Notes under the pieces: generated by a model | What the model was told of the DNA's origin: nothing | Database searches by the model: none | The model's input: only the letters and a program-made list of their open reading frames with translations | NCBI GenBank assembly: GCA_945865725.1 | Contig: CAMBEO010000004.1 | Coordinates: forward strand, 2,016 to 66,015 | Origin: Thermoflexus hugenholtzii JAD2 | Lineage (GTDB): Bacteria; Chloroflexota; UBA11872; UBA12225 | Length of the DNA: 64,000 nt | Direction: 5' to 3' | Shown: positions 1 to 64,000 of the stretch, in pieces | Layout of the letters: every line of letters starts with the position of its first letter | Numbering within the stretch: position 1 is the stretch's first letter | Translations under genes and position numbers: made by a program

Positions 1-1
1 C

Positions 2-1402
2 CTGCCCGACCGGGAGAGTGTCGCCGTCCTCGCAGGTGCCGTGCGCGGGCGGGCGGATGCGGCACGTGCCGAGGCTTCGCGCCTGCGAGCCGTCGCCGCC
101 GGCGAGGCGACGGCCCTAGCCGACTTTCGTCGCGACACCTCCCGGGAGGGTCGTGCCAAGGACGACCTCGACGCCGCGATCCGGGCGGCCGGAGAGGCAG
201 TCGCGCGGGTCGCCCCGGTCTCGATGACCTTGCCGGTCGGACACGCGGACAACGTCGCGCGCGCCATCGCCCTCGCAGCGACCATTCGTGCGCCATCCGT
301 GGTCGATGGGTCGGGCCATCCATCCTTCGGCGACGGCCCGGCGCCAGATGGTGGCCTCTCGGCTCACCCGGTGGCAGGCACCATCAACGACCTTGGCACC
401 CGCGCGGGGACGGTCGCGACTGCGTTCGATGACGTGGCACGTGCCGTTGACGTCGCGGCGGCCCACGGCGCGTCCGAGGACGCCTCCGCGGCCGAACGCA
501 TCGCCGACCGGTCGCGCGCGATGGCCAACGCTGATGGCGAGACCGCTTGGCGGGCCGCCGCCGATGCCGCCACCGCCCTCGGCGTCGCGATCGGTCCGCG
601 TCCGGGGATCGACGAGGACGACCGGCCGGCCGGGGTGGATGTTGTCACCGCTGCGGTCGCGGCGGCCCGAGCGGTCGTGGCCGGAGATGCCACCTTGCCG
701 GGACGCGACGCGGCCGTCGCGATGCGGGAGGCCATCCTCGGCGAGGCCGGGGCCGCATCCGAGGCGATGGCGGCGGCACGCCGGGTCGTCGGCGACGAGG
801 AGGCGTTGCCCGTGGACGACGCACGGGGGCGCCTCGAGACGGCACGTCGCGACCGCCGGGCACGCGACCGCGCGGCGACGATCCTGATCGCGACCCGGGC
901 GCGGATGATGGCGGCGATCCTGCCTGACACCCAACGCGAGATGGGGCGGCTCCTTCCCGACCTGACCGCCGGCCGCTACCGGTTCCCGCGTCTCGACGAC
1001 CGCTTCCAGCTGGAGGTGTTCGACGAACGCAAGCGGGGGTGGGTCCGGCGTTCCCTGTTCTCCGGCGGCACTCAGGACCAGTTCTCCCTCGCGTTGCGCC
1101 TTGGGTTCGCGATCGCCGCCCTGCCTCGCGAGGTCGGTACCGCGCCGGGGTTCCTGTTCCTGGACGAACCGCTTTCGAGTTTCGACCGGGAGCGCACGCG
1201 CGCCCTCGTCGATCTGCTTCGCGATCCCGCCGGAATCATCGGGTCCCATTTCCGGCAGGTGTTCCTCATCTCGCACTCGCAGGCGTTCGACCCTGGACTG
1301 TTCGCCTACCAGGTCGAGATGGAGGACGGGCGCGTCTCCCGGTCGACGCTGCCGGCACGGGCCGTCGCGGCAATCCCGTCGGTGGTGACGGCAGGGGAGT
1401 GA
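2..1402 (+). CDS. SMC/SbcC-like ABC-type ATPase, C-terminal part (5' end outside window)
   Basis: The frame is open from the window edge to the stop at 1400-1402. An Ala/Arg-rich coiled-coil-like stretch is followed by an ABC signature-like 'FSGGTQDQFSLALRLGF', Walker B/D-loop 'FLFLDEPLSSFD' and H-loop 'VFLISHS'. Confidence 0.75.
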   Translation: MPDRESVAVLAGAVRGRADAARAEASRLRAVAAGEATALADFRRDTSREGRAKDDLDAAIRAAGEAVARVAPVSMTLPVGHADNVARAIALAATIRAPSVVDGSGHPSFGDGPAPDGGLSAHPVAGTINDLGTRAGTVATAFDDVARAVDVAAAHGASEDASAAERIADRSRAMANADGETAWRAAADAATALGVAIGPRPGIDEDDRPAGVDVVTAAVAAARAVVAGDATLPGRDAAVAMREAILGEAGAASEAMAAARRVVGDEEALPVDDARGRLETARRDRRARDRAATILIATRARMMAAILPDTQREMGRLLPDLTAGRYRFPRLDDRFQLEVFDERKRGWVRRSLFSGGTQDQFSLALRLGFAIAALPREVGTAPGFLFLDEPLSSFDRERTRALVDLLRDPAGIIGSHFRQVFLISHSQAFDPGLFAYQVEMEDGRVSRSTLPARAVAAIPSVVTAGE

Positions 1403-1517
1403 CGCGGAAGGCAAGCGTCACTCCAACCCCCACCCTCCTGCGCCACTCGCGTCGTCGGTGCGCTGGCATCGTTGCCGGGCACAGGTCACGTTGGGGGTCC
1501 GCGGGTAGAATCTGCCG

Positions 1518-2510
1518 ATGGCGCCGCAAGAGGTCGGGGCAACTGCGCCCGGCGTCTCCGGGCGCGGTGATGCCCCTCACGACGACCCGGGAGGCACGCC
1601 CCGAAGGGCGGCGACCATCGCGCTCTCGACCGGGTCGGCATACACCTACGGGCTTTCGCGCGTCTTCCACCTCGCGGCCGATGCCGGCTACGAGGGCGTC
1701 GAGGTCATCGTGGACGAGCGATGGGACACTCGGCAGGAGGCGTACCTCAACCGCATCGCCCGCGGGACTGGTGTCGCAATCCTGAGCATCCACGGCCCGT
1801 TTCCCTCGCAGAGGGTCGCCGGGTGGCCATCCGACGAGGTCGGGCGCGTCGCGGAGGCGGTGCGCCTGTGCGAGGCCACGGGTGCGCGCACGCTGAACCT
1901 GCACCTGCCGGAGCGGTTCCAGGTTGCCGCCGTCACCGCGATGGGACGACGGTTCCTGGTGCCGTTCGGAGGCGCGACGCCGTCGATGCACCGCTTCGGC
2001 GAATGGTTGACCGGGGGTGGGTTGGACGAGGTGCAAGCCTCGACCAAGGTGCAGATCGTCGTCGAGAACTTGCCGATGCGGCGCGTTTTCGGTCGGCGCC
2101 TGCACGCGCACCGGTACAACGACTGGGAGTCGTTCCGACAGTTTCGCGCGGTCTGCCTGGACACGACCCACCTTGGCACGACGGGTGCCGACCTCCTCGA
2201 GATCGCGGCGCGCCTTGGCGTGCGGATCGCGCACGTGCATCTTTCGGACTACGACGGACGGAATGAGCACCTGATGCCGGGGCGGGGCACGCTGCCGCTG
2301 GAACCGTTCGTGCAATGGCTTGGCCGACGGCATTTCGCCGGGACCATCGTCGTGGAACTGACGCCCCACGGCCTCCCGGCCCACGACGAGGCGCGATTGC
2401 GCGCGGAGTTTGCGCGGGCGCGCGAGTTCGTCGCGGCGGCGTTCCAGGCCGGCGCGACGATGGGAACGGCCGCCACGACGCGCACCGCACCCCACGGGGA
2501 CCGGAGCTGA
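1518..2510 (+). CDS. sugar phosphate isomerase/epimerase (xylose isomerase-like TIM barrel)
   Basis: 330-aa ORF. 'FHLAADAGYEGVEVIVD', 'VENLP' and 'HVHLSDYDG' are typical of AP-endonuclease-2/xylose-isomerase-like TIM barrels. The N-terminal ~35 aa are low complexity, so the start is uncertain. Confidence 0.7.
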   Translation: MAPQEVGATAPGVSGRGDAPHDDPGGTPRRAATIALSTGSAYTYGLSRVFHLAADAGYEGVEVIVDERWDTRQEAYLNRIARGTGVAILSIHGPFPSQRVAGWPSDEVGRVAEAVRLCEATGARTLNLHLPERFQVAAVTAMGRRFLVPFGGATPSMHRFGEWLTGGGLDEVQASTKVQIVVENLPMRRVFGRRLHAHRYNDWESFRQFRAVCLDTTHLGTTGADLLEIAARLGVRIAHVHLSDYDGRNEHLMPGRGTLPLEPFVQWLGRRHFAGTIVVELTPHGLPAHDEARLRAEFARAREFVAAAFQAGATMGTAATTRTAPHGDRS

Positions 2511-2513
2511 CCG

Positions 2514-3449
2514 ATGACCATCGTCGACCCGGGGCTCCTGGCGAAACTGGCATGCGCGCGGTGCGGGGGCAGCCTCGTTGCGTCTGCCCCTTCCTCTCTT
2601 GCTAGCGGTAGCGAGGCAGGGGGTGGGGGCCATTCCGATGGCGACCAACTCGCTTGCACGGCCTGCGACGCCCGCTACCCCGTCGCTGACGGCGTGCCGG
2701 TGATCCTCCCCGACGTGATCGACGAGTGGGGGCGCATGCAGCGTGACCTGTACGACGTGGTGGCGCCCCACTACGACGACGCGATCCCCGCCCACGTCAA
2801 CGCCCACTACCGTGACAAGCGCGTCGCGGCGGTCAGGGAGCTCGTGCCGCCCGGGAGCGAAATCCTGGACGTCGGTTGCGGCACCGGGGCGTTCGCGGGC
2901 GCCCTCGGCGCCGCCGGGTACCGCACCTACGGCGTGGACGCATCGCTCGGCATGCTTGCGGAGGCGCGTCGGCACGGCCGGGCTCAGGTGGCCCTCGGAC
3001 GCGGCGAGGCGCTGCCCTTCCGTGCCGGAGCGTTCGACCTCGCGATCACGATCGCGACGCTGCACCACATCACCGACCCCGATCTGGTCGCGCGGACCCT
3101 CGCGGGCATGGTGCGCGTCGTTCGTCCCGGTGGGGTCGTCGTCGCGTGGGACCACAACCCGAAGAACCCGTACTGGCCGATCTTGATGAAGCGCCTGCCC
3201 CAGGACACCGGGGCCGAACGGCTAGTGCCCCTCGAAGAGATCCGCGCGGCGCTCGAGGGCGCGGGCGCGGTCGCCATCCGCGCGACGCGATCCGGCCTGG
3301 TGCCCGAGTTCGCGCCCCCGGCACTGATGCCCGCATTCCGCCTCGCGGAGGCGATCATCGAACGCGTGCCTGGCGTGAACGTCCTGTGCGCTCACAACGT
3401 GGTCGTCGCGACGGTGCCGGCGACGGCGGGGCGGGGTCAGGCTGCGTGA
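2514..3449 (+). CDS. Trm112-like zinc-ribbon fused to class I SAM-dependent methyltransferase
   Basis: N-terminal 'CARCGG...CTACDARYPVADGVPVILPD' is Trm112-like. SAM motif I 'ILDVGCGTGAF' follows, then 'VVRPGGVVV' (post-I/II). A GGAG sits upstream of the ATG. Confidence 0.8.
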   Translation: MTIVDPGLLAKLACARCGGSLVASAPSSLASGSEAGGGGHSDGDQLACTACDARYPVADGVPVILPDVIDEWGRMQRDLYDVVAPHYDDAIPAHVNAHYRDKRVAAVRELVPPGSEILDVGCGTGAFAGALGAAGYRTYGVDASLGMLAEARRHGRAQVALGRGEALPFRAGAFDLAITIATLHHITDPDLVARTLAGMVRVVRPGGVVVAWDHNPKNPYWPILMKRLPQDTGAERLVPLEEIRAALEGAGAVAIRATRSGLVPEFAPPALMPAFRLAEAIIERVPGVNVLCAHNVVVATVPATAGRGQAA

Positions 3450-6187
3450 CGCGGTCGGGCGACCAACCAACGCACGCCCGGCGCCGACCGCCAAGGTCGT
3501 TCGGCAGCGTCGATGACGCGCTTGGATCGAACGCCAGGGGCCGTCGGCGGCGCGCGACCGTCGCGCGGGCGTGGCGGGGCCTTCGTCACGCGGTCCGTGT
3601 CCTCGTCCAGGCGGTCGTCGTCGTGGCGACCCTTGGCGGGGCGGCAAACCTCGCCTGGGTGGTGGCGCGGCTGCCGGACCACCCCGACGCCGACATCTCG
3701 CACTTCATGCACTGGACGCGCGTGATCGCGGTGCGCGGCGTCGAGGAGGCGTACGCGGGCGTCTACCCCGAGACCTACCTCATCTACCCGCCCGGGTCGG
3801 CCTGGGTCTACCGCGGCGCCGTCGAGTTCGCGCGGCGCGTACCCAAGCCGGACGACCTCTCGCCCCCGTCGATGGCGGTCGAGTGGATGCGCTACCTCGA
3901 CGGGTTGCCGCTGCCCATCGCCCCCGCGCCTCCGGACGAGGCGCCGGCCCCGGCCGAACCGGACCCGCCCGCGCCCGCGGACGGTGTACCGGAAGGCGGC
4001 GAGGCGATGACTGGCGATGCCCCGGACGCGCCCGTGGAATCGTCGGCCCCGGCACCTGCCACGCCTGCCCCGCCCCAAAATCAAGTTCCAGTCGCGACCC
4101 CCCGACCCGCCGGTCCACCCCCGGTGCCGGTCGATCCGTCTGGCCCGCGCGACGTGCCTTCCGGAGGGTCCGCGGTCCCAAGCGGGGTGCCGGTGACGGA
4201 CACCGCCGCGGTCCCGGACGCGATTCCGGCTACCGACGCGTTGCCGACCCCGGACGTGACCGCGACGCCCAGTGCGGCGCCGGTCGGCGGAACACCAGCA
4301 CTCCCGGTGGACGTGCCCGCCCCACCAACCGAGGAAGCGACGGAAGCGCCCGGCGCCGCCGTTCCCGGCGCGGGTGACCCCGTCCCGCCAGAGCCGTCAC
4401 CCCCGGAAGAGGCGCCGGTGGCGGAAGCCCCCGTCGCCAGCTCCGTGAGGACGGAACCGGTCCTGGCGTTCACGCGCCTCGCCTTCGAACCCGGCATGGG
4501 GGCATGGTGGCGCGAGGGCGAGGGGAGCGGCGACGTTTCGGCACCGGTCGGTCCCGACAGCGACGCTGCCAAGGCCGTGGACGCGACCACGGAGGGTGAC
4601 CCACCACCGGCGCAAGTCACGCCGGCAAGGCCCGCGCCCGTCCGTTCCGTGCCGGGCCTCGACGATGCCTGGCTCCGGGTCGCGGTCAAGCTGATGCCCG
4701 TCGCCGGCCATGTCGCCCTCGCGGGCGTGCTGTTCGTCGTGGTCGCCGTCGCTTCCGGGAGGTTCTGGCGCGGCTGGTTGGCGATGGCAACCTACGCGTG
4801 GAACCCCGGGCCGATCTTCGACACGGCGTACTGGGGGCAGGGCGACTCGATCCACACGCTGCTGTTGCTGGCCGCGACCGGCGCCGCGTTCGCGGTGCCG
4901 GGGTGGTGGCCGTTACGGGGTGCGTCCGGTTGGCGGGTCCTGCCCCAGGTCGTCGCACCGCTGGGTGGCGCCGTGGCCGGGGCGCTGGTCGCGGCGGCGG
5001 CGCTGACCAAGCCCCAGGCGTGGGTGTTCATGCCGTTCGTGCTGTGGATCATTTGGAAGCGCACGGGTCCGTTCGGCACCGCCGCCTTCGGCGCGGCGGC
5101 CGGCGCGGCCGCCCTCGTGATCGTGCGCCCCTGGCAGGAAGCCGGTGTCCTCGCCGATGCCCTCTCGGTCTTCGCCGCCCTCACCCAAGTGATGCCTTCT
5201 GTATCGGCGAACGGCCACAACCTCTGGTGGCTGAAACTTGGGCCAGGCGCGATCGCGGTGTACGACTCGCTGCCGGTCGGAGGGATCGGTCCGATCCTCC
5301 TGCCGGGGCACCTGACTTTCGCGACCGTCGGGCGCCTGGGCTTCGGTGCCCTCGCCCTCCTCGCTGCCTTGCGCCTGACCGGCCCGCTCAACGTCCGCGT
5401 GGCGGTGACCTCCCTCGCGTACGTCGCCAGCGCCTACTTCATGACGATCACGCAGGTGCACGAGAACCACCAGTTCGCCGCCGTGCCCTTCCTTGCGGCG
5501 GCGGCGGCTCTCGACCTCGCGTTCCTGCCGGTCTTCCTCGCGACCAGTTTCGTGATGTTCACGAACATGGCGATCCACGACTTCCTGTGGGGGGCGCCGA
5601 TGACGGCGCTCTACCTCGAGCGGCTGCCATGGCTTGCCCGCCTCGGCGTCGTCGACGGGGGCACGCTGCAGATGGCCAACGCGTGGCTGAACGTCGGCAC
5701 GTTTGGTCTCTTCTCGCTGACCTTCCTGTTCCGACCGACGACGCCCGGGCAGTCGGCCAGCTACCTGGTGTGGCGGGCTCGCCTGACGATGGTTGCGGGC
5801 CTCGCCCTCGGCGGGGGCGCCTGCTTCGGACTCTGGCGGCTCATCAACGACCGGATGGCCGCCGAGGCGGTCTGGCAGCTGCTTGCGATCTCGACCCAGG
5901 GAGTGCCCCTGATCGACCGGCACCTCGGTCTCGTGACGACACCGGGTGCGCGCCTTGGTCGCGCCGCTGTCGAGTTCGTCAACCTCTACTACGTCCTCGG
6001 TGGTGTCGCCGCCATCGTCTGCTGGGCGGCGGCGATGGCCGGTGCGACGTGGTCGCTGCAATCGATGTGGCGACGACGGCACGAACGACGCGACGAGGCC
6101 TTGGCGCGGGCGGCGTTCCGGGAACTGTTGCGCACCGGCACCGGCGAGCGGGCCACGCCCACGCGGCGGGGGGCGCACGACGCCTGA
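3446..6187 (+). CDS. polytopic membrane protein, putative GT-C-type (DUF2029/GT87-like) glycosyltransferase with large Pro/Ala-rich insert
   Basis: GTG at 3446 overlaps the TGA of the upstream gene (GTGA). The 2876-3445 part of the track ORF overlaps the methyltransferase out of frame and is discounted. The protein has one N-terminal TM, a loop 'YPETYLIYPPGSAWVY', a ~275-aa Pro/Ala/Glu-rich segment (about 3840-4665), then at least 10 hydrophobic helices including 'ITQVHENHQFAAVPFL'. The family call is from memory of the YPP-loop pattern only. Confidence 0.5.
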   Translation: MTRSGDQPTHARRRPPRSFGSVDDALGSNARGRRRRATVARAWRGLRHAVRVLVQAVVVVATLGGAANLAWVVARLPDHPDADISHFMHWTRVIAVRGVEEAYAGVYPETYLIYPPGSAWVYRGAVEFARRVPKPDDLSPPSMAVEWMRYLDGLPLPIAPAPPDEAPAPAEPDPPAPADGVPEGGEAMTGDAPDAPVESSAPAPATPAPPQNQVPVATPRPAGPPPVPVDPSGPRDVPSGGSAVPSGVPVTDTAAVPDAIPATDALPTPDVTATPSAAPVGGTPALPVDVPAPPTEEATEAPGAAVPGAGDPVPPEPSPPEEAPVAEAPVASSVRTEPVLAFTRLAFEPGMGAWWREGEGSGDVSAPVGPDSDAAKAVDATTEGDPPPAQVTPARPAPVRSVPGLDDAWLRVAVKLMPVAGHVALAGVLFVVVAVASGRFWRGWLAMATYAWNPGPIFDTAYWGQGDSIHTLLLLAATGAAFAVPGWWPLRGASGWRVLPQVVAPLGGAVAGALVAAAALTKPQAWVFMPFVLWIIWKRTGPFGTAAFGAAAGAAALVIVRPWQEAGVLADALSVFAALTQVMPSVSANGHNLWWLKLGPGAIAVYDSLPVGGIGPILLPGHLTFATVGRLGFGALALLAALRLTGPLNVRVAVTSLAYVASAYFMTITQVHENHQFAAVPFLAAAAALDLAFLPVFLATSFVMFTNMAIHDFLWGAPMTALYLERLPWLARLGVVDGGTLQMANAWLNVGTFGLFSLTFLFRPTTPGQSASYLVWRARLTMVAGLALGGGACFGLWRLINDRMAAEAVWQLLAISTQGVPLIDRHLGLVTTPGARLGRAAVEFVNLYYVLGGVAAIVCWAAAMAGATWSLQSMWRRRHERRDEALARAAFRELLRTGTGERATPTRRGAHDA

Positions 6188-6329
6188 CCCGACGGCGTTC
6201 CCGACCTGTTTCTGCCACGAGAAGGCGCCGCGCGCGGCCTGGTGGGCAGTGGGAGCCGTCCGACGACGCTGGGGGATATCCTCGCGCGGTCCCGGGGCGC
6301 GCCGGCCGCGCGACCGGCGAGGAGTCCCG

Positions 6330-7175
6330 ATGGAACTCGGTATCTCGAGCTACTCCTTTCACCGGCTGGGCAAGGGTCCCGAGGGGCGCGACCCCATCCC
6401 TCCGGTGGAGGCAATGATCGACCGTGCGTCCGCCCTCGGGTGCACCGGCTTCGAGATCCTGGGCGTGCACATGCCGTCAACCGATCGTGGCTACCTGAAC
6501 GACCTCAAGCGCCACGCCCTTCATGCCGGCGTGCACTTCCTCTCCGTGTCGGCGCACCACGACTTCGTCAAGCCTGACGCCGAGGCTCGGGACGAGCAGG
6601 TGCGCATCGTCGAGTCGTGGATCGAGGTCGCGGCGCGCATGGGCGCTCCGGTCGTCCGGGTCTTCGGCGGGCGCTGGCGCACGATCCCGAACTTTTCCGA
6701 GTACATGGCGCGCCGGGGGCACGAGCCGCCGGTTCCCGGCTACACCGAGGACGATGCGTGGGGGTGGATCTTCGACAGCTTCGAGCAGTGCCTCAAGACG
6801 GCGGCGCGCGAGGGGGTAGTCCTCGCCCTGGAGAACCACTGGGGGTTCACGGCGAGTGCCGCGGGCACCTGCCGCATCATCGAGACGCTCGGCTCGCCGT
6901 GGTTGCGCGCGATGATCGACACCGGCAACTTCCTCGAGGGCGACCTGTACGCCGAGATCGAGCGCATGGCGCCCCACGCCGTCCTCGTGCAGGCGAAGGC
7001 CTACCCCGGGGGAGGGCTGTACTACACGCTTGACTTGGACTACAAGCGCATCATCGAGATCTTCCGGCGCCACGGCTACCGCGGTGCCCTGAGCCTGGAG
7101 ATGGAGGGCAACGCGCACCCGGATGACGGCGTGCCCGAGGCGCTCGCAATCTTGCGCGAGGCCCTTGGGCAATAG
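6330..7175 (+). CDS. sugar phosphate isomerase/epimerase (xylose isomerase-like TIM barrel)
   Basis: Internal ATG (codon 129 of track ORF 5946..7175) is preceded by GGCGAGGAG. 'MELGISSYSF', 'GCTGFEILG', 'VLALENHWGF' and 'IDTGNF' are typical of the family. Confidence 0.8.
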   Translation: MELGISSYSFHRLGKGPEGRDPIPPVEAMIDRASALGCTGFEILGVHMPSTDRGYLNDLKRHALHAGVHFLSVSAHHDFVKPDAEARDEQVRIVESWIEVAARMGAPVVRVFGGRWRTIPNFSEYMARRGHEPPVPGYTEDDAWGWIFDSFEQCLKTAAREGVVLALENHWGFTASAAGTCRIIETLGSPWLRAMIDTGNFLEGDLYAEIERMAPHAVLVQAKAYPGGGLYYTLDLDYKRIIEIFRRHGYRGALSLEMEGNAHPDDGVPEALAILREALGQ

Positions 7176-7183
7176 CGGAAGGG

Positions 7184-7987
7184 ATGGCGAGCATGGCGAT
7201 TGACCTTGGGTGCATGAACCGGCCGTGGGCCAAGCATTCCTTCGACCAGGCCCTTTCCGGCATCGCGCGGGCGGGCTTCCGGTCGTTCGGCCTCCTGAAC
7301 AACTGGAACCAGGATGTCAAGGTCACCGGCGACAGCGATGACGCGGAGGCCGACCGGGTTGGCGCGCGGGTGCGGGACGCCGGGCTAGCCCTGCGCATGG
7401 TCCCGTGCAGTGTCCCGATCGATCGCGGGCACGATGGTGCCGTCAACTACGTGCGCGTCCTCGCGCGCCACGCGGAGCGACTCGGCGTGCGGGTCCTCCT
7501 TGAGATGGGGTCGAACCACCCGGAGAAGTACGACGCCTACTTCGCGGTCATGCGCGACGCGGCGCCGGCGGCGGCTGACCATGGCGTGACGATCGCGCTG
7601 AAGCCACACGGGGGCCTTTCGACGACGGCCGACGATTGCCTCCGCGCGATTGAGCGGGTCGACCATCCCGCGTACCGCCTGACGTATGACCCGGGCAACC
7701 TCCTGTACTACGCGGGCGAGTCGCCCGTGCCTGCCCTCGCTCGGCTTCGCCCGTACGTCGTGGCGGTCTGCCTCAAGGACGAGACCGGCGGCAACGGTCC
7801 GGACCGCGCGGTCGACCTGGTGCCAGGCGACGGCGACGTGGACTTCCCGACAATCATCAAGGCGTTGCTTGACACCGGTTTTGACGGCCCGGCAATCGTC
7901 GAGACCCTCGGGCCGGGGTCGGTCGAGGAGGTCGACGCGCACGCCGCGCGCGCGTTCCGGTACCTCGGGGGCCTGGTCGGTGCGTGA
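7184..7987 (+). CDS. sugar phosphate isomerase/epimerase (xylose isomerase-like TIM barrel)
   Basis: 267-aa ORF starting 8 nt after the previous stop. Motifs are 'VLLEMGSNH', 'YDPGNLLYY' and 'AVCLKD'. Confidence 0.8.
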   Translation: MASMAIDLGCMNRPWAKHSFDQALSGIARAGFRSFGLLNNWNQDVKVTGDSDDAEADRVGARVRDAGLALRMVPCSVPIDRGHDGAVNYVRVLARHAERLGVRVLLEMGSNHPEKYDAYFAVMRDAAPAAADHGVTIALKPHGGLSTTADDCLRAIERVDHPAYRLTYDPGNLLYYAGESPVPALARLRPYVVAVCLKDETGGNGPDRAVDLVPGDGDVDFPTIIKALLDTGFDGPAIVETLGPGSVEEVDAHAARAFRYLGGLVGA

Positions 7988-8016
7988 CGGGCGCGCCCGG
8001 TGAAGGAGAGTAAGGA

Positions 8017-9033
8017 ATGTCTGGCACCACCTCCCTCGCGCTCGGCCTGATCGGTTGCGGAACCATGGGCGGGTCACACGCCACGCAACTCGTCTCCCTG
8101 GCCGACGCCCATCTCGCCGTCGCCTGTGACCTCGACCTTTCGAAGGCGGAGGCGGTGGCAGCGCAGGCCGCGGCGGCCGGGCGCGCGGTGCGCGTGACGG
8201 CCGACCTTGCCGATGTCCTCGCTGACCCGGGGATCAAGGCCGTGATCGTGGCCACGCCGAACTTCACCCACCGGGAGGTGGTGTTTCAGGCCCTGGAGGC
8301 GGGCAAGGACGTCTTCTGCGAGAAGCCGATGGCGCTGACGGTCGCTGACTGCGACGCGATGATCGGGCGCTCGCACGACCTTGGGCGCAAGTTGATGGTC
8401 GGCCAGGTCCTGCGTCTGATCACCGTCTTCGCCACCGTGCGACGCCTCGTCGCCGATGGCGTGATCGGGCGGCCCTTCGCCGCGCGCATCGTGCGGTGCG
8501 CCCGCCGGTCACTCGAAGGGCCGTGGGCATCGACATGGCGGTCGAAGCGTGCCAACACGGGAGGCCTCCTGCACGAGGTGAACGTGCATGAGTTCGACTT
8601 CCTGCGGTCGATCTTTGGCGAGGTCGAGTCCGTCTCGGCGATGGCGGCGAACTTCACCCGGCCCGAGTACGACTACGAGGACCACGTGATCGTCACCCTG
8701 CGCTTCCGGAACGGGGGCCTCGGGGTCCTCGAGTCATCCGTGGCGACGGTGATTGGCGCGACGGACGGCCTGATCACCGGTGACCGCGGGAGCATCGCCT
8801 ACGACTGGGCGCGCAACACCGTACGGTACCGCCTTGTCGATGGCACGGAGGAGGACGTGCCGGTCGAACGGGACCAGGGTCGTTCGGTGCAGGGCGAACT
8901 TGCGAGCTTTGCGCGATGGGTCCTGCATGGGGAGGCGCCGGTCGTGACCGCCGAGGACGGTCGTCGCGCGGTCCAGTTGGCCGAGGCGGCGTATGCGTCA
9001 ATCGGTACGGGGCGCGTGATCCAGATCGATTGA
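8017..9033 (+). CDS. Gfo/Idh/MocA family NAD(P)-dependent oxidoreductase
   Basis: AAGGAG RBS upstream. Rossmann motif 'LGLIGCGTMG', the 'DVFCEKPMA' (EKP) motif, and a C-terminal alpha/beta dimerisation region. Confidence 0.85.
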   Translation: MSGTTSLALGLIGCGTMGGSHATQLVSLADAHLAVACDLDLSKAEAVAAQAAAAGRAVRVTADLADVLADPGIKAVIVATPNFTHREVVFQALEAGKDVFCEKPMALTVADCDAMIGRSHDLGRKLMVGQVLRLITVFATVRRLVADGVIGRPFAARIVRCARRSLEGPWASTWRSKRANTGGLLHEVNVHEFDFLRSIFGEVESVSAMAANFTRPEYDYEDHVIVTLRFRNGGLGVLESSVATVIGATDGLITGDRGSIAYDWARNTVRYRLVDGTEEDVPVERDQGRSVQGELASFARWVLHGEAPVVTAEDGRRAVQLAEAAYASIGTGRVIQID

Positions 9034-9136
9034 CCCAAGCGCCTAGCGCGGCCACCGACGAGGTTCCTGCCACTGGCGCGGCGCGTGCCGACGGGACGAC
9101 GGCGTTTCCAGCGGCCCGCGGGTCTACCATCGTCCC

Positions 9137-11764
9137 ATGATCCGCCTCGACGACCTCGTCGACGCGACCGGGGGTCAGGTCCTTGGTCCTCGGCCGTCCG
9201 GCGGGACGTTTCCCGGCTTCGCGCACGACTCGCGGAACGTGCGAGGGGGCGAGGCATTCGTCGCCGTCCGCACCGCCTCGGCCGACGGCCACGACCACGT
9301 GGTCGCGGCCATCGCCGCTGGCGCGTCCGCCGTGGTCGTGGAGCGGCTGCCGGACGGCCTTGACCCCATTACTGCCGGGACCACGACGATCATCGTGCCC
9401 GACGTGCGCGCCGCCTTGCGCGCTTGGGCGGGCATCCACCTCGCCCGCCTTGCACCGCGCGTCGTCGTGGTCACCGGATCGGCGGGCAAGACGACGGCAA
9501 CCGCCGCGATCGCCGCCGTCCTCGGGCGCCTCGCGGGGGACCCGTCGACCGTCTTCGAGAACGGCAACCGGAACGACCTCCTTGGCTTGCCGCTCGCCCT
9601 CGGCGCCCTTGAAGAACGCCATCGCGTCGCCGTCCTCGAGGTGGCGACCGACCATCCGGGCGAGATCGGCGCCCTGTCCGCCATCGCACGCCCCGAGGTC
9701 GCGGTCGTCCTCGGCGTCCTACCCGAGTGCGAACCGTTCGAAGGCACCGGCGCGGCCCATGCCGAGTACCTCGCCGTCGTCACTTCCGCGACGCGTCATC
9801 TTGTGGCGAACCTCGACGACGCGGGACTTGCTGCCGCCATCAGCGATCTCAGCCGCGTGCCGGGACCGCGCGCCGACCGGGGCCAGTGGCCGCGGGTGTT
9901 CTGGACCGGCGTCGCGCCACGTGCCGACGCGCGGGCAACGACGGTCGAGACGCATGCGGGCGGGCTGCACCTCATGATCGAAGTCGGTGGCGAGGCGCAC
10001 CGCGTCGATGTCGGCTTGCACGGCACGCATTGGGTTCCGGCGGTCCTGGCCGCCGTCGGGGTTGCCGTGGCACTCGGCCATCCGCCGGGCGCGGCGATCA
10101 TGGCGCTTGGCGCCGTCAGGCCAGTCAACGGACGGCTGTCGCCGCTGGTCGGCGCAAGTGGTACGTCGCTCCTCGATGACACCTTCTCGGCAACGGTCCC
10201 CTCGACGCTGATGGCCCTCGAGACGCTCTCGACGCGCCCCCGGCCGCGACTGGTCATCCTGGGCGACGTCGAGGGGCATCGCCCGCCCGAACCGCGTGAC
10301 GTCGCCAGGCTTGGGGAACGCCTCGCCGCCGTGGCGGACGCGGTGGTTGCGGTGGGCGATGGGGCCGACGCGATCGCCCGGGCGGCGCGAGCGGCGGGCC
10401 TGCATCCCGAACGGATCTCCGTCGCCCACCGCGCGACCGATGCGGTGGCGCGGGCACTGGCGACGATTGCCGCCGGCGACCCCGAAAGCCCGGTGGCGCG
10501 ATGGACCGTGCTGCTCAAGGGCGGCGCGCGCTCCCGCCTCGAGTCGATCGCCGAGCGCCTCCTCGCCGACCCGGCGGCGTCTCCCGACCTGCTCGTGCGC
10601 CAGGACCCGGGGGCGCGGCGCGTCGTCCATGCCGGGCGCGACCGCCCCGCGTGGTTGGAGATCGACCTTGACGCGATCACCGGCAATCTACGCGGACTTC
10701 TCGCCGCCGTCGCGCCCGCCGAGGTGATGGCCGTCCTGAAGGCGGACGCGTATGGGCACGGCGCCGTGCGCGTCGCGCGAACCGTCCTGCACCATGGCGC
10801 GGTAGCGATCGCGACGGCGGTGCTGTCGGAGGCGGCTGACTTGCGCGCCGCCGGCATCGCGGCGCCGATCCTCGTCCTGGGCCACGTGGCGCCATGGCAG
10901 GCGCGCGAGGCCGCCCGCCTTGGCGTGGCCGCCACCCTCTTCGACGACGAGGCGGCCCGCCACCTCTCCGAGGCCGCCGTCGCCCTCGGGCGCACGATCC
11001 CCGTCCACGTCAAGGTGGATACCGGCCTGCGACGCATCGGCCTGGAACCAGGCGAGGTCGTGCCGTTTGCGCGTCGCGTCGCCGCCCTGCCCGGCCTCGT
11101 AATCGAAGGCCTTTACACCCACCTCGCGACGGCCGACGAGGCGGACGCCACGTTTGCCCACCGGCAACTCGCGCGCTTCATGAGCGTCCTCGCCGAATGG
11201 CAGGCCGCCGGCCTGCGTCGTCCCCGATGGGTGCACGCGGCGAACAGCGCCGCCGCGCTCTCCTTGCCGGACGCCCGCCTCAACCTCGTGCGCCCCGGCA
11301 TTGCCCTCTTCGGGATCGCACCCGGCCCGGAGGTCCCATTGCCCCCGGCGTTCCGCCCGGCCCTCCAACTGAAGACGCGCGTCGCGCAGGTCAAGCAGGT
11401 CGCCACCGGCGAGTCGGTCTCGTACGGGCGGGAGTGGGTCGCGCCGTCCGACGCGATGATCGGCGTCCTGCCGATCGGCTACGGCGATGGCATGCGCCGG
11501 GGCCCCCGGACGTGGGGGGAGGTCCTCGTCCGCGGTCGACGCGCGCCGATCGTGGGCCGTGTCTGCATGGACATGTGCATGATCGACGTGTCCCTCGTCC
11601 CCGCGGTGCGCGCCGGTGACGAGGTGGTCCTGATCGGGCGGCAGGGCGGTGACGCGATCCGCGCCGAGGACGTCGCCGCGCGCGCCGGCACGACCGCCTA
11701 CGAGGTGACGACGCAGATCCTCGCTCGCGTGCCTCGCGAGGTCGTCGTCCCCATCGACACGTAG
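9137..11764 (+). CDS. murF/alr: bifunctional MurF (UDP-MurNAc-tripeptide--D-Ala-D-Ala ligase) / alanine racemase fusion
   Basis: Single 875-aa ORF. The N-terminal ~480 aa are Mur ligase ('FAHDSRNVRGGEAFVA', P-loop 'VVTGSAGKTT'). The C-terminal ~390 aa are alanine racemase ('AWLEIDLDAI', PLP-lysine motif 'AVLKADAYGHG', 'VSYGREW', 'GRVCMDM'). Confidence 0.85.
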   Translation: MIRLDDLVDATGGQVLGPRPSGGTFPGFAHDSRNVRGGEAFVAVRTASADGHDHVVAAIAAGASAVVVERLPDGLDPITAGTTTIIVPDVRAALRAWAGIHLARLAPRVVVVTGSAGKTTATAAIAAVLGRLAGDPSTVFENGNRNDLLGLPLALGALEERHRVAVLEVATDHPGEIGALSAIARPEVAVVLGVLPECEPFEGTGAAHAEYLAVVTSATRHLVANLDDAGLAAAISDLSRVPGPRADRGQWPRVFWTGVAPRADARATTVETHAGGLHLMIEVGGEAHRVDVGLHGTHWVPAVLAAVGVAVALGHPPGAAIMALGAVRPVNGRLSPLVGASGTSLLDDTFSATVPSTLMALETLSTRPRPRLVILGDVEGHRPPEPRDVARLGERLAAVADAVVAVGDGADAIARAARAAGLHPERISVAHRATDAVARALATIAAGDPESPVARWTVLLKGGARSRLESIAERLLADPAASPDLLVRQDPGARRVVHAGRDRPAWLEIDLDAITGNLRGLLAAVAPAEVMAVLKADAYGHGAVRVARTVLHHGAVAIATAVLSEAADLRAAGIAAPILVLGHVAPWQAREAARLGVAATLFDDEAARHLSEAAVALGRTIPVHVKVDTGLRRIGLEPGEVVPFARRVAALPGLVIEGLYTHLATADEADATFAHRQLARFMSVLAEWQAAGLRRPRWVHAANSAAALSLPDARLNLVRPGIALFGIAPGPEVPLPPAFRPALQLKTRVAQVKQVATGESVSYGREWVAPSDAMIGVLPIGYGDGMRRGPRTWGEVLVRGRRAPIVGRVCMDMCMIDVSLVPAVRAGDEVVLIGRQGGDAIRAEDVAARAGTTAYEVTTQILARVPREVVVPIDT

Positions 11765-11813
11765 CCCGACGCGACGACCGCTCCGTTGCCCGATGGGTCG
11801 CGACGGCTGGCCG

Positions 11814-12809
11814 CTAGAAGAAGATCGGGTTCGTCCACGCGCGCCGCTGGTACCAGTCCATGCATGAGACCCGCACGTGGGTTCGCCCGGTCCCCTCGCC
11901 GGCGAACGGACCCTTGCCGTCGCGACGCAGGTCGATCTCGAAGTCGTGCCCCTGGATCACTGGCGGAGGCGCATCGACGGGAACCGCGGACAGGCGGGTT
12001 GCGTCCGGGTGGTACGCCATCGCGGAATGCGCTCCGGGGCCGCTGACGTAGATCGACGCGACCGGCGAGGTTGAGACGTGCACGCGCAAGGTCGCGCCGT
12101 CGTCCGACACGGCTGCCCACGTGTCATGGATCTCCGGGCCAGTCGACGCGTAAAAGCGGCCGGCCCGCAGGGCGGCGACGATCGCTTCGGGTGTGCGTGC
12201 CGGCGCATGCACCATCGTCCACGCGCGACCGCGTTCGATCGAGTGCCAGTGCGTGTCGTCGGTGCCGATTGCCGTCCACGCCCGCCCGCGAAGCAACCCG
12301 TCATCCCATGCGGCGAACGCGTCACCCTTGAGGCTGTCCAGGGTGCTTCCGGCGTTCACCGCCTCGAGGCCATCGATCTCCAGGCCGAGGAGGTCGTCGG
12401 TCGTCAGTCCCGACCAGTGCGGGTGGGCGACGAAGGTCGCGGCGCCGTGCGCGCGAAGCCACGCCGACGAGACCGCTCCGGGCGAATCCTTCCCGGGGAG
12501 GGGCGTGCCCGGCGCCATGCCGATGCCAAGCAGGTGGAACTGCGTGCCGAGCCGCCCTCCGCCCGCCGTCAACTCGACCGACGGGATCAGGACGAGGCCG
12601 TGGCCGTCCACTGTCGCTGGATCGGTGATGACGTCATGGTCGGTGATCGCGAGGAAGTCGTGGCCGAGGGCGGCGTATCCCGCCGCCGCCTCGGACGGCG
12701 ATACCGCGCCGTCGGACTCGGTGGTGTGGCAGTGCAGGTTGCCCTTGAGCCAGATGCCCGGTCCAACGAAGGCAAGCCCGCGGGGCACCGGAAGGGATGA
12801 CGGTTCCAT
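11814..12809 (-). CDS. PHP-domain metal-dependent phosphoesterase
   Basis: 'GNLHCHTTESDG' and 'FLAITDHD' are PHP motifs I/II. A later 'HPHW' is present. Confidence 0.75.
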   Translation of the reverse strand: MEPSSLPVPRGLAFVGPGIWLKGNLHCHTTESDGAVSPSEAAAGYAALGHDFLAITDHDVITDPATVDGHGLVLIPSVELTAGGGRLGTQFHLLGIGMAPGTPLPGKDSPGAVSSAWLRAHGAATFVAHPHWSGLTTDDLLGLEIDGLEAVNAGSTLDSLKGDAFAAWDDGLLRGRAWTAIGTDDTHWHSIERGRAWTMVHAPARTPEAIVAALRAGRFYASTGPEIHDTWAAVSDDGATLRVHVSTSPVASIYVSGPGAHSAMAYHPDATRLSAVPVDAPPPVIQGHDFEIDLRRDGKGPFAGEGTGRTHVRVSCMDWYQRRAWTNPIFF

Positions 12810-12938
12810 CGGGGCGAACCATACCGTCCACGTGCTACCCGAGGTGGGGCGTCTGGACCGTACCTCGCGTCGGCAATCCGGGTCGGGTTATGCTGCCGAC
12901 GCCGCGGCGCCGGCGCCTGCGCGAGGGAAGGACCGCAA

Positions 12939-13985
12939 ATGAAAGCACTGGTCAAGGTCGCGCTTGGCAAAGGAAACCTCGAGTTGCGGGAGTTGCCCGA
13001 CCCGGTCGCCGGACCGGGCGAGGTGGTGATGCGGGTCGCCGCCACGGGCGTCTGCGGTACCGACCTGCACGTCGAGGACGACGAGTACGTCGTCGTGCCG
13101 CCGGTCACCATCGGGCACGAGACTGCCGGACGTGTCGTCGACATTGGCCCGGGCGTGACAGGCGTGGCCATCGGTGACCGCGTCACGGCGATGACGACGA
13201 TCTGGAGTTGCGGCGCCTGCGACTACTGTCGTGACGGCGAACTCAACCTCTGCCCGCATCGGCGTGCCCTCGGGGCACAAGTGGATGGCGCGTTCGCGAC
13301 GTACCTGCGCGTGCCGGCAGCGAAAGCCCTGCTCCTGCCCCCGGGCGTCCCCGACGAGGCCGCCGCGTTGACGGAACCCCTGGCGTGTTGCACCCGCGCG
13401 GTGCTTGAGGTGGCGCGCCTCCAGGCGGTCGCCCCGCGAGATGACGCGCCGGTCGTCGTCTCGGGCCCAGGCCCGATCGGGCTACTGTGCGCGCTGGTCG
13501 CACGCTCCGCCGGCCATCGCGTCGTCATCCTGGGGACCGGCGCCGACGGCGCGCGCTTCGCGATCGCCCGGCGCCTCGGATTCACCGACGTGGTCGACGT
13601 GACCGCGTCCGACCCGGTCGCCGCGATCGCCGCGATGACAGACGGCGCAGGCGTGCCCGTGGTGATCGAGGCGGCGGGGGCGCCGGCCTCGCTTGCGACC
13701 GCCCTCGAACTGGTTCGCCGCCGCGGGACGGTCGTGCAGGTTGGCCTGTACGGCAAGCCGATCCCGGTGCCCGTCGACCGCCTCGTCATCCGCGAGGTGA
13801 CCTTGCGCGGGTCGTTCGCAAGCACGCCGTCGTCGTGGCGGTCGGCGATTGACCTGATGGCGCGCGGCGCCGTCGATCTCATGCCGCTCGTATCGCAAGT
13901 CCTCCCGCTCGAGGACTGGGCGGTTGGCTTCGCTGCCGCGCGTTCAAAGGCGGCGGGCAAGGTCGTGCTGGTGCCGGGGGCGTAG
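12939..13985 (+). CDS. zinc-dependent alcohol/threonine/sorbitol dehydrogenase family (MDR) oxidoreductase
   Basis: GAGGGAAGG RBS upstream. Motifs are 'GVCGTDLH', 'GHETAG', the structural-zinc Cys cluster 'CGACDYCRDGELNLC', and Rossmann 'VSGPGPIG'. Confidence 0.85.
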   Translation: MKALVKVALGKGNLELRELPDPVAGPGEVVMRVAATGVCGTDLHVEDDEYVVVPPVTIGHETAGRVVDIGPGVTGVAIGDRVTAMTTIWSCGACDYCRDGELNLCPHRRALGAQVDGAFATYLRVPAAKALLLPPGVPDEAAALTEPLACCTRAVLEVARLQAVAPRDDAPVVVSGPGPIGLLCALVARSAGHRVVILGTGADGARFAIARRLGFTDVVDVTASDPVAAIAAMTDGAGVPVVIEAAGAPASLATALELVRRRGTVVQVGLYGKPIPVPVDRLVIREVTLRGSFASTPSSWRSAIDLMARGAVDLMPLVSQVLPLEDWAVGFAAARSKAAGKVVLVPGA

Positions 13986-14009
13986 GACGGCAGGGGTAGC
14001 GCCCTGAAC

Positions 14010-14101
14010 GACCCCCTCCCTCAGTCCCTCCCCCGTTGCGGCGGGAGAGGGAAGCGCGACCCCCTCCCTCAGTCCCTCCCCGCTGCGGCGGGAGAGGGAA
14101 G
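14010..14101. repeat. tandem pair of REP-like palindromic units (about 45 bp, 48-bp period)
   Basis: 14010-14054 'GACCCCCTCCCTCAGTCCCTCCCCCGTTGCGGCGGGAGAGGGAAG' is repeated almost identically at 14058-14101. Each unit can pair TCCCTC(C/T)CC with GGGAGAGGGA. The pair sits between convergent stop codons (13985 and 14124). A third unit lies at 32414-32455. Confidence 0.8.
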
Positions 14102-14123
14102 CATCCCTGCCCTCGAGCGCGCC

Positions 14124-17100
14124 CTACTTGAACGGCGTCGCGAGTTCCGCGAGGCGACAAACAGCGTTCGCGAGGCGCACGTCGTCGCCCGTCCGGCACG
14201 ACGCGATGAGCAGGTCCGGGTTGTGCACGAGGACCGCAAGCGCCCGCGCACGGGAGATGGCGACGTTCAGGCGGTCGAGGCCGAACAGGAACTCGATGCC
14301 CCGCGACAAGTCGTCCGCGTCCGACGCCGTCATCGAGTAGAAGACGACGGCCGCCTCCTGCCCCTGGAAGCGATCGACCGTGCCGGCAACGACGCCGGGT
14401 GGCAGCATCTGGTTCAGGAGGTCGACCTGCCGGTTGTATGGCGCGACGACGATCAGGTCGCGCGGCTCGAGGGGGCGGGTGAGGCCGTCCTGGTCGGTCC
14501 ACGGCACGCCGAGCAAGGACGTGCAGGCGGCAGCGACGGCAAGCACCTCCTCGCGCGATTCGACGCGGTTGCCGGCGTGGCGAACGTTGAGGCGACGCAA
14601 CCCGGACCCGACCGGCGCACCACCCGGTTCGCGGGCGCCGATTGACTGCCTCTCGCACGTCTGGTGCGAGACGAGGCGGCTCTCGTACACCTGTTCGGAG
14701 ATGAAGGCGCAAATCTCCGGGTGCATCCGCCACGACACCGGCAGGAAGATGCCACGGTCGTCCGGCACCGTCTCGTAGTCGCCGACCAGGTGTGCCAAGG
14801 CGGAGGCATCGACGCCGTCCGGATGGTCGGCGCGCACCGGTTGGGCGAGTTGGCGGGGGTCGCCGAGCAGGAACACCTGGTGCGCCGACGTGGTTGCGGC
14901 GAGGGCGTTGGCGAGTGACATCTGGCCCGCCTCGTCGATGAACAGGGCGTCGAGGGCGCCGTCGAACCCGGTCGAGGCGAACAACCATGCCGTCCCAGCG
15001 AACAACTGGCACCGGCCCCCCACAAGTGCCTGCCTCGCCTGCGCGCTGTTGCTGGCCAGTTCCACGGCCGCCGACCGGCATCGCTGATCGGGACGCGCCC
15101 GTTGCATCGCCTTGATGGACATCCCGGCCTCAGCCGCCGCGTCCATTGTCGCGTCAAGCAAGTTGCCGATCGCGCGGTGGCTATGCGCGCAGATGCCGAC
15201 GCGCTTGCCGGCGGCAAGCATGTCAAGGATGGCCCAAGCCCCGGCGTGGGTCTTGCCGGTCCCGGGAGGGCCTTGCACTGGCAGGGCCGCCTCATCGAGG
15301 GTCATTGCGAGGCGACGCAAGGCCGCGCCCGCGCCCTCGCCGGGACGCACCAAGGGGTCGCCGGGTCTTCCGCCCGGCGGTCCCGGTGTCTCGCCGAGAA
15401 GCAGGCGCCGCGCCGCGCGATATTTCCCCGGCGACGCGAGCGGGTCGTCCCCGAGGTCATCGACCGATCTGGCAAGGCGCGCGAGGGCCGTGCGCAACGG
15501 CATTGACGCCGCCGTCACGACCGGGATGATCGCGTCGACCTCGGTCGGCAACCAGGCCTTGTACTCCTTGACGTGCAGGTCAATCGTGCCCGCCTGCCCG
15601 TCGATCGCATCCACGACAAGCGTCGGCGTCCCGCCCCACGCGCGACACGCGACCGCGTCTCCTACCGAGATCCGGTACTCCTGTCCGCGGGGGAAGTGGT
15701 AGCGGCGGAGGCCCCGGCGCGACTCGGCCTTGAACTGCAGGCCACCGATCGCCGTCGGGTGCTCGACCAGGTCGACGCCATCAGCCTCCATCGCGCCGAA
15801 GTACTCGGTCCACTGGACGCCGTCTTCGCGCCGGTGCCATCGCAACAGGTCGGCAAGAAGGCGCACTGCCCGTGCCTCGCGTTCACCGTCGTTGCCCCCG
15901 GCGCGGCGACGCGCCTTCTCTTCGTTGAGCATGGACACAATGGCGTCCCGGATGAACGTCTCGTCTTGGCTCGACTTCTCGTCCGTAACCCCCCGCGAGA
16001 CAGGCGCGGCACCCCGCGCCCGCCGTTCGCGCACGAGCCAGTCGCGGACGCGGGCGAGACGTTCGACTGTCGCTCCCATCGTCGCGTCCAGGTCGGCCGA
16101 GGCGCCCGCCTCGCCAGCGACCATGCGGTCGTACGCAAGCAGCGGTGCCTCGGTCGGCAGGCCAGTGATCCCCGCGTAACGGTCGAGGTCGGGTAGCCCG
16201 TCGACCGGGCGGGCCGTGCGGATTGACTCGCGCGCGACCGACCGCAAGTCAATGAACACGCGGGCATCGACGAGGCGCTGCAAGTCGCGTTCGCCAGTGC
16301 CATGTCGCACGGCGGCCGCACGCAGGGCGACGAGGGGAGCCTCGCCCCAGAGGAACACGTGCGGGCGAGGCGACCCGTCGGAGGGCTGTCGGCGGCGAGC
16401 CTCGAGGACTGGCAACAAGGCGCGCACCGTCGCCCGGAGGAGCTCGACTTCGCCGACATCGTCCGAGGCCTGCACGACCGCCTGCACCGTGGAGTCGCGC
16501 CCATCGTTTCGTGTCGCGGCCGCGAAGGTGAAGCGCCGACCATGACGGTACGGATCTTGTTCGACGTGCAGGAACGCGTCGCCGGTATCCGGCTCAGGCA
16601 CGCGCCAGATGCCGCGAGGAGGGTCCGATGCAGGCACGTCGACGATGACCGCACGGTCCCGTCCGTTATCGGTCAAGTCGACGGAGAGCTGCGCCGCCTG
16701 CCGGTGGCGGTCGAGAACTGGTGCCGGGATGGCGACGCGGTCCGCGACGGCCACGCCCTCGCGCGGGTCAATCGCGGCAAGCTCGCGGCGCGTCTCGACC
16801 CCGCCCGCGTGAAGGCGCCTCGCGTGGTCCCGCCGCATGCCCGGCACCGCGGCAAGGTGGTCGTCAGCCACGCGGCGCGCGATGCACGCCTCGGCCCAAG
16901 GGCAGGTGCGGCACGCGGGCACGACCCACGGGTACGGCGTGCCGTCGCGCCCGCGCCCGTCCCCCACCGGCACGAGGGGCGCGGGCGCGCCCGCGCCCGA
17001 CGGCGCCTCGAGGCCGACGGCGTCCCGCACCGTCGCGAGGTAGCGGTCGCGCAGGCGGCGATGGAACGACGCCGCGTGCGAGACGGGCACGGTGACGCGC

Positions 17101-17639
17101 CGGCCATCGCCGAGATCGACGTGCATCGCTGTCGGCGTCATCCCGACCAGGGAGGCCACTTGAGACGTGTATTGCGCGAGTTGGATGACGGCCCCGGCAT
17201 GGACGTGGCCGCGCAACTTGGTGTCGGCGACCTCGTACGAGAAGTCGCCGAGGGCCGAGGGGACGGCGACCCGTTCGAGGATGTCGGCGTAGCCAAGCCA
17301 CTCGCCGTCGAAGAGGACACCCTGCACGATGACGTCGGTCCCCGTGCGCATCAGGGCGAACGTTTGGTCGGCCGCCCCCTCCAAGTCGGCCAGTCCGGTG
17401 GCGCGCGGTGCGCGCGGGACCTCGACGACTTCGCGCCCGGCGGCGCGCACGCGCGCGACCCAATCAGCCTCGAGGGCGTGCCCGCGCACCGCCAGGCGCG
17501 CCAGGACTGGGTCCTCGCGCGTCGGCCGCAGCAGGTGTCCGAGGGCGGCCTCGCGCACCAGGACCGCCCGGTAGGCGCACCCAAGGAACGACGCCAGGTC
17601 GGTGGCCGTGTGGATCAGTCGTCCGTCAAGCAGTTGCAT
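14124..17639 (-). CDS. Cas4/RecB-like PD-(D/E)XK nuclease fused to SF1 (Dna2/Upf1-like) helicase
   Basis: Start taken at ATG 17639 ('MQLLDGRLIHTATDL'), since the upstream 86 codons are low complexity. Nuclease part: 'FLGC' plus 'CRTCPWAEAC' (4 Cys), 'GYADIL', 'EVADTK', 'QLAQY'. Helicase part: Walker A 'GPPGTGKTH', 'FIDEAGQM', 'LLGDPRQL', 'VDRFQGQE', 'RLNVAISRAR'. Confidence 0.8.
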   Translation of the reverse strand: MQLLDGRLIHTATDLASFLGCAYRAVLVREAALGHLLRPTREDPVLARLAVRGHALEADWVARVRAAGREVVEVPRAPRATGLADLEGAADQTFALMRTGTDVIVQGVLFDGEWLGYADILERVAVPSALGDFSYEVADTKLRGHVHAGAVIQLAQYTSQVASLVGMTPTAMHVDLGDGRRVTVPVSHAASFHRRLRDRYLATVRDAVGLEAPSGAGAPAPLVPVGDGRGRDGTPYPWVVPACRTCPWAEACIARRVADDHLAAVPGMRRDHARRLHAGGVETRRELAAIDPREGVAVADRVAIPAPVLDRHRQAAQLSVDLTDNGRDRAVIVDVPASDPPRGIWRVPEPDTGDAFLHVEQDPYRHGRRFTFAAATRNDGRDSTVQAVVQASDDVGEVELLRATVRALLPVLEARRRQPSDGSPRPHVFLWGEAPLVALRAAAVRHGTGERDLQRLVDARVFIDLRSVARESIRTARPVDGLPDLDRYAGITGLPTEAPLLAYDRMVAGEAGASADLDATMGATVERLARVRDWLVRERRARGAAPVSRGVTDEKSSQDETFIRDAIVSMLNEEKARRRAGGNDGEREARAVRLLADLLRWHRREDGVQWTEYFGAMEADGVDLVEHPTAIGGLQFKAESRRGLRRYHFPRGQEYRISVGDAVACRAWGGTPTLVVDAIDGQAGTIDLHVKEYKAWLPTEVDAIIPVVTAASMPLRTALARLARSVDDLGDDPLASPGKYRAARRLLLGETPGPPGGRPGDPLVRPGEGAGAALRRLAMTLDEAALPVQGPPGTGKTHAGAWAILDMLAAGKRVGICAHSHRAIGNLLDATMDAAAEAGMSIKAMQRARPDQRCRSAAVELASNSAQARQALVGGRCQLFAGTAWLFASTGFDGALDALFIDEAGQMSLANALAATTSAHQVFLLGDPRQLAQPVRADHPDGVDASALAHLVGDYETVPDDRGIFLPVSWRMHPEICAFISEQVYESRLVSHQTCERQSIGAREPGGAPVGSGLRRLNVRHAGNRVESREEVLAVAAACTSLLGVPWTDQDGLTRPLEPRDLIVVAPYNRQVDLLNQMLPPGVVAGTVDRFQGQEAAVVFYSMTASDADDLSRGIEFLFGLDRLNVAISRARALAVLVHNPDLLIASCRTGDDVRLANAVCRLAELATPFK

Positions 17640-17763
17640 GCGTTGGCCGCCCCGCTGCGACGCCTCCCGTCTGGTCGGACGGTCGTCGTTCGGGGGTATT
17701 GTGACGCGCGCGGGAACCCGGACCCACTTGGGCGCGCCGCGCGAGGCGAGGAGGGACGGCGAG

Positions 17764-18930
17764 TTGAAGATCCGTGACCTGAAGGTGTTCCCGGTGATGG
17801 TCGGGCGCCGCCACCAGTTGATCGTCAAGGTCGAGACCGACGAGGGGATCCATGGGTGGGGCGAGTCTGGCCTCTCCGGGCGCGAGGCCGCGGTCATGGG
17901 TGCCCTGCGCCACTACCGCGAGCTGCTCATCGGGAAGGACCCGTTCCGCATCGGCGCGACCTGGCAGGACCTCTACCGGAGCCAGTACTTCGAGGGCGGG
18001 CGCGTACTCACCGCCGCGATCTCGGCGATCGACATCGCCCTGCACGACCTCAAGGGCAAGGCCCTCGGCGTCCCCGTCTACGAGTTGTTGGGCGGCAAGC
18101 ACCGCGACTGGGTCCCGCTGTTCGCGACGACCAGTGCGCCGATGGGACCAAAACTCATCGAAGACGCCCAGTTGCTCCTCTCCGAGGGATGGAACGTCAT
18201 CCGCACGTGGATGCACGCGCCACCGGAGACCCGGCCGGATGGCGACCCCGTCTACGAGCCGTGGGAAAGCGTCGGCGAGACCGCCATGTGGCTGAACAAG
18301 TTGCGCGAGGCGGTCGGCCATCGCGCCGTCCTCGGCATCGACTACCACCACCGCCTGTCGGTCGCCGAGGCGGCCTCGTTCTGCCAGAAGCTGGGTCGCG
18401 ACACCCTCGACTTCCTCGAGGAGCCGATCCGGGACGAGACGCCCGAGGCGTACGAGTCGCTGCGCCGGATGACGCACGTGCCGTTCGCGATCGGCGAGGA
18501 GTTCGCCTCGAAGTGGCAGTTCCTGCCCTACATCGAGCGCGGCATCACCCAGTACGCCCGGCTTGACGTGTGCAACGTCGGCGGGTTCACCGAGGCGATG
18601 AAGGTCGCCGGATGGGCGGAGGCGCATTACGTGGACCTGATGCCCCACAACCCCCTCGGCGCGATCTGCTCGGCCGCGACCGCCCACCTGTGCGCCGCCG
18701 TGCCGAACGTGTCGTGGATGGAGATCCGGCAGTCGCCCACGGAGTCGCTGGGCTTTTACGACGAGCGACTGTTTCCGGTGCAACCGCGCCAGGAAGGGTC
18801 GCGCCTCATCGTCCCGGACGTGCCGGGCCTCGGCGTCGAGTTCGACGAGAAGGCGGCGGCGCACGCCGAGTTCCAGCCGCGCGCCAGGCGCCTCCTGCGC
18901 CGGCGCGACGGGTCGGTCACCAACTCCTGA
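17764..18930 (+). CDS. enolase-superfamily dehydratase (mandelate racemase/muconate lactonizing family, D-mannonate/galactonate dehydratase-like)
   Basis: TTG start at 17764 follows GAGGAGGGA; the track ORF start at 17602 would overlap the divergent helicase gene. Motifs are 'KIRDLKVFPV', 'IDIALHDLKGKALGVPVYELLGG', 'DYHHR', 'FLEEP', 'IGEE'. Confidence 0.8.
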   Translation: MKIRDLKVFPVMVGRRHQLIVKVETDEGIHGWGESGLSGREAAVMGALRHYRELLIGKDPFRIGATWQDLYRSQYFEGGRVLTAAISAIDIALHDLKGKALGVPVYELLGGKHRDWVPLFATTSAPMGPKLIEDAQLLLSEGWNVIRTWMHAPPETRPDGDPVYEPWESVGETAMWLNKLREAVGHRAVLGIDYHHRLSVAEAASFCQKLGRDTLDFLEEPIRDETPEAYESLRRMTHVPFAIGEEFASKWQFLPYIERGITQYARLDVCNVGGFTEAMKVAGWAEAHYVDLMPHNPLGAICSAATAHLCAAVPNVSWMEIRQSPTESLGFYDERLFPVQPRQEGSRLIVPDVPGLGVEFDEKAAAHAEFQPRARRLLRRRDGSVTNS

Positions 18931-18969
18931 CGGCACGCGCCGCCCCTCGGGGACAGAAAGGACCGGGCG

Positions 18970-20571
18970 ATGTTTGACCTCCTCGTCACTGGCGGGACCG
19001 TTGTCGATGGGACGGGAGCGCCCGCGTATCGCGCCGACGTCGCGGTGAACGGCGACCGCATCGCGGCGATCGGCGCCCTTGCCCATGCGTCCGCCGCGCG
19101 CACGGTCGATGCCACCGGGAAGGTCGTCGCCCCCGGGTTCATCGACATGCACACGCACTCCGACCTCACGTTGCGGGCGGACGCGCGCGGGTGGAGCAAG
19201 TTGCGCCAGGGGGTGACGACCGACGTGGTCGGCAACTGCGGCATGACTCCGTACCCGGTCGCCGCAGACCCCGAGCGCGAGCGCGTCCTCAAGGAGTCGC
19301 TGTTCGCGATCGCGGACGACATGCCGTGGGGATGGCACGGGTTGCGGGGCTACCGCGAGACGCTCCAGGCGCAGGGCATCGCGATCAACGTCGCGCCGCT
19401 GGTCGGTCACTCGGCGATTCGCGGCGCGGCGATGGGCTTCGGGGAGGGCCACGCGACGGCCGACGACCTCGCGGCGATGCGGCGCCTGCTTTCCGAGGCC
19501 CTTGATGACGGCGCGTTCGGCCTCTCCACCGGCCTGACCCTGCCGCCGAGTTCCTACGGGGACACTGACGAGGTGGTCGCCCTCTGCGCCGCCCTCGCGG
19601 CTCGCCCCGGGCGCCTGTATTGCAGCCACGTGCGCGGTGACACCGTCGATGGGCCGACGGGGATGCGCGAGGCCCTCGAGATCGGGCGGCGCGCCGGCGT
19701 GCCAGTCCACCTCGCGCACATGGCGGTCAACGACCCGCGCCGGTGGGGTACCGCCAGCGAGGTGATGGACGAGATGGACGGTGCCGCGCGCGCGGGCGTG
19801 GACGTGACCTGCGACGTCTACCCGTATGCGGCCTCAAGTTCGGGCTTCTCGCAGTGCTTGCCGGGCTGGGCGCAGTCGGGCGGGCGCCTCGACACTGTCG
19901 CGCGCCTGCGCGACCCGTCAACCCGGGCGCGCATCCGGGACGACATGGAGGGGGACGGCCTCCTCGCCGGGTGGCCGTGGCACTGGGACCGCCTGATGGT
20001 CTGCCGCGTGGTCAACCCCGAATGGCGCCACGCCGAGGGGATGACCTTTGCCGACCTCGCCGCCACTCGGGGGGTCGCGCCGATCGACGCCGCGCTCGAC
20101 CTGATGGCCGCCGACGAGGGGCGCGTCCAGATCATCTTCTTCTACCGCACCGAGGAGGACATGCGGACGTTCCTGCGCCACCCGCGGTCGATGGTCGGGT
20201 CGGACGGGTCGGCACTCACCGCCGGCGGTCCCACCGGAGGCGGGCGCCCGCACCCGCGGAACTACGGCGCGGCGGCGCGCGTCCTCGGTCGCTACGTGCG
20301 CGAGACCCCGGTCCTCGGCCTCGAGGACGCGATCCATCGCATGTCGGGGAAGGTGGCCGACCGCCTCGGCGTGCGCGACCGCGGCCGGATCCGGGCCGGC
20401 TTCGCCGCGGACCTGGCGGTGATCGATCCGCACGCCGTCGTCGACCACGCCACGTTCGAAGCCCCGCACCAGTACGCCACGGGCGTGCCGTGGGTCGTCG
20501 TCAACGGGGCCGTCGCGGTGGCCGACGGCGAACCGACCGGGGTGCACCGCGGGCGAGTCCTCGCGGCGTGA
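18970..20571 (+). CDS. N-acyl-D-amino-acid deacylase (D-aminoacylase) family amidohydrolase
   Basis: 'MFDLLVTGGTVVDGTG...VAVNGDRIAAIG' followed by 'GFIDMHTHSD' (HxH metal site). The 533-aa length is typical. Confidence 0.8.
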   Translation: MFDLLVTGGTVVDGTGAPAYRADVAVNGDRIAAIGALAHASAARTVDATGKVVAPGFIDMHTHSDLTLRADARGWSKLRQGVTTDVVGNCGMTPYPVAADPERERVLKESLFAIADDMPWGWHGLRGYRETLQAQGIAINVAPLVGHSAIRGAAMGFGEGHATADDLAAMRRLLSEALDDGAFGLSTGLTLPPSSYGDTDEVVALCAALAARPGRLYCSHVRGDTVDGPTGMREALEIGRRAGVPVHLAHMAVNDPRRWGTASEVMDEMDGAARAGVDVTCDVYPYAASSSGFSQCLPGWAQSGGRLDTVARLRDPSTRARIRDDMEGDGLLAGWPWHWDRLMVCRVVNPEWRHAEGMTFADLAATRGVAPIDAALDLMAADEGRVQIIFFYRTEEDMRTFLRHPRSMVGSDGSALTAGGPTGGGRPHPRNYGAAARVLGRYVRETPVLGLEDAIHRMSGKVADRLGVRDRGRIRAGFAADLAVIDPHAVVDHATFEAPHQYATGVPWVVVNGAVAVADGEPTGVHRGRVLAA

Positions 20572-20595
20572 CTTGACCGGGCGACCGGAACTTCG

Positions 20596-21138
20596 CTAGA
20601 TGGCGCGCCCGCCGTGCCGATAGGCACGTGTCGCGTTGCGCGCCACCTTGGCCTCGACGGCACCGGGCAAGTCGAGGCCCAAGGCGGTCGCCACCGCCTC
20701 CACCTGCATGCACGGCAAGGCGATCCCCGTCGCGAACGCGGCAATCGACGGGGGTGCGCCCGCCATGGCGTCGATAACCCGTCCGATCGCCGCCGCGATG
20801 ACGCCAAGCGCCGCGACCAGGCCCTCGGTCGTGGCGGTGTCATGTCCCCCGGGCACGGCACTTGGGGTGTCGCCTTCCCGAAGGACCTCCACGCCGAGGC
20901 CGGCCCCAAGGTCGAGGAGGCGGATCGTCACGTCAGCCAGCTCCTCGACGAGGTGAGCGGCGTCGACGGGGGGCTTGCGTACCGCCTCGATGGCCTCTGC
21001 CACCTCGGTGATCGCGAGGGCAAGGAGTGCGACGATCCCGGTGCGATCGGCGAGCGAAACAGGCGCATCCCACCCGTTCGCGCCGTTGACGGCGCGGATG
21101 CGCGCCTGGATCGCGCCCGACGGTCGAATCCTGGTCAC
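20596..21138 (-). CDS. MazG-like nucleotide pyrophosphohydrolase
   Basis: 'EVAEAIEA' and 'EELADVTIRLLDL' are the MazG EExxE / ExxD helices. Start placed at GTG 21138 with a GAGGG 9 nt upstream; the longer track ORF (to 21276) would run through a perfect 18-bp hairpin. Confidence 0.55.
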   Translation of the reverse strand: MTRIRPSGAIQARIRAVNGANGWDAPVSLADRTGIVALLALAITEVAEAIEAVRKPPVDAAHLVEELADVTIRLLDLGAGLGVEVLREGDTPSAVPGGHDTATTEGLVAALGVIAAAIGRVIDAMAGAPPSIAAFATGIALPCMQVEAVATALGLDLPGAVEAKVARNATRAYRHGGRAI

Positions 21139-21220
21139 CCGTGCACCCTCGAAGCCCAGTCTACGGGCGCGCGGCACGACCAGCTGAGAGGCGTCATGGG
21201 ATGCACCGCGAGGCGGTGGT

Positions 21221-21267
21221 GCCCGCCCGGGTCGTGCGTCGGGGGAGACCGCACGACCCGGGCGGGC
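21221..21267. other. perfect 18-bp stem / 11-nt loop hairpin in a 310-nt gap
   Basis: GCCCGCCCGGGTCGTGCG (21221-21238) is the exact reverse complement of CGCACGACCCGGGCGGGC (21250-21267). The loop is TCGGGGGAGAC. Confidence 0.7.
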
Positions 21268-21406
21268 CACTTGCACCGGGGCCGATCCTGGCCGTCGTTG
21301 GCCAAGCAGGCTCTCGGCACCTCCGGCGCTAGGGGAACGCCTCGGGCAACATGATGATGGGCCGGCGGTGCCGGGACCAGTCCGGTCGATCCGACCGAAC
21401 CTTGGG

Positions 21407-21441
21407 CCACGGCGTTCGTGCAGGTTGCACGAACGCCGTGG
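21407..21441 (-). terminator. 16-bp perfect hairpin 6 nt downstream of the MATE stop (terminator-like, no U-tract)
   Basis: CCACGGCGTTCGTGCA-GGT-TGCACGAACGCCGTGG. The MATE stop codon is at 21448-21450. No T-run follows on either strand, so it is not a canonical intrinsic terminator. Confidence 0.4.
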
Positions 21442-21447
21442 CGGGGC

Positions 21448-22926
21448 CTATTCCGCGCCTGCGAAGGCCGGCATGGCGGGCGCGCCGGCGGCGCGGTTGC
21501 GCCAGTCCCCCTTGGAGAACCGCCACCGGAGTGCCGCGAAGTTGGCGACCGAAGAGAGGCCGAAGCCAGCCACGGCGCCGGCGAGGCCCCACTCGAGGAC
21601 GGTGGCGCACACCCATGCGACGGGCAGGATGATCAGCCATCCGGTGGCGATCGAGGTGAACATCGGGAAGCGCGTGTCGCCGACGCCGCGGAGGGCACCG
21701 CCAAGCACGAACCCCATCCCGATGATCGGCATCCCCGGCACGAAGGCGAGGAACCCTCGAGCCGCCTCGGCGACCGTCGCCTCGTCCGTCGTGAACAAGG
21801 CGGCCACGGGGCCACCAAGCGTGGCGAAGACGACCGACATCACCACCATCCACCCGGCGGCCAGTTGCTGCGCGAACCGGGTGACGGCGACGGCGCGATC
21901 ATGGTCGCGCGCCCCGATGGCCTGACCGACGAGTGACGTGGTAGCGATCATGATCCCGATCGACGGCAGCCACGCGAGGGAGCCGCCACTGAATGCGATC
22001 CGTTGCGCGCCAAGTACCGTCGGGCCAAGCGAAAGGAGGATGCGCCCGAGGACGAGGAACATCAATGAGAAGGAGAGTTGCTCGATTACCGCCGGCAGGC
22101 TCAAGGTCAGGAACTGGCGCCCCACCACGATGTCCGGCATCCACCCGGCATGGCCTGACGGTGAGCCGGCACCGAGCCGGATCCCACGAGGCGTGCTCGA
22201 CCGGAACAGCATGGCGGCGAGGTAGACCGCCCCGACGATGCGGGCGATGTTCCCGCCCCACGCCGCGCCGACGATGCCCATCTCCGGCAGGCCCCACGTG
22301 CCGAAGGCGAGGCCCCAGGCCGCGACGATGTTAATGGCATTGGAGTACATGCCGGCCACCATCGGCGTGCGGCTGTCGCCGGCGCCGCGCATCGCACCGC
22401 CGATCGCGATCTGGATCGTCAGCGGGACAAGCCCAAGCATCGAGACGACGAGGAACGAGACCGCCGTGTCCGCGATCTCGCCAGTTGCGCCGCCAAGCGC
22501 CGCCGCCGGCCCCGCAAGGGCAATCCCGATGACGGTCAGGGCGATGGCGAGGATGGTCCCGATCGAGACGCCCTGCCGCACGGCACTCGCCGCCCGTACC
22601 GGCGACCCGGCGCCCGTCGCCTGCGCGACGAGGACGGTCGTGCCGATCCCCACCGCCATGAGGCCGCTCAATACGACGAAGAAGACCTGCATGGCCACGC
22701 CGGACCCGGCGAGGGCAATGGTTCCAAGACGCCCGGTGATCGCGACGTCGGCGATGGCAACCGTGGTCTGCAGCAGCTGCTCCACGACGACCGGCCAGGC
22801 GAGACGGATGACGTCCCGGCGCAACGCATTGCCGGACACGGAGGGTGTCACCTGCGGCGCAGGCGCATCGATGGCGTCCTCGACGGTTGGCGCGATCGCC
22901 CGATCAGTGAGGGATGAGGCGGCCAT
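21448..22926 (-). CDS. MATE family efflux transporter
   Basis: 492 aa with about 12 hydrophobic helices. The N-terminal 'RDVIRLAWPVVVEQLLQTTVAIADVAITGRLG' and the internal repeat 'FLTLSLPAVIEQLSFSL' are typical MatE halves. Confidence 0.85.
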   Translation of the reverse strand: MAASSLTDRAIAPTVEDAIDAPAPQVTPSVSGNALRRDVIRLAWPVVVEQLLQTTVAIADVAITGRLGTIALAGSGVAMQVFFVVLSGLMAVGIGTTVLVAQATGAGSPVRAASAVRQGVSIGTILAIALTVIGIALAGPAAALGGATGEIADTAVSFLVVSMLGLVPLTIQIAIGGAMRGAGDSRTPMVAGMYSNAINIVAAWGLAFGTWGLPEMGIVGAAWGGNIARIVGAVYLAAMLFRSSTPRGIRLGAGSPSGHAGWMPDIVVGRQFLTLSLPAVIEQLSFSLMFLVLGRILLSLGPTVLGAQRIAFSGGSLAWLPSIGIMIATTSLVGQAIGARDHDRAVAVTRFAQQLAAGWMVVMSVVFATLGGPVAALFTTDEATVAEAARGFLAFVPGMPIIGMGFVLGGALRGVGDTRFPMFTSIATGWLIILPVAWVCATVLEWGLAGAVAGFGLSSVANFAALRWRFSKGDWRNRAAGAPAMPAFAGAE

Positions 22927-23067
22927 TCGGTCCCTTTCAGTCTCCGGTCGGACCGTCCGTACCGGTCAGAAATCCTACGGTCCCTTGATCGCGAGGCAGT
23001 GGCAGTCGAACGGTTGGCGCCTCGGGCGCCCAGAGCTTGTCACGGGCCTGTCACCTACACTCCCGCG

Positions 23068-23574
23068 ATGGAGATCGACCTCGACCCCGTGGACGAGGCT
23101 GGCGTGCCTGCCCTGATGGCCCTCGCGCAGCTGTACCAGTACGACTTCAGCGAGATCGAGGGGGGCGCCATTGGCCTCGACGGGCGGTATGCGTACCTCG
23201 ACGACCTCGTCGACCGACTAGCGGAACCGGGCGCCGGGGCATGGCTGGTCCGCCTGGTCGATCCCCACGTGCGCGTCCCGGCGCTTGCAGGCTTCGCGGT
23301 CGTCGTCGCCGTCGAGGACGGCTCGGCCGACCGCGCGATCGACGAGTTCTTCGTCCTCCGCAAGTACCGCCGTCTCGGGGTCGGCCGTGCGGCGGCAACG
23401 GCGATCCTCGCTGGCGCGCCGGGGACGTGGCTCGTGCAGGGCACGCGCCACAACCATGGCGCGCGTGCCTTCTGGAGGGACGTCATCGGCCAGGTCGCGG
23501 ACGGTCCCGTGGAGGAGGCGGAAGACCCCACCGTGACGTACCCGGCATGGGAGTACCGCTTTCGCGTCTCCTGA
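23068..23574 (+). CDS. GNAT family N-acetyltransferase
   Basis: ATG at codon 24 of the track ORF. The acetyl-CoA motif 'FVLRKYRRLGVGRAAA' (R/QxxGxG/A) is present. Confidence 0.65.
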   Translation: MEIDLDPVDEAGVPALMALAQLYQYDFSEIEGGAIGLDGRYAYLDDLVDRLAEPGAGAWLVRLVDPHVRVPALAGFAVVVAVEDGSADRAIDEFFVLRKYRRLGVGRAAATAILAGAPGTWLVQGTRHNHGARAFWRDVIGQVADGPVEEAEDPTVTYPAWEYRFRVS

Positions 23575-23683
23575 CCGCGCGTGCCAGCGGTTCCCGCGGG
23601 CGGCGTGATCGGGGTGGTCGCGGTGCCCTGCGATAGCATGTGTCCAAGGGCGCGCCGACTTGGCCGCCTCGGGGAGGTGCCAA

Positions 23684-24055
23684 GTGACCGATATTGCGAT
23701 CTGGGTAGTTCAGGGCCTCCTGGCGCTGGCCATGCTTGCTGCCGGGACGATGAAGGCGGCCACGCCGCGAGACCGTCTCATGGCCCGGATGGAGTGGGTC
23801 GGACGCTTCCCTCCTCTCGTCCCGCGCCTGATCGGGATCGCCGAGGTCGCCGGCGCGATCGGCCTGGTCGCCCCCCAGGCGCTTGACGTCCTGCCGGTCC
23901 TTACTCCCGTCGCGGGCGCGTGCCTCGCCGTACTGATGGCGGGCGCGGTCAAGGTTCATCTTGACGAGGGACGCCCCTTGCGCGGCATCGTGCCTGGCGT
24001 GTTCGGCCTGCTTGCCCTTGTCGTCGCGATCGGGCGAGGCGCCGGCTTGGCCTAG
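23684..24055 (+). CDS. DoxX family membrane protein
   Basis: GTG at 23684 lies 7 nt after GGGGAGG. There are four hydrophobic helices, and 'IGIAEVAGAIGLVAP' is typical of DoxX. The stop TAG (24053-24055) lies inside the CTAG terminus of the repeat element. Confidence 0.7.
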   Translation: MTDIAIWVVQGLLALAMLAAGTMKAATPRDRLMARMEWVGRFPPLVPRLIGIAEVAGAIGLVAPQALDVLPVLTPVAGACLAVLMAGAVKVHLDEGRPLRGIVPGVFGLLALVVAIGRGAGLA

Positions 24056-24199
24056 GAGCCTGTCCGATAATCGCAGGGACGTGGCAGGACGTCCGTCCGG
24101 GTCCCGGGGGGCGTGCGCCTCGGACCACGGCTCACGACGCAAAACGGGGCTGGTCGCCAACCATTCCCACCGACCGCCGAATCGTCGGACAAGCTCCTA
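24052..24199 (+). mobile_element. MITE-like inverted-repeat element, copy 1 (~148 bp)
   Basis: Termini are CTAGGAGCCTGTCCGA ... TCGGACAAGCTCCTA(A), inverted with one mismatch. It is about 88% identical by eye to copy 3 (63427-63576). Both ends overlap the stop codons of the convergent flanking genes. No conserved reading frame exists between copies, because indels shift the frame. Confidence 0.65.
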
Positions 24200-24769
24200 A
24201 CGGCCCTTCTTGCGACCGGTCCCGCCGTCGCCCCGACGCCCAGGCCTTCGACCACCTGGGCGGGGCGGTCGGGCCGGGTCCGTGCCATCGACTGCGGCAG
24301 CGCGTGGCTCGGTGCGGCCGAGGATGGCACCGTCGAGGCGCGCGCCACGGAGGCATGCCGTTTCGAGGCGTGCCCCGACGAGGACCGCGTGCCGGAGGTC
24401 GGCACCGGCAAGGTCCGCACCGCCCAGGTCCGCGGTGGCGAGGATGGCGTGCAGGAGGGTCGCGCCACCCAGGCATGCGCCCGACAGGTCGGTGGCCGTC
24501 AAGTTCGTCGCGGTGAGGTCGGCCCCGGTCAGGTCGGCCGAGACGAGGCGCGCCCGATGGAACTTGGCGCCCCGAGCGGCGACGCCGGAAAGGTTCGCGT
24601 CCCCAAGGTCTGCCCCCGAGACGTCGGCACCGCGCAGGTCCGCGCCCGAGAGGTCCGCCCTGCGCAAGTCCAGTCCCGCGAGGTTCGCTCCGCGCAGGTC
24701 CGCACCAGCGAGATTCGCCCCGCGCAGGTCCCGTCGGCGCAGGTCATCGACGTCGATGCGAGTACCCAT
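24197..24769 (-). CDS. pentapeptide repeat protein
   Basis: Nearly the whole 190-aa product is A(D/N)LxG pentads ('ANLAGADLRGANLAGLDLRRADLSGADLRGADVSGADL...'). Confidence 0.85.
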   Translation of the reverse strand: MGTRIDVDDLRRRDLRGANLAGADLRGANLAGLDLRRADLSGADLRGADVSGADLGDANLSGVAARGAKFHRARLVSADLTGADLTATNLTATDLSGACLGGATLLHAILATADLGGADLAGADLRHAVLVGARLETACLRGARLDGAILGRTEPRAAAVDGTDPARPPRPGGRRPGRRGDGGTGRKKGR

Positions 24770-24802
24770 CGCTCCTCGCCCGTGCCGTCGGGGCGCGACA
24801 CC

Positions 24803-25894
24803 TCACCCGTCGTACGCGTACGCCGCCACCATCTCCAGGCAATTCATGATGCCTCCGAGGTGCGCGATCTCGTAGCCGTGCGTGTTCTCGGTAGGGAAGC
24901 CGAACAGGCCGATCGACGGCGACGCCCCCGCCCGCTTCGCCATGCTTGCATCCGACCCGTACGACGTCAGGACGCCGCGTTGCACGTCGATCCCGAGGTC
25001 GTGCGCAAGGGCTGCCGCGCGGTTCGCGACGGCCTCGTCGTAGACGTTCGTCGAGTCGGCATACAAGATCACGGGGCGGTCATCGTTCACGATGTCGTAC
25101 TCGGGCATGGCCGGCACGATCTCGACGGCGATGAGGCGGTCGCCGGGGATCGTGCGCGTCGCGTACGTCGCCGACCCGCTGCCGATCTCCTCCATGCTCG
25201 AGATCACGAGGTAGACGTCCTGCGGGGGCGCCTCGTGTGCCAGTCTCGACGCCACCTCGATCAGGATCGCGACGCCGCCCTTGTCGTCAAGGGCATGACC
25301 GCACACGAAGTCGCCAATCACGACCGGTGCCTTGCGCGACCGTGCGGGCACGGCCTTGCTCCCGGCGTGGACGCCAAGGGCGGCGAGCTCCGTGCGGGAC
25401 CGCTTGCAGTCGATCCAGGCGTTGCGCCAGACCATCGGCTCGCGCCCGGCCTTGACCTTCTCGATCGGCGACTCCTCGGAGACGTGTAGCGACCCGAAGC
25501 AGAGGACGCCCGTGACGATCCCGCCCCCGTCCGCAAGGACGTCGACGAGTCCCTCCCCCCACTTGAAGGGGTAGAGGCCGCCGAGGGCTTGCACGCGGAG
25601 GCGCCCGTCCGCCTCGACCCGCTTCACGATCAGGCCAAGCTCGTCCTTGTGCGCCGTCAGGTGGAGCGGGGCGGTGTCGCTCCGCCCGGCAAAGTGGGCG
25701 ATGACGTTGTGGGCGGCGTCCTGCCAGATCCGCGTCGCCCCCGGGCCGATCGCGTCGAGGATGACGGCATCGATCTCGCGCTCGCATCCGACCGGCGAGT
25801 GCGCCCGGCAGAGTGCGTCCAGGTGCGCCAGGACCGATCCCGCGTGCCCAACCCACGGGGACTCGCGGCGAGGCGGGGGCGGGTGGTTGGGCAT
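24803..25894 (-). CDS. M42 family metallopeptidase (glutamyl aminopeptidase / FrvX-like)
   Basis: 'CRAHSPVGCEREI', 'LTAHKDELGLIVKRVE', 'GHALDDKGG' and 'SSMEEIG' match the M42 layout. Confidence 0.8.
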   Translation of the reverse strand: MPNHPPPPRRESPWVGHAGSVLAHLDALCRAHSPVGCEREIDAVILDAIGPGATRIWQDAAHNVIAHFAGRSDTAPLHLTAHKDELGLIVKRVEADGRLRVQALGGLYPFKWGEGLVDVLADGGGIVTGVLCFGSLHVSEESPIEKVKAGREPMVWRNAWIDCKRSRTELAALGVHAGSKAVPARSRKAPVVIGDFVCGHALDDKGGVAILIEVASRLAHEAPPQDVYLVISSMEEIGSGSATYATRTIPGDRLIAVEIVPAMPEYDIVNDDRPVILYADSTNVYDEAVANRAAALAHDLGIDVQRGVLTSYGSDASMAKRAGASPSIGLFGFPTENTHGYEIAHLGGIMNCLEMVAAYAYDG

Positions 25895-26021
25895 CGGCGC
25901 GCCTTTCGAGGTCGCCCGTGACCAGACGCTCGCCCGGACCCGTCGCGCGTAGGGGACGGCACGGTCGAGGCCGGCCGGGGGCCGTGGCCGATGGTACTCG
26001 CGCGCTACCCTCCGCGGTGCG

Positions 26022-27404
26022 ATGACCTCACTGCGCCGCCCGCACGCCGCCGTCCTCGGGGGAGGCGCCCTCGGCTTGACGCTCGCGTTGCGCCTGGCGC
26101 AACGGGGCGAGGCGGTGACGCTGTTCGAGCGCGAGACGGAGCCGGGAGGCCTCGCTGCCGGCTTTCGCCCCGCGCCGGAACTCCCCGGCGGCGGGCCGTA
26201 CCTCGACCGCTTCTACCATCACCTGTTCCGGTCGGACACCTCGATCCTCGCCCTCGTCGAGGAAATGGGCCTTGGCGCGCACCTGCGGTGGGGCTCGCCC
26301 ACCAACATGGTCCTTTGGCGCGGCAAGTTCTGGCAGCCGTACTCGGCCACGGGACTCCTGCGCTTCCTGCCGCTGCCGCTTCTCGACCGCGTGCGGATGG
26401 GGGCCGTCCTCGCCCTCCTGAAGGCCTGGCCGAACGAGCGTCCCTTCGAGGGCCACACCGCGGCCAGGTGGTTGCGTCGGGCAATGGGCGCGAAGGGCTT
26501 CGGCATCTTGTGGGAGCCGCTCCTGCGCGCGAAGTTCGGCGCGCGGGCCGACGACATCGCCATGCCCTGGTTCTGGTCACGCATCCATTGCCGGAGTTTC
26601 AGCCTCGGCTACCTCGACCTTGGCCACCAGGCCCTGTACGACCGGATGGTCGCCGAGATCACGCGCCTCGGCGGCACCGTCCGCCTGGGCACCAGCGTCG
26701 ACGAGGCGCACCTCGTTGGCGAGGGGGCGGACGGTGGCCAATGGGCGGTCGCGTGGCGGGATCGTGATGGCGTCGCCGGGACGAGCCGCTTCGACCGCGT
26801 CGCCTCGACGTTGCCGGTACGCGTGACGGCGCGCGTGGTGAGGGGCCTGCCCGAGGCGTGGGTCGCGCGCCACGACTGGGGCGAGGCCTACGGTGCGCAC
26901 TGCCTCGTCCTCTCCCTCGACCGGCCACTGCTGCCCCACGGCGCCTACTGGCTCAACGTCAACGACCCCGGCTACCCCTTCCTCGTGGTGGTCGAGCACA
27001 CGAACTACGCGCCCTCGTCGCTGTACGGCGGGCGCCACCTGGTCTACCTCGGGAACTACCACCCGATGGACCACCCCATCTTCGGGCGGGACATCGAGTC
27101 GGTGAAGGCGGAGTTCCTGCCGGCCCTCGCGCGTGTCGTGCCGGGGTTCGATGCGTCGTGGGTACGCGAGGCGTGGATGTTCCGCGCGCCGTACGCGCAA
27201 CCGATCGTCACGCGCGAGTACGCCGCGCACATCCCGGCGACGCGTGGGCCGCTTCCGGGACTTTGGATCGGCAGCATGTTCCAGGTCTACCCGCAGGACC
27301 GTGGCCAGAACTACTCGGTCGCCTTGGCAAACCGCCTCGCCCTCGAGATGGCGGCCGATCCCGCGCCGGGCCTCGCGGGGGTGACCCGCCGGGGCGTGCT
27401 ATAG
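26022..27404 (+). CDS. FAD/NAD(P)-dependent oxidoreductase (amine oxidase / phytoene desaturase-like fold)
   Basis: Dinucleotide-binding 'AAVLGGGALGLTLALRLAQRGEAVTLFE' followed by 'EPGGLAAGF'. Substrate unknown. Confidence 0.7.
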   Translation: MTSLRRPHAAVLGGGALGLTLALRLAQRGEAVTLFERETEPGGLAAGFRPAPELPGGGPYLDRFYHHLFRSDTSILALVEEMGLGAHLRWGSPTNMVLWRGKFWQPYSATGLLRFLPLPLLDRVRMGAVLALLKAWPNERPFEGHTAARWLRRAMGAKGFGILWEPLLRAKFGARADDIAMPWFWSRIHCRSFSLGYLDLGHQALYDRMVAEITRLGGTVRLGTSVDEAHLVGEGADGGQWAVAWRDRDGVAGTSRFDRVASTLPVRVTARVVRGLPEAWVARHDWGEAYGAHCLVLSLDRPLLPHGAYWLNVNDPGYPFLVVVEHTNYAPSSLYGGRHLVYLGNYHPMDHPIFGRDIESVKAEFLPALARVVPGFDASWVREAWMFRAPYAQPIVTREYAAHIPATRGPLPGLWIGSMFQVYPQDRGQNYSVALANRLALEMAADPAPGLAGVTRRGVL

Positions 27405-27432
27405 TCGGCCTACCTTTACAACCGCGCAGACC

Positions 27433-27568
27433 GCTCTTATCCAGAGAGGTGGAGGGACACGGCCCGACGAAACCCGGCAACCACCGCGTGCGCCATGCGC
27501 CGCGACAGGTGCCAACTCCGGCCGTCGCACCGCGGGCGCATGCCCGTGGATCGACGGCGAGATGAGCA
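27433..27568 (+). promoter_or_regulatory. SAM-I (S-box) riboswitch aptamer
   Basis: The near-consensus core is 'CTCTTATCCAGAGAGGTGGAGGGACACGGCCCGACGAAACCCGGCAACC' ... 'AGGTGCCAACTCC' ... P1 3' strand 'GATGAG', which pairs with CTTATC. It lies in the 320-nt gap upstream of the thrC-like gene. Confidence 0.85.
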
Positions 27569-27600
27569 TGCAGAGATCGATCTGCACGTCTGTACGCGTC

Positions 27601-27628
27601 CCCCGGCTCCTCGGCCGGGGTTTTTGTT
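27601..27628 (+). terminator. intrinsic terminator (riboswitch expression platform)
   Basis: CCCCGGC-TCCTCG-GCCGGGG stem-loop followed by TTTTTGTT, 33 nt after the aptamer and ~100 nt before the ATG at 27725. Confidence 0.75.
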
Positions 27629-27724
27629 CCCCCCCGGCCCCCATCTGGTGCGGCGCGGTCGATGCGGTCGCGAGGCGGCAGGCGGTTGGCCTGCCGGTCA
27701 CGACACCTAGGGGAGCATCTCCAC

Positions 27725-29017
27725 ATGGCAATCTCCGCCCCGGTGAGGCCGGGCGGCGCGGGTCACCCGAGTGGTAACGACGGGGGCACGCGCATCCTGG
27801 GCCTTGCCTGCCGCGAGTGCGGCGCCAAGTACCCGACCAGTCCGGTGCACGTGTGCGACCGCTGCTTCGGCCCGCTCGAGGTGCAGTACGACTATGACCT
27901 GATCGCCGAACGGGTCAGCCGCGAGTCGATCGCGCGCGGCCCCGACAACATCTGGCGCTACCGCGACTTGCTGCCGCTTGACGGCGAGGGGGACGTGGAC
28001 TGGCGCGTGGGGTGGACGCCCCTCGTGCGCGCGACCCGCCTCGGCAAGGCCTTGGGTCTTTCCAACCTCTGGATCAAGAACGACGCGGTCAACCCGACGT
28101 ACTCCTTCAAGGACCGGGTCGTCGCCGTCGCCGCCGCCAAGGCGCGCGAGTTCGGCTTCGACACCTTCGCGTGCGCCTCGACGGGAAATCTCGCGAGCGC
28201 CGTCGCCGCCGCCGGCGTCCGCCTCGGGTTGCGCACCTACGTCTTCCTGCCCGCCGACACCGAACCGGAGAAGTTCGTGAACGCGCAGGTCTACGGCGCG
28301 AACGTCATCGCCGTGAATGGCACCTACGACGACGTCAATCGCCTCTGTTCGGAACTCGCCGACCAGAAAGGGTGGGCGTTCTGCAACATCAACGTCCGCC
28401 CGTACTACTCCGAGGGGTCCAAGACCCTTGCGTTCGAGGTGGCGGAGCAACTCGGTTGGGAGGTGCCTGATCACGTCGTGGTGCCGATCGCCTCGGGTGC
28501 CCAGCTGGTGAAGATCACCAAGGGCTTCGGCGAGCTCGCGCAGATCGGTCTGACCTCCGGCAAGTTGCCGCGCGTCTCCGGCGCGCAGGCGTCGGGATGC
28601 AACCCCGTCGCTAACGCGTACTCCCGCGGGTGGGACGCCATCAAGCCGGTCCGCCGCCCGGACACGATCGCCAAGTCGCTGGCGATCGGAAACCCGGCCG
28701 ACGGCTACTACGTCCTCAAGATCGTCCGCGAGACCGGTGGCGCGATCGACGAGGCGACCGACGCCGAGATCACCCACGGCGTGCGCCTGCTCGCCGAGAC
28801 CGAGGGCATCTTCGCCGAAACGGCGGCCGGCGTAACTATCGCCGTGCTGAAGAAGCTGGCGGCCTCGGGCATCGTCAAGCGCGACGAACGCGTGGTGGCG
28901 TACGTCACCGGCAATGGCCTGAAGACCCCGCAGGCAGTCATTCCGCTGCTTGGCCAGGCGCCGGTGATCGCGCCGAACCTCGACGCCTTCGACGCGTACC
29001 TCACCGGGCAGGCATGA
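27725..29017 (+). CDS. threonine synthase-like PLP enzyme with N-terminal zinc ribbon (candidate MetM-type O-phosphohomoserine-dependent homocysteine synthase)
   Basis: ATG at 27725 follows AGGGGAG. Motifs are the 4-Cys ribbon 'CRECGAKY...CDRCFG', PLP-lysine 'PTYSFKDRVV' and 'ASTGNLA'. Placement behind a SAM riboswitch and in front of a sulfur-carrier gene argues against a plain ThrC role. Confidence 0.75.
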   Translation: MAISAPVRPGGAGHPSGNDGGTRILGLACRECGAKYPTSPVHVCDRCFGPLEVQYDYDLIAERVSRESIARGPDNIWRYRDLLPLDGEGDVDWRVGWTPLVRATRLGKALGLSNLWIKNDAVNPTYSFKDRVVAVAAAKAREFGFDTFACASTGNLASAVAAAGVRLGLRTYVFLPADTEPEKFVNAQVYGANVIAVNGTYDDVNRLCSELADQKGWAFCNINVRPYYSEGSKTLAFEVAEQLGWEVPDHVVVPIASGAQLVKITKGFGELAQIGLTSGKLPRVSGAQASGCNPVANAYSRGWDAIKPVRRPDTIAKSLAIGNPADGYYVLKIVRETGGAIDEATDAEITHGVRLLAETEGIFAETAAGVTIAVLKKLAASGIVKRDERVVAYVTGNGLKTPQAVIPLLGQAPVIAPNLDAFDAYLTGQA

Positions 29018-29061
29018 GCCGCCCGGTACTGCACCCAGACACCTCGGACAGGAGCATCAGA

Positions 29062-29340
29062 ATGGCCGCCAAGGTCCTCATCCCCACGCCCCTGCGCGCC
29101 CTCACGGGCGGCGCCTCGTCAGTGACGGTCGAGGCCGGCACCGTCGGGACGGTCCTTACCGCCCTCGAGACCGCGCACCCGGGCTTTCACGACCGCCTGT
29201 TCGACGACCGCGGCGACCTGCGCCGCTTCGTCAACATTTATGTGAACGGCGAGGACATCCGCTTCCTCGAGGGTCAGGACACGCCGGTCGCCGCTCGCGA
29301 CGAGGTGAGCATCGTCCCGGCCGTCGCCGGCGGCCGCTAG
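29062..29340 (+). CDS. CysO/MoaD/ThiS-type beta-grasp sulfur-carrier protein (MetO-like), C-terminus ...AVAGGR
   Basis: GGACAGGAG RBS upstream; 92 aa. 'KVLIPTPLRALTGG', 'FVNIYVNGEDIRF' and 'IVPAVAGG' closely parallel M. tuberculosis CysO as I recall it. One Arg follows the Gly-Gly. Confidence 0.8.
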   Translation: MAAKVLIPTPLRALTGGASSVTVEAGTVGTVLTALETAHPGFHDRLFDDRGDLRRFVNIYVNGEDIRFLEGQDTPVAARDEVSIVPAVAGGR

Positions 29341-29394
29341 TCGGACGCGGGGGACGACGCGCGTCGAACGCGTGCCGACCCCGCACCCCCTGAC

Positions 29395-29682
29395 CCAGGA
29401 ACCCGTCCGACATTTCGGCGATTCGGTGGGGAAGGTCGGCGACAAGGACCGAAGACCGGGCTGAGCCATGGTCCGCGGGCATCCTTGCCCGCCCTGCCGC
29501 CGCGGGACGATCGCCAAGGCCACGGTCGCCCGGACGGCTGCCAGATGGTGAGCCGGGAACGGCCTTCGTTGCCCCTCCCCGGCGGGCAGGGATGCCCGCG
29601 GACCTGCACCCCGGGGCGCACGCGCCCCTTAACCCGGGCGTACGCCCTGCGGTGTCCCTGCGATTGTCGGACAGCCTCCTAG
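29395..29682 (-). mobile_element. MITE-like element, copy 2 (reverse orientation, ~288 bp, composite)
   Basis: The left end 'CCAGGAACCCGTCCGACATTTCGGCGATTCGGTGGGGAAGGTCGGCGAC' and the right end 'GTCCCTGCGATTGTCGGACAGCCTCCTAG' align to the reverse complement of copies 1 and 3. The centre carries ~140 extra bp, including an inverted pair of a 24-nt hairpin motif. The terminal CTA (29679-29681) is the stop codon of the larE-like gene. Confidence 0.55.
29470..29604. repeat. inverted pair of 24-nt hairpin motif GGCGGGCA(A/G)GGATGCCCGCGGACC
   Basis: 29470-29493 (GGTCCGCGGGCATCCTTGCCCGCC) is the reverse complement, with one mismatch, of 29581-29604 (GGCGGGCAGGGATGCCCGCGGACC). Each unit is itself a 7-bp hairpin, GCGGGCA-NGGA-TGCCCGC. 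Confidence 0.75.
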
Positions 29683-30587
29683 CCTTGGATGACCGGCAGG
29701 AGGCGCCGCGCCGCGGGGATCGCCGGGATGGCGCCGAGGGCCTCGTTCATGCTGCCGCTTCGGTAGCCCTGCAGGTCGAGGGCGACGTGCTTGAAGCCGA
29801 TGGCCTTCAGGCGCGTGGTGATGGCCAGGTTCAGGCCGTCGGCGAAGAAGCGTGCCAGATCCGCGGCCGGCACCTCGATACGCGCCACGTCGCCGTGATG
29901 GCGCACCCGGACCTGCCGGAACCCCGCCTCGTAGAGGGCCATCTCGGCCTGGTCGATCTGCGCAAGCTTCTCCGCCGTGACGCGTTCGCCGTACGGAATG
30001 CGCGACGAGAGGCAGGCGAAGGCCGGCTTGTCCCACGTTTCGAGGCCGAGGTGGCGCGAGATCGCGCGAATCTCCGGCTTGCCGAGGCCCGCCTCAAGAA
30101 GCGGCGCGCGGGCGCCCATCGCCTTCGCGGCTTGCATCCCCGGGCGGAAGTCGCCGACGTCGTCTAGGTTGGCACCGTATGCGACCGTCGCGAGTTCACG
30201 CGCGGCCGCTAGCGGAAAGATGGTGGTGAACAGTTCCTGCTTGCAGTAGTAGCAGCGGTTGGCAGGATTGCTCGCGTAGTTCTCGTCGGCCAACTCGTGC
30301 GTCTCGACGAGGACAAGCTCGACCCCGATGTCGCGCGCCAGGCGCTTCGCCTGCTGCAACTCGTGGGCGGGGTAACTCTCGGACACTGCGGTGGCGGCGA
30401 CGGCGCGGTCACCCAACTCGTCGACGCAGACCTTGAGGAGGAGGGTGCTGTCGACGCCGGCCGAGAAGGCGACGAGTGTGCTGCCAAGGTCGCGACAGGC
30501 GGCGCGCAGGCGGTCGTAGGCGGCGCGTTCTCCGGCGGTGAGCGCGGGGGCGTCGGCAGGTGCGTCGATGGTCGTCGTCATGATCAT
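29679..30587 (-). CDS. LarE-family (TIGR00268-like) PP-loop ATP pyrophosphatase / sulfur transferase
   Basis: PP-loop 'VAFSAGVDS', 'NRCYYCK' and 'FACLSSRIPYGE'. Start taken at ATG 30587 ('MIMTTTID'); 30581 and 30626 are alternatives and no clear RBS is present. Confidence 0.7.
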   Translation of the reverse strand: MIMTTTIDAPADAPALTAGERAAYDRLRAACRDLGSTLVAFSAGVDSTLLLKVCVDELGDRAVAATAVSESYPAHELQQAKRLARDIGVELVLVETHELADENYASNPANRCYYCKQELFTTIFPLAAARELATVAYGANLDDVGDFRPGMQAAKAMGARAPLLEAGLGKPEIRAISRHLGLETWDKPAFACLSSRIPYGERVTAEKLAQIDQAEMALYEAGFRQVRVRHHGDVARIEVPAADLARFFADGLNLAITTRLKAIGFKHVALDLQGYRSGSMNEALGAIPAIPAARRLLPVIQG

Positions 30588-30734
30588 GGCAATCGTACCC
30601 GCGTGGTTCCGTGGCGGGCCTGCCATCTCGGCCGGCGGGACGTCGGCGATCCCAGTCCCCACCCGCTCCGGAGCGGTGGTTCACCCACCCTTATGGTGCG
30701 CCGTACGGCGATTCGTCCGTCACCCCCCCACCCC

Positions 30735-30758
30735 AGCGGGCAAGGATGCCCGCGGACC
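30735..30758 (+). repeat. third copy of the GCGGGCA-AGGA-TGCCCGC-GGACC hairpin motif
   Basis: AGCGGGCAAGGATGCCCGCGGACC is in the same orientation as 29581-29604. The neighbouring 'GGCGATTCG' also recurs in element copy 2. Confidence 0.7.
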
Positions 30759-30814
30759 AACCCCACCCCGCCTCGGCGCGTCACTGCTACGGTTCCCATC
30801 ACAAGGAGTCTTCC

Positions 30815-32362
30815 GTGCCAGATGCCCGCCACGATGCCCCGCCTGAACTCGATGAGCTGACCCGGCGCCTCGCCACCGTCCATGACTTGCGCGCCGCGAG
30901 CGCCGTCCTCGGGTGGGACCAGATGACCTACCTGCCCCCCAAGGGCGGCGCGGCCCGCGGGCGCCACCTCGCCACCCTTTCGCGCCTCGCTCACGAGCAG
31001 TTCACCGACGACCGCGTCGGCGCCCTCCTCGATGCCCTCCGCCCCTACGCGTCATCATTGCCCGCGGACCATCCCGCCACCGCCCTCGTCCGCGTCGCGC
31101 GCCACGACTGGGAGAAGGCGGTGCGCGTGCCCGGCGCCTTCATGGCCGCCTTTACCGAACACTGTTCCGCTTCGTACCAGGCGTGGGCGACCGCCCGGCC
31201 CGCCAACGACTTCGCGGGCATCGCCCCCGTCCTCGAACGCACCGTCGAGATGAGCCGCGAGTACGCCGCCTTCTTCCCGGCTACAGCACACGTCGCCGAC
31301 GCATTCGTCGACGAGGCCGAACCGGGCTTGGACGTCGCCGCCGTGCAGGCCCTGTTCGCCTCCTTGCGCGCCCGCCTCGTACCCCTGGTGCGCGAAGTCG
31401 TCGCCCGGCCCCGTCCGGACGATTCGTGCCTAACCCGGGGCTACCCCGAGGACGCGCAGTGGCGCTTCGGCGAGATGGTCGCCCGGCGCCTCGGCTACGA
31501 CTTCGACCGCGGCCGGCAGGATCGCGCGCCGCACCCGTTCACCACCAGTTTCTCGCGCGACGACGTGCGCATTACGACTCGCCTCTCGCACGACGACTTG
31601 CGCTTCGGCCTCTTCGCGACGATGCACGAGGCCGGCCACGGCATGTACGAACAAGGAATCGCGCCTGGTCTCGACGGCACCCTCCTCGGCAGTGGCGCCT
31701 CGTCGGGCATCCACGAGAGCCAGTCGCGGCTCTGGGAGAACGTGGTCGGGCGCAGTCGGGGCTTCTGGGAGTGGGGCTATCCGCTCTTGCGCGCCGAGTT
31801 CCCGGATCAGTTGGGCGACGTGACCCTCGATACCTTCCACCGCGCGGTCAACCGCGTCGAACCGTCACTGATCCGCGTCGAGGCGGACGAGTTGACGTAC
31901 AACCTGCACATCATGATGCGCTTCGACTTCGAACTCGCGTTGCTGGACGGGTCGATGCGCGTGGCCGACCTGCCCGAGGCGTGGCGCGCGCGCTTCATCT
32001 CCGACCTCGGCATCGCGCCCCCCGACGACCGCGACGGGTGCCTGCAGGACGTGCACTGGTTCGCCGGGCCGGTCGGGGGCGCCTTCCAGGGCTACACGAT
32101 CGGAAACGTCTTCGCGGCGCAAGCGTACGACCGTGCGATCCGCGACCTGCCGTCCATTCCTTCCGACGTCGCGCAGGGAGAGTTCGCCCCCCTGCTTGGG
32201 TGGATGCACGCGAACCTGCACGCCCTCGGCCGGATGTTCGACGTGAACGAGACGGTCGTGCGCGCGACCGGCGCGCCGCTCTCGATCGAACCGTACGTGG
32301 CGTACCTCGAGCGGAAATTCAGGGGCCTGTACGGGAGCGGATCAGACACCCCTCTCCCGTGA
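30815..32362 (+). CDS. M32 carboxypeptidase (carboxypeptidase Taq family)
   Basis: GTG at 30815 lies 6 nt after AAGGAG. Motifs are 'HEAGHGMYEQG' (HExxH), 'HESQSRLWEN' and 'IRVEADELTYNLHI'. The 515-aa length is typical. Confidence 0.85.
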   Translation: MPDARHDAPPELDELTRRLATVHDLRAASAVLGWDQMTYLPPKGGAARGRHLATLSRLAHEQFTDDRVGALLDALRPYASSLPADHPATALVRVARHDWEKAVRVPGAFMAAFTEHCSASYQAWATARPANDFAGIAPVLERTVEMSREYAAFFPATAHVADAFVDEAEPGLDVAAVQALFASLRARLVPLVREVVARPRPDDSCLTRGYPEDAQWRFGEMVARRLGYDFDRGRQDRAPHPFTTSFSRDDVRITTRLSHDDLRFGLFATMHEAGHGMYEQGIAPGLDGTLLGSGASSGIHESQSRLWENVVGRSRGFWEWGYPLLRAEFPDQLGDVTLDTFHRAVNRVEPSLIRVEADELTYNLHIMMRFDFELALLDGSMRVADLPEAWRARFISDLGIAPPDDRDGCLQDVHWFAGPVGGAFQGYTIGNVFAAQAYDRAIRDLPSIPSDVAQGEFAPLLGWMHANLHALGRMFDVNETVVRATGAPLSIEPYVAYLERKFRGLYGSGSDTPLP

Positions 32363-32455
32363 AACGGGGGAGGGGCAAGGGGTGGGGGTCTCGTCTCCCC
32401 GCGGGCTTCATACCCCCACCCTCAGTCCCTCCCCCGCTGAGGCGGGAGAGGGAAG
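32349..32455. repeat. palindromic repeats at a convergent junction (hairpin over the M32 stop, plus REP-like unit)
   Basis: 32349-32375 is CCCCTCTCCC-GTGAAAC-GGGGGAGGGG and includes the TGA at 32360-32362. 32414-32455 'CCCCCACCCTCAGTCCCTCCCCCGCTGAGGCGGGAGAGGGAAG' matches the units at 14010-14101. Confidence 0.75.
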
Positions 32456-32466
32456 CACAAACTCCC

Positions 32467-32892
32467 CTACCTCGACTCGTCGATGACCAACGGCACCACA
32501 TTCACTTGAGGCGGGACGATGCGGTACGCGTGGAACTCCGGGCCGGTGCCCCCTGGGACGTCCTGGCGCAGGCTGACCATCAGCTGGAGCGCCCCCGGCC
32601 AGAGTTCCGCGAAGCCGATGTCGGTGGCCGACGGGTACGCCACTGACACCGGGTGCGAGTGGTAGAAGCCGACGTCGTGACCTTCACGCTCGACCTCGAC
32701 GACTCGCATCAGGTCGCGCGAGTCGATCTCGAAGCGGTTGCGCGGCGTCGCGGCGGCGTTCCGCGTCGGCATGACCCGCACGACCTCACCCTCGCGCACC
32801 GCCACCACGCCGCACACCTCGTCGGGCGCGCCGGCGCGGGCGTGGGCCACGATCGCATCGATCTGCGACCGGGCGATCGACACGGTCTCCAT
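32467..32892 (-). CDS. JAMM/Mov34 (Mec+-like) metalloprotease
   Basis: 141 aa. The Glu in 'DEVCGVV' and the JAMM motif 'HSHPVSVAYPSATD' are present. Confidence 0.85.
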   Translation of the reverse strand: METVSIARSQIDAIVAHARAGAPDEVCGVVAVREGEVVRVMPTRNAAATPRNRFEIDSRDLMRVVEVEREGHDVGFYHSHPVSVAYPSATDIGFAELWPGALQLMVSLRQDVPGGTGPEFHAYRIVPPQVNVVPLVIDESR

Positions 32893-32940
32893 TGATAGCC
32901 GGGGTGCCCGCCGCGGTCAGACGGCGGGCACCATCTCCAC

Positions 32941-34056
32941 TTAGTGGACCGCGACGCGGTCGCGCTGATCGGCGAGTTCGGCCGGGATCGGTGCGCCGCA
33001 GAACTCGTGATAGTCGATTAGTTCGGTAATCGTCGGGTGGTCGCCACAGACCGGGCACCCCTTGTCGCGCCGCAACTTCAGGGTGCGGAACTCCATCGAT
33101 AGGGCGTCGAAGAGGAGAAGGCGCCCGACCAACGGATCGCCGATGCCCAAGATCTGCTTGATCGTCTCGAGGGCCTGCATCGACCCGACGATGCCCGGCA
33201 ACACGCCAAGCACGCCGGCCTCGGCACAACTCGGCACCGCACCGGGCGGCGGGGGCGCCGGGTAGAGGCAGCGGTAGCACCCGTGGCCCGGCTTGTAGAC
33301 CGTCACTTGCCCTTCGAACTGGTTGATGCCTCCGTCGATCAGGGTCTTGCCTAGAAGCACGGCGGCGTCGTTCGCCAGGTAGCGCGCGGGGAAGTTATCC
33401 ACGCCGTTGAGAACGTAGTCGTACTCGCGGAACAACTCGAACGCATTGCTCGAGTCGAGGATGGCGTTGTGCGCTTCGACCTTGACGTTCGGGTTGAGCA
33501 TCCCGATCGTCTGCTTGGCGCTCTCGACCTTGAGGTCGCCAACGCGGTCGGTGAAGTGCAACACCTGGCGTTGGAGGTTGGAATGGTCGACGACGTCGAA
33601 GTCGATGAGGCCAAGCGTACCGACCCCCGCCGCCGCGAGGTACAGGCCGGCAGGCGAACCAAGGCCCCCGGCGCCGATCAGGAGGACGCGGGCGTTCTTC
33701 AGCTTTCGCTGGCCGGACGGGCCGACGTCCTGCAGGAGGAAGTGGCGGCTGTAGCGCTTCACCTCCTCTATCGTGAACGCGCTGCCCCCGGCGACGGCCG
33801 GGATGATGCTGACGTCGTCGCCACCCTTCAGGGCGGTCGCCTCGCCGTCAAGCGCGGAGATCTCCTCGCTGTTGACGTACACGTTGATGAACTGGTGCAG
33901 CACGCCTTGCTCGTCGCGCAGGCGGTCGCGCATGCCGGGGAACCGCGCCTCGAGGTCCCCGAGGAGGCCCTTCACGTCGCCCGCCTCCGTCTCGACCCGC
34001 GACTGCCCGCCAGTCAAGGCACGGAAGGGTGTCGGGATATACACCTTTACGCTCAT
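32941..34056 (-). CDS. CysO-type sulfur carrier fused to MoeB/ThiF-type E1 adenylyltransferase
   Basis: aa 1-91 are 'MSVKVYIPTPFRALTGGQ...FINVYVNSEEI...IIPAVAGG', and the sequence then runs directly into 'SAFTIEEVKRYSRHFLL...LLIGAGGLGSP', 'CYRC' and 'CPVCG'. The Gly-Gly junction codon 91 is 33784-33786. There is no rhodanese domain; only ~280 aa follow the junction. Confidence 0.85.
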   Translation of the reverse strand: MSVKVYIPTPFRALTGGQSRVETEAGDVKGLLGDLEARFPGMRDRLRDEQGVLHQFINVYVNSEEISALDGEATALKGGDDVSIIPAVAGGSAFTIEEVKRYSRHFLLQDVGPSGQRKLKNARVLLIGAGGLGSPAGLYLAAAGVGTLGLIDFDVVDHSNLQRQVLHFTDRVGDLKVESAKQTIGMLNPNVKVEAHNAILDSSNAFELFREYDYVLNGVDNFPARYLANDAAVLLGKTLIDGGINQFEGQVTVYKPGHGCYRCLYPAPPPPGAVPSCAEAGVLGVLPGIVGSMQALETIKQILGIGDPLVGRLLLFDALSMEFRTLKLRRDKGCPVCGDHPTITELIDYHEFCGAPIPAELADQRDRVAVH

Positions 34057-34130
34057 CGTTCGTCACTCCTCCGGCCGGGACGCGCCCGCACCGCCAGTGC
34101 TCGCCCGTCCAGGGCAAGCGCCGCTCGTTC

Positions 34131-35078
34131 TCAGGGGAACTGCACGCTCAAGTACCGCTCGCCGGTGTCGCACAGGATCGTGACGACGGTCGCTTCCGGC
34201 GGCATCGTGGCCGCGAGGGCGACGGCGGCGTGAACGTTCGCGCCGGAACTCACGCCGACGAGGAGGCCTTCCTCGCGCGCCAGGCGTCCGGCCATCAACA
34301 ATGCGGCTTCGTCGGTGACCGCCACGACCTCGTCGACGACGTCCCGGTCGAAGATGCCGGGAACGAAGCTCGCGCCGATGCCCTGGATGGCGTGGGGCCG
34401 GAAGCGGCCGCCGGCAAGCACGGGCGATCGTGCGGGCTCGACGGCGACGATGCGTACCGCGGCGCCGAGGGCCTCGCGAAGCGCGTGACCCACCCCGGTG
34501 ACCGTCCCCCCGGTTCCAACGCCGGCCACGAAGGCATCCACCTTGCCCCCGGTGTCGGCAAGGATTTCCGGGCCGGTCGTCTGGCGGTGGATCTCCGGGT
34601 TCGCGGGATTGTCGAACTGAAGGGGCATGAAGGCGCCAAGCTCGCGGGAAAGTTCCTGGGCAAGCCACACGGCGCCGCCCATGCCCTCGATCGCCGGGGT
34701 GAGGCGGACCTCGGCTCCGAGGCGCTCGAGGAGGCGCCGGCGCTCGACGCTCATGTCCTCGGGCATGGTGAGGATGAGCGCGTAGCCCCGGATGGCACAG
34801 ACCACGGCGAGGCCGACGCCCGTGTTGCCGCTCGTCGGTTCGACGATGGTGGCGCCAGGGCCGATCACGCCGCGTCGCTCGGCGTCATCGACCATGGCCA
34901 GGGCGATGCGATCCTTGACGCTTCCGCCGGGGTTTCGGGCCTCGAACTTGCCGAGGACCGTCGCCCCTCCGGCAGTGACGACGCGGTTGAGGCGCACGAG
35001 CGGCGTGCGCCCGATCAAGTCAAGGGCCGACAGCGCGACCGGACGCGGTGCGGGTGCCTGCCTCGGTGTCGATCCCAT
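34131..35078 (-). CDS. cysteine synthase (CysK/CysM family, PLP-dependent)
   Basis: 'LIGRTPLVRLNRV', PLP lysine 'NPGGSVKDRIAL' and 'EPTSGNTGVGLA'. The context suggests CysM-like use of a carrier thiocarboxylate. Confidence 0.85.
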   Translation of the reverse strand: MGSTPRQAPAPRPVALSALDLIGRTPLVRLNRVVTAGGATVLGKFEARNPGGSVKDRIALAMVDDAERRGVIGPGATIVEPTSGNTGVGLAVVCAIRGYALILTMPEDMSVERRRLLERLGAEVRLTPAIEGMGGAVWLAQELSRELGAFMPLQFDNPANPEIHRQTTGPEILADTGGKVDAFVAGVGTGGTVTGVGHALREALGAAVRIVAVEPARSPVLAGGRFRPHAIQGIGASFVPGIFDRDVVDEVVAVTDEAALLMAGRLAREEGLLVGVSSGANVHAAVALAATMPPEATVVTILCDTGERYLSVQFP

Positions 35079-35088
35079 CCCGCACGTC

Positions 35089-35550
35089 CTAGATGTAGTA
35101 CCGCGCCGGCGCGGTCAGGTCTCGCTGGCGCGCGAGGAGGTCGGCCACGGTCGTCGCGTCGAGGATGCGGTGCACGGCCGCGCGCACTTCCTCCCACACT
35201 TCCTGTTGCACCCGGACCGCGGGAGCAACCGCGGCCCCGTCGATGGGCGCGCCTGCCCGCCCGCGCCCGTCAGGGACCGGGGGAAGGAAGGCGTCTCCCT
35301 CGACCGCCTCGATGATCGCACGCATGGTCACCCGTTCCGGTGGGCGGGCGAGGACGTGCCCTCCGCGCGGCCCGCGGGTGCTGTTCACGATCCCCGCGCG
35401 CCGCAGGAGGGTCAAGACCTGGTCAAGGAAGGTGTCCGAAATGCCTTGGCGGCGCGCGATTGCCTCGCTCGGCACCGGACCCTGCCCGATGCGTTCCGCG
35501 AGGTCAATGATCGCGCGGACCCCGTAGTCCGACCGTGCCGAGAGACGCAT
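35089..35550 (-). CDS. Rrf2 family transcriptional regulator
   Basis: 'MRLSARSDYGVRAIIDLA' and the wHTH 'SEAIARRQGISDTFLDQVLTLLRRAGIV'. It ends 10 nt upstream of the cysteine synthase start. Confidence 0.85.
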   Translation of the reverse strand: MRLSARSDYGVRAIIDLAERIGQGPVPSEAIARRQGISDTFLDQVLTLLRRAGIVNSTRGPRGGHVLARPPERVTMRAIIEAVEGDAFLPPVPDGRGRAGAPIDGAAVAPAVRVQQEVWEEVRAAVHRILDATTVADLLARQRDLTAPARYYI

Positions 35551-35778
35551 CGTTTATCGATGAAGTGACGTTCCCGCAAGCGTAACACGCGGGGGTGGGG
35601 CGGCCCCGTCGGCACGGCGGTGCCATGCGGGTAGGCGCCAGTCACCAGTGAACGCGCCGTCGCCCGGCCACATCCCGGTTCGGCCCGCGGCGAGGCACGG
35701 ACGAGGTCGCCATGGGCGACAATCGGCGCGGGCTGGCCACCGTGCCTTGCCACGCCGGGTCGCGAGGGAGGGGCAGCG

Positions 35779-37323
35779 ATGGGGGTCATCGACGCGGACG
35801 CCTGGATCGGCGTCGACATCGGCACGACGGGCACGCGGGCGGTCGTCTTCGACCGTTCGGGGCGCGTGCTCGAGGCTGTCTCGCGCACGTACCCGTTGCT
35901 CGTGCCGCGCCCAGGGTGGGCGGCGCAGGCGCCCGCGACGGTTCACGACGCGACGACCGAGGCCCTTGCCGAGGCCGCCGGATGGGCGCGCGACCACGGG
36001 CGGCACGTGCGCGCCGTCGGGCTGTCGGCCATCCTGCACTCCGTCCTGCCGGTCGATGCGCAGGGGAACGCCCTCGACGACGCGCTGATCTGGGCCGACA
36101 CGCGCGGTGACGACGAGGCGAAGGCGATCCGCGCGTCGCACGACCCGCATCGCCTCTACCTTCGCACCGGCGGGCCGGTGCACCCGATGTACTTGCCAGC
36201 CAAGGTGCGGTGGTGGCGGGCGAACCGGCCACAGACCTTCGCACGCGCCGCGCTCTTCGCTGGCATCAAGGACTACGTCCTCGGCAGGTGGACTGGCGCC
36301 GCCGTGACCGACCGGTCGACGGCGAGTGGTACCGGGCTCTTCGACCTGCAGGCCTTCGACTGGGCCGACGACCTCCTCGCCATCGCGGGGATCGACCGCG
36401 GACGCGTGCCATCGCTCGTGGAGCCGACGGACGTCCTTGACGCGCCTCGCTCGTGGCTGCGGTCCGTCGGCCTGCCGGATGACTGCCTTCTTGTCGCCGG
36501 GGCGGGCGACGGCGTGTTGCAGACCCTCGGCACGGGCGTGGCCTCGCCCGGGCAGTTCGTGGCGATGGTCGCGACGAGTGGCGCGGTACGGTCGGTCGTC
36601 GACCATCCCGTGACGGACGGGGCGCAGGCGCGCACGTGGTGCTACTACCTTGCGGAGGGGCGGTGGGTCGCCGGCGCGGCGATCAACAATGCCGGGATCG
36701 TCCTCGCCTGGTTGCGAGACCAGTGGGCGGCCATCGCGCGGGCGACCGGCGGGCGAGAACCGACGCTTGACGAGGTGACCGCATGGGCCGCCGAGGTCGG
36801 TCCAGGCGCGGGCGGGCTGCTCTTCCTGCCGTACCTCGCGGGTGAGCGGGCGCCCGGATGGAACGCCCGCGCGCGCGGCACGATCGTCGGCCTCTCGCTG
36901 GCGCACGACCATCGCCACCTTGCCCGTGCGACGCTCGAAGGCGTGGGCTACCGGATGCGGACCATCCTCGAACCGATGGAGGAGGTCGCGGGGAACGCGA
37001 ACGAGATCCGCATCGCGGGCGGGTTCATCCGGTCGCCGCTGTGGATGCAGGTGGTCGCCTCGGTCCTCGGGCGCGACCTGACCCTTGTCGACAGCCCCGA
37101 GGCGTCATCGCTCGGCGCGGCGATCCTGGCGATGCGTGCAACCGGTGACATCGAGTCGCTTGAGGCGGCGCCGCGCGTCGGGGCCATCGGGACCGTGACC
37201 CCCGACCCCCGGGCGCGCGCGGCCTACGACGACCTATACGCGCAGTACCGGGCGATCCACGCCGCGATGGCGCCGCATTGGGATGCCATCAGCGCCTGGC
37301 AGGCGGCCCGGGCGGAAGGATGA
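35779..37323 (+). CDS. FGGY family carbohydrate kinase (gluconokinase/xylulokinase-like)
   Basis: GGGAGGGG RBS upstream. 'WIGVDIGTTGTRAVVFD', 'IWADTR' and 'GGFIRSPLWMQ' are present. Confidence 0.85.
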   Translation: MGVIDADAWIGVDIGTTGTRAVVFDRSGRVLEAVSRTYPLLVPRPGWAAQAPATVHDATTEALAEAAGWARDHGRHVRAVGLSAILHSVLPVDAQGNALDDALIWADTRGDDEAKAIRASHDPHRLYLRTGGPVHPMYLPAKVRWWRANRPQTFARAALFAGIKDYVLGRWTGAAVTDRSTASGTGLFDLQAFDWADDLLAIAGIDRGRVPSLVEPTDVLDAPRSWLRSVGLPDDCLLVAGAGDGVLQTLGTGVASPGQFVAMVATSGAVRSVVDHPVTDGAQARTWCYYLAEGRWVAGAAINNAGIVLAWLRDQWAAIARATGGREPTLDEVTAWAAEVGPGAGGLLFLPYLAGERAPGWNARARGTIVGLSLAHDHRHLARATLEGVGYRMRTILEPMEEVAGNANEIRIAGGFIRSPLWMQVVASVLGRDLTLVDSPEASSLGAAILAMRATGDIESLEAAPRVGAIGTVTPDPRARAAYDDLYAQYRAIHAAMAPHWDAISAWQAARAEG

Positions 37324-37359
37324 GGCCAGGCACTCGCCGGCGCACTACCGGTGGTGCGG

Positions 37360-38268
37360 TCACGCGTGGTCGTGGATTTCCCATGGTCGGATCAACCGCA
37401 GGGCGCTCACGATCGCGCTCGTCGCCGATGAGCGGTTGAGCGTGTAGAAGTGGATGCCGGGCGCGCCGTGGCGGATCAACTCGTCCGCCTGCAACGTCGT
37501 GTAGGCGACGGCGAGTTCCAGGACGGCTTCCGGGGCGCCCGCGCGCGCACGGATGTCGCTCATCAGGTGAACTGGAAAGGTCGCGCCAGACATCCTGGCG
37601 ATCCGCGGGATGCTTTCCGCGTTGATGGCCGGCATGAGGCCCGGGATGATCGGCACCTCGATCCCGCCGATGCGCGCCCGTTCGACGAAGCGGAAGTACA
37701 CCTCGTTGTCGTAGAACAGCTGCGTCACCAGGAACCGCGCGCCGGCCTCCACCTTCCGGTGCAGGTGCTCGATGTCGAGGTCAAGGTCCTGGCGACGGCC
37801 GGTGTTGCCCTCGTAGTGGCCTTCCGGGTAGCACGCCGCGCCGACCGAGAAGTCGTAGTGGCCGTGGATGAACTCGACGAGCTCGTTCGCGTAGGCGAAG
37901 CCATCAGCGGCCGGGGTGAATGACGCGTCGCCGCGGGGCGGGTCGCCTCGCAGGGCCATGATGTTCTCGACGCCGCGATCGCGCAGGGTGTCGAGGGTCT
38001 CGCGAACCTCCTCGCGCGACGCGCCGACGCACGTGAGGTGCGCCATGGCCTCGATGCCGAAGTCGCGCTTGATGCGTGCGACCACGTCGATCGTCAGGGC
38101 GCGCGTGCTTCCCCCGGCACCGTAGGTGACGGAGACGAACGCGGGGTTGAGCGGGCGCAACTTGAGGATCGTCTCGAGAAGCTGCTCCTGCTGCTCCGCG
38201 TTCTTCGGCGGGAAGAACTCGAAGGAGAAGGCCGGGAAGGTCGTCTGTAGCGTTTCGTGGATTTTCAT
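37360..38268 (-). CDS. metF: 5,10-methylenetetrahydrofolate reductase
   Basis: ATG at 38268 ('MKIHETL'). 'FSFEFFPPK', 'FVSVTYGAGGSTR' and 'THLTCVG' are present. Confidence 0.85.
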   Translation of the reverse strand: MKIHETLQTTFPAFSFEFFPPKNAEQQEQLLETILKLRPLNPAFVSVTYGAGGSTRALTIDVVARIKRDFGIEAMAHLTCVGASREEVRETLDTLRDRGVENIMALRGDPPRGDASFTPAADGFAYANELVEFIHGHYDFSVGAACYPEGHYEGNTGRRQDLDLDIEHLHRKVEAGARFLVTQLFYDNEVYFRFVERARIGGIEVPIIPGLMPAINAESIPRIARMSGATFPVHLMSDIRARAGAPEAVLELAVAYTTLQADELIRHGAPGIHFYTLNRSSATSAIVSALRLIRPWEIHDHA

Positions 38269-38393
38269 GCGCCCCCCAGGAACCCTTCCCAGCCGTGCGC
38301 GGCCCGCTTGCCCGTCCGCGCGATCTCGCCGTGGGCCGGGAGAGTACCGTGCCGCCCGGGCCAAGGCGGTGTCGTCGCCCCGCTCCCCGCCTA

Positions 38394-39830
38394 CTACTCG
38401 TCGCGCGCCCGGCGGATCGTGGCGACGACGGTGCCGACGACGACCGCGAGGACGCTCCCCGCCATGAAGACGACCGTGCCAACCATGACGTAACGGGTCG
38501 ACGTCCCGAAGATGCCCTGCCAGAAGCCGACGGAGTTCCCGAAGAGGGCATCGACGAAGGCGAGCGAGTCGGGCCCGGTGGACATCCCCGGGACAGGCGC
38601 CGCGCCGGAACCCGACGACGTGGAGGGCGCTCCGGCGGCGACGCCGGGCCGGGGTGTCGGGTTAGGCGCGTTCGCCTTCTGGGGCAGGCCCATGCGGAGC
38701 GAGTTTTTCCACCGCAACTCGAACTGGTCGAGCGCGACGCCGAGGCCGCGCTTGAACGCGTCGTCGACGGTGGTCCCCTCGCGGAATGCGTCGATCGTCG
38801 CGCGCACCTTTTCCGGCGGGTAGGACTGCGCAAGGAACTTCACCGCCGAGAGCGACTGCTCATGGGCGAGGGCCCGGTCTTGCCCGGTTGAGGGCAAGTT
38901 CCCCGCCAGGCTCTTGAGGGAGAGCAGGCGGTCGTTCTGCGCCAGGTCGGTCAGCGCCTTCTGGTTGTCGGCAGACACGTCCTCGCCCGCGACGTAGCGA
39001 CTGAACCCGAGGGCAAGCCATCTCGGGGGCGGCGCGAACGCGTTCGTCGTCCGTTGGTCGAAGACGGCCTTGGCGACCTCGCGGCGCAGGGAGAGCATCG
39101 CGTCCGCGAGGTTTTCCGCCTGGTACAGGACGTAGACCCGGGTCAGGCCGGCGGCGGTGGCGTAATCGAGGTTGCGCCCGCCCGTGGCAATCGCGCTCGT
39201 GTAGTCCGCGACCCGCAAGTAGCCGTAGACATGCAAGGGGCGCTCGGGCGCGATTCCAAACTCGCCCTCAATGCGCGCGACGGTGCGCGATGCCTCCTCG
39301 AGGATCGCGCGTCCGACGGCCGGGTCACCGCCGGGCCAGTGCGCCGTGACGCTGCCGGCGGCCTCCAGCCGCCAGTCGAAGCGCGTGTCGTTGTAGGTCA
39401 CCACCTGCTCGGGCGTGACGCGGCGCGCGCCCGAAGCGGTCTCAAGGGCGAACTGGTAGCGCACCTCGGTCCCGGGCAGGAGGACCCCGGTGACGCGCCA
39501 CCGATAGGTCGCGGCGACGCTCTCGCCGGGTTGGAACGAGGCCACGCCGGTGTTCTGGACCGGGGAGTCGTCGATCCGGTAAAGCAACTGGACGGCGGTG
39601 ATCGGATCGCCCGCCCCGCCGCTCCGCGCACGTACCTGGAAGCGGATCTCGGCACCGAACTCGACCTCGGCCAGTGCCGGTTCGGCGGTAATCGCCGGGG
39701 CCTGGGCGAAGGCGACGCCGGAGAAGGGGGAGGAGCCGGCGACGGCCGCGCCGGAGAGGATCGCGACGGCAAGCGTGAGGGCGGCCCTCCACGGCGAGGG
39801 TCGGTGGCGAACGGGCGGCCTCGGACTCAT
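38394..39830 (-). CDS. exported, C-terminally membrane-anchored protein with degenerate peptidase-MA-like domain
   Basis: Signal-like 'AALTLAVAILSGAAVAGS' and a C-terminal TM 'YVMVGTVVFMAGSVLAVVVGTVV'. 'RREVAKAVFDQ...PPRWLALGFSRYV' aligns by eye to the HExxHxV...PxWxxEGxAxY pattern of peptidase-MA-like proteins, with H, H and E replaced. Confidence 0.55.
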   Translation of the reverse strand: MSPRPPVRHRPSPWRAALTLAVAILSGAAVAGSSPFSGVAFAQAPAITAEPALAEVEFGAEIRFQVRARSGGAGDPITAVQLLYRIDDSPVQNTGVASFQPGESVAATYRWRVTGVLLPGTEVRYQFALETASGARRVTPEQVVTYNDTRFDWRLEAAGSVTAHWPGGDPAVGRAILEEASRTVARIEGEFGIAPERPLHVYGYLRVADYTSAIATGGRNLDYATAAGLTRVYVLYQAENLADAMLSLRREVAKAVFDQRTTNAFAPPPRWLALGFSRYVAGEDVSADNQKALTDLAQNDRLLSLKSLAGNLPSTGQDRALAHEQSLSAVKFLAQSYPPEKVRATIDAFREGTTVDDAFKRGLGVALDQFELRWKNSLRMGLPQKANAPNPTPRPGVAAGAPSTSSGSGAAPVPGMSTGPDSLAFVDALFGNSVGFWQGIFGTSTRYVMVGTVVFMAGSVLAVVVGTVVATIRRARDE

Positions 39831-39908
39831 TGGCGATCCTGTGGCGGCAACCGCGGCGGCACGGTCACGCCGACGTCGGCCGACGCCCGCCTACGGTCGC
39901 CTATCATT

Positions 39909-41456
39909 ATGCCGTTGGCAACCGTGAAGCCGTTGGCTCGATGGCGGTGGCGGCCGTGGGGTGCCGCGCTGCTCCTATGGTCGGTCCTCGCGGCCGCCCT
40001 CCCGGTGCCGGGAGCGAGCGCCGACGGGTGGTTCGCGCGCACGATCCGCCCGGCCGGCTTCTGGTCCGGCGCGGACGCGACCGCGACCCTTTTCGGCCAG
40101 TTGCCGCGGGACACCATCGTCGAGATCCTCGAAGGGCGACCGTCGCCCGGTGCGACGCGATTCCTCGCGCGCGAGCTTGACGAGCGGAACCTCGGCTACA
40201 TCGAGGCCATCGTCCTTGACCCCAGCGACCCTCCGCCGGGGGAGGCCATCCCGCCGCCCGCGTCCTTCCGCCCGTTCTGGATCGCCACGCTCAAGGACAC
40301 CCCTCTCCTCGCCGGTTCGGGCGACTCGATCGCCACGTTGCCGCAGTTCACCAAGGCGATGGCGTTGACGCCCCCGGAGACAGGGCGGTACTACATCCAG
40401 GACGCGCGTACCGGTCGCGTCGGTTGGGTCGAAGGGACGCAAGTCGGTCCCGGTGGCGCGCCGACGCCGGAAGACGAGGTCATCTGGGCGTCGCCTGCCT
40501 TCGCGACGATCAACGAGGCGTACCGCCCCTGGTGGGTCGCCGCGCACCGGGTGACCGAGCTCTGGAGCGCCACCGAGGGTGGTGCGAGCTTCGGCGCGGT
40601 GCGGATCGGCGAGCAGTTCCTCGTGATGGAAGCGCAGAAGGCCGCGCGGCTCTCGATCTACAACCCGGTGACGCGGAACTTCGCGTTCGTCGATGCCGTC
40701 GCCGTCGGGCCAAGCGCCGGGCCCAAGCCCGCGGCGGTCGAGGTTGGCGGGTGGGTCGGCATCGTCAGCGGGGAACGCGCCAACCTGCGGCGCGAGCCGC
40801 ACACCGTCATGGCGGCCGCCGGGCAGGTCGTGCGCGGCGACGAGGTCACCGTCTCCGCATGGGTCGAAGGCGAGGAGCTCGAGGCGGACAACCGCACGTG
40901 GGCGCGCGTGCTGTCGGTGCGGCGCAAGGCCTCGAACGGCAAGTGGGTGGACGTGCCCCTCGGCGACATCGCGCCGGACCGCTACCTCTATTCCGGGCTC
41001 ATCCGGCCCGCGCCCCTCGTCGATGCCCCCCTGCCCCCGGACACGAGCCTCGGGAAGGGCGGCGCCCGGTGGATCGACGTGAACGTCACCCACCAGTCGA
41101 TCGTCGCCTACGAGGGCACGACGCCGGTGTACGTCGCGCCGGTCACGAGCGGTCGCCCGGGGTGGGCCACGCCCCTTGGCGTGTTCCGCATCCAACGGCG
41201 GGTCGAGAGCGACACGATGCTTGGTAGCACGCTGCTCCGGTTGGACACGAGAGAGGTGCCCGACTACCGCCTCGAGGACGTGAAGTGGACCCAGTACTTC
41301 ACGGGGGACGGCACCGCGATCCACACCAACTACTGGCGCAATCCCGCCCTGTTCGGCCTCCCAAGTAGCCACGGATGCCTCGGGATGCTCGAGGTGCACG
41401 CCCGTTGGTTCTGGGACTGGGCAAACGTCGGCACCCCGTTGACGATCCACAACTAG
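39909..41456 (+). CDS. L,D-transpeptidase (YkuD domain) with N-terminal SH3-like repeats
   Basis: ATG at 39909 begins a signal peptide 'AALLLWSVLAAALPVPGASA'. The C-terminal YkuD catalytic region is 'GTAIHTNYW...SSHGCLGM'. Confidence 0.8.
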   Translation: MPLATVKPLARWRWRPWGAALLLWSVLAAALPVPGASADGWFARTIRPAGFWSGADATATLFGQLPRDTIVEILEGRPSPGATRFLARELDERNLGYIEAIVLDPSDPPPGEAIPPPASFRPFWIATLKDTPLLAGSGDSIATLPQFTKAMALTPPETGRYYIQDARTGRVGWVEGTQVGPGGAPTPEDEVIWASPAFATINEAYRPWWVAAHRVTELWSATEGGASFGAVRIGEQFLVMEAQKAARLSIYNPVTRNFAFVDAVAVGPSAGPKPAAVEVGGWVGIVSGERANLRREPHTVMAAAGQVVRGDEVTVSAWVEGEELEADNRTWARVLSVRRKASNGKWVDVPLGDIAPDRYLYSGLIRPAPLVDAPLPPDTSLGKGGARWIDVNVTHQSIVAYEGTTPVYVAPVTSGRPGWATPLGVFRIQRRVESDTMLGSTLLRLDTREVPDYRLEDVKWTQYFTGDGTAIHTNYWRNPALFGLPSSHGCLGMLEVHARWFWDWANVGTPLTIHN

Positions 41457-41506
41457 GTCGCGCCGCCGGCATTGACCGGGATGCGCCGCCGGGATGCCGC
41501 CGCGCC

Positions 41507-42460
41507 CTAGTCAGTCCCGACCTTGCGCGGGTCGAGGGCGTCGCGCAAGCCGTCGCCCACGTAGTTCACCGCCAGGACGGTCAGGAAGATCATCAGTCCC
41601 GGGAAGATTGCCGTCCACGGGGCGCGCGTCATCTGGTCCTGCGCGTTGCGGAGCATGTTGCCCCAGCTCGCGACGGGTGGTTGGATCCCGAGGCCGAGGT
41701 AGCTGAGACTTGACTCGGTCAGGATCGCGCCCGAGATTCCGAGGGTCGCGGCGACGATGATCGGGCCGACGGCATTGGGGAGGAGGTGGCGGAGGATGAT
41801 GCGCGCGGGGGACGCGCCCAGGCATCGCGCCGCCTCGATGAACTCGCGTTCCCTTAGGGCGAGGAAGGCGCCGCGCACCTGGCGGGCCGTGCCCATCCAT
41901 CGCAGGCCCCCGATGACGAGGATCAGCGTCACGGGGCTGGTGCCATAGATCGTGGCGAGGAGGATTAGCACGAAGATCGAGGGCAGGGCGATCATGAAGT
42001 CCACGAGGCGCATGAGGAGGTTGTCCACCCATCCGCCCCGGTAGCCCGCGATGGCCCCGACGGTCGACCCGATCGTGACCGCGAGGGCGACGGCAAGGAC
42101 GCCGACGGCGAGCGAGACGCGCCCGCCGTGCAGGATGCGGGCCATCAGGTCCCGTCCCAACTCGTCGGTGCCCATCGGATGCGCCGCCGTCGGCGCGTCA
42201 AGCATTTCAAGCAAGTTTGTCTTCGTCGGGTGGTATGGCGAGACGACGTTCGCGAGGATCGACGCGGTCGCGAGGATCGTGATCACCGCGATGCCCGCGA
42301 GGGCGAGGTGGTGGCGCCGGAAGCGGCGCCACGCAAGCGTCCATGGCCCGGCCGGGGCGGTGGCCATGGACGCGGCGCCGACGGCGACGGGTTCTAGTCT
42401 GGCGTGCGCGGCCGTCGACATTCCGGTCACCGGGTCAGCGGTAGCGGATGCGCGGGTCAA
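41507..42460 (-). CDS. ABC transporter permease (Opp/DppC-like)
   Basis: Six hydrophobic helices and an N-terminal OppC-type segment. It overlaps the upstream permease gene by 26 nt. Confidence 0.85.
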   Translation of the reverse strand: MTRASATADPVTGMSTAAHARLEPVAVGAASMATAPAGPWTLAWRRFRRHHLALAGIAVITILATASILANVVSPYHPTKTNLLEMLDAPTAAHPMGTDELGRDLMARILHGGRVSLAVGVLAVALAVTIGSTVGAIAGYRGGWVDNLLMRLVDFMIALPSIFVLILLATIYGTSPVTLILVIGGLRWMGTARQVRGAFLALREREFIEAARCLGASPARIILRHLLPNAVGPIIVAATLGISGAILTESSLSYLGLGIQPPVASWGNMLRNAQDQMTRAPWTAIFPGLMIFLTVLAVNYVGDGLRDALDPRKVGTD

Positions 42461-43388
42461 GCCACGCGTAGACGATGTCGGCGAGGAGGTTGCAGGCGAT
42501 CACGAGGGACGACGCCACCGTGAAGATCCCCATGAGGACGGGGTAGTCGACGCGCGAGGCGGCCTCCCAGAAGAGGCGTCCCATCCCCGGCCACGCGAAG
42601 ATGGTCTCGGTGATCAGCGCACCGCTGAACAGTTGGGGCAGGTCAAGCGCGATCGCGGTGACGAGGGGGATCGCGGCGTTGCGGAACGCGTGGCGCCGCA
42701 CGACCGTCGCCTCGTCAAGCCCCTTGGCGTACGCGACCCGCACGTAATCCTGCCGAATGACGTCGAGGAGGGCGGCGCGGAGGTAGCGCACGTAGTGCGT
42801 CGCATCGAAGAGGGCAAGCGTCGCGACCGGCAGGATGAGGTAGCGCAGGCGGTCGCCCAGCGACGAGGGTTCGCCGAGGGTGTACATCCCGCCAGCGGGC
42901 AACCACCGCAGGCCGACGGCGAAGATCATGATCAGCATCAGGCCGATCCAGAACGTTGGCAGCGAGTTGCCCGCGAACGCCAGGCTCGTCGCGGCGTGGT
43001 CGAACCACGAGTACTGGCGGATCGCCGAGATGGTCCCGACCGGGATCGCGATCGCGAGGGTGACGGCAAAGGTGACCGTCATCAGGAGGATCGTGTTCGG
43101 CAGGCGTTCGCCGATCATCTCGAGGACCGGTCGCTTGGTGACGAGTGACCATCCCCAGTCCCCGGTGGCGAGGCTGCCAAGCCAACGCGCGTACTGCACC
43201 GGCACCGGTTGGTCGAGGCCCATGTGGGCGCGAAGCCGCGCCAGGTCCTCGGCCGTGACGGTCGGGTCGGCCTCGTACATCGACATCGGTCCCCCGGGCG
43301 TCGCGCGCAAGAGGGCGTAGACCACCATCGTCATCAGGACGAGGAGCGGGAGGGCTTGCGCGACGCGACGCGCGATGTAGGTGCCCAT
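42435..43388 (-). CDS. ABC transporter permease (Opp/DppB-like)
   Basis: 'MGTYIARRVAQALPLLVLMTMVVY' is a typical DppB N-terminus. It shows the binding-protein-dependent transport fold. Confidence 0.85.
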   Translation of the reverse strand: MGTYIARRVAQALPLLVLMTMVVYALLRATPGGPMSMYEADPTVTAEDLARLRAHMGLDQPVPVQYARWLGSLATGDWGWSLVTKRPVLEMIGERLPNTILLMTVTFAVTLAIAIPVGTISAIRQYSWFDHAATSLAFAGNSLPTFWIGLMLIMIFAVGLRWLPAGGMYTLGEPSSLGDRLRYLILPVATLALFDATHYVRYLRAALLDVIRQDYVRVAYAKGLDEATVVRRHAFRNAAIPLVTAIALDLPQLFSGALITETIFAWPGMGRLFWEAASRVDYPVLMGIFTVASSLVIACNLLADIVYAWLDPRIRYR

Positions 43389-43467
43389 TATCGGAAGCGT
43401 GGGAGGATGTCGCGGTGCCGGTCGCTTCCCTGAGGGGCGACCGGCACCGTCCTGTCAAGCACGCGTG

Positions 43468-45252
43468 CTACTTGTTCAGCCACCAGGAGTCGAGGTCCCA
43501 CCCGAGGTTGTCCCACGGGTTGTGCGTCCGACCTTGGACGTACTTGCGCGCGCCATCGACGTCGAGGCGGTTGTACAGGAAGATGTGGACCCTCGAGGCC
43601 ACGATCGCCTTCACCGCCCGTTCGTACGCCGCCCTGCGCTTCTCCTGGTCCGGTACCGAACCGGCCTCCTCGAGCGCCTTGTCGAGGTCGGGATCCTTCA
43701 GGCGGGCGTAGTTCTGTCCCTCGCCCTTGTTCGCCTCGGTGGGGATCTGGGACGAGTGGTAGTAGATGAACAGGTGGGCGTGCGGGTCGATCCCGGGGTT
43801 GGTCGTCCACATGTTGATGTCGAACGTGCCCTTCGCGCGGGGGGCGTTGTCCCCCCAAGTGCCGAGCAGCGAGGCCGACGGGATGTTCTTGATCTCGAGC
43901 GCGATCCCGATGTCCTTCAGCTGCTCCTGGATCACCTGTTGCGCAAGTTCGCGGAGCTTGTCGCCCGAGGTCGTCTGGTAGGTCAGGGTGGCCTTCGCGC
44001 CGTCCTTCGCCCGGATGCCGTCGGAGCCGGGCTTCCACCCGGCATCGTCGAGGAGCTTCTTCGCCTTGTCCGGCGCGAACTCGCTCACCGGGATCTTGGG
44101 CGCGGCCCATCCGGTCGCGATCGGCGACGACCCGACGGTGGTCTTGCCGTAGAGGAGCTTGTCGACGATCACCTTCTTGTTGATGCCAAGCTCGATCGCC
44201 TCGCGCACCTTCGGGTCGCTCAGGACGGGATGCTTGGATGCCGGGTCGCCGGCCTTGTCGCCTGACGGCTGGCTCAGGTTCAGGATCAGTCGCTCGACCC
44301 CGAGGCCAGGGTGTGCCCAGACGTCGATGTCCTTGCTGCCGTCGAACTCGGGGATCTGGGCCTCGATCAGGTTCCACACCACGTCGACCTCGCCGGTCTT
44401 CAGCTGCGCGATGCCGACCTCGCGGCTCGGCGTGATGCGGAAGATGACCTGGTCGAGGTACGGCTTGCCCTTGACATGGAAGTCAGGGTTCCGGGCAACC
44501 GTGATGTGATCTCCCGAGACCCACTCGACGAACTTGTACGGCCCCGTGCCGATCGGCTTGCGGTTGTACTCGGCCTTCTCGATCGACGTGGAACCGCCAA
44601 ACGCGTGGGCCGGCAGGATCACACCGAACAAGGTCAGGAACGGCGCGTAAAACGTCTTGAACTTCAGCTCGACCGTCCAGTCGTCCTTGACCGTCACGGA
44701 CTCGAGGTCGCGATAGCCGGTCCGCGACGTCACGGGATTGGTCGGGTCCATGATGACGCCGTACGTGAACTTGATGTCGGCCGCCGTGAACGGCTTGCCG
44801 TCATGCCACTTCACGTCTTTGCGGAGCTTGATCGTGACGGTCTTCCCGTCGGCGGAGACGCCGCCGTTCTGCGTCGACGGCACCTCGGCAGCGAGGTCGG
44901 CGACGTACTCGCCCTTCGGGTTGGGGCGGATCAGTCCGCCCAGGATGGCGTTGCGAACGACGCTCCCGACGGTCTGGGTGTTCAGGAACGGGTTGAGGTT
45001 CGCCGGCTCCTGGTAGATGGCGATCTTGATGGTGCCGCCGGTCTTCGGGGCGCCAGCAGGAGCGGCGGGGGCGGGTGCCGTCGTGGCGGCGGGCGCAGGG
45101 GCCTTGGTCGGCTCCGGCTTCTGCGCCTCAGGTGCCTTGGTCGGTGACGCCGGGGCGGCGTCGCCCCCGCAGGCCGCGATGAAGGCGGCCGGCGCGCCGG
45201 CGACGGCCGCGAGGCCGACCAGGCGATGCCAGTACGTCCGTTTGGTGGTCAT
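43468..45252 (-). CDS. ABC transporter substrate-binding lipoprotein, family 5 (peptide/nickel)
   Basis: Lipobox 'FIAACGG', an Ala/Pro linker, then a family-5 SBP body ('GGTIKIAIYQEPANLNP'). Confidence 0.85.
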   Translation of the reverse strand: MTTKRTYWHRLVGLAAVAGAPAAFIAACGGDAAPASPTKAPEAQKPEPTKAPAPAATTAPAPAAPAGAPKTGGTIKIAIYQEPANLNPFLNTQTVGSVVRNAILGGLIRPNPKGEYVADLAAEVPSTQNGGVSADGKTVTIKLRKDVKWHDGKPFTAADIKFTYGVIMDPTNPVTSRTGYRDLESVTVKDDWTVELKFKTFYAPFLTLFGVILPAHAFGGSTSIEKAEYNRKPIGTGPYKFVEWVSGDHITVARNPDFHVKGKPYLDQVIFRITPSREVGIAQLKTGEVDVVWNLIEAQIPEFDGSKDIDVWAHPGLGVERLILNLSQPSGDKAGDPASKHPVLSDPKVREAIELGINKKVIVDKLLYGKTTVGSSPIATGWAAPKIPVSEFAPDKAKKLLDDAGWKPGSDGIRAKDGAKATLTYQTTSGDKLRELAQQVIQEQLKDIGIALEIKNIPSASLLGTWGDNAPRAKGTFDINMWTTNPGIDPHAHLFIYYHSSQIPTEANKGEGQNYARLKDPDLDKALEEAGSVPDQEKRRAAYERAVKAIVASRVHIFLYNRLDVDGARKYVQGRTHNPWDNLGWDLDSWWLNK

Positions 45253-45379
45253 GGCTCACTCCTTCCGGGTGGCGTCGCGAGGCGGCGATGGCGCCGCCTC
45301 CACGCGCCGCCGGACGGAAGCCAAAGCCGCGGGTCGCGTACTCTACCACCGCGATCAGGCTGGCATGGAGGATTCGCGC

Positions 45380-47065
45380 ATGGTATCGCTCGCGTTCGAC
45401 CGCTACCCGCGCTACGAGGAGTTGACGCGGATCGTCCACGAGGCCGCGCACGACTGGCCGGGACTGGTCGAGGTCGAAAGCATCGGCAGGAGCCACGAGG
45501 GGCGCGAAGTCTGGTTGCTCACGGTCACCGACCGTTCGACCGGCCCGGCGTCGGAGAAGCCCGCCTTCTGGGTCGACGGCAGCATCCACTCGGCCGAACT
45601 TGCACCGACGGTCGCGATCCTCCACCTCCTCAGCCACCTGGTCACCGGGCATGGATCCGACCCCGACGTCACCCGGTGCCTCAAGACCCGGGCGTTTTAC
45701 CTCGTGCCGCGGGTCAATCCCGACGGTGCGGAACTTGCCCTGGCTGACTCGCCGCGGATGGTCCGGTCAAGCACCCGTCAGTACCCGCTCGATGTCGAAC
45801 AGGCGGATGGCCTGGTGGCGGGGGACGTCGATGGCGACGGGCACTTGCGACAGATGCGCATCGTCGACCCGAACGGTCCCTGGAAGGCGAGCGACGTCGA
45901 GCCGCGATTGATGGTCCGTCGGGAGCCGGCCGAGGTCGGTGGCACCTACTACCGGGTCCTGCCCGAGGGGCGCGTCCACGGGTACGACGGCCTGACGATC
46001 GACGTGCCCCCGGCGCGGGAGGGCCTCGACCTGAACCGGAACTTCCCCGCCCACTGGCGACTGGAGCATGACCAGAAGGGGGCCGGCCCGTACCCGGGGT
46101 CGGAACCCGAGGTCGCCAACCTCCTCCGGTTCCTCGCGACGCACCCGAACGTGATCGCCGGCGTCGCCTTCCATACCCAGAGCGGCGTCATCCTGCGCCC
46201 GTTCAGCCACCAGTCGGACGACGCGTTCCCTGCCGAGGACCTCTGGACCTACCGGAAACTTGGGGACCGCGGGACGGAAATGACCGGGTACCCGAACGTT
46301 TCCGTCTTCCACGACTTCCGGTACCACCCCAAGGAGGTGATCACCGGCGCGTTCGACGACTGGGCCTACAACCACCTTGGCATCTTCGGATGGACCGTCG
46401 AGATCTGGAACCCGCAGCGGCAGGCAGGCATTCCGGAGATGAAGTTCATCGAGTGGTACCGGGAGCACCCGTTCGAGGACGACCGGAAGCTGCTTGCGTG
46501 GTCCGATGACGCCTTGCGCGGCGAGGGCTATCGCGACTGGGCGTCGTTCGACCATCCGGACCTTGGACCGGTCGAGATCGGAGGATGGGATGCCCTCCTG
46601 GCGTTCGGCAACCCGCCCCCGCACTTGCTTGAGGCGGAAATCGCGCGCTTCGCGCCGTGGATCGTGTGGCACGCCTTGTGCAGTCCGCGGCTGGAGGTCC
46701 ACACGTTCGAGGCGTTCCGCGAGGGCGAGGCGACCTGGCGCATCCGCGCCGTCGTCCAGAACGTGGGATGGCTTCCGACCTACGTGACGAAGCACGCGTT
46801 GGCGATCAAGGCGGTGCGCGGCGTTCGCATGGAACTCGCCGTGCCGGAGGGCACGCACTTGGTCACAGGGAAGGCCACGCGCGACGCCGGGCAACTGGAA
46901 GGGCGGGCGTACAAGTCGTCGGCCCCGACGCGACGACCGGCCGACGCGACGGATGACCGAGCGAAGGTGGAGTGGGTAGTCACCGGCGTGGCCGGCGCGA
47001 CACTCACCTTGGACGCGTCGCACTCGCGCGCCGGGACCGCGCGGGCGTCGCTCACCTTGGCGTAG
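45380..47065 (+). CDS. M14 family zinc carboxypeptidase
   Basis: ATG at 45380 lies 7 nt after GGAGGA. Motifs are 'IGRSHEGREVWLL' and the zinc motif 'GSIHSAELAP' (HxxE). Confidence 0.8.
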   Translation: MVSLAFDRYPRYEELTRIVHEAAHDWPGLVEVESIGRSHEGREVWLLTVTDRSTGPASEKPAFWVDGSIHSAELAPTVAILHLLSHLVTGHGSDPDVTRCLKTRAFYLVPRVNPDGAELALADSPRMVRSSTRQYPLDVEQADGLVAGDVDGDGHLRQMRIVDPNGPWKASDVEPRLMVRREPAEVGGTYYRVLPEGRVHGYDGLTIDVPPAREGLDLNRNFPAHWRLEHDQKGAGPYPGSEPEVANLLRFLATHPNVIAGVAFHTQSGVILRPFSHQSDDAFPAEDLWTYRKLGDRGTEMTGYPNVSVFHDFRYHPKEVITGAFDDWAYNHLGIFGWTVEIWNPQRQAGIPEMKFIEWYREHPFEDDRKLLAWSDDALRGEGYRDWASFDHPDLGPVEIGGWDALLAFGNPPPHLLEAEIARFAPWIVWHALCSPRLEVHTFEAFREGEATWRIRAVVQNVGWLPTYVTKHALAIKAVRGVRMELAVPEGTHLVTGKATRDAGQLEGRAYKSSAPTRRPADATDDRAKVEWVVTGVAGATLTLDASHSRAGTARASLTLA

Positions 47066-47095
47066 CCTCGCCGCGGGCTCGCCACTTGGATCAGG

Positions 47096-47389
47096 CTACG
47101 GCCGCCGCGTCCGGGCGATCAGGTCCTCCATCGACGTGAGGTACGTCTCGAAGGCGCCTCGTCCTCGTTCAGTGAGGTCGAAGTCGGTGCGCGGCACCCG
47201 CCCGTCGAACGACTTCGTGCAGCGGAGGTAGCCGGCCTCCTCGAGCTTGCGGGCGTGCGCGCTCAGGTTTCCGTCGGTCGTTGCGAGGAGGCCCCGCAAC
47301 TCGATGAACGACAGCGAAGCGTTCACCGCGAGGGCGCTCACGATGCCGAGGCGCAACCGCTCGTGGATCATCGGGTCGAGGTCGGGCAT
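47096..47389 (-). CDS. winged-helix transcriptional regulator (HTH_34-like)
   Basis: 97 aa, 'IHERLRLGIVSALAVNASLSFIELRGLLATTDGNLSAHARKLEEAGYL'. The rest of the 350-aa track ORF is low complexity. Confidence 0.7.
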   Translation of the reverse strand: MPDLDPMIHERLRLGIVSALAVNASLSFIELRGLLATTDGNLSAHARKLEEAGYLRCTKSFDGRVPRTDFDLTERGRGAFETYLTSMEDLIARTRRP

Positions 47390-47505
47390 CGGGCACGCGC
47401 CGGTGGCGGCGCGCGGCTCCACATGCACGGGGGTCGGTTCGGCGCGGCGCGTTGAGCGGGTCACGGTCATGCCCGGGCCACTTGCGCGGGGCGTGGGCAC
47501 CGGCG

Positions 47506-48192
47506 TCATCCCCCGTGGCGGCGCGCGATGACCGCGCCGAAGGTGGCGAGGAGGCCGCCGAAACCGACCGCGAGGATCGCGTCGCCCCAGGTCGCCGGCA
47601 GGGCGAACGCGGCGGCCCCAAGGGCCATGAACGCAAGGCCGAGGGCCCGCACCGGGACGACCGACATCGCGCTTCCGGCGGTGACGCTCGCGCCGAACGC
47701 CAGCAGCCACGTGCCCGGCAGGAGGTCGGGGACGCCACGCATCCAGAGGGCAACGGTCAGGATGGCCCCGGTGACCATCGGGGGTGCAAAGCTCAGGGCG
47801 AAGCGCCGGTTCGGCCCGGCCGTGACGCGCAGGCCACGGCGCCGCGACTTCCTCGCCACCGCCAGGACCGCGACCATCGCGGCGACCGTCGCCTCGACCA
47901 TCCACGCCAGGAGCCAGCGGTCCCGGTCTGGTTGTGCACCCGCGACCGCCGCCGCCACGACTGCGGAGGCGCCGAGCCAGACCATCGCCCACCCGGGCAC
48001 CGAGGTGAACCCCCCGGCCGACTCCATTGTTGACCGGATGTACCGGAGGTCCTCGATGGCTTCCTGTGCAGGAGCGGCATTGTCGGCAGGCACACCGTCC
48101 GGGTGGCGCCTCGTACGGGGGTGGCGCGCCGGGGCGCGGTCGGGCCACGTGGCGCCGCGTGGCGCGGTCCCCGGGCGGGATGGCTCACCCAT
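47506..48192 (-). CDS. multi-pass membrane protein of unknown function
   Basis: Five to six hydrophobic helices follow '[22 protein letters not shown]'. The ATG at 48192 overlaps the uppS stop by 8 nt (ATGGGTGA); 48213 is an alternative start. Confidence 0.55.
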
Positions 48193-48961
48193 CGGCGTCG
48201 GGCACCCCGCCAAACTTGCGCCGACGCGCGGCGTACGCGGCCATCGCCCGGTCCAATTCCGGTTCGTCGAAGTCGGGCCAGCAGGTTGGGGTCGAGTAGT
48301 ACTCGGCGTAGGCCGCCTGCCACAGGAGGAAGTTCGAGAGGCGGAACTCGCCCGCCGTGCGCACGATCAGGTCGGGGTCAGGCAGGCCGGCGGTGTAGAG
48401 GTTCGCCGAGATCGCGGCCTCGTCGATCGCCTCGACCGGCGTGCCAGCGGTGACCAGCTTGCGGACCGCCTCGACGATCTCGGCGCGTGCGCCGTAGTTG
48501 AAGGCGACGTTCAGGATGAGGCGCTCGTTGAGGGCGGTCAACCGGATCGCGTCCTTGATGCGCCCGGCAAGGCGGTCGGGGATGCCGGCCATCGACCCGA
48601 GGTGGCGGATTTGCACGCCGCGCGCATGGAGGGCGGGTGCCTCGAGGACGATGGCCTCCGAGAGGATCTGGAAGAGGCCGGTGACCTCGTCCTGCGGGCG
48701 CCCCCAGTTCTCGGTCGAGAAGGCGTAGATCGTGACCACCTCGACGCCGCGGGCGCCGCACGTTTCGAGGATGCGCCGGAGGTTCTGGGTGCCCGCTCGG
48801 TGCCCGAAGAGGCGGGGCTGCCCGCGTTGGCGCGCCCACCGGCCGTTGCCGTCCATGATGAAGGCGACGTGCCGGGGCACCATCGTCCGGTCGATGTCGG
48901 CCGGCGGGGCAGGCGCCGGGGTCGTGCGGGAGGCGTCCCGCCAGAGGCTCGTCAAGGGCAT
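48185..48961 (-). CDS. uppS: isoprenyl transferase (undecaprenyl-diphosphate synthase family)
   Basis: '[15 protein letters not shown]', 'FSTENW' and '[16 protein letters not shown]' are present. Confidence 0.9.
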
Positions 48962-49188
48962 GGAACGAAGGATAGGCGCGGGTCGCCGATGGCGTCAAGC
49001 ACTTTGCGCCCCAAAGCCTGCCGGCCCGGCACTTGCGCTCGCCCCTCGCCCGGTCCTTCGGGGAGGGTCTGAAGGCATGACGGCCGTCACCGACCCGGGG
49101 CACGGCCCACCCTGATGGCGTTCCCGGGCCGGTGGGACGCCGGCGCTCCCAGTCCGGCCCGGCGTCGCGCCGACCATGCTCCGGGGCG

Positions 49189-50436
49189 CTACGGGCGGAT
49201 CACCGACCCGTCCGGGCGACGGTCCTCGACGAGGTAGCGCGGACGGCTCGCACGTTCGCGGTCGACGAGGGCCGCGGCCTTCGCCTCGTCGATGTCGATG
49301 CCGAGTCCTGGCCGGGCGTTCGGGTAGAGGTATCCCCCGGCGAGGATCGGGTGCCCGGGGAATGCCTCAAGCTCGGCCTCGGAAAACCAGTTCTCCTCCT
49401 GGATGCCGAACGCGTGCGAGGTCATGTCGATGTGCATCGCCGCCGTCAGGTTGACCGGGTCGGTGTTCCCGCCCTCCTGCCAGGCGGTCTGCACGCCGAA
49501 CGCCTCCGCGACGTGCGCGATCTTGCGCGCGGGGGTTATCCCACCGACCTTCGAGACCCGGCACCGGATGAAGTCGATCAGGCGCTCCGAGATGAGGGGC
49601 AACCATTCCTGCACGTTGGTGAAGAGCTCGCCGATGGCCTGCGGGGTGGCGCACTGCTGCCGGATCTGCCGGTACCACGCGATCTGTTCCGGGGGCAGGA
49701 CGTCTTCCAGGAAGAACAGGCGGAACGGTTCGAGGCGCTTCGCGAGGGTGACGGCCGAGGTCGGACGCAGGTGTTCGTGCACGTCGTGGGTCAGCTTGGG
49801 CCCGTAGCCGACCTCGTCGCGGAGGCGCGCGAACATCGCTACCGTGTTCTCGATATAGGTGTCATCGTCGAACGCGCGACCGGACGGCCACGTCGGCCAG
49901 TCCCGGCCCCACGGCGTGAGGGCCGGGTCGGGCGCGTGCGGACGCGTTGCTGGGACGAACCCGCCCCCGCCATAGGCACCGACCTGGCAGCGGACGTACT
50001 GCCAACCGTCCCCGAGGTACCGGTGCACGTCGTCGACCAGTGCTTCAAGCGTGTCGCCGACGGCGTGGGCGTAGCACGGCACCGCCGCGCGGACTGGCCC
50101 GCCGAGCAACTGGTAGACCGGCATGCCGGCTTCCTTGCCCTTGATGTCCCAGAGGGCGATGTCGATCCCGGCGAGGGCGGCGTTGTGGGTCGGGCCCGTC
50201 CGCCAGTACCCGCTCGTGAAGGTCGACTGCCAGATGTCCTCGATCATCGCTGGATCGCGTCCGATGAGGCGCGGCGCCATCCACTCCTCGAGGGCGGCGA
50301 CGACCGCGCCGGTGGCGTTGTAGTCGTGCGCCGACCCGATCCCGTCCAGGCCGGGTTGGTCGGTCAAGACCTTGACGATCACCCACGACGCGGTCGCGCG
50401 CGTGCGGATCACCTTGATCCCCGTGATCCGGGCCAT
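49189..50436 (-). CDS. enolase-superfamily dehydratase (D-mannonate dehydratase-like)
   Basis: ATG at 50436 follows GAGGGGAG. 'MARITGIKVI', 'GIDIALWDIKGKEAGMPVYQLLGG', 'THDVHE', 'FLEDV' and 'IGELF' are present. Confidence 0.8.
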   Translation of the reverse strand: MARITGIKVIRTRATASWVIVKVLTDQPGLDGIGSAHDYNATGAVVAALEEWMAPRLIGRDPAMIEDIWQSTFTSGYWRTGPTHNAALAGIDIALWDIKGKEAGMPVYQLLGGPVRAAVPCYAHAVGDTLEALVDDVHRYLGDGWQYVRCQVGAYGGGGFVPATRPHAPDPALTPWGRDWPTWPSGRAFDDDTYIENTVAMFARLRDEVGYGPKLTHDVHEHLRPTSAVTLAKRLEPFRLFFLEDVLPPEQIAWYRQIRQQCATPQAIGELFTNVQEWLPLISERLIDFIRCRVSKVGGITPARKIAHVAEAFGVQTAWQEGGNTDPVNLTAAMHIDMTSHAFGIQEENWFSEAELEAFPGHPILAGGYLYPNARPGLGIDIDEAKAAALVDRERASRPRYLVEDRRPDGSVIRP

Positions 50437-50449
50437 CGCAAGTCTCCCC

Positions 50450-51262
50450 TCAGGCGCCGGAGGCCCGTGCGGCGTTCGCCTCGGCGAGGGCGAACGCGTC
50501 ATCCTCGGGTGCGTACCCCGTCAGGGCGCGCGTCTCCTCAAGGTCCATCCGTAAATACCGGTTGTTTGACACGCCGTTGACCACGGCGAACGTCACCTCT
50601 GGCGCGCCGGTCAAGCACTTGTCGAAGAGGCGGCTCAAGTCGTGATACGTCACGCGCAAGGCCTGCAACTCGGGCGTGACCTCGAGGTTCACCGCCTCGC
50701 GCGCGGTGACGCCGCCAATGCGGATCGCGATCGCGGAGAAGCTTCCGCCTGACTGGGCGACGAACGCGGCGCAGACCGCCTCGCCCCATGCCTTCGACGC
50801 GCCGTAAACGTTGCCCGGGAAGGCCACGTCGGAGGCCCGTGCCTGGCGCGTCGACGGGTAGCCGTTGATCGCATTGACGGAACTGGCGAAGACGACGCGC
50901 TTGACCCCGGCGCCCACCGCCGCGTGAACGACGTTGTAGGTCGCCTTGATGTTGCGGTCGAGGAGGCTGGCGTAAAAGTCCGCCCGCGGGCTCGGGTCGG
51001 CGGCGAGGTGCAGGACGGTGTGCGCGCCCACGACGGCACGCTCGACATTCGCGAGGTCGGCCATGTCGGCGTCCGGTCCGGCGATGACCTCGTCGCCCGG
51101 CATCGCGCCGGGGGAATCTCGCACGTCAACGAGGCGGATCCGCCATGGCGATGACGCGGGCGCACCATCTTCCTGCCCGGCAAGCCACCGCCGGTAGAAG
51201 GTCGCGATGCGCCCGGCGCCGCCGGTGACGACGAGAAGCGGGGCGGGGTCAGTCTCGGGCAT
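50450..51262 (-). CDS. NAD-dependent epimerase/dehydratase (extended SDR)
   Basis: 'LLVVTGGAGRIA' (GxxGxxG) and the catalytic 'YGASK'. Confidence 0.75.
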   Translation of the reverse strand: MPETDPAPLLVVTGGAGRIATFYRRWLAGQEDGAPASSPWRIRLVDVRDSPGAMPGDEVIAGPDADMADLANVERAVVGAHTVLHLAADPSPRADFYASLLDRNIKATYNVVHAAVGAGVKRVVFASSVNAINGYPSTRQARASDVAFPGNVYGASKAWGEAVCAAFVAQSGGSFSAIAIRIGGVTAREAVNLEVTPELQALRVTYHDLSRLFDKCLTGAPEVTFAVVNGVSNNRYLRMDLEETRALTGYAPEDDAFALAEANAARASGA

Positions 51263-51368
51263 GGTTGGGTCTCCCTCGTCGTGGCGGTTGCAGGCGCGTG
51301 GTCACCCGGGCGCGACACCGAGGGGGGTATCGCACGGGGGGACGGGACGCGCCGGCGTTCCTTGGCGG

Positions 51369-52319
51369 TCAGTCGCGCGAAATGCCCGAGACGGTCCATG
51401 CGCGGTCCATCCAATGGTGGATGCGCTTCGCCCAGTCGAGGGCGTCGTAGCCCGGTCGCGACTGGCACTGGATGCTCGCCTCGAACCCGACGGCGCCGCG
51501 CCACCCGGAGGCGGCGAGAAGCGTCAGGTACCGGGGCAAGTCGAACGTGCCCTCCCCGGCGAGGAGGAACTGGTACTCGACCGGATGGCCGTCCGGCGCG
51601 ACCGCCTGCCCGACCCCGTTGCCCTCGACGCGCCAGCCTTCCGGCTCCGGCTGGTCGAGGTAGCGGCTGTGCTGGTCCTTGATCTCGACCGACTTCGAGA
51701 GGGGCGCGAGGCGGGGCACGGTCGCCCCCATCGGCATGTTCACCACCTCGAAGTGGCTGACGTCGAAGTCAAGGGCGAGGTGGGGGGAGTTGACGGCCTT
51801 GACCAGCCACTCCGAGCGGTCGGGCGTGTCGATCGCGGCGCCCACATGCGGTTCGATGCAGATCGTCACCCCCCGCGTGGTGGCGTGGTCGACGAGGGTG
51901 CCGAGGCGGTCGAGAAGCTGCTGCCGGTGCGATTCGAACTGAGCCGGGTTGCCACCGCTCCCGCAGTTCAGGGCCGGCGCGGCCTCGTGCGGCAGGGCCA
52001 GCTCCACGCAGAGGTCGATCGAGGCGCGCAGGCGAGCCATCGCCGCCTCCACCCGGTCCGGATCGTCGCCGATGATCGGCTGGTTGCCGACGACGGACGC
52101 GAGTTCGAGGCCGTGCGTGACCATCAGTGACCGTATGCGGGCACGGTCGGCGGCGTCCCACCGGGTGAAGTCGCCGGCGTTTTCAACCCACTTGCCAGCG
52201 ATCGGGTATCCGGGCACGACGCTGATCGCCAGGGACTGGAAGCCGATCCGAGCCAGTTCGGGAATGAAGGTGGCGTACGGGACCGTCGCCATGCTCCAGG
52301 TGTTGTAGCCGATCTTCAC
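51369..52319 (-). CDS. sugar phosphate isomerase/epimerase (xylose isomerase-like TIM barrel)
   Basis: GTG at 52319 follows GGAGGGA ('VKIGYNTWSM'). 'TICIEPH' and 'ALDFDVSHF' are present. Confidence 0.75.
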   Translation of the reverse strand: MKIGYNTWSMATVPYATFIPELARIGFQSLAISVVPGYPIAGKWVENAGDFTRWDAADRARIRSLMVTHGLELASVVGNQPIIGDDPDRVEAAMARLRASIDLCVELALPHEAAPALNCGSGGNPAQFESHRQQLLDRLGTLVDHATTRGVTICIEPHVGAAIDTPDRSEWLVKAVNSPHLALDFDVSHFEVVNMPMGATVPRLAPLSKSVEIKDQHSRYLDQPEPEGWRVEGNGVGQAVAPDGHPVEYQFLLAGEGTFDLPRYLTLLAASGWRGAVGFEASIQCQSRPGYDALDWAKRIHHWMDRAWTVSGISRD

Positions 52320-52458
52320 GCGCGCTCCCTCCGTCGTCGACCGGCGCCCGCCGGCGGCGTGCATCGTACCCGCGTCGGTGACCGCGCCCCGCGACCCCGC
52401 CACCGGTTCAAAACTTCCCGGCAGCGGGCCGTGCTACCGTCTCCCGAGGGACCTGCCG

Positions 52459-52875
52459 GTGGAATGCGTTGCCTGCCGTGCGCCGCTTCCCGACCCGTCA
52501 CGCTTCTGCAACCGGTGCGGCGCCCGCCAACCGGACCCGGTCGTCGGCACGACCCGTACGCCGGTCGAGGCCGGCGTGGTCGCGTGCTCGCGCCACCCGG
52601 GTCGCGAGACGCTCCTGCGGTGCGGGAGGTGCCTCGACCCCTTCTGCCATGACTGCCTGACGCACAGTCCGGCGGGGTTGCGTTGCGACCGGTGCGGGGG
52701 CATCCGTCGCCCATGGATCCCCGCGCGATGGTCAAGCCGATTCCGTGGCCTGGGCACGATGGCGATCATCGTCCTGATCGTCCTGGCCCTGATGTTCGCG
52801 CGGTCGATGCCCCGAGGCGGGTCCCGCGGGTACGTCGCTCCGCCCGCGCCGGCCCCCGCCGTGAACACGCGGTAG
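52459..52875 (+). CDS. zinc-ribbon / B-box-like Cys-rich protein with C-terminal TM helix
   Basis: 'CVACRAPL...FCNRCG', 'CSRHPGRETLLRCGRCLDPFCHDC...CDRCGG', then the TM 'MAIIVLIVLALMF'. Start chosen at GTG 52459 after GAGGGA; the track start 52378 is an alternative. Confidence 0.5.
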   Translation: MECVACRAPLPDPSRFCNRCGARQPDPVVGTTRTPVEAGVVACSRHPGRETLLRCGRCLDPFCHDCLTHSPAGLRCDRCGGIRRPWIPARWSSRFRGLGTMAIIVLIVLALMFARSMPRGGSRGYVAPPAPAPAVNTR

Positions 52876-52973
52876 GGCCTGCGGGGGACCAACCCGAGCC
52901 GGCGTCGCCCGTCCCTCGTCGGCGGGGCGCTCGCGCTACGGGATCGTCAGGACCGGGGGATATCCTCGTTGTC

Positions 52974-55088
52974 ATGGCCCCTGAAAACGCCTCGACCCAT
53001 CGCGCCCCGGTCGCCGGCGCGCACTGCGACGATGCGCCGGGCGACCACGACCACGACCACGAGGCCCACGGTCACGGCGGCGGTGGGCATGACGACCACG
53101 ACCACGGGCCTGCCGAGCGGCACGAGACGATCCTCCTTGCCGTTGCGGCGGTCGCCATCGTCGTCGGACACGTCCTTGACCTCTGGGGCGCCGGGATTGG
53201 CGCGCCCGACTGGTCGGCCCGGGCCACGTTCGCCATCGCGATCCTTGCGACCCTGCCCCTGATCCTGCCGGAGGCATGGGAGGGCATCGTCCGTGAGCGC
53301 ACGCTCGGGATCGGAGCCCTCGTCACCGTCGCGACCGCCGGGGCGGTGTTCCTCGGCGACTGGCCGGAAGGCGCGACCGTCGCATTCCTGTTCGTACTGG
53401 GCGAGGCGATCGAGGGGTACGCCTTCGCCAGCACCCGGAGGTCGGTGTCCTCGCTGCTCGACATCGCGCCCGCAACGGCGACCGTCATCGGCGATGACGG
53501 CGCGCCCCGGGAGGTGCCGGTCCGCGAGATCTCGCCCGGGATGCACGTGGCGGTGCGACCCGGCGAACGGATTCCCGTCGACGGCATCGTGCTCGCGGGG
53601 GCGTCGTCGATCAACCAGGCCGCGCTGACTGGCGAAAGCCTCCCGGTCGAGCGCGGCATCGGCGACGAGGTCCTCGCCGGGACGATGAACGTCGACGGCT
53701 ACCTCGAGGTGTCGGTGACGCGCATCGCCGACGACACCGCGGTCGCGATGATCGTGCGCGTCGCCGGGTCCGCGCTGTCGGGCACGACCAGGAACCAGCG
53801 CCTCGTGCAACGGTTCGCTCGGTGGTACACGCCGACGGTCATCGCGCTGGCAATCGCCGTCGGCGTGGTGGCGCCGCTTGTCCTTGGCGAACCGGTGGCT
53901 GACTGGTTCGGGCGTGCGCTCATCCTGGTTCTGGTCGCCTGCCCGTGCGCCCTCCTCATGGCCGCGCCGGTCGCCATCGTCGCCGCCGTCGGCAATGCCT
54001 CCCGCCATGGCGTCGTCATCCGGACCGCCGCCGCCCTCGAGGCCGCGGGGACCGTCGACGCGGTCGCCTTCGACAAGACCGGGACGCTGACCCACGGCCT
54101 CCTCGAGGTGACGGAGGTGCTGCCGGTGCATGGGGACCGTGACGGCCTGCTGCGGATCGCGGCGGCGGTCGAGGCGCGGTCGGAACACCCGGTGGCCGCC
54201 GCGATCGTGCGCGCGGCATCGGCGCCGTTCGATGGGGCGGCCGTCGCACCGTTCGCCGGGGCGGCCATCGAGGAGTTCCGCGCCGTCGCCGGGTCCGGCG
54301 TCGTCGCGACCGTCAATGGCCTTGCGGTCGTGATCGGGCGTCCGGAATGGGTAGCCGGACAAGGGGTGGATCTCGACCCGGTCAGGGCGGACGTCGCGCG
54401 CCTCGAGGGTGCGGGGCACCGATGTGTCGTCGTCGCGTCTACCGATGATGCCGACGCCTCGCTTCAGGTCTGGGGAACCATCGGAGTCGCTGACCACGTC
54501 CGCGCCGAGGCCGCCGAGGCGGTCGCCGCGGTGCGCGGTGCAGGCAGACGCCACGTGCTCCTGGTGACGGGTGATGCGGAGCCGGCCGCGCACGCGATTG
54601 CCGCTGCCACGGGCATCGACGTGCGGGACGTGCGCGGGGCGCTGTCGCCGACGGGGAAGGTCGAGGCCGTCCGGGACCTGGCAGCGCGACCCGGCGTGCG
54701 CTCGGTGGCGATGGTCGGTGACGGCATCAACGACGCACCGGCCCTCGCCGTGGCTGGTGTCGGCATCGCGATGGGGCGAGGCAGCGCGGCGATCGCGCGG
54801 GACATGGCCGACCTGGTGATCGTCGCGGACGACCTGCGGCGTGTCGGATGGTTCCTCGACCTCGCATCGCAGACGCGCCGCGTGATCCGGGCGAATGTCG
54901 CGATGGCGATCGGTGTGAAGGCGATCGTCCTCGTCCTGGGGGCCGCCGGGCTCGCAAACCTGTGGCTGGCGATCGCCACCGACACCGGCGCGACGGTCCT
55001 GGTCGCGCTCAATGGCATCCGCCTGCTCGGCTGGGGGCGCGCCGGTCGCGCGCCATCCCTCGCGCGGGTCGCGCCCGTGCCCGCCTGA
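52974..55088 (+). CDS. heavy-metal-translocating P1B-type ATPase with His-rich N-terminus
   Basis: ATG at codon 98 of the track ORF. N-terminal 'HDHDHEAHGHGGGGHDDHDHG', the TM6 'CPC' motif, 'DKTGTLT' and 'GDGINDAPAL' are present. No CxxC HMA domain is visible. Confidence 0.9.
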   Translation: MAPENASTHRAPVAGAHCDDAPGDHDHDHEAHGHGGGGHDDHDHGPAERHETILLAVAAVAIVVGHVLDLWGAGIGAPDWSARATFAIAILATLPLILPEAWEGIVRERTLGIGALVTVATAGAVFLGDWPEGATVAFLFVLGEAIEGYAFASTRRSVSSLLDIAPATATVIGDDGAPREVPVREISPGMHVAVRPGERIPVDGIVLAGASSINQAALTGESLPVERGIGDEVLAGTMNVDGYLEVSVTRIADDTAVAMIVRVAGSALSGTTRNQRLVQRFARWYTPTVIALAIAVGVVAPLVLGEPVADWFGRALILVLVACPCALLMAAPVAIVAAVGNASRHGVVIRTAAALEAAGTVDAVAFDKTGTLTHGLLEVTEVLPVHGDRDGLLRIAAAVEARSEHPVAAAIVRAASAPFDGAAVAPFAGAAIEEFRAVAGSGVVATVNGLAVVIGRPEWVAGQGVDLDPVRADVARLEGAGHRCVVVASTDDADASLQVWGTIGVADHVRAEAAEAVAAVRGAGRRHVLLVTGDAEPAAHAIAAATGIDVRDVRGALSPTGKVEAVRDLAARPGVRSVAMVGDGINDAPALAVAGVGIAMGRGSAAIARDMADLVIVADDLRRVGWFLDLASQTRRVIRANVAMAIGVKAIVLVLGAAGLANLWLAIATDTGATVLVALNGIRLLGWGRAGRAPSLARVAPVPA

Positions 55089-55105
55089 CGCCCAGGAGGC
55101 GGCTC

Positions 55106-56014
55106 GTGCTCGACGCTCGTTCACCGCTCCTGCCCGCCGCCTCGGCAGTCCTCTGCGCGGTCTTCGCAGTCGTCCTTGGCAGCCAGTGGTGGGGCCGACG
55201 TCGCCCCCACCAGCTGGCGTGGGCGATCGGCATGGCGTGGTACGGCCTCGCCGCGGGCGCGGACGCCGTCGGACAGGTCTGGGGTTGGACCGACGGGACC
55301 TACCGGACGTGGTACCTGTCGGGCGCGCTGATGGCGGCGGCGTGGCTTGGCCTCGGCGAGGTCTACCTCCTGCGCGCGACCGGGCACGGCGAGGTTGCCG
55401 CCGCGGGCATCTTCCTCGGAAGCGTGCCCGCGGTCGTCCGGGCCGGGCGCCTCCTCGCTGCCGGTGAAGCGACCGGCATGCAATCCGCCCTCGTCGTCGC
55501 CGCCATCGGCATCGGCGTCGCGATCTCCCTGGCCTTCATCACGTGGGAGTGGCCCGCGATCTCCGGCCACGCGACCGCGGCGGCACTCGTGGCATCGACG
55601 GCGTTCGTAGCCTGGAAGGTTTGGGTAGCACCCCTCGACCTGTCGGGAATGCTGGACCCGGTCACCGGCGTCCCCCACGGCGCCGCGATGCCGGATGCCG
55701 TGCGCATCCTCTCCCCGATCTTCAATATCGGGGGGGCGCTCATGCTCGTGTTCGGCGCCGTCCATTCGGCACGCGCGTACCTGCGGGAACGTCGCGACGT
55801 GGAGCGGTTCGCAAGCAACGTGCTGATCGCGCTCGGGGCGATTGCACCGACCATCGCCGGGGTGCTCAACCGCTGGGGGATCACCACCGGCTTCTATGCC
55901 GGGGAGTTCCTTGGCGTGCTGTTGATCTTCGCCGGCTTCCTGGCAAGTCGCGAGTCGATCGCGCGCCATGGACGGCCGATCTTTGCGGTCCTAGCCGGTC
56001 GCTGGTCGCCATGA
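55106..56014 (+). CDS. multi-pass membrane protein of unknown function
   Basis: GTG at 55106 lies 6 nt after AGGAGG and 17 nt after the ATPase stop. About 8-9 hydrophobic helices with no recognisable motif. Confidence 0.55.
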   Translation: MLDARSPLLPAASAVLCAVFAVVLGSQWWGRRRPHQLAWAIGMAWYGLAAGADAVGQVWGWTDGTYRTWYLSGALMAAAWLGLGEVYLLRATGHGEVAAAGIFLGSVPAVVRAGRLLAAGEATGMQSALVVAAIGIGVAISLAFITWEWPAISGHATAAALVASTAFVAWKVWVAPLDLSGMLDPVTGVPHGAAMPDAVRILSPIFNIGGALMLVFGAVHSARAYLRERRDVERFASNVLIALGAIAPTIAGVLNRWGITTGFYAGEFLGVLLIFAGFLASRESIARHGRPIFAVLAGRWSP

Positions 56015-56056
56015 CGAAAAACGCCCCGACCGGATGGCCGGGGCGCCTACGAACGC

Positions 56057-56132
<76 letters not shown>

Positions 56133-56225
56133 TCGGTGAACCAACCATAGCACGCCGGACAACTGCGCGTCCAGTCCTGAACCGCAAGGAAGCGGGACGG
56201 ATGTCCGGCGTGCCACCATTGCGCG

Positions 56226-56930
56226 ATGGTCACGCTTCCGTACTCGTGGCAGGAGTGCCGCCTCTGTGGCGGCGCCTACCTGCTTTGGGCAGACCCCGCG
56301 GCCCACCTGGACTCCGACGAGACCGGCATCGGCGAACGCTGGACCGAGTGGGTCCACCTGGACGGGCGCCAGTACGACCAGGACGACAGTGCCGCTTGCA
56401 ACACGTGCGACGCCCTGGACCTCGAGTCGATGGCGTCGCCGCAGCGACGATGGGGGCTCTCGTTGCCCGGGGCGACGTTGGCGGTCATGCGCCGGAAGGG
56501 CCTTCCCATCCCCGCGGCGCCGATCCGTGCGGGGCATGCGCCCGTGCTCTTCGGGACCGCCCCCGCGGCAACGCTGGCGGGACCGGGCGCCGACGCTCGA
56601 CCGGTCCCGGCGATGCCGTTCCTTGCGCCGGCTCCAGTTCAGGATCCGGCGTTCCCCTCGCCAGTCGCCGCGCCCGCACCGACGCCGGAATCCTTGCCCG
56701 GCGACAGGCGCCGGTCGCGCGGGCCGTCGTCGTCCCGCGCCATCCCGTTCCTCGCCTCGCTTACGCGCTCGATCTCGGCCGCGCCTCGCGTGACGGTCGA
56801 GACCTACGCGCCGCGCGACCCGCTCGAACTCCGCGACCCGCTCGTGTGGCTCGTGACGGGGATCGCCGCCGTCACCCTCGTGGCCGTTGTCGTCGGCTGG
56901 TTCACGAGTCCCGGCAACGTCCCGCAGTAG
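56226..56930 (+). CDS. hypothetical Cys4 / Pro-rich protein with C-terminal TM anchor
   Basis: This is the best-looking of three overlapping frames. It has 'CRLCGG...CNTCD', an acidic/Trp-containing N-domain, a Pro/Ala linker and the TM 'LVWLVTGIAAVTLVAVVVGWF'. No family recognised. Confidence 0.4.
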   Translation: MVTLPYSWQECRLCGGAYLLWADPAAHLDSDETGIGERWTEWVHLDGRQYDQDDSAACNTCDALDLESMASPQRRWGLSLPGATLAVMRRKGLPIPAAPIRAGHAPVLFGTAPAATLAGPGADARPVPAMPFLAPAPVQDPAFPSPVAAPAPTPESLPGDRRRSRGPSSSRAIPFLASLTRSISAAPRVTVETYAPRDPLELRDPLVWLVTGIAAVTLVAVVVGWFTSPGNVPQ

Positions 56931-56951
56931 CCACGGCCCGCCGCGACGCGG

Positions 56952-57818
56952 CTAGCGCAGACCGAGGATGGTCGCGATGTTCGCCCTTGCCGGATCGATG
57001 ACGGGGCGCAAGTGGCCCGTCCGGCTCGTCATCAGCGTCGTCAGGCCCGGCCCATGGCCGGCGATCATGCAGTCCGAGTGCGCGACAACCCCGACGACCA
57101 TCGCCCCGCGCCGGTAGCCCCGGCCGAACGAGTGGTCCTGGTCACGAACCGCGACGAGGTCGCCGAGGCGCAGGTTCGTCAGGCCATGCGCCTCGAGGGC
57201 CTCGCGGTCGTGGGTCTGGATGTCGTAGTCGCCGCGTTCCGGGCTTGACCCGACGCCGGACCCCATCAGTTCCGGGGGGACGATCCCGGCGACCGGAACT
57301 TCGAGCGTGCCATCGGCCGACACCTCAGCGGGCAACGCCTTGAGCAACTGGACCGAGGTGTTCAGGAGCTTGACGTTGGGTGCGTCATGGAGGGCGAGCC
57401 CGCGACCGAAAGCGCGGACCTGTATGCGATCGCCGATTGCCAGCTTCTCGAGGACGTCGGGCGGGAAGTCGACCATCATGTGCTCGGCGCCGCCGTGCTT
57501 GCCGGTCACCGTTCCGACCGAACCCTTGCCGTCGCCACTCACGACGTGCGCCTCGTTGCCGATGCACCCGAGGGTGGCGAGGGCGCTGTTCTCGTCGGCG
57601 TCCTTGTTGCGGATCGTCACGCCCGGCTCGACATGGTCGCAGGCCCATCCGAGGGCGCGGTCGCCGACCCGCACGTTGTAGGTGATCCCGCCGGGACCCG
57701 GCAGGGTCACCGCCCGCCCGTCGTGCGTGACGAGGTAGGGCGAGAAGGGGCGCCGGGGCGAGGCGATCTCGCCGATGACGGAGACCCGGACGATGTCGTC
57801 GTAGTTGGCGTGAAGCAT
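56952..57818 (-). CDS. conserved hypothetical protein (DUF4438-like)
   Basis: 288 aa with non-biased composition. The 'MLHANYDDIVRVSVIGEI' N-terminus resembles DUF4438 proteins from memory. No catalytic motif recognised. Confidence 0.55.
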   Translation of the reverse strand: MLHANYDDIVRVSVIGEIASPRRPFSPYLVTHDGRAVTLPGPGGITYNVRVGDRALGWACDHVEPGVTIRNKDADENSALATLGCIGNEAHVVSGDGKGSVGTVTGKHGGAEHMMVDFPPDVLEKLAIGDRIQVRAFGRGLALHDAPNVKLLNTSVQLLKALPAEVSADGTLEVPVAGIVPPELMGSGVGSSPERGDYDIQTHDREALEAHGLTNLRLGDLVAVRDQDHSFGRGYRRGAMVVGVVAHSDCMIAGHGPGLTTLMTSRTGHLRPVIDPARANIATILGLR

Positions 57819-58076
57819 CTAGATGGCTCCTGCGCGGACGCGTTGCGCGGCGCGTGACCGCAAGGGGCAGCGTAGCGCCGCCGGGGTTCGCCCGCAGGTA
57901 CCATGCGGGGAGCGCCGTTGGCGTGGTCGGCCTCCCTGAGGGGGCGCCGGGCGACGGCACGGGGTGCAGGAAAGTCCCGCGTTGGCGCGCCCTTGGTCCG
58001 TGACCCGAATGACGGGACTCGCGGGCCGGACGCGCTTCAGGTCGACACCACGGTGTCGGAAGGGTGAGCGGAACGG

Positions 58077-59000
58077 ATGGACGACTTCGAGTACGTGCGC
58101 CCCGGGTCCGTCGGCGAGGCCGTGGCGCTCCTGGCGGAGAAGCCCGGGCGCGCGCGCGCGATGGCCGGTGGCACCGACCTTCTTGTCCAGTTGAAGGTGG
58201 GGCGCCGCACGCTTGACCGCGTCGTGGACGTAAAGGGCATCGCCGAACTCAACGAGATCCACGTCGGGAGTGACGGGGGCATCACGATCGGCGCCGCCGT
58301 GCCGTGCCACCGCGTGTACGACCACCCGGCGATCGTGGCCGGGTTCCCCGGGATCGTCGACTCGGCGAGCATCGTCGGGGGCATCGCGATCCAGGGGCGC
58401 GCCACCCTTGGTGGCAACCTCTGCAACGGCGCGCCGTCGGGCGACTCGATCCCCTCGCTGGCCGTCGTCGGGGCGGTCGCGGTGATCGCTGGGCCTTCGG
58501 GTCGGCGCGAGTTCCCGGTATCCGAGTTCTGCACGGGGCCGGGCCAGACGGTCCTAGGCGCGGACGAGCTCCTCGTCGCGATCCGCCTTCCGGCACCGCC
58601 TCCCCGGAGCTTCGGCCACTACCTTCGCTTCATCCCCCGCAACGAGATGGACATCGCCGTCGCCGGCGCAGGCGCGTGGGTTGCCCTCGACGAGGCCGGG
58701 GTGGTCACCGCGGCGCGCGTCGTCCTCGCTTCGGTCGCGCCCACGCCGATCGAGGTGCCGGACGCGGCGACGGCGATCATTGGCACGCGCGGCGAGGCCA
58801 CCGCCCTCGAGGCCGCGAGCGAGGCGGCGAAGGCCGCGGCGCGCCCGATCACCGACATGCGGGGCACGCAGGCGCAGCGACGCCACCTGTCAGGCGTGCT
58901 CACGAAGCGCGCCCTCGCCGGCGCGATTGCCCGGGCACGGGGCGAACACGTTCCCGGGGCCCACGAAGCCCACCGCGTGCACGCAAGCGCCACCCACTGA
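58077..59000 (+). CDS. molybdenum hydroxylase FAD-binding (medium) subunit
   Basis: 'FEYVRPGSVGEAVALL...AMAGGTDLLVQLK' is a CO dehydrogenase flavoprotein-like FAD-binding domain. Confidence 0.85.
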   Translation: MDDFEYVRPGSVGEAVALLAEKPGRARAMAGGTDLLVQLKVGRRTLDRVVDVKGIAELNEIHVGSDGGITIGAAVPCHRVYDHPAIVAGFPGIVDSASIVGGIAIQGRATLGGNLCNGAPSGDSIPSLAVVGAVAVIAGPSGRREFPVSEFCTGPGQTVLGADELLVAIRLPAPPPRSFGHYLRFIPRNEMDIAVAGAGAWVALDEAGVVTAARVVLASVAPTPIEVPDAATAIIGTRGEATALEAASEAAKAAARPITDMRGTQAQRRHLSGVLTKRALAGAIARARGEHVPGAHEAHRVHASATH

Positions 59001-59076
59001 CCGCATCACCCGTCTCCCCGACGCAGGCGCATCGCCGCGGCGGGGAACACACCACCAACTGAGGGAGGCAACCACG

Positions 59077-59580
59077 ATGGTTGCGGTGGATGCCAGGACG
59101 GCGACGAAGGTCGTCGTTCAGGCCACGATCAATGGCGAGCCGGTGCAGTTCCTCGCGGAGCCGCGCCAGACCCTGCTCGAGTGCCTGCGCGACGTGCTGA
59201 GCCTGACTGGGACGAAGGAAGGGTGCGCCGACGGCAACTGCGGCGCGTGCAACGTCGTCATGGACGGGCGGCTGGTCAACTCCTGCCTCGTCCTCGGCGT
59301 CGAGGCCGCCGGGGCAAGCATCACGACCATCGAGGGGATTGCCCCGGTGGGAGGCCTGCACCCGCTGCAGACGGCCTTCCTCGAGCAGGCCGCCTTGCAG
59401 TGCGGCATCTGCACGCCGGGCTTCATCGTCTCCGCCTCGGAGCTGCTCAAGCGCAACGCGCGACCGACCGAGGACGAGATCCGCTTCTGGCTTGCTGGCA
59501 ACCTGTGCCGCTGCACGGGCTACGACAAGATCGTCCGCGCCGTCTTGCAGGCGGCGGAGATGATCCACCCGGCCGCCTGA
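59077..59580 (+). CDS. molybdenum hydroxylase (2Fe-2S)-binding small subunit
   Basis: GAGGGAGG RBS upstream. 'GCADGNCGACNV...NSC' and 'QCGICTPGF...CRCTGY' are the two [2Fe-2S] motifs. Confidence 0.9.
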   Translation: MVAVDARTATKVVVQATINGEPVQFLAEPRQTLLECLRDVLSLTGTKEGCADGNCGACNVVMDGRLVNSCLVLGVEAAGASITTIEGIAPVGGLHPLQTAFLEQAALQCGICTPGFIVSASELLKRNARPTEDEIRFWLAGNLCRCTGYDKIVRAVLQAAEMIHPAA

Positions 59581-59659
59581 CGGGCCGTGACGCGCCGACC
59601 GCCAACCCGGCAGGTGCCTCCCATCTGCCGCAAGCGCCCCGCGAAGGATTGGGAGCGAC

Positions 59660-61993
59660 ATGACGACGACCGCAGACCGCCCCGCCACCAGTAGCCCGAC
59701 GCGCGTCATCTCGATCAATGACGGCGCGAACATCATCGTCTCGCATGGAGACTACGCCGTCATCGGGACGCGCCCGGTGCGCCACGACGGCGTGGACAAG
59801 GTCACGGGGCGCGCCGTGTATGGCGGCGACACGCGCCTCAACGGCCTCCTCTTCGGCAAGGTGCTCCGTAGCCCGCATGTCCATGCGCGCATCGTGAGCA
59901 TCGACACGTCGAAGGCCCGCGCGGTGCCCGGCGTGCACGCCATCGTGACGAACGCCGACCTGCCCACGGCCGAGGACCGCGAGGTCAACCTCGGCGAGGG
60001 CGGGGGCAACCTCAAGTACATGAGCGACAACGTCCTCGCGAGCGACCTGGTCCTCTACAAGGGGCATGCCATCGCCGCCGTGGCCGCGATCAACGTGCAC
60101 GTGGCGGAAGCCGCCTGCGCGCTGATCGAGGTCGAGTACGAGGTCCTCCCCGCGGTCCACGAGATCAAGGCCGCGATCGCGGAGGGGGCGCCGCTGGTCC
60201 ACCCGTCGCTCACCACGAAGTCGCTCGGCAAGGACACCGGCGTCCACTCCAACATCACGAACCACGCGCGCCTGCAGATCGGTGACCCCGACGCCGCGTT
60301 TGCCCGTGCCGACGTCATCGCCGAGGGCGAGTTCACGACGACGATGGTCCATCAGGGATACATCGAGCCGACCAACGCCACCGCCATGTGGTATGCGGAC
60401 GGCAAGGTCACGATCTGGACGTCGACCCAGGGATCGTTCGCGGCGCGGGACAGCACCGCGCAGATCCTCGGCCTGCCGGTCTCCCGCGTGAAGGCCGTCC
60501 CGCAGGAGATTGGCGGGGGCTTCGGGGGCAAGATCAACGTCTACCTCGAGCCGGTCGCGGCCCTCCTCTCGCGCGCGAGCGGACGGCCCGTCAAGCTCAT
60601 CATGACCCGGGCCGAGGTCTTCCAGGCCACCGGCCCCGCGCCAGGGTCGTACAGCAAGGTCAAGTTCGGCGCGACGAAGGACGGTCGCCTCGTCGCGGCC
60701 TCCGCCGAGATTTACATGGAATCGGGCGCGTACCCGGGATCAGACACCGGCGCGGCGATGCGTTGTCTGTACTCTCCGTACAAGATCGACGACATGCGCG
60801 TCGACGGCTACGACGTCCTGACGAACCGGCCGAAGACCGCGCCGTACCGCGCGCCCGGCGCGCCACAGGCGGCGTTCGCCTCGGAACAGGTGATCGACGA
60901 CCTCGCCCGGAAGCTCGGGATGGACCCGGTCGAGTTCCGCTTGCTGAACGCCGCGCACGAAGGCACGCGCCTCGTGAATGGCCCCCTCCACAAGAAGGTG
61001 GGCGGCATCGAGGTCCTCGAGCAGACGAAGGCGCACGCGCACTACCAGTCGGACCTTGGCACGCCGTCCCCCGGCACCAAGCGCGGGCGGGGCGTCGCGA
61101 TCGGCTACTGGTTCAACATCGGCCTCCCCTCGAGCGTCGCCATCAGCGTGAACGCTGACGGTTCGGTGACCCTGGTCGAAGGTTCGACCGACATCGGCGG
61201 TAGCCGGGCGTCGATCGCGATGCAGGCGGCCGAGATCCTTGGCGTCCGCGCCGAGGACGTCCGCCCGAGCGTCGTCGATACCGACTCCATCGGCTACACG
61301 GGCGTGACCGGCGGTAGCCGCACGACCTACGCGACCGGTCTCGCCGCGATCGAGGCGGCGCGCCACGTCATCGCCCAGATGACGGCCCGCGTGGCGAAGG
61401 TCTGGTCGGTCTCGCCCGATGAGGTGTCGCACGACCACGGCGCCTTCCGCGCCGGAACGCGGTCGATGTCCTTCAAGGACGCCGCCGGCCACCTCGACGA
61501 GACGGGCGGACCGATCACGGGGACCGCAAGCCTCGACCCGCAAGGGCACGGGGGCGCGTTCGCCACCGTCACCTGCGACGTCGAAATCGACGTGGAGACC
61601 GGCAAGACGCAAGTCCTGAAGTGGACGATCGTCCAGGACGCTGGCAAGGCGATCCACCCGAGCTACGTCGAGGGGCAGTTCCAGGGCGCCAGCGCGCAGG
61701 GGATCGGGTGGGCGTTGTCCGAGGAGTACTTCATGAACTCCAAGGGCGAGATGACCAACACGTCCCTCCTCGACTACCGCCTACCGACGGCCTTCGACGT
61801 GCCGATGATCAACACCGTCATCGTCGAGGTGCCGAACCCCGGCCACCCGTTCGGCGTGCGGGGGGTCGGCGAGGCGTCGATCGTCCCGCCGATGGCCGCG
61901 GTGGCGAACGCGATCCGTGACGCGATCGGCGTCCGGATGCATGCATTGCCGATGAACCCGGGCGCGATCCTCCACGCTCTCGGCACCATCTAG
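59660..61993 (+). CDS. molybdopterin-binding large subunit of xanthine dehydrogenase / aldehyde oxidoreductase family
   Basis: 777 aa. 'VDKVTGRAVYGGD', 'APYRAPGAPQ' and 'GVRGVGEASIVP' are present. The loop is not the CODH-type AYRCSFR/AYRGAGR. Confidence 0.9.
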   Translation: MTTTADRPATSSPTRVISINDGANIIVSHGDYAVIGTRPVRHDGVDKVTGRAVYGGDTRLNGLLFGKVLRSPHVHARIVSIDTSKARAVPGVHAIVTNADLPTAEDREVNLGEGGGNLKYMSDNVLASDLVLYKGHAIAAVAAINVHVAEAACALIEVEYEVLPAVHEIKAAIAEGAPLVHPSLTTKSLGKDTGVHSNITNHARLQIGDPDAAFARADVIAEGEFTTTMVHQGYIEPTNATAMWYADGKVTIWTSTQGSFAARDSTAQILGLPVSRVKAVPQEIGGGFGGKINVYLEPVAALLSRASGRPVKLIMTRAEVFQATGPAPGSYSKVKFGATKDGRLVAASAEIYMESGAYPGSDTGAAMRCLYSPYKIDDMRVDGYDVLTNRPKTAPYRAPGAPQAAFASEQVIDDLARKLGMDPVEFRLLNAAHEGTRLVNGPLHKKVGGIEVLEQTKAHAHYQSDLGTPSPGTKRGRGVAIGYWFNIGLPSSVAISVNADGSVTLVEGSTDIGGSRASIAMQAAEILGVRAEDVRPSVVDTDSIGYTGVTGGSRTTYATGLAAIEAARHVIAQMTARVAKVWSVSPDEVSHDHGAFRAGTRSMSFKDAAGHLDETGGPITGTASLDPQGHGGAFATVTCDVEIDVETGKTQVLKWTIVQDAGKAIHPSYVEGQFQGASAQGIGWALSEEYFMNSKGEMTNTSLLDYRLPTAFDVPMINTVIVEVPNPGHPFGVRGVGEASIVPPMAAVANAIRDAIGVRMHALPMNPGAILHALGTI

Positions 61994-62072
61994 TCGGGCC
62001 TGTCGGGACCCGCACCCCACTCCCGCGCAAGCGGTGGAGGGGTGCGGGATGCCCGCGCCCCGTGCAACTCCC

Positions 62073-62363
62073 ATGGCCACCGTCTTCATTCCGCCCGCGT
62101 TGCGGGACCTCACGAGCGGCGCCACGACCGTCTTGATCGACGCGCCGACAGTTCGCGCCCTCGTGGAGGAACTCGACCGGAAGTATCCCGGCGTGCGCGA
62201 CCGCTTGTGCGAGGGGGCGTACTTCCGTCCCGGCCAGACCGTTGCCGTCGATGACGTCGCGTTCACTAACCGGGTCGCCATGTACCAGGAGGTCGGGCCC
62301 GACTCCGAGGTGCATTTCATCGCGGCGATCGCTGGTGGGGCGGCCGGCGCCTCCCGTCACTGA
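62073..62363 (+). CDS. CysO/MoaD/ThiS-type beta-grasp protein, Gly-Gly followed by 7-aa tail (..AIAGGAAGASRH)
   Basis: 'MATVFIPPALRDLTSGATTV...' is paralogous to the two other carriers, and 'HFIAAIAGG' corresponds to their 'IVPAVAGG'. Alternative starts are ATG 62049 (6 nt after GGTGGAGGGG) and GTG 62034. Confidence 0.65.
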   Translation: MATVFIPPALRDLTSGATTVLIDAPTVRALVEELDRKYPGVRDRLCEGAYFRPGQTVAVDDVAFTNRVAMYQEVGPDSEVHFIAAIAGGAAGASRH

Positions 62364-62403
62364 CTGACCAGTTCCCCACTTTCGCCACGGAGGCGCCCCC
62401 CAG

Positions 62404-63399
62404 ATGGAGTACCGCATCCTCGGCGCCTCGGGCGTCCGCGTCTCGGTGTTGAGCCTCGGGACGGCGTTCTTCGGCATCCGGCCGGGATGGCGCGATGTCC
62501 CCGGGATCGTCGGTCGTGCCCTCGATGCCGGCGTCAACTTCATCGATACCGCGAACTCGTACGGCAACCAGGCACGTTTCGACCGGCCGGGCGTGCCAGG
62601 CGTGCCGGGATGGCGCGAACGGGCGTCGTCCGAGGAGCTGGTCGGGCGCGCGATCCGCGGACGTCGTGATCGCGTCGTCATCGCGACGAAGGTGCAAGAA
62701 CGCGTTGGCGATGGCCCGAACGACGGCGGCCCCGATGGTGGGGGACTGACCAGGAGGCATGTCGTCGAGCAGTGCGAGCGATCGCTGCGTCGCCTCGGCA
62801 CGGACTGGATCGACGTGTACTACGCCCACCACGTCGATCCGACGACGCCCATCGAGCAGTCGTTGCGTGCATTCGACGACCTGGTGCGCGCGGGCAAGGT
62901 CCGCTACGTCGGCCTTTCCAATTTCTCCGGATGGGAACTCGCCCGCGCGCACGGCATCTGCGAGCGCCGTGGTTGGTCCGTCCCGGTCGCGATGGAGATG
63001 GCATATAGCCTAGCGAAGCGGGGGGTCGAGGCGGAGGTCGTCCCGGCGTGCCGCGCCCATGACGTCGGTCTAACTTGCTACTCGCCGCTCGAGGCGGGCC
63101 TCCTGACCGGTGAGGTCTCGACGTCCCGTCCGGCTGGCGACCCGGCGCGCGTGCGCCGGAACGGGCAGGCGTTCTCGCCCGCGCAGGTCAACCTTGCGAT
63201 GCGGCTCGAAGCGCTTTCGGCGTCATGGGGCACCCCCTCGGCCACGCTTGCGCTGTCCTGGCTTGCGGGTCGCCCGGGCGTCACGAGCGTGATCCTTGGC
63301 CCGGAGACGGTCGCTGATCTCGAGGCGGGGATCACAGGTGTGGCCCATGCCCTGGACGAGGGACAACGCGCCATCCTTGACGACCTTCGCGTCGAGTAG
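62404..63399 (+). CDS. aldo/keto reductase
   Basis: GGAGG RBS upstream. 'MEYRILGASGVRVS', 'FIDTANSYG' and 'RYVGLSNF' are present. Confidence 0.85.
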   Translation: MEYRILGASGVRVSVLSLGTAFFGIRPGWRDVPGIVGRALDAGVNFIDTANSYGNQARFDRPGVPGVPGWRERASSEELVGRAIRGRRDRVVIATKVQERVGDGPNDGGPDGGGLTRRHVVEQCERSLRRLGTDWIDVYYAHHVDPTTPIEQSLRAFDDLVRAGKVRYVGLSNFSGWELARAHGICERRGWSVPVAMEMAYSLAKRGVEAEVVPACRAHDVGLTCYSPLEAGLLTGEVSTSRPAGDPARVRRNGQAFSPAQVNLAMRLEALSASWGTPSATLALSWLAGRPGVTSVILGPETVADLEAGITGVAHALDEGQRAILDDLRVE

Positions 63400-63426
63400 C
63401 GCGCGCCATGCCCGGCGCGCGCGATG

Positions 63427-63576
63427 CTAGGAGCCTGTCCGATCATCGCAGGGACGTGGCAGGACGTCCGTCCGGGTCCCGGGTGCGTGCGCCTCGGGGC
63501 CCACGACTCGCGCCGCAAAACGGGGCTGGTCGCCGACCATTCCCACCGACCGACGAAATGTCGGACAGGCGCCTAG
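63427..63576 (+). mobile_element. MITE-like inverted-repeat element, copy 3 (150 bp)
   Basis: Termini are CTAGGAGCCTGTCCGA ... TCGGACAGGCGCCTAG, a 16-nt inverted repeat with one mismatch and palindromic CTAG ends. The right-hand CTA (63573-63575) is the stop codon of the convergent MFS gene. Confidence 0.65.
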
Positions 63577-64000
63577 TCCGGGTCCGGGATCGTGGCGATT
63601 GCCGCCGTGCACGCGAACGCCGCGCCGGCACCCACCGCGAAGATCGTCGTCAGCGGTGCGAACTCGGCGATCCAACCAAGCCCGAGACTGCCGATCGGGT
63701 TCGTGCCGGCATTCAGGACGACCCACAAGCCCATGACCCGGCCAACGAGGGCATCGGGAACGCGGAGTTGGAGGACCGTGTTGGCGTTCGTGAGGAACCC
63801 GACCGTTCCGAGGCCGATCCCTGCGAGCGCCAGCCAAGCAAGCCACGGCGAGGCGGCTAGCGTCGGTGTCGCGAAGGCGACGGCGAGCGACGCGCCCCCC
63901 GTGATGGCACTGAATCCCGCCATCGCCCCCCTCGGGTGCGCCCCTGTCAGCGGCATGCCGGTGATGATCGCGCCGGCGACGGCCCCCACCCCGGCCGCCG
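63573..64000 (-). CDS. MFS transporter, C-terminal part (5' end outside window)
   Basis: Hydrophobic helices with 'NANTVLQLRVPDALVGRVMGLW' typical of MFS C-terminal halves. The frame appears to run to the window edge. Confidence 0.65.
   Translation of the reverse strand, partial: AAGVGAVAGAIITGMPLTGAHPRGAMAGFSAITGGASLAVAFATPTLAASPWLAWLALAGIGLGTVGFLTNANTVLQLRVPDALVGRVMGLWVVLNAGTNPIGSLGLGWIAEFAPLTTIFAVGAGAAFACTAAIATIPDPD

Follow-up and report, generated by a model that had tools for sequence, protein, structure and literature searches.

RESULTS

Four covered sulfur carriers. The stretch analyzed here (the window, 64,000 nucleotides) belongs to a freshwater Chloroflexota MAG that encodes four small ubiquitin-like sulfur carriers, each with further residues or a fused enzyme over its reactive Gly-Gly (GG) end. 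Three of these lie within the window (Table 1). An earlier note on this DNA described them as CysO-like paralogues, and indeed the ORFs and their translations are as it gave them, with C-terminal regions reading AVAGG-R (carrier 1), AVAGG-SAFT... and on into the E1 (carrier 2), and AIAGG-AAGASRH (carrier 3). Codon-position GC backs the called frames of the three carrier ORFs (GC3 0.86-0.93, GC2 0.44-0.51). The paralogy is significant, with carriers 1 and 2 being 55% identical (BLASTP 6e-34), but the start motif proposed for all three does not extend to carrier 2, which begins IPTPFR, not IPxxLR. The count of three blocked carriers also needs amending, since the genome total is four: carrier 4, on contig C1, is a MoaD-MoaE fusion with the junction ..PPVSGG/SDPARL.., and this GG/S junction is kept within the genus.

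Table 1. Features of the carrier loci, in window coordinates
Feature	Position	Strand	Basis or remark
SAM-I riboswitch aptamer	27434..27568	+	Ahead of ThrC-like gene and carrier 1
ThrC-like PLP enzyme	27662..29017	+	Pfam PALP 1.1e-70; NCBIfam threonine synthase models
Carrier 1, CysO/MetO-like beta-grasp, 92 aa	29062..29340	+	Pfam ThiS 5.9e-17
LarE-family PP-loop sulfur transferase	29679..30662	-	NCBIfam TIGR00268, 325 bits
M32 (Taq-type) carboxypeptidase	30746..32362	+	Pfam Peptidase_M32 8.2e-160; start uncertain
JAMM/MPN+ metalloprotease	32467..32892	-	Pfam Prok-JAB 1.4e-18
MoeB/ThiF-type E1 adenylyltransferase	32941..33783	-	Pfam ThiF 5.6e-78; best NCBIfam models MoeB/MoeZ
Carrier 2, CysO-like beta-grasp, aa 1-91 of fusion, ends AVAGG	33784..34056	-	Pfam ThiS 2.7e-12
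CysK-type cysteine synthase	34131..35078	-	NCBIfam cysK 407 bits (cut-off 351)
Rrf2-family (CymR/IscR-like) regulator	35089..35550	-	Pfam Rrf2 2.2e-32; operon's first gene
FAD subunit, CoxMSL-type Mo-hydroxylase	58077..59000	+	Pfam FAD_binding_5 3.9e-42, CO_deh_flav_C 1.1e-19
2Fe-2S subunit of Mo-hydroxylase	59077..59580	+	Pfam Fer2_2 2.7e-30, Fer2 1.8e-6
Molybdopterin-binding large subunit (CoxL/XdhB-like)	59660..61993	+	Pfam MoCoBD_1, MoCoBD_2, Ald_Xan_dh_C
Carrier 3, CysO-like, ends AIAGG-AAGASRH	62049..62363	+	BLASTP vs carrier 1 8e-11
Aldo/keto reductase, downstream of carrier 3	62404..63399	+	Pfam Aldo_ket_red 4.2e-62

One JAMM protease and one E1. Carrier 2 and the E1 are joined in frame in a single ORF (32941-34056, minus strand), the CysK-type gene lying upstream in the same operon. 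The operon order is Rrf2-CysK-UblE1-JAMM, of which Rrf2-CysK-UblE1 is kept in Chloroflexota and NC10. The Ubl-E1 fusion itself is found in at least six phyla, with examples in Chloroflexota, NC10, Acidobacteriota, Armatimonadota, Eisenbacteria, Clostridia and others; the GG is invariant in all fusions examined and is followed by a linker of ~1 to 30 aa. In an AF2 model of the fusion, residues 88-92 at the junction have pLDDT <50, with a confident domain on either side. A Pfam profile search detected no rhodanese domain in the E1; some versions of the fusion additionally carry one, and standalone rhodaneses are encoded elsewhere in this genome. The JAMM motif, E25...H78-S-H80-x7-S88-x2-D91, can be read straight from the protein sequence.

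The JAMM protease and the strong E1 each have one match genome-wide, in a MAG that is 85% complete, so a second copy of either may lie outside this one assembly. Among 26 genomes of the class, closed ones included, a single strong ThiF-type E1 occurs in 25 and a Prok-JAB protein above the Pfam cut-off in 24, the two genes mostly adjoining each other. These counts uphold the proposal that a single JAMM/E1 pair serves all the carriers. The 27 kb between carrier 3 and the JAMM gene counts against it; a Prok-JAB gene is present in each of the 39 genomes that encode a member of the carrier 3 family.

Such a pair could also serve protein conjugation, with at least one carrier acting mainly as a SAMP/TtuB-like lysine modifier attached by the E1 and removed by the JAMM protein as deconjugase; were this carrier 3, the Mo-hydroxylase or its maturation factors would be modified. 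Carrier 1 exceeds the NCBIfam SAMP1 cut-off (66.4 bits vs 60). The best NCBIfam match of the JAMM protein is desampylase and the E1 also matches the UbaA model, but both scores are well below the cut-offs (87.6 vs 130 and 317 vs 450, respectively). In published systems, Thermus TtuB is both sulfur carrier and modifier, JAMM affects TtuB conjugates (PMC3980101), and MPT synthase is regulated by linkage of SAMP1 to MoaE. However, the gene neighborhoods point to metabolism (a ThrC-like gene behind a SAM riboswitch, CysK, MoaE), the closest solved relatives are CysO sulfur carriers (for carrier 1, Mycobacterium tuberculosis CysO 3dwg_C, 2e-20), and no conjugation target can be inferred. We regard a conjugation role as improbable.

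The proposed methionine and cysteine loci. The riboswitch matches the full Rfam model RF00162 (62.7 bits, gathering score 44.4, E 3.5e-12). The ThrC-like enzyme behind it is a candidate MetM-type homocysteine synthase, which would use the carrier 1 thiocarboxylate. A second, separate ThrC homologue (35% identity) is present on contig C10, and together with the riboswitch it strengthens the earlier assignment of carrier 1 to a methionine branch. With these partners, carrier 1 fits a methionine route of the MetO/MetM type. ThrC-like genes with an adjoining carrier are also seen in NC10 and Nitrospinota loci.

The cysteine branch proposed for carrier 2 fares less well. Gene adjacency favors it, but the adjoining synthase is most similar among solved structures to CysK/OASS-A enzymes, not to M. 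tuberculosis CysM, and for this reason it is uncertain whether carrier 2 is used in cysteine synthesis. The Rrf2-family regulator scores 97.5 bits against NCBIfam CymR, below the model cut-off.

Within the genus, carrier 1 has R, C, A or Y as its single extra residue (codons CGC, TGC and GCC seen), followed by TAG, while sister genera read GG-TAG with no tail. Across 120 homologues, 61 end at GG and 59 have tails of 1-16 aa that show no residue preference. Between carrier 1 and the JAMM gene lie a LarE-like gene, whose position is kept in relatives L019-L027, and the M32 carboxypeptidase gene, at the same cluster position in the nearest relatives L019-L024 only. This placement, shared by the genus that has the one-residue tail, raises the idea that the carboxypeptidase strips R and AAGASRH stepwise and leaves only the fusions and catalytic adducts to the JAMM protease. 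Yet the sister genus has M32 and a free GG on carrier 1, the more distant L025 has a GG-A tail with no M32 in the cluster, and nothing would stop an exopeptidase at GG. Moreover, JAMM processing of short tails has precedent (PMC5925218). Stepwise trimming thus seems quite unlikely.

Carrier 3 and the Mo-hydroxylase. For carrier 3 the likelier start is the ATG at 62049; a ribosome-binding site, GGAGGGG, lies 7 nt upstream of it. The start in the earlier note, 62073, is also possible. The 62073-62363 product falls below the Pfam ThiS cut-off (0.0026); a profile of its family finds solved CysO chains (4n6e_B 1.3e-15, 3dwg_C 3.3e-12). The nearest solved chain to the adjacent large subunit is 4-hydroxybenzoyl-CoA reductase alpha (8.5e-88). 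Of 40 Chloroflexota loci of the carrier 3 family, 36 place the carrier gene beside that of a CoxL-type large subunit; the adjacency also occurs outside Chloroflexota and on other metagenomic contigs. The aldo/keto reductase is syntenic only in near relatives (L011-L014, L099-L103). In the literature searched, we found no description of a CysO-like carrier paired with a Mo-hydroxylase.

The AAGASRH tail is unique to this genome: all five orthologues examined, from genomes of the same genus or family, end directly at GG, as does carrier 1 in sister genera. The earlier note held that such orthologues would refute its reading by suggesting mis-called stops, and assembly or sequencing error might be suspected as well. 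However, the 3' end reads GGT GGG GCG GCC GGC GCC TCC CGT CAC TGA, with sense codons and no in-frame stop after GG; the identical 104-aa protein, tail included, is recorded on six database contigs; and one-residue carrier 1 tails recur in independent assemblies of the genus. An artefact is therefore highly improbable.

Are the coverings a switch? A survey of relatives for conserved C-terminal extensions found that the R and AAGASRH tails are not kept; the conserved coverings of GG are two fusions only, Ubl-E1 and MoaD-MoaE. This bears on the earlier suggestion that proteolytic unmasking is a common control point, in which tails and fusions would be pro-sequences and the JAMM protease a selected master switch gating the methionine, cysteine, Moco and Mo-hydroxylase branches together. 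In its favor, none of the genome's four carriers has a free GG, and the only JAMM protease is encoded in an operon whose first gene is an Rrf2-family regulator. The authors of the MoaX study saw some uncleaved protein remaining and proposed that cleavage is slow or regulated (PMC4326299), and DRJAMM and HvJAMM1 have been linked to MPT synthase regulation. Tails are also frequent in the carrier 3 family overall (31/40) and conserved within some genera. In contrast, even close relatives differ in the tails of carriers 1 and 3, and several relatives sharing the operon leave GG free. GG is also the terminus in half of the carrier 1 family, and two branches already have regulators of their own (the SAM riboswitch and Rrf2). 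Because the short tails are not conserved, the common-control-point reading is unsupported, and we consider a master switch unlikely. Taken as a whole, the first interpretation of this DNA is partly supported.

DISCUSSION

The explanation we judge probable is that several protein-thiocarboxylate sulfur-transfer routes run from one activation and processing pair, and that the R and AAGASRH tails are drift. Every biochemical step of this mechanism is taken from homology and gene context. The JAMM protease would cleave all four carriers at the peptide bond that follows GG, and the single E1 would adenylate the glycine carboxylate so freed; in all three paralogues, as first proposed, cleavage would have to precede adenylation. 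The thiocarboxylate would then be formed with sulfur whose probable donor is a cysteine desulfurase or standalone rhodanese. Carrier 1-COSH would feed homocysteine synthesis of the MetO/MetM type; carrier 2-COSH would probably supply sulfur for cysteine or for general assimilation; MoaD-COSH (carrier 4) would make molybdopterin, and carrier 3 may act in some step linked to the Mo-hydroxylase. JAMM proteases of this type have to hydrolyze a carrier-GG-amino-acid adduct in each catalytic cycle of the CysO and MetO pathways. An encoded GG-X tail is chemically the same substrate, so residues past GG would be cheap and could come and go by drift. The R and AAGASRH tails have the look of drift that is tolerated, not of a switch. 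Pure drift may not fully explain the carrier 3 family, since there the tails are the majority and in places genus-conserved. The Ubl-E1 and MoaD-MoaE fusions probably ensure that carrier and partner enzyme are made in a 1:1 ratio.

Operons combining ThiS/MoaD, JAB, E1 and cysteine synthase genes were catalogued by Iyer et al. 2006, including one in Chloroflexus (PMC1779556). As in CysO-CysM-Mec+-MoeZ of M. tuberculosis, a CysO-type carrier here has a GG terminus for E1 activation, and JAMM and cysteine synthase genes share an operon; unlike in that pathway, carrier and E1 are fused, MoeZ's rhodanese domain is absent from the E1, the synthase is CysK-type and not CysM-type, and an Rrf2 regulator replaces the actinobacterial arrangement. 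For the Streptomyces methionine route, GapMind 2026 (PMC13759103) names MetO, MetM, Mec and MoeZ jointly as the steps, and the route therefore draws on the Mec hydrolase and MoeZ ligase. The carrier 1 locus resembles it, by description rather than by MetM/MetO sequence, in having a ThrC-like PLP enzyme followed by a small sulfur carrier, with a hydrolase and E1 not dedicated to the branch. It differs in its phylum and in the one-residue tail, and goes further in placing the pair behind a SAM-I riboswitch.

Tailed carriers matured by a JAMM protease have precedent in Wolinella HcyS-Ala/HcyD. Others are QbsE (GG-CF)/QbsD and CxnE (GG plus 10 aa)/CxnF (PMC5925218), which likewise combine residues past GG with a nearby JAMM gene. 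In those secondary-metabolite or methionine clusters each protease is paired with one carrier of its own, whereas here one JAMM protease faces four blocked substrates and the short tails vary between species. Among fusions, M. tuberculosis MoaX (MoaD-MoaE) must be cleaved at GG/S for activity (PMC4326299), DRJAMM cleaves the natural MoaD-MoaE fusion DR2607 of Deinococcus radiodurans, and HvJAMM1 cleaves linear fusions (PMC8832034). Carrier 4 has the same GG/S junction, known here from sequence alone, and the logic of the cleavable fusion would extend to Ubl-E1. Thermus thermophilus TtuC is a single E1 serving TtuB, MoaD and ThiS (PMC3980101). TtuC and Haloferax UbaA serve carriers of different products within a system that has a JAMM homologue, as the present E1 would, but their carriers have free GG ends and also form protein conjugates.

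Carrier 3 is the least explained part of the system. A close analogy is offered by the MoaD genes that strictly adjoin tungsten aldehyde:ferredoxin oxidoreductase (Iyer et al. 2006, PMC1779556), where gene order likewise ties a GG protein of the ThiS/MoaD fold to a particular pterin enzyme. Carrier 3, in contrast, is CysO-like and its partner is a Mo-hydroxylase of the xanthine-oxidase family; that survey does not mention such an enzyme, its text having no match to "xanthine dehydrogenase". Known cysteine, methionine and molybdenum-cofactor chemistry accounts for most of the system, and both the use of one E1 for several carriers and the cutting of tails or fusions after GG by a JAMM protease have published precedents.

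Four carriers with residues after Gly-Gly

The source metagenome-assembled genome (MAG) comprises 2.3 Mb in 106 contigs and is 85% complete; the window lies on contig C4, and the nearest relatives are freshwater Chloroflexota MAGs. An earlier note had described three paralogous CysO-like carriers in the window, each with residues following its Gly-Gly (GG). Translation bears out the three ORFs at their coordinates with the ends GG-R, GG-E1 and GG-AAGASRH (Table), and codon-position GC agrees with the called frames at a GC content of 71%. Moreover, a ThiS search of the genome surfaced a fourth carrier outside the window, the MoaD part of a MoaD-MoaE fusion, with the junction PPVSGG/SDPARL, of which PPVSGG/S recurs in two further genomes from its genus.

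The paralogy of the three carriers also stands. Carrier 1 shares 55% identity with carrier 2 (6e-34), and carrier 3 is more distant (8e-11 against carrier 1). PF02597 matches carrier 1 (5.9e-17), carrier 2 (2.7e-12) and the MoaD domain (1.9e-14) above its cut-off; carrier 3 alone falls under it (0.0026), and its family profile matches solved CysO chains (4n6e_B, 1.3e-15; 3dwg_C, 3.3e-12). The nearest solved relative of carrier 1 is Mycobacterium tuberculosis CysO (2e-20). Carrier 3 more likely starts at ATG 62049, given the good ribosome-binding site there.

The GG is invariant in all four carriers and in the family alignments. In 4/4, the primary translation product has residues beyond it and no free C-terminal glycine carboxylate, so that the C terminus is blocked in every detectable ThiS/MoaD-type carrier of the genome. 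An E1 adenylates the carboxylate of the carrier's terminal glycine; thus none of the four could be activated as translated, and the earlier statement that no carrier can be adenylated without C-terminal processing is upheld.

Table. Carriers, their processing enzymes and neighboring features. Positions are in the window unless a contig is named.
Feature	Position	Strand	Description
SAM-I riboswitch	27434-27568	+	RF00162, 62.7 bits
Carrier 1	29062-29340	+	92 aa; Pfam ThiS 5.9e-17; end AVAGG-R
LarE-family PP-loop sulfur transferase	29679-30662	-	CYYC and ACLSS cysteines
M32 (Taq-type) carboxypeptidase	30746-32362	+	
JAMM	32467-32892	-	Prok-JAB 1.4e-18
Ubl-E1 fusion (carrier 2 + E1)	32941-34056	-	371 aa; ThiS residues 5-91; ThiF 102-336; junction AVAGG/SAFT
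tRNA	56061-56132	-	RF00005, 67.2 bits
DUF4438 protein	56952-57818	-	
2Fe-2S subunit of Mo-hydroxylase	59077-59580		
Carrier 3	62073-62363	+	end AIAGG-AAGASRH; alternative start ATG 62049
MoaD-MoaE fusion (fourth carrier)	contig C1, ~14.8-15.5 kb (locus L002, 1480-2151)		224 aa; Pfam ThiS 9-84; MoaE 94-204
Second CysK homologue	contig C67, ~6.5-7.5 kb		49% identical to the cluster copy

A single JAMM and a single E1

Only one JAMM protease and one E1 had been seen in the window, and the same holds genome-wide: profile searches returned just one Prok-JAB gene and one strong ThiF-type E1. Because the MAG is incomplete, the search was repeated across 26 genomes from its class, including several closed ones. 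One strong E1 was present in 25/26 and a JAMM above the Pfam cut-off in 24/26, usually side by side, with four to seven ThiS-family matches per genome. The JAMM translation contains E25, H78, H80, S88 and D91, the full E...HSHx7Sx2D motif, and its gene follows that of the E1 in the same operon after 48 nt. It is within 4 kb of carriers 1 and 2, 27 kb from carrier 3 and on a different contig from the MoaD-MoaE fusion. The arrangement resembles the CysO/CysM/Mec+/MoeZ pathway in that the operon includes a JAMM bearing the zinc motif E...HxH...S..D, and differs in the E1: the 371-aa fusion protein shows ThiS and ThiF domains only, whereas MoeZ has a C-terminal rhodanese domain.

A SAMP- or TtuB-like role of the carriers in protein conjugation, raised previously as an alternative, is improbable. 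Carrier 1 does exceed the NCBIfam SAMP1 cut-off (66.4 versus 60), but the E1 (317 versus 450 for UbaA) and the JAMM (87.6 versus 130 for desampylase) are far under theirs, and the gene contexts are metabolic.

A probable methionine and a possible cysteine branch

Carrier 1 follows the gene for a ThrC-like PLP enzyme after a gap of 44 nt, and a SAM-I riboswitch upstream ties the pair to methionine metabolism. A second ThrC homologue (35% identity) is encoded elsewhere in the genome, on contig C10, and the ThrC-like/carrier pair is also seen at loci of NC10 and Nitrospinota. For Streptomyces, a MetO/MetM homocysteine route has been listed together with Mec and MoeZ (PMC13759103). The setting of carrier 1 is like that route in its adjoining ThrC-like PLP enzyme, a distinct ThrC elsewhere and methionine-related regulation; by this analogy, carrier 1 and the ThrC-like enzyme appear to match it. 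Between carrier 1 and the JAMM gene lies a gene for a LarE-family sulfur transferase, whose position is kept in relatives (loci L019-L027) and a homologue of which is close to an E1 in a Prochlorococcus locus (L091). The LarE-family protein might take sulfur from a carrier thiocarboxylate, in the manner of TtuA.

Carrier 2 belongs to a minus-strand operon in the order Rrf2, CysK, Ubl-E1, JAMM, which is kept across this Chloroflexota lineage; the Rrf2-CysK-Ubl-E1 part is also found in NC10 bacteria. The adjacent synthase scores 407 bits with the cysK model (cut-off, 351); among solved structures, CysK enzymes come closest to it, and M. tuberculosis CysM is absent from its best 60 matches. The closest solved relatives of the second CysK homologue, on contig C67, are bacterial beta-cyanoalanine synthases (6pmu, 1.8e-79). 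With both homologues nearest to CysK or beta-cyanoalanine synthase structures, the comparison neither supports nor refutes the adjacent synthase as a CysM-type thiocarboxylate user. Since both resemble CysK rather than CysM of M. tuberculosis, the assignment of carrier 2 to cysteine is made from gene order only.

The Ubl-E1 fusion is found in Chloroflexota, NC10/Methylomirabilota, Acidobacteriota, Armatimonadota, Eisenbacteria, Clostridia and others, always with GG followed by a linker of variable length before the conserved E1 start FTxEExxRYSRH. Some fusions add a C-terminal rhodanese domain; such triple fusions occur in Clostridia, Eisenbacteria, Blastocatellia and another lineage (loci L059, L060, L065 and L076). 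At a further locus, L044, the open frame runs on into a sulfur-transport (YeeE-like) domain, which may reflect a further fusion event or an overlooked stop codon. From 20 fusion sequences, AlphaFold gave a model with a mean pLDDT of 83.5 and two confident domains; its lowest confidence is at residues 88-92, the AVAGG/S junction, which fits an exposed, cleavable linker. In the literature searched, fusion of a CysO-type carrier to its E1 is mentioned in general terms only, and to our knowledge this widespread fusion is uncharacterized.

Conservation of the tails

Among the best 120 homologues of carrier 1, 61 stop at GG; the other 59 continue for 1-16 residues, without a preferred residue. Within the genus, the tail is one varying residue, R here and C and A in the other two genomes (codons CGC, TGC and GCC, each followed by TAG); it is Y in a metagenomic protein 92% identical, and sister genera that share the operon have GG-TAG. 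Orthologues of carrier 3 in genomes of the same genus and family all end GG-stop (5/5), as do the nearest metagenomic homologues. These relatives keep the gene order CoxL (the large Mo subunit), carrier, AKR, and the seven-residue tail is read-through into sequence that is intergenic in them. Both fusions are kept, Ubl-E1 across phyla and MoaD-MoaE within the genus.

GG-ending orthologues had been expected to signal mis-called stops here. They do not: the tails are real in the DNA, the identical carrier 3 protein is recorded on six contigs in the database, and mis-called stops are ruled out by the DNA reading and independent assemblies. The probability that the tails are an artefact is close to nil. 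The same comparison bears on the central proposal of the earlier note, that proteolytic unmasking is a common control point. Selection for such a control point is unlikely, as the tails are not conserved among relatives, whose orthologues stop exactly at GG, and the two main branches already have separate regulators. What survives of the proposal is the E1 and JAMM shared by the carriers.

Short tails could also be removed by the M32 carboxypeptidase, whose gene sits inside the sulfur-carrier cluster, but trimming by this enzyme is quite improbable, given that its presence across relatives does not follow the tails. The M32 gene is inserted in the cluster only in the nearest relatives (loci L019-L024).

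A carrier family beside Mo-hydroxylases

The gene for carrier 3 comes directly after those for the three subunits (FAD, 2Fe-2S and Mo) of a CoxMSL-type hydroxylase, the large subunit of which has 4-hydroxybenzoyl-CoA reductase as its best solved match (8.5e-88) and no close characterized enzyme. The DUF4438 protein gene is just upstream of this operon and divergent from it. The carrier 3 subfamily is distinct, with a MATVF start and a PDSEVHF..AI.GG end, and in all independent contexts examined outside the phylum a member lies a few bases past a CoxL-like gene. For Chloroflexota, 401 genomes were profile-searched and the 40 best loci retrieved; the carrier 3 family profile also matches carrier 1-type proteins at weaker scores, so the neighborhood count was restricted to these top 40. 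A CoxL-like gene adjoins the family member in 36/40, and 31/40 have 2-34 residues past GG, some tails being kept within genera. In one Chloroflexota family (L134, L135, L137, L141, L143, L145, L147, L151 and related loci), the carrier lies between two CoxL-like paralogues, and its tail extends 20-28 residues past GG and is kept within genera, e.g., ..HNWSGQHHVRPDAGIARA. A JAMM is present in 39/39 genomes with carrier 3 family members, which fits a shared JAMM but does not discriminate, because JAMM is near-universal in the class.

A 2006 census of prokaryotic Ubl neighborhoods placed MoaD next to tungsten aldehyde oxidoreductases and makes no mention of xanthine-dehydrogenase-family enzymes (PMC1779556); we found no description of a MoaD/ThiS-like protein linked to Mo-hydroxylases in the literature searched. 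Replacement of the XdhC sulfuration chaperone by carrier 3 was considered; XdhC_CoxI genes are present in 18/18 genomes checked, the source genome included, so it gains no support from absence of XdhC. The most attractive guess for carrier 3, if a rather doubtful one, is that it supplies sulfur to the cofactor or product of the hydroxylase. Its family might tentatively be seen as an undescribed CysO-like group dedicated to one clade of xanthine-oxidase-family Mo-hydroxylases, whose thiocarboxylate would provide sulfur, e.g., for the terminal Mo=S ligand or for repairing it, and which in this lineage would need the single JAMM, like the Met, Cys and Moco carriers. If this were true, one protease would gate every protein-thiocarboxylate route in the cell.

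Discussion

There is precedent for JAMM action of the kind required. QbsD acts on QbsE-CF, and CxnF has been proposed to act on CxnE (PMC5925218); DRJAMM cuts the natural Deinococcus MoaD-MoaE fusion, and HvJAMM1 cuts linear fusions (PMC8832034). In MoaX, cleavage at Gly82/Ser83 is obligatory (PMC4326299), and a single E1, TtuC, serves several carriers in Thermus (PMC3980101). The fourth carrier is like the MoaX/DR2607-type fused molybdopterin synthases in joining MoaD and MoaE into a single polypeptide at a GG junction. The nearby JAMM gene of the QbsE/CxnE-type tailed carriers has its counterpart for carriers 1 and 2, whereas carrier 3 and MoaD-MoaE are remote from the JAMM gene.

In work by Burns and colleagues from 2005, the JAMM hydrolase Mec+ is said to free cysteine from the CysO-GG-Cys amide at every turnover. 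An encoded GG-X would be the same kind of bond. From this hydrolysis and the cleavage precedents we read the JAMM as a constitutive part of the carrier pathways, one that would make residues after GG nearly cost-free; short tails would then come and go by drift, and the conserved fusions would serve to produce carrier and partner together. This joint reading is probably right, and we infer all of its biochemical steps from sequence. The system is a variant of known protein-thiocarboxylate pathways, of which the CysO-type carrier-E1 fusion and the Mo-hydroxylase-linked carrier family are under-described.

The genome offers a compact natural test case for the promiscuity of a bacterial JAMM and a single E1, with four different substrates in 2.3 Mb: two enzyme fusions and tails of one and seven residues. 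The carrier-E1 fusion, which may be cut or may work in cis, is a widespread architecture, and the Mo-hydroxylase-linked family hints that the biology of these enzymes includes a step for which the literature searched has no description. The suggested evolutionary rule is that, where a JAMM is needed each cycle to free cysteine or homocysteine, residues after GG are cheap and accumulate. Such a rule would account for about half of the CysO-like proteins in databases appearing "blocked," and it advises annotators to be cautious before taking tails after GG as regulation.

Follow-up and report, generated by a model that had tools for sequence, protein, structure and literature searches.

Sulfur carrier precursors and fusions

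Activation of a sulfur carrier by its E1 needs a free C-terminal glycine carboxylate on the carrier. HcyS/HcyD/HcyF of Wolinella combines a carrier bearing residues after its Gly-Gly (GG) with a cluster-encoded JAMM peptidase that takes them off ahead of adenylation. In eukaryotes, the deubiquitinases that process ubiquitin precursors are mostly cysteine proteases, not JAMM enzymes. Eukaryotic polyubiquitin and ubiquitin-ribosomal protein fusions are linear modifier fusions released by a post-GG peptidase (reviewed in PMC11354881); the locus described here resembles them in this respect but has another fusion partner and another biology. Trimming of QbsE by QbsD in the QbsE/QbsD/QbsC system (thioquinolobactin) and the proposed trimming of CxnE by CxnF (chuangxinmycin) remove post-GG residues by a cluster-encoded JAMM before adenylation (PMC5925218), as would happen here. 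The extensions of the Qbs, Cxn and Hcy carriers comprise 1-10 residues of no known function, whereas the extension here would be a 280-aa functional enzyme.

Carriers joined through GG to a pathway partner include MoaX of M. tuberculosis (MoaD-MoaE) and Ubl-MoaE fusions, natural or engineered. MoaX is cut between Gly82 and Ser83 and the cutting is required for function (PMC4326299), and a linear SAMP1-MoaE fusion is cleaved in vivo by HvJAMM1 (PMC4443979), a JAMM thus doing the cleavage in Haloferax. The junction predicted here is Gly91-Ser92; the partner, however, is the activating E1 and not a sulfur-accepting synthase subunit. Ubl-ThiF fusions, with an N-terminal beta-grasp on a ThiF-type E1, were reported in delta/epsilon-proteobacteria and Firmicutes by Iyer, Burroughs and Aravind in 2006, who described the Ubl domain as 'distinct from ThiS', found it in thiamine operons with a separate ThiS and predicted a non-carrier role (PMC1779556). 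By that description they are set apart from the present fusion, whose beta-grasp is a canonical CysO-type domain, whose GG is invariant and which is linked to a JAMM gene.

Like the CysO/CysM/Mec+/MoeZ system of M. tuberculosis, the locus clusters a CysO-like carrier, an E1 and a JAMM with a cysteine synthase, but carrier and E1 are one polypeptide and the E1 lacks the rhodanese domain of MoeZ. CysM of M. tuberculosis uses O-phosphoserine, whereas the synthase here is CysK-type and a CysM-type gene occurs only in NC10 relatives. The GapMind 2026 preprint describes, with reference to Hasebe 2024, the MetM/MetO homocysteine pathway of Streptomyces, in which MetO is matured by Mec (bioRxiv 10.1101/2024.10.14.618325). 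As far as that account of MetM/MetO/Mec/MoeZ goes, the window (the whole 64-kb stretch of DNA analysed) is similar in placing a threonine-synthase-like enzyme beside a carrier needing JAMM maturation, and differs in that the only E1 found in it is fused to a second carrier and is without rhodanese.

The fusion locus

The locus comprises the following features:

35550..35089, minus: Rrf2-family regulator, CymR-like, 153 aa (Pfam Rrf2, E 2.2e-32)
35078..34131, minus: CysK-type cysteine synthase, a PLP enzyme, 315 aa (PALP, E 9e-75)
34056..32941, minus: carrier-E1 fusion ORF, 371 aa
33784..34056, minus: fused carrier domain, CysO-like beta-grasp ending IIPAVAGG, codons 1-91
33784..33789, minus: Gly90-Gly91 codons, predicted cleavage and activation site, with the cut after G91 and before S92
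32941..33783, minus: E1 domain, MoeB/ThiF-type adenylyltransferase without rhodanese, codons 92-371 and stop
32903..32932, minus: perfect 11-bp inverted repeat (hairpin) in the 48-nt fusion-JAMM spacer
32892..32467, minus: JAMM/MPN+ zinc metallopeptidase, Mec/desampylase-like, 141 aa (Prok-JAB, E 1.4e-18)
32365..32436, no strand assigned: 25-nt inverted repeat, imperfect, where the JAMM and M32 carboxypeptidase genes converge

The initial annotation had proposed an operon of four ORFs, and the coordinates of all four, including the fusion, were confirmed. They lie in the order Rrf2, cysteine synthase, fusion, JAMM on the minus strand, with operon-like gaps of 10, 74 and 48 nt. The two-domain layout with GG exactly at the junction was likewise borne out, with Pfam ThiS (PF02597) on aa 5-91 (E 2.7e-12), the profile check that had been asked for to place the N-terminal domain in the ThiS/MoaD beta-grasp family, and ThiF (PF00899) on aa 102-336 (E 5.6e-78). 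In a comparison with PDB sequences, M. tuberculosis CysO (3dwg_C) is matched along its whole length by aa 1-91 (E 6.9e-19). The carrier domain is also 43-57% identical to free carriers of 90-94 aa that share the PAVAGG end, with or without a short extension. Our reading, to which we assign a probability of about 0.7, is that the 371-aa product is a precursor polyprotein in which a CysO-like carrier has its own MoeB-type E1 as C-terminal extension and is released by the neighbouring JAMM.

A lost stop or a frameshift in the assembly could have merged two genes, a possibility raised by the initial annotation and in keeping with the split versions found in some relatives. Reading of the DNA directly, with codon 90 as ggg (33789..33787), codon 91 as ggc (33786..33784) and codon 92 as agc, showed no stop and no frame change at the junction. 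The codon-position GC of 0.68/0.41/0.88 is typical of genuine genes in the window. Relatives with both domains in one uninterrupted frame were found in several phyla and in many assemblies made independently, so the fusion is not an artefact, the probability of which is negligible, and by these comparisons the gene is genuine. In the AlphaFold2 prediction (mean pLDDT 87.6) two confident domains are separated by residues 88-92 with pLDDT below 50, as expected if the model there represents an exposed, flexible tail.

Other carrier-like genes in the window

One E1, one JAMM and two further carrier-like genes were found in the window, with these features around the latter two:

27434..27568, plus: SAM riboswitch preceding the MetM-like gene (Rfam RF00162, E 3.5e-12; 62.7 bits, gathering threshold 44.4)
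about 27600..27628, plus: GC hairpin and T-run after the riboswitch (sequence read)
27662..29017, plus: threonine-synthase-like PLP enzyme, MetM-like (PALP, E 1.1e-70, and a NinF-like match)
29062..29340, plus: free MetO-like sulfur carrier ending VPAVAGG-R (ThiS, E 5.9e-17)
62034..62363, plus: diverged ORF, the third carrier-like sequence, with the C-terminus AIAGG-AAGASRH (42 aa matched by the fused carrier domain in tblastn, E 1.1e-7)

The riboswitch-controlled MetM/MetO-like pair lies 3.6 kb from the fusion. Its PLP enzyme, with an N-terminal zinc-ribbon-like segment and a true start that may be the ATG at 27725, is a probable MetM, the thiocarboxylate-dependent homocysteine synthase. Its carrier, 55% identical to the fused carrier domain and above cut-off against the SAMP1 model (66.4 bits), would need one residue removed after GG. 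The third ORF, downstream of a molybdenum hydroxylase large subunit, has no Pfam or NCBIfam match and is tentatively taken as a putative sulfur carrier. The E1 and JAMM of the fusion locus probably also serve the MetM/MetO-like pair and the third ORF, and the single E1 and single JAMM of the window may serve all three carriers; the same JAMM would probably trim the GG-R and GG-AAGASRH proteins.

Distribution of fused and split forms

Both Pfam domains are present in 119 of the best 120 database relatives of the fusion (61-92% identity, 303-557 aa). Spanning Chloroflexota, NC10, Acidobacteriota and others, at least five phyla in all, the fusion is a conserved family and not a rare one. The arrangement had been put forward as biochemically uncharacterised, and our literature search turned up no published description of a carrier-E1 fusion with a GG junction. 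GG stands at the junction in all 168 fused homologues, and Pro86 is conserved in 167; positions +1 and +2 after GG (92-93) are the most variable in these 168, and the spacer from GG to Arg101 varies from 8 to 31 aa. The need for cleavage after GG, as argued in the initial annotation, is biochemically sound, and these comparative data agree with it. A wider sample of 13 fused representatives of 50%-identity clusters (44-60% identical) had an inspectable junction in 11, of which 10 keep GG and nine have a [PS][AS]xAGG motif. The exception, the diverged P0329, is without GG, from which it follows that non-cleavable derivatives exist.

Close relatives differ in whether carrier and E1 are joined. 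The Acidobacteria include fused loci (L046, L047 and L057), loci with separate genes (L066 and L070-L072) and L048, where a carrier ending GGR is followed by an in-frame stop and next by the E1. Split NC10 loci have the order Rrf2-E1-JAMM, and the free carriers end GGR, GGLPTV or GGVSPDYS.... Among free carriers sharing the PAVAGG end, 55 terminate exactly there and about 30 are extended by 1-11 aa. This alternation of split and fused forms argues for their equivalence. The most likely origin of the fusion is loss of the stop codon separating neighbouring carrier and E1 genes, which this lineage would tolerate since its carriers are already JAMM-matured precursors. The fusion represents an extreme case of the known precursor strategy, the free carriers of the lineage being already extended past GG; it varies a known theme and is not a system of a new kind.

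Free carriers also bear on whether the N-terminal beta-grasp is ever cleaved. It could instead serve the E1 in docking, as an adaptor or in auto-inhibition, in the manner of the eukaryotic E1 ubiquitin-fold domain or of Campylobacter-type Ubl-ThiF fusions, leaving the free carriers as the only true ones. Consistent with this, a free carrier gene coexists with the fusion in the window (29062..29340) and one adjoins the fused carrier in many NC10 loci, a non-carrier role was argued by Iyer et al. for another Ubl-ThiF fusion (PMC1779556), and P0329 has lost GG; the NC10 carriers and P0329 both count against the precursor reading. So does the adjacent synthase, which is of the CysK type, not known to use thiocarboxylates, and not of the type known to use CysO. 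A permanently uncleaved domain is nonetheless unlikely, since the fusions retain both the invariant GG and the full PAVAGG tail of functional carriers while the residues after it vary freely, the two forms interchange among close relatives, a flexible junction is predicted, and NC10 loci L014, L016 and L038 have the order fusion, CysM-type synthase, JAMM with no free carrier gene between.

The JAMM peptidase

The catalytic motif of the JAMM protein is intact and comprises E25 and H78-S-H80-x7-S89-x2-D92. The protein is alignable with P. furiosus JAMM1 (5lda_A), and its best named match is the NCBIfam desampylase, at 87.6 bits and below cut-off. Its gene is directly downstream of the fusion in all nine Chloroflexota loci with a contig reaching beyond the fusion. 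Of the 27 fused loci flanked by at least 3 kb on either side, 22 have a JAMM gene no more than 5 kb away. No JAMM gene was found at fused loci L012 and L041, each with about 6 kb per flank; such incomplete linkage counts against the precursor reading.

In the precursor reading the JAMM would cut the Gly91-Ser92 bond, giving a carrier of 9.7 kDa whose ...AVAGG-COOH end is free and an E1 of 30.2 kDa that starts where stand-alone MoeB starts. If Mec+ is a guide, the peptidase may in addition hydrolyse adducts between carrier and amino acid, and it is plausible that the fusion enforces a 1:1 carrier:E1 stoichiometry and that the JAMM has a dual role in maturation and adduct hydrolysis. The product had been called a 'self-processing' polyprotein, which found no support; we infer processing in trans by the JAMM enzyme. 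Cleavage after GG by another cellular protease or by autoproteolysis is quite improbable. The enzyme cutting mycobacterial MoaX is still unidentified (PMC4326299), two fused loci are without a nearby JAMM gene, and an M32 carboxypeptidase gene adjoins the JAMM gene in five of the nine Chloroflexota loci; an internal cut is, however, impossible for a carboxypeptidase, no autoproteolytic motif is evident in the fusion, and the peptidases documented to cut after GG in the carrier family are JAMM enzymes, whose gene is here in tight linkage with the fusion.

The E1 domain and proposed sulfur transfer

Fusion aa 96-338 match E. coli MoeB residues 6-248 (1jw9_B, PDB sequences, E 5e-59), so the E1 part begins essentially at MoeB residue 2, right after GG. 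Invariant in alignment A1 are R101, R104, G128-G133, D152, D154, N160, R163, Q164, K176, D220, C260, C263, C277 and C353, with C334 and C337 kept in at least 90% of sequences, and the domain carries a conserved C-terminal TITELIDYHEFCG tail. As the initial annotation had it, the E1 lacks rhodanese: Pfam finds none in the 371-aa protein, which stops 35 aa past the ThiF match, and tblastn none anywhere in the window, a point against the precursor reading. Once released, the carrier would be adenylated at Gly91 by the E1 with ATP. The acyl-adenylate would then become a thiocarboxylate through sulfide, or through a persulfide that would have to come in trans, given an E1 lacking rhodanese, and the thiocarboxylate would pass sulfur to PLP enzymes making cysteine and/or homocysteine.

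Public annotation of relatives reads 'molybdopterin-synthase adenylyltransferase MoeB', and the MoeB-type NCBIfam scores of the E1 reach 400 bits. On that view the fusion could be a MoaD::MoeB pair that makes molybdenum cofactor and is not reserved for the sulfur of cysteine or methionine, in line with the molybdenum hydroxylase genes and third carrier-like ORF at 58-62 kb. This is distinctly unlikely, as every equivalog-level MoeB model is below cut-off, the carrier domain is far closer to CysO than to the MoaD structure 2m19 (E 5e-9, PDB sequences), and the genes conserved around it are those for Rrf2, cysteine synthase, JAMM and MetM/MetO, while MoaE, MoaA and MoaC are absent. It is compatible with the precursor reading, one E1 being able to serve several carriers; MoeZR of M. 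tuberculosis is described as serving both CysO and MoaD (PMC3227635).

The desampylase match of the JAMM enzyme, together with a JAB match and weak E1-E2 matches in PADLOC (at most 65 bits), could point to a ubiquitin-like conjugation or anti-phage system (Cap2/Cap3-, Bil- or sampylation-like) instead of sulfur transfer. Such a system is very improbable: the PADLOC matches span 80-180 residues of models of 426-711 positions and cover the E1 (Rossmann) part only, no E2 domain was found, the MoeB-type scores are far higher in bits, and the setting is one of sulfur amino acid metabolism, a SAM riboswitch being close by.

Operon neighbours

The likeness to the M. tuberculosis CysO/CysM pathway drawn in the initial annotation held for the CysO-like carrier and the JAMM and failed for the synthase, which scores 407 bits against TIGR01139 cysK (cut-off 351). 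Its best PDB matches are CysK enzymes, including M. tuberculosis CysK1 at 327 bits, and CysM of M. tuberculosis is absent among the best 60. The recipient enzyme of carrier sulfur in the window is therefore uncertain. In Chloroflexota and most NC10 loci the gene immediately upstream of the fusion encodes a CysK-type synthase, and in NC10 relatives a CysM-type gene lies between fusion and JAMM gene.

The best NCBIfam equivalog of the Rrf2 protein is CymR (97.5 bits, below cut-off). It contains no Cys, nor do its Chloroflexota orthologues, whereas the NC10 orthologues have a C-x8-C-x5-C motif. No T-run follows the 11-bp hairpin in the fusion-JAMM spacer, and no terminator was called there. The 25-nt inverted repeat downstream of the JAMM gene is likely the end of the operon.

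Architecture of the carrier-E1 fusion

The fusion is the third of four consecutive ORFs, whose order, gaps and coordinates agree with the initial annotation:

35550..35089, minus strand, Rrf2 regulator, first ORF
35078..34131, minus strand, cysteine synthase, second ORF, 10-nt gap after the Rrf2 gene
34056..32941, minus strand, fusion of 371 aa, third ORF, 74-nt gap after the synthase gene
32892..32467, minus strand, JAMM protein of 141 aa, fourth ORF, 48-nt gap after the fusion

The two-domain layout read earlier from the sequence is recovered by Pfam, with residues 5-91 of the fusion assigned to the ThiS/MoaD family (PF02597, E 2.7e-12) and residues 102-336 to the ThiF/MoeB domain (PF00899, E 5.6e-78). 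Residues 1-91 align with the full length of M. tuberculosis CysO (3dwg_C, E 6.9e-19, PDB sequences), and this match, PF02597 and the AlphaFold2 model together place the carrier domain in the CysO-like subgroup of the ThiS/MoaD family. The AlphaFold2 monomer has two confident domains (mean pLDDT 87.6, pTM 0.73); residues 1-87 are confident, and pLDDT falls below 50 only at residues 88-92, at residues 277-279 and at the C-terminus.

The Gly-Gly pair (G90-G91 in IIPAVAGG, a tail also found on free carriers) is internal as encoded and lies exactly at the domain junction, as had been proposed. Codons read directly from the DNA at 33789..33781 are ggg ggc agc, with neither a stop nor a frame shift. 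A sequencing error or a lost stop at this point, named initially as something to check, is ruled out, as the frame is continuous here and is kept in relatives from many independent assemblies. In every detail of the original observation that could be checked, the reading proved right. All of the 168 fused homologues aligned keep G90 and G91 (168/168), and Pro86 is nearly invariant; the two positions directly after GG are the most variable of the region, and the spacer from GG to the invariant Arg101 is 8-31 residues long. Free relatives of the carrier domain are 43-57% identical, 90-94 aa long and carry the same PAVAGG tail; among the 93 matches listed for the 91-aa domain, the top few of which probably derive from fusions truncated on short contigs, 55 stop exactly at PAVAGG and about 30 have 1-11 extra residues. 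The low pLDDT at the junction would fit an exposed, flexible tail and, judged from alignment and model, the junction appears to behave like a processing site.

The JAMM neighbour and the E1 part

The JAMM protein downstream, claimed from the outset, is a real family member (Prok-JAB, E 1.4e-18, Pfam) that aligns with JAMM1 (5lda_A) and has the full catalytic motif E...HxHx7Sx2D, read as E25 and H78-S-H80-PVSVAYP-S89-AT-D92. By tblastn, neither a second JAMM nor a second E1 is present in the 64-kb window. Of the fused loci in relatives with at least 3 kb on both flanks, 22 of 27 include a JAMM gene in the fetched stretch; none was found within about 6 kb at L012 and L041. This linkage, in conjunction with the precedents discussed below, leads to the prediction that the JAMM protein cuts the peptide bond after the GG of its carrier.

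The 48-nt spacer between the fusion and JAMM genes contains a perfect 11-bp inverted repeat, GGTGCCCGCCG / CGGCGGGCACC, with an 8-nt loop (32903..32932) and no T-run. The repeat could set the ratio of JAMM to fusion expression. A scan of 32200..35900 called no promoters or terminators, only hairpins without T-runs. Convergent with the JAMM gene is an M32 (Taq-type) carboxypeptidase gene (30611..32362, plus strand), which occupies the same position in five of the nine Chloroflexota loci. The enzyme might shorten free carriers to their GG, or its location might be chance. The start of a LarE-like gene overlaps the predicted 5' end of the carboxypeptidase gene, and for one of the two genes the start codon is probably miscalled.

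Residues 96-338 of the fusion correspond to residues 6-248 of E. coli MoeB (1jw9_B, E 5e-59); by this alignment the E1 part begins at the equivalent of MoeB residue 2, right after Gly90-Gly91. It belongs to the MoeB/ThiF type by profile, catalytic residues, two CxxC zinc motifs and the conserved Cys277. Invariant across 62 homologues are R101, R104, GAGGLG 128-133, D152, D154, R163, K176, D220, C260, C263 and C277, and C334 and C337 are kept in at least 90% of them. To judge by its sequence, the E1 lacks none of the residues that an active MoeB/ThiF enzyme should have.

The initial annotation had found no room for a rhodanese domain on the E1. Consistent with this, Pfam detects none on the fusion, and the match to the MoeZ model covers only positions 4-275 of 392, which sets the protein apart from the MoeZ/MOCS3/Uba4 type. 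A rhodanese domain is present in the acidobacterial fused relatives; when that of an acidobacterial relative was used as a tblastn query, no rhodanese was found anywhere in the 64-kb window. The rhodanese-less E1 ends in a strongly conserved C-terminal motif, TITELIDYHEFCG (window 32941..33050, fusion residues 339-371), within which D348 and C353 are invariant in the alignment of homologues. Acidobacterial relatives have the same motif, followed by a segment that runs into the rhodanese domain.

Predicted processing of the fusion

E1 enzymes adenylate the free carboxylate of a C-terminal glycine. Since a free C-terminal glycine is required, the fusion as encoded cannot use its own carrier before the Gly91-Ser92 bond is cut. 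We infer every step beyond the domain architecture as follows. The adjacent JAMM protein would split the precursor at Gly91-Ser92, giving a 9.67-kDa carrier and a 30.17-kDa E1 (calculated masses); the released carrier would then be adenylated and converted to the thiocarboxylate. As the E1 is without a rhodanese, sulfur might come from sulfide attacking the adenylate or from a persulfide supplied in trans. Persulfide is delivered in trans to E. coli MoeB and ThiF.

Cuts of this kind by JAMM enzymes are documented. QbsD cuts QbsE, and CxnF is proposed to do so for CxnE (PMC5925218); HvJAMM1 acts in vivo on a linear SAMP1-MoaE fusion (PMC4443979); and Mec acts on MetO according to the GapMind 2026 preprint, which cites Hasebe 2024. 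MoaX, a natural MoaD-MoaE fusion, needs a cut at Gly82-Ser83 to work (PMC4326299). On the strength of these JAMM cuts and of MoaX, the fusion is taken as a precursor released by the adjacent JAMM protein. The fusion itself is real, conserved and coherent, and the precursor-processing mechanism is strongly suggested. Nothing was found to support the original description of the polyprotein as self-processing.

Two other readings were weighed and are jointly considered improbable. The fusion might be a regulatory zymogen, in which carrier and E1 would both be inactive until the JAMM cut; the arginine helix at the N-terminus of the E1 begins about 10 residues after GG. Were this the case, the JAMM protein would switch on, by proteolysis, every thiocarboxylate-dependent route of sulfur assimilation that the cell has, covering cysteine, homocysteine and possibly the molybdenum cofactor. 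Alternatively, the uncleaved domain might serve in some lineages as a permanent accessory domain of the E1, a bacterial counterpart of the ubiquitin-fold domain in eukaryotic E1s. A diverged fused homologue in a 50%-identity library (P0329, 320 aa, 46% identical) has a beta-grasp domain that has lost GG (…NISLLSDDLSVLPELNPQEMLRYSRH). It points to lineages in which the carrier domain has become a lasting appendage of the E1 that cannot be cleaved off.

If, as preferred here, the JAMM protein releases the carrier from its own E1, the fusion would be a natural bacterial ubiquitin-like linear fusion matured by a JAMM peptidase. With the activating enzyme itself as partner, its logic would resemble that of eukaryotic ubiquitin precursors more closely than the known short-tailed precursors do, and it would offer a clean, genetically encoded substrate for probing recognition by bacterial JAMM enzymes.

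Cysteine synthase and Rrf2 regulator

A cysteine synthase does adjoin the fusion, as first described, but it is not of the M. tuberculosis CysM type. It is CysK-type (TIGR01139, 407 bits, above the cut-off), and its best PDB matches are CysK enzymes, M. tuberculosis CysK1 scoring 327 bits; M. tuberculosis CysM is absent from the 60 best. A second cysteine synthase, CysM-type included, was not detected in the 64-kb window by tblastn. An M. tuberculosis-type CysM beside the fusion is thus ruled out for the window. NC10 relatives do have a CysM-type gene, with 305 bits to 3dwg_A and the C-terminal tail included.

The window Rrf2 protein and its Chloroflexota orthologues contain no cysteines and thus lack the three cysteine ligands of the Fe-S-binding types (IscR/NsrR/RirA); the best equivalog is the cluster-less CymR, below its cut-off. 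NC10 orthologues at the same operon position, by contrast, carry a C-x8-C-x5-C Fe-S ligand motif. Judged from the sequences of the window and of loci L001-L056, one and the same operon seems to respond to two distinct sensing modes, one in Chloroflexota and the other in NC10. Cluster-less CymR acts together with CysK in Bacillus. Given the CysK-type assignment and the cysteine-free, CymR-like Rrf2, the CysK gene may be present for regulation or for ordinary sulfide-dependent synthesis. The locus also raises the concrete question of whether a protein thiocarboxylate can be a substrate for a CysK-type synthase.

Distribution and origin of the fusion

The fusion is not rare. The best 120 database relatives are 61-92% identical and 303-557 aa long, and 119 of them have both Pfam domains. 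Their source names read just 'MoeB' or 'adenylyltransferase/sulfurtransferase'. Recognition of the carrier-E1 layout would correct a widespread annotation, under which fused proteins are now called simply 'MoeB'. Among one-genome-per-species contigs, the full-length fusion occurs in Chloroflexota, NC10/Methylomirabilota and Acidobacteriota, and also in Eisenbacteria, Armatimonadota and one Clostridia MAG. The closest Chloroflexota match (93%) is a MAG labelled Thermoflexus sp., and lake MAGs are represented too; with a GC content of about 70%, the window most likely comes from a high-GC member of the Chloroflexota. Carrier-E1 fusions, some with a rhodanese, account for about 13 of the best 150 E1 representatives in the 50%-identity-clustered library.

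Gene order in the nine Chloroflexota loci is that of the window: Rrf2, CysK-type synthase, fusion, JAMM, (M32 carboxypeptidase), LarE-like PP-loop ATPase, free carrier and ThrC-like enzyme. In NC10 the order is Rrf2, CysK-type synthase, fusion, (free carrier), second synthase and JAMM, with a ThrC-like gene and a carrier further on. The second NC10 synthase belongs to the CysM type known from M. tuberculosis; at L014, L016 and L038 the CysM-JAMM pair follows the fusion without an intervening gene for a free carrier. In some NC10 lineages the E1 is unfused and accompanied by Rrf2 and JAMM, and the free carriers end in GGR, GGLPTV or GGVSPDYS... The conserved 1.2-1.5 kb between the JAMM and MetM-like genes of NC10 contains nothing recognisable except an ORF with a NIL domain, as checked at L039 (8712..9089). 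A link with methionine and sulfur metabolism is known for NIL domains.

The acidobacterial set comprises synthase, JAMM, carrier and E1-rhodanese, fused in L046, L047 and L057 and otherwise split. At L048, a carrier ending in GGR is followed by an in-frame stop and then the E1; at other acidobacterial loci, the carrier and E1 genes overlap out of frame. Within the Bryobacteraceae, the split form (L048, 5704..7413) and the carrier-E1-rhodanese form (L046, 4500..5966) differ by one in-frame stop, and this pair of close relatives captures the fusion event directly. Split and fused forms in relatives indicate that the fusion most likely arose by loss of the stop codon between adjacent carrier and E1 genes, in lineages whose carriers already bear removable tails.

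Comparison with known systems

In 2006, Iyer, Burroughs and Aravind described operons that combine genes for a carrier, an E1-rhodanese, a peptidase of the JAB family and a cysteine synthase, one of these operons being in Chloroflexus (PMC1779556). The same authors reported another Ubl-ThiF fusion, 'distinct from ThiS', in thiamine operons and judged its fused domain to be a non-carrier (PMC1779556); it differs in this from a CysO-type carrier joined via GG to an E1. No published description of the latter was found, Iyer 2006, Burroughs 2007, a 2025 review of ThiF-like enzymes and a 2024 review of ubiquitin evolution included; the paper of Burroughs et al. 2009 on the E1 superfamily could contain one. 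The elements and the processing logic are established, and novelty is confined to the fusion partner; the system does not form a category of its own.

A role in defence or conjugation was also considered and rejected. The PADLOC matches are partial, cover the E1 part only and reach at most 65 bits, which does not amount to an E1-E2 (Cap2)/JAB (Cap3) or Bil-type system. No E2 (UBC-like) domain or gene was found, and the neighbours are metabolic. The partial matches and missing E2 make such a system unlikely.

Other carriers and genes in the window

Two further carrier-like ORFs are located in the window, listed here with their neighbours:

27434..27628, plus strand, SAM riboswitch with GC hairpin and T-run (terminator-like)
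27662..29017, plus strand, threonine-synthase-like gene (MetM-like), 3' of the riboswitch
29062..29340, plus strand, free carrier ending AVAGG-R (MetO-like), adjoining the threonine-synthase-like gene
58077..59000, molybdenum hydroxylase FAD subunit
59660..61993, molybdenum hydroxylase large subunit
62034..62363, plus strand, third, diverged carrier-like ORF, tail AIAGG-AAGASRH, just downstream of the molybdenum hydroxylase

The SAM riboswitch (RF00162, 62.7 bits, E 3.5e-12) lies directly upstream of the threonine-synthase-like gene. A threonine-synthase homologue, a carrier gene and a SAM riboswitch thus occur together, as expected of MetM/MetO, and the riboswitch-headed pair implies a SAM-regulated MetM/MetO-type homocysteine operon, a function predicted from sequence. 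Such operons are usually annotated 'threonine synthase'. The pair fits the recently described MetM/MetO homocysteine route, as set out in the GapMind 2026 preprint, citing Hasebe 2024. Chloroflexota, NC10 and Acidobacteriota would join the organisms apparently using protein thiocarboxylates for cysteine and methionine synthesis. A methylenetetrahydrofolate reductase gene of the methionine pathway (37360..38364, minus strand) lies 1.8 kb from the Rrf2 gene.

Only a tblastn search with the carrier domain of the fusion picks up the third carrier-like ORF (E 1.1e-7), which has no Pfam or NCBIfam match. As the 64 kb contain a single E1 and a single JAMM gene, all three window carriers plausibly share this pair of enzymes. 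M. tuberculosis MoeZR, which acts on both CysO and MoaD (PMC3227635), is a precedent for a multi-carrier E1.

Between the JAMM operon and the MetM/MetO pair is a gene for a LarE-family PP-loop ATPase (29679..30662, minus strand; TIGR00268, 325 bits against a cut-off of 150), the position of which is kept in the nine Chloroflexota loci. Since no LarB or LarC was seen, the ATPase might use a protein thiocarboxylate rather than take part in nickel-pincer cofactor synthesis. A tRNA gene is located at 56061..56132 on the minus strand.

Follow-up and report, generated by a model that had tools for sequence, protein, structure and literature searches.

Repeat copies in the window and their neighboring genes

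As listed in Table 1, three copies of a repeated element are present in the window, which is the whole stretch of 64,000 nucleotides analyzed here (contig C4:2016-66015 of the assembly of Thermoflexus hugenholtzii JAD2). All three were found where the initial annotation had placed them, and they are mutually homologous. The identity between copies 1 and 3, previously estimated by eye at about 88%, is 90% by BLAST and 92% over the aligned columns. The terminal inverted repeat was likewise recovered as CTAGGAGCCTGTCCGA and TCGGACAGGCGCCTAG, with TCGGACAAGCTCCTAA at the right end of copy 1. The element is non-coding, as had been proposed: indels between copies break every reading frame, and the elements of 120-290 bp show no similarity to transposases.

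The DoxX, pentapeptide-repeat, LarE-like and MFS transporter genes were each described earlier as ending on an element terminus, and all four coincidences are correct. All of these genes are supported by Pfam, including a DoxX_2 domain in the DoxX gene (E = 5.5e-22) and pentapeptide repeats in the truncated gene beside it (E = 1.9e-34). At copy 3, removal of the element and one TA leaves GAC TAG CAT, in which the MFS stop is retained. The MFS tail is 10-13 aa longer in the same-genus relatives; therefore, this stop may not be ancestral. The spacing of 28 nt between the aldo/keto reductase gene and the element is the same on an independent assembly contig. Where other assemblies encode an identical aldo/keto reductase, the element is present or the contig breaks within it, and a presence/absence polymorphism at this locus was therefore rejected.

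A fifth coincidence, suggested at a MetO-like gene whose TAG (29338-29340) is followed by TCGGAC, did not hold. The gene is in fact a ThiS-domain gene, CTAG-TCGGAC matches neither orientation of the repeat, and the terminus of copy 2 lies 55 nt further on; the TCGGAC is regarded as chance. ThiS/MoaD-type sulfur carriers usually end in Gly-Gly, and this ORF, ending in ...AGGR, runs one residue further. The long ORF call at this gene (28630-29340) would imply a 140-aa N-terminal extension. Two features in this part of the window are unrelated to the element: a SAM (S-box) riboswitch at 27434-27568 (Rfam, 62.7 bits), upstream of a gene at 27725-29017, and a canonical terminator with a hairpin and T-run after the riboswitch at 27601-27620.

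Table 1. Element copies and adjoining genes in the window
Feature	Position	Strand	Remarks
DoxX-family gene	23660..24055	+	TAG 24053-24055 formed by left TA and first G of the element
Candidate MITE copy 1, short form, 148 bp	24052..24199	+	TA at 24053-24054 and 24198-24199
Copy 1 inverted repeats	24055-24067 and 24185-24197		
Truncated pentapeptide-repeat gene	24197..24769	-	Ends on right-hand TAG of copy 1
ThiS-domain gene	29062..29340	+	TAG 55 nt outside copy 2; no element end
Candidate MITE copy 2, long form, 288 bp	29395..29682	-	Reverse orientation
Copy 2 degenerate end	29395-29410		C-CA-GGAACCCGTCCGA
REP-like palindrome inside copy 2	29475..29492	+	GCGGGCA-TCCT-TGCCCGC; first of inverted pair
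REP-like palindrome inside copy 2	29582..29599	-	GCGGGCA-GGGA-TGCCCGC; second of inverted pair
Copy 2 intact end	29667-29679		TCGGACAGCCTCC, followed by TA 29680-29681
LarE-like PP-loop ATPase gene	29679..30662	-	TAG 29679-29681 formed by element TA and G
Aldo/keto reductase gene	62404..63399	+	Convergent with MFS gene; own TAG 28 nt before the element
Candidate MITE copy 3, short form, 150 bp including flanking C...G	63427..63576	+	
Copy 3 TA duplication	63428-63429 and 63574-63575		
Copy 3 inverted repeats	63430-63442; 63561-63573		Left GGAGCCTGTCCGA; right TCGGACAGGCGCC
MFS transporter TAG stop	63573..63575	-	Right TA plus last base of the element; gene runs beyond the window

Size and distribution of the element family

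The host assembly is a MAG of 2.30 Mb in 106 contigs, with 70% GC and 85% completeness. Searches of the whole assembly with BLASTN and nhmmer recovered about 25 loci on 18 contigs, and the flanks of these loci are unrelated. The element is therefore a dispersed repeat family rather than a by-product of gene duplication, and its similarity is not confined to three duplicated-gene loci in the window. Complete copies in the assembly comprise five long ones (288-290 bp), six short ones (120-163 bp) and two of intermediate length; about a dozen half-copies were also found, and several of these lie at the end of a contig. When up to 1 mismatch is allowed, the terminal 16-mer occurs 22 times in the assembly, compared to no occurrence for the reversed control and at most 4 per genome across 400 genomes of the phylum.

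The element is carried by none of 40 relatives, two same-genus genomes among them, and two metagenome scans with the element's own arms gave no matches. Pairwise identity is 78-86% among the long copies and 79-92% among the short copies, and divergence of this extent indicates that the family is old.

Long and short forms of the element

The consensus left end reads C-TA-GGAGCCTGTCCGA-TAATCGCAGGGACG, and the consensus right end reads CGCCGAAATG-TCGGACAGGCTCC-TA-(G). GGAGCCTGTCCGA is found at both ends in 13 complete copies, and several other copies have degenerate or missing ends. An alignment of the complete copies gives the order of the long form as left arm, CTGGTCC-GCGGGCATCCCTGCCCGC, about 95 nt, GCGGGCAAGGATGCCCGC-GGACC and right arm. 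In copy 2 of the window, which has the reverse orientation, the middle of the element is about 140 bases longer than in copies 1 and 3. This center is bounded by a nested inverted pair of an 18-bp REP-like palindrome. The palindrome, TGGTCC-GCGGGCA-TCCY-TGCCCGC-CGGGG, has 133 perfect-stem copies in the genome, 122 of them intergenic, with none in the reversed control, and inverted pairs or short arrays of it are frequent.

What is left of the REP stem base differs among the short copies without the center, being GTCCGCGGACC in C26:11950 and TCCTGGTCCGCG in C6:58888, while the short copies at C4:26067, C4:65442 and C69 have one common junction. These findings suggest that the long form is ancestral, that its center was lost repeatedly, and that the short form was later mobile. 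In such a history, two inverted copies of the REP-like palindrome found throughout the genome would have entered the older long form (288 bp), the palindromic center would have been lost more than once to give the forms of about 150 bp, and at least one short derivative would have transposed after losing it. Copy 2, which had been taken for an enlarged version, is thus better viewed as the older form. One further copy outside the window, at C1:116000-116473, has lost its left terminal repeat, and an internal stretch of about 208 bp, in which the nested palindrome pair lies, is duplicated in tandem; its right end still forms the stop of a SerRS-like gene.

Element ends shared with IS1182-family insertion sequences

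A scan with the 18-mer CTAGGAGCCTGTCCGAYA in one genome per prokaryotic species gave at least 120 loci in other phyla. Among the matches listed, most belong to Nitrospira, Elusimicrobia, Desulfuromonadales and Dehalococcoidia, with some in Proteobacteria and Actinomycetota. Inverted pairs of CTAGGAGCCTGTCCGAYA among these matches lie 135-190 bp apart, in most cases 135, 166, 169 or 187 bp. These pairs represent MITEs of other lineages, which have only about 20 terminal nucleotides in common with the family described here. MITEs with CTAGGAGCCTGTCCGACATTG ends, especially those of 187 bp, are very common in MAGs of Nitrospira, Elusimicrobia and Desulfuromonadales (loci L014-L133, at least 120 loci).

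Three other pairs among the matches listed are 1.58-1.62 kb apart (L048:901-2482, L082:5671-7279 and L077:211-1829). These larger elements are bounded by the same 15-16-mer as the MITE, and their hosts are Dehalococcoidia and Burkholderiales MAGs. The L048 and L077 elements enclose one ORF each, of 450 aa and 475 aa, and the proteins score 332 and 362 bits against the NCBIfam model NF033551, "IS1182 family transposase" (cut-off 270). Both carry DUF772, DDE_Tnp_1 and DDE_Tnp_1_6 domains, and the L082 protein is 78% identical to that of L048. A tblastn search of plasmids with one such protein led to annotated IS1182-family transposases. In the two plasmid elements inspected, from Streptomyces and Roseomonas, both sides end in CTAG|GAGC..GTC. 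Because their ends are common to 1.6-kb elements of the IS1182 family, the copies in the window can be recognized as a MITE with IS1182-type ends, and comparison of the termini identifies an IS1182-family insertion sequence as the probable parent.

Other parents were considered and rejected. IS630 and IS5/IS427 elements also target CTAG; however, the genome has no DDE_3 or DUF4096 matches, and the matching insertion sequences belong to the IS1182 family. The sole DDE_Tnp_1 match of the assembly is a 518-aa IS4-like ORF (C47:145-1701), and no inverted repeats like the MITE ends were found around it. A tblastn search with the proteins of the matching insertion sequences detected no IS1182-family transposase in the 85%-complete assembly, and the matching insertion sequences themselves were found in other genomes and not in that of the host. 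MAGs often lose insertion sequence copies; a missing partner is consequently a weak negative.

Target site and TA duplication

In 72 complete MITEs of other phyla (among the matches listed), about 71% of the ends, leaving aside those that the search pattern fixed, have C on the left or G on the right as the outer base. In the host genome this is the case at 28 of 35 element ends. The G and C just inside the TA never vary in those 72 MITEs, even where the outer base is different. Since the inner bases are constant while the outer flank varies, only TA is duplicated. Duplications of 4 bp (CTAG) or 3 bp, as in IS5/IS1031, were rejected because changes in the outer flank are not accompanied by changes in the inner G/C.

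Comparison with empty sites, a step proposed in the initial annotation, was carried out at three loci using two same-genus genomes that are without the element and whose flanking genes are 66-87% identical. At C24:10289, removal of the element and one TA gives CGCCCC-TA-GCGCC-ACC-ATG, and the relatives read CGCCCG-TAG-CGCC..ATG and CGACCG-TAG-CGCC..ATG. The same pattern was seen at C46:6476 and at the LarE locus. At all three loci TA is duplicated. It can be seen that TA is the duplicated target and that C-TA-G is preferred. The copy at C24:10289-10577 is a long form between co-directional genes that are only 13-20 nt apart in the relatives (TAGCGCC..ATG), and the stop of the PrmA-like gene now lies 290 bp from the start of the next gene.

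Stop codons at the element ends

Genes were called in the whole assembly with a home-made codon-bias caller, which gave 1795 genes and 83% coding sequence. At 16 of the 35 recognizable element ends, the terminal TAG (read inwards) serves as the stop of a gene that is transcribed toward the element; Pfam or orthologues back about 10 of these 16 genes. These ends are distributed over 14 of about 22 loci (64%).

Orthologues were recovered for nine of the genes with a stop at an element end, and DoxX was compared separately. Seven genes (SerRS-like, LarE-like, C35:20938, PrmA-like, C46:6477, C1:110384 and DoxX) have orthologues that end at the same residue; among the 13 orthologous sequences, 11 stop with TAG and 2 with TAA. 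The LarE-like orthologues share the final residue (..LLPVIQG/S) with TAG in both relatives, and both relatives also use TAG at the same codon of DoxX. Since the orthologues already stop at the same codon, most insertions appear to have gone precisely into a pre-existing TAG, and the stop was rebuilt on insertion because the element starts with G. The earlier suggestion of targeting to TAG/CTAG at gene ends is thus borne out in essence, in the form of a C-TA-G target with TA duplicated.

The second suggestion, that the element donates stop codons, applies to a minority of ends; for most of them the TAG is ancestral. The clearest donated stop is that of the truncated pentapeptide gene, and the stops at C1:110098, C1:37459 and C69:2806 were probably donated as well. 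Compared to relatives, the host has 11 additional aa in the product of the C1:110098 gene and 2 fewer in a TrpA-like protein. At C1:37458 and C69:2658, the inferred codons before insertion are TAT and TAC, suggesting that stop codons are preferred but not obligatory targets.

In both same-genus relatives (L140:376-2998 and L141), the pentapeptide protein has 488 aa. There, about 1.9 kb separates the pentapeptide domain retained in the host from DoxX, and it consists of the pentapeptide C-terminal domain and a 377-aa metallophosphoesterase gene, neither of which was found anywhere in the host assembly. Residues 154-190 of the truncated ORF form a 37-aa tail that is not conserved. Copy 1 thus seems to adjoin a lineage-specific deletion, with the truncated ORF running into the TAG of the element. 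An origin of copy 1 from overlapping convergent stops (CTAG/CTAA) is not supported, given the 1.9 kb and the longer pentapeptide protein present at this place in the relatives.

Frequency of stop codons among available targets

CTAG occurs 1238 times in the genome, compared to 6374 expected from base composition, which is a five-fold depletion. Among the 1213 sites outside the elements, 313 are stop codons, 380 are intergenic and 520 lie in coding sequence. Stop codons therefore account for a quarter of all CTAG sites and 45% of those outside coding sequence. The proportion of loci at stops (14 of 22, or 64%) is far above the 16% for any TA (p<1e-6); its excess over the CTAG null of 45% has p=0.06. 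Target preference and purifying selection are thus sufficient, and the coincidence with stops requires no special recognition of gene ends. In other phyla, ORFs of 100 codons or more terminate at 34 of 167 ends, compared to 22 of 334 in two control frames (among the matches listed).

Complete copies lie between convergent genes in 10 of 13 cases, compared to 41% of CTAG stops facing a convergent neighbor (p=0.01). The association with stops and with convergent gene ends that had been noticed in the window therefore extends to the assembly. The convergent excess is attributed to selection against polar effects or hairpins between co-directional genes, and a retained function fits equally. Stop usage in our gene calls is TAG 847, TGA 789 and TAA 100; TAG as the commonest stop is unusual for a genome of 70% GC. 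The proportion of stops facing a convergent neighbor is 38% for TAG, 49% for TAA and 24% for TGA.

Proposed origin of the family

Taken together, these results favor, with a probability of about 0.85, a MITE with IS1182-family ends that inserted at C-TA-G targets, duplicated TA and rebuilt stops as TAG. A transposase supplied in trans would recognize the GGAGCCTGTCCGA ends and insert the element at TA, preferably within C-TA-G, with duplication of the TA. Since the element begins with G from either end, each junction would read TA|G, and a TAG or TAA stop that was hit at its TA would be rebuilt as TAG for a gene on either side. Insertions inside coding sequence would be removed by selection. 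The survivors would then be those at gene ends, mostly between convergent genes, where no downstream gene is disturbed.

Against this origin stand the results of the searches, in which no IS1182 transposase was found in the assembly, no copy in the 40 relatives and no match in the metagenomes, so that matching insertion sequences are seen in other genomes only; for the transposase search, this is a weak negative. Copies only 78-92% alike, together with no matching transposase in the assembly, suggest that the family is probably no longer mobile.

Alternative explanations and RNA tests

A broader idea is that the TA|G terminus, invariant in the IS1182 clade across at least 6 phyla, is an adaptation to TAG/TAA stop codons as harmless landing sites where the stop is restored on both sides, and that the amplified Chloroflexota copies have been retained where convergent genes meet, to act as hairpin insulators or transcript-end elements. 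We consider this speculation rather unlikely.

Retention for a function was also considered by itself. In that case the hairpin would have been exapted and kept between convergent genes as a bidirectional terminator, an insulator or a 3'-end stabilizer of mRNA, with the overlap of the stops as part of its role. The convergent bias agrees with such a role, and REP, ERIC and Correia elements reportedly influence transcript ends or stability; for RU/ERIC, these effects have been discussed (PMC2759123). The folds of the element are also highly stable, with -84.4 kcal/mol (z = -5.1) on one strand and -78.3 kcal/mol (z = -2.8) on the other, and the internal hairpins predicted earlier are seen in the minimum-free-energy structure of the first of these folds. 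However, any element with inverted ends of 16 nt must fold so, and the convergent bias is equally predicted by purifying selection against polar insertions. A consensus scan for intrinsic terminators on both strands of the three window copies revealed no terminator-like site and no T-run after the stem, the flanks reading CTAGTCCGGG and CTAGCATCGC. No Rfam family matches the element at the gathering threshold. In the 16-bp terminal stem of the 13 complete copies, there are no compensatory double changes compared to about 25 broken pairs, a pattern that points to decaying transposon ends and not to a conserved RNA helix. Furthermore, several copies have degenerate or missing ends, and the element is absent at the same gene pairs in both same-genus genomes. 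Exaptation is therefore judged unlikely, and the bidirectional terminator and structured sRNA family put forward in the initial annotation are both unsupported.

Homing to stop codons or gene ends would mean that the transposase or a host factor reads a 3'-end feature beyond CTAG/TA, and that TA|G evolved to regenerate stops as a safe haven. The G beside TA is indeed invariant in every lineage examined, full-length insertion sequences included, the coincidence with stops recurs in several phyla, and the share of loci at stops is somewhat above the CTAG null. This excess is not significant, however, and copies were also found 11-100 nt downstream of stops (C26 and C24:25620), at TAT/TAC codons (C1:37458 and C69) and, at C6:58888, in the promoter region between divergent genes. 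In the other phyla, about 80% of the ends are not at stops of long ORFs (among the matches listed). Homing of this kind is very unlikely.

DDE transposition is characterized by terminal inverted repeats together with a target duplication. A REP/BIME-type repeat spread by RAYT or replication-linked copying is scarcely credible: the long form holds an inverted pair of GCGGGCA-N4-TGCCCGC, but short forms are dispersed without the palindrome, the terminal inverted repeats of 13-16 nt are identical to those of IS1182-type insertion sequences and accompany a TA duplication, and no Y1 transposase domain (PF01797) was found in the assembly.

Comparison with known systems

The family is closest to insertion sequences of the IS1182 family, and its terminal (C)TA|GGAGCCTGTCCGA agrees exactly with that of the 1.6-kb elements in Dehalococcoidia and Burkholderiales MAGs. 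The element differs from them in having no transposase gene and an interior that is unrelated to any insertion sequence found. A passage in PMC5678879, citing Siguier et al., describes the IS1182 family as heterogeneous, with some members targeting palindromes. In the portions available of the literature found, no CTAG/TA preference is described for this IS1182 clade. The literature found also contains no description of this MITE family or of systematic regeneration of TAG stops; the family is accordingly undescribed, while MITEs as a kind are already known.

MITEPsy1 of Pseudomonas syringae, which derives from the IS5-family element ISPsy2, is about 100 bp long, has 18-nt inverted repeats and inserts at CTAG or YTAA (PMC3189936). 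CTAG targeting is common to both; however, MITEPsy1 duplicates 4 nt and the element here TA only, and no association with stop codons is reported for MITEPsy1. IS5 and IS1182 transposases are related, as weak IS5 matches for proteins of the L048/L077 type indicate.

ERIC/RU-1, YPAL/RU-2 and Correia elements have TA termini and duplicate TA; like the element here, they are 100-170 bp long with long terminal stems (PMC2759123, PMC5896051). Units of the ERIC type adjoin or overlap the 3' ends of genes, and occasionally supply or remove a stop codon (PMC2759123). They differ from the present family in their ends, in a transposase source that is unknown or different, and in that TAG is not systematically regenerated. 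The family here, in contrast, has an IS1182-type parent and a strong preference for CTAG in a CTAG-poor, high-GC genome. As for REP/BIME, the nested palindrome of the long form behaves like a REP, being mostly intergenic and often in inverted pairs, whereas the whole MITE differs from it in its terminal inverted repeats and target duplication, and no RAYT was found in the assembly.

No new mechanism is opened by the family, which is ordinary mobile DNA. Repeat ends that double as convergent stops can be explained by target choice and genome composition, and this calls for caution in the annotation of high-GC genomes. Unrelated MITEs in Nitrospira, Elusimicrobia, Desulfobacterota, Chloroflexota and others can also be traced to a single IS1182 clade whose ends are nearly identical. 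At the level of genes, the effects in the host comprise one truncated gene with the adjacent 1.9-kb loss and several remodeled C-termini.
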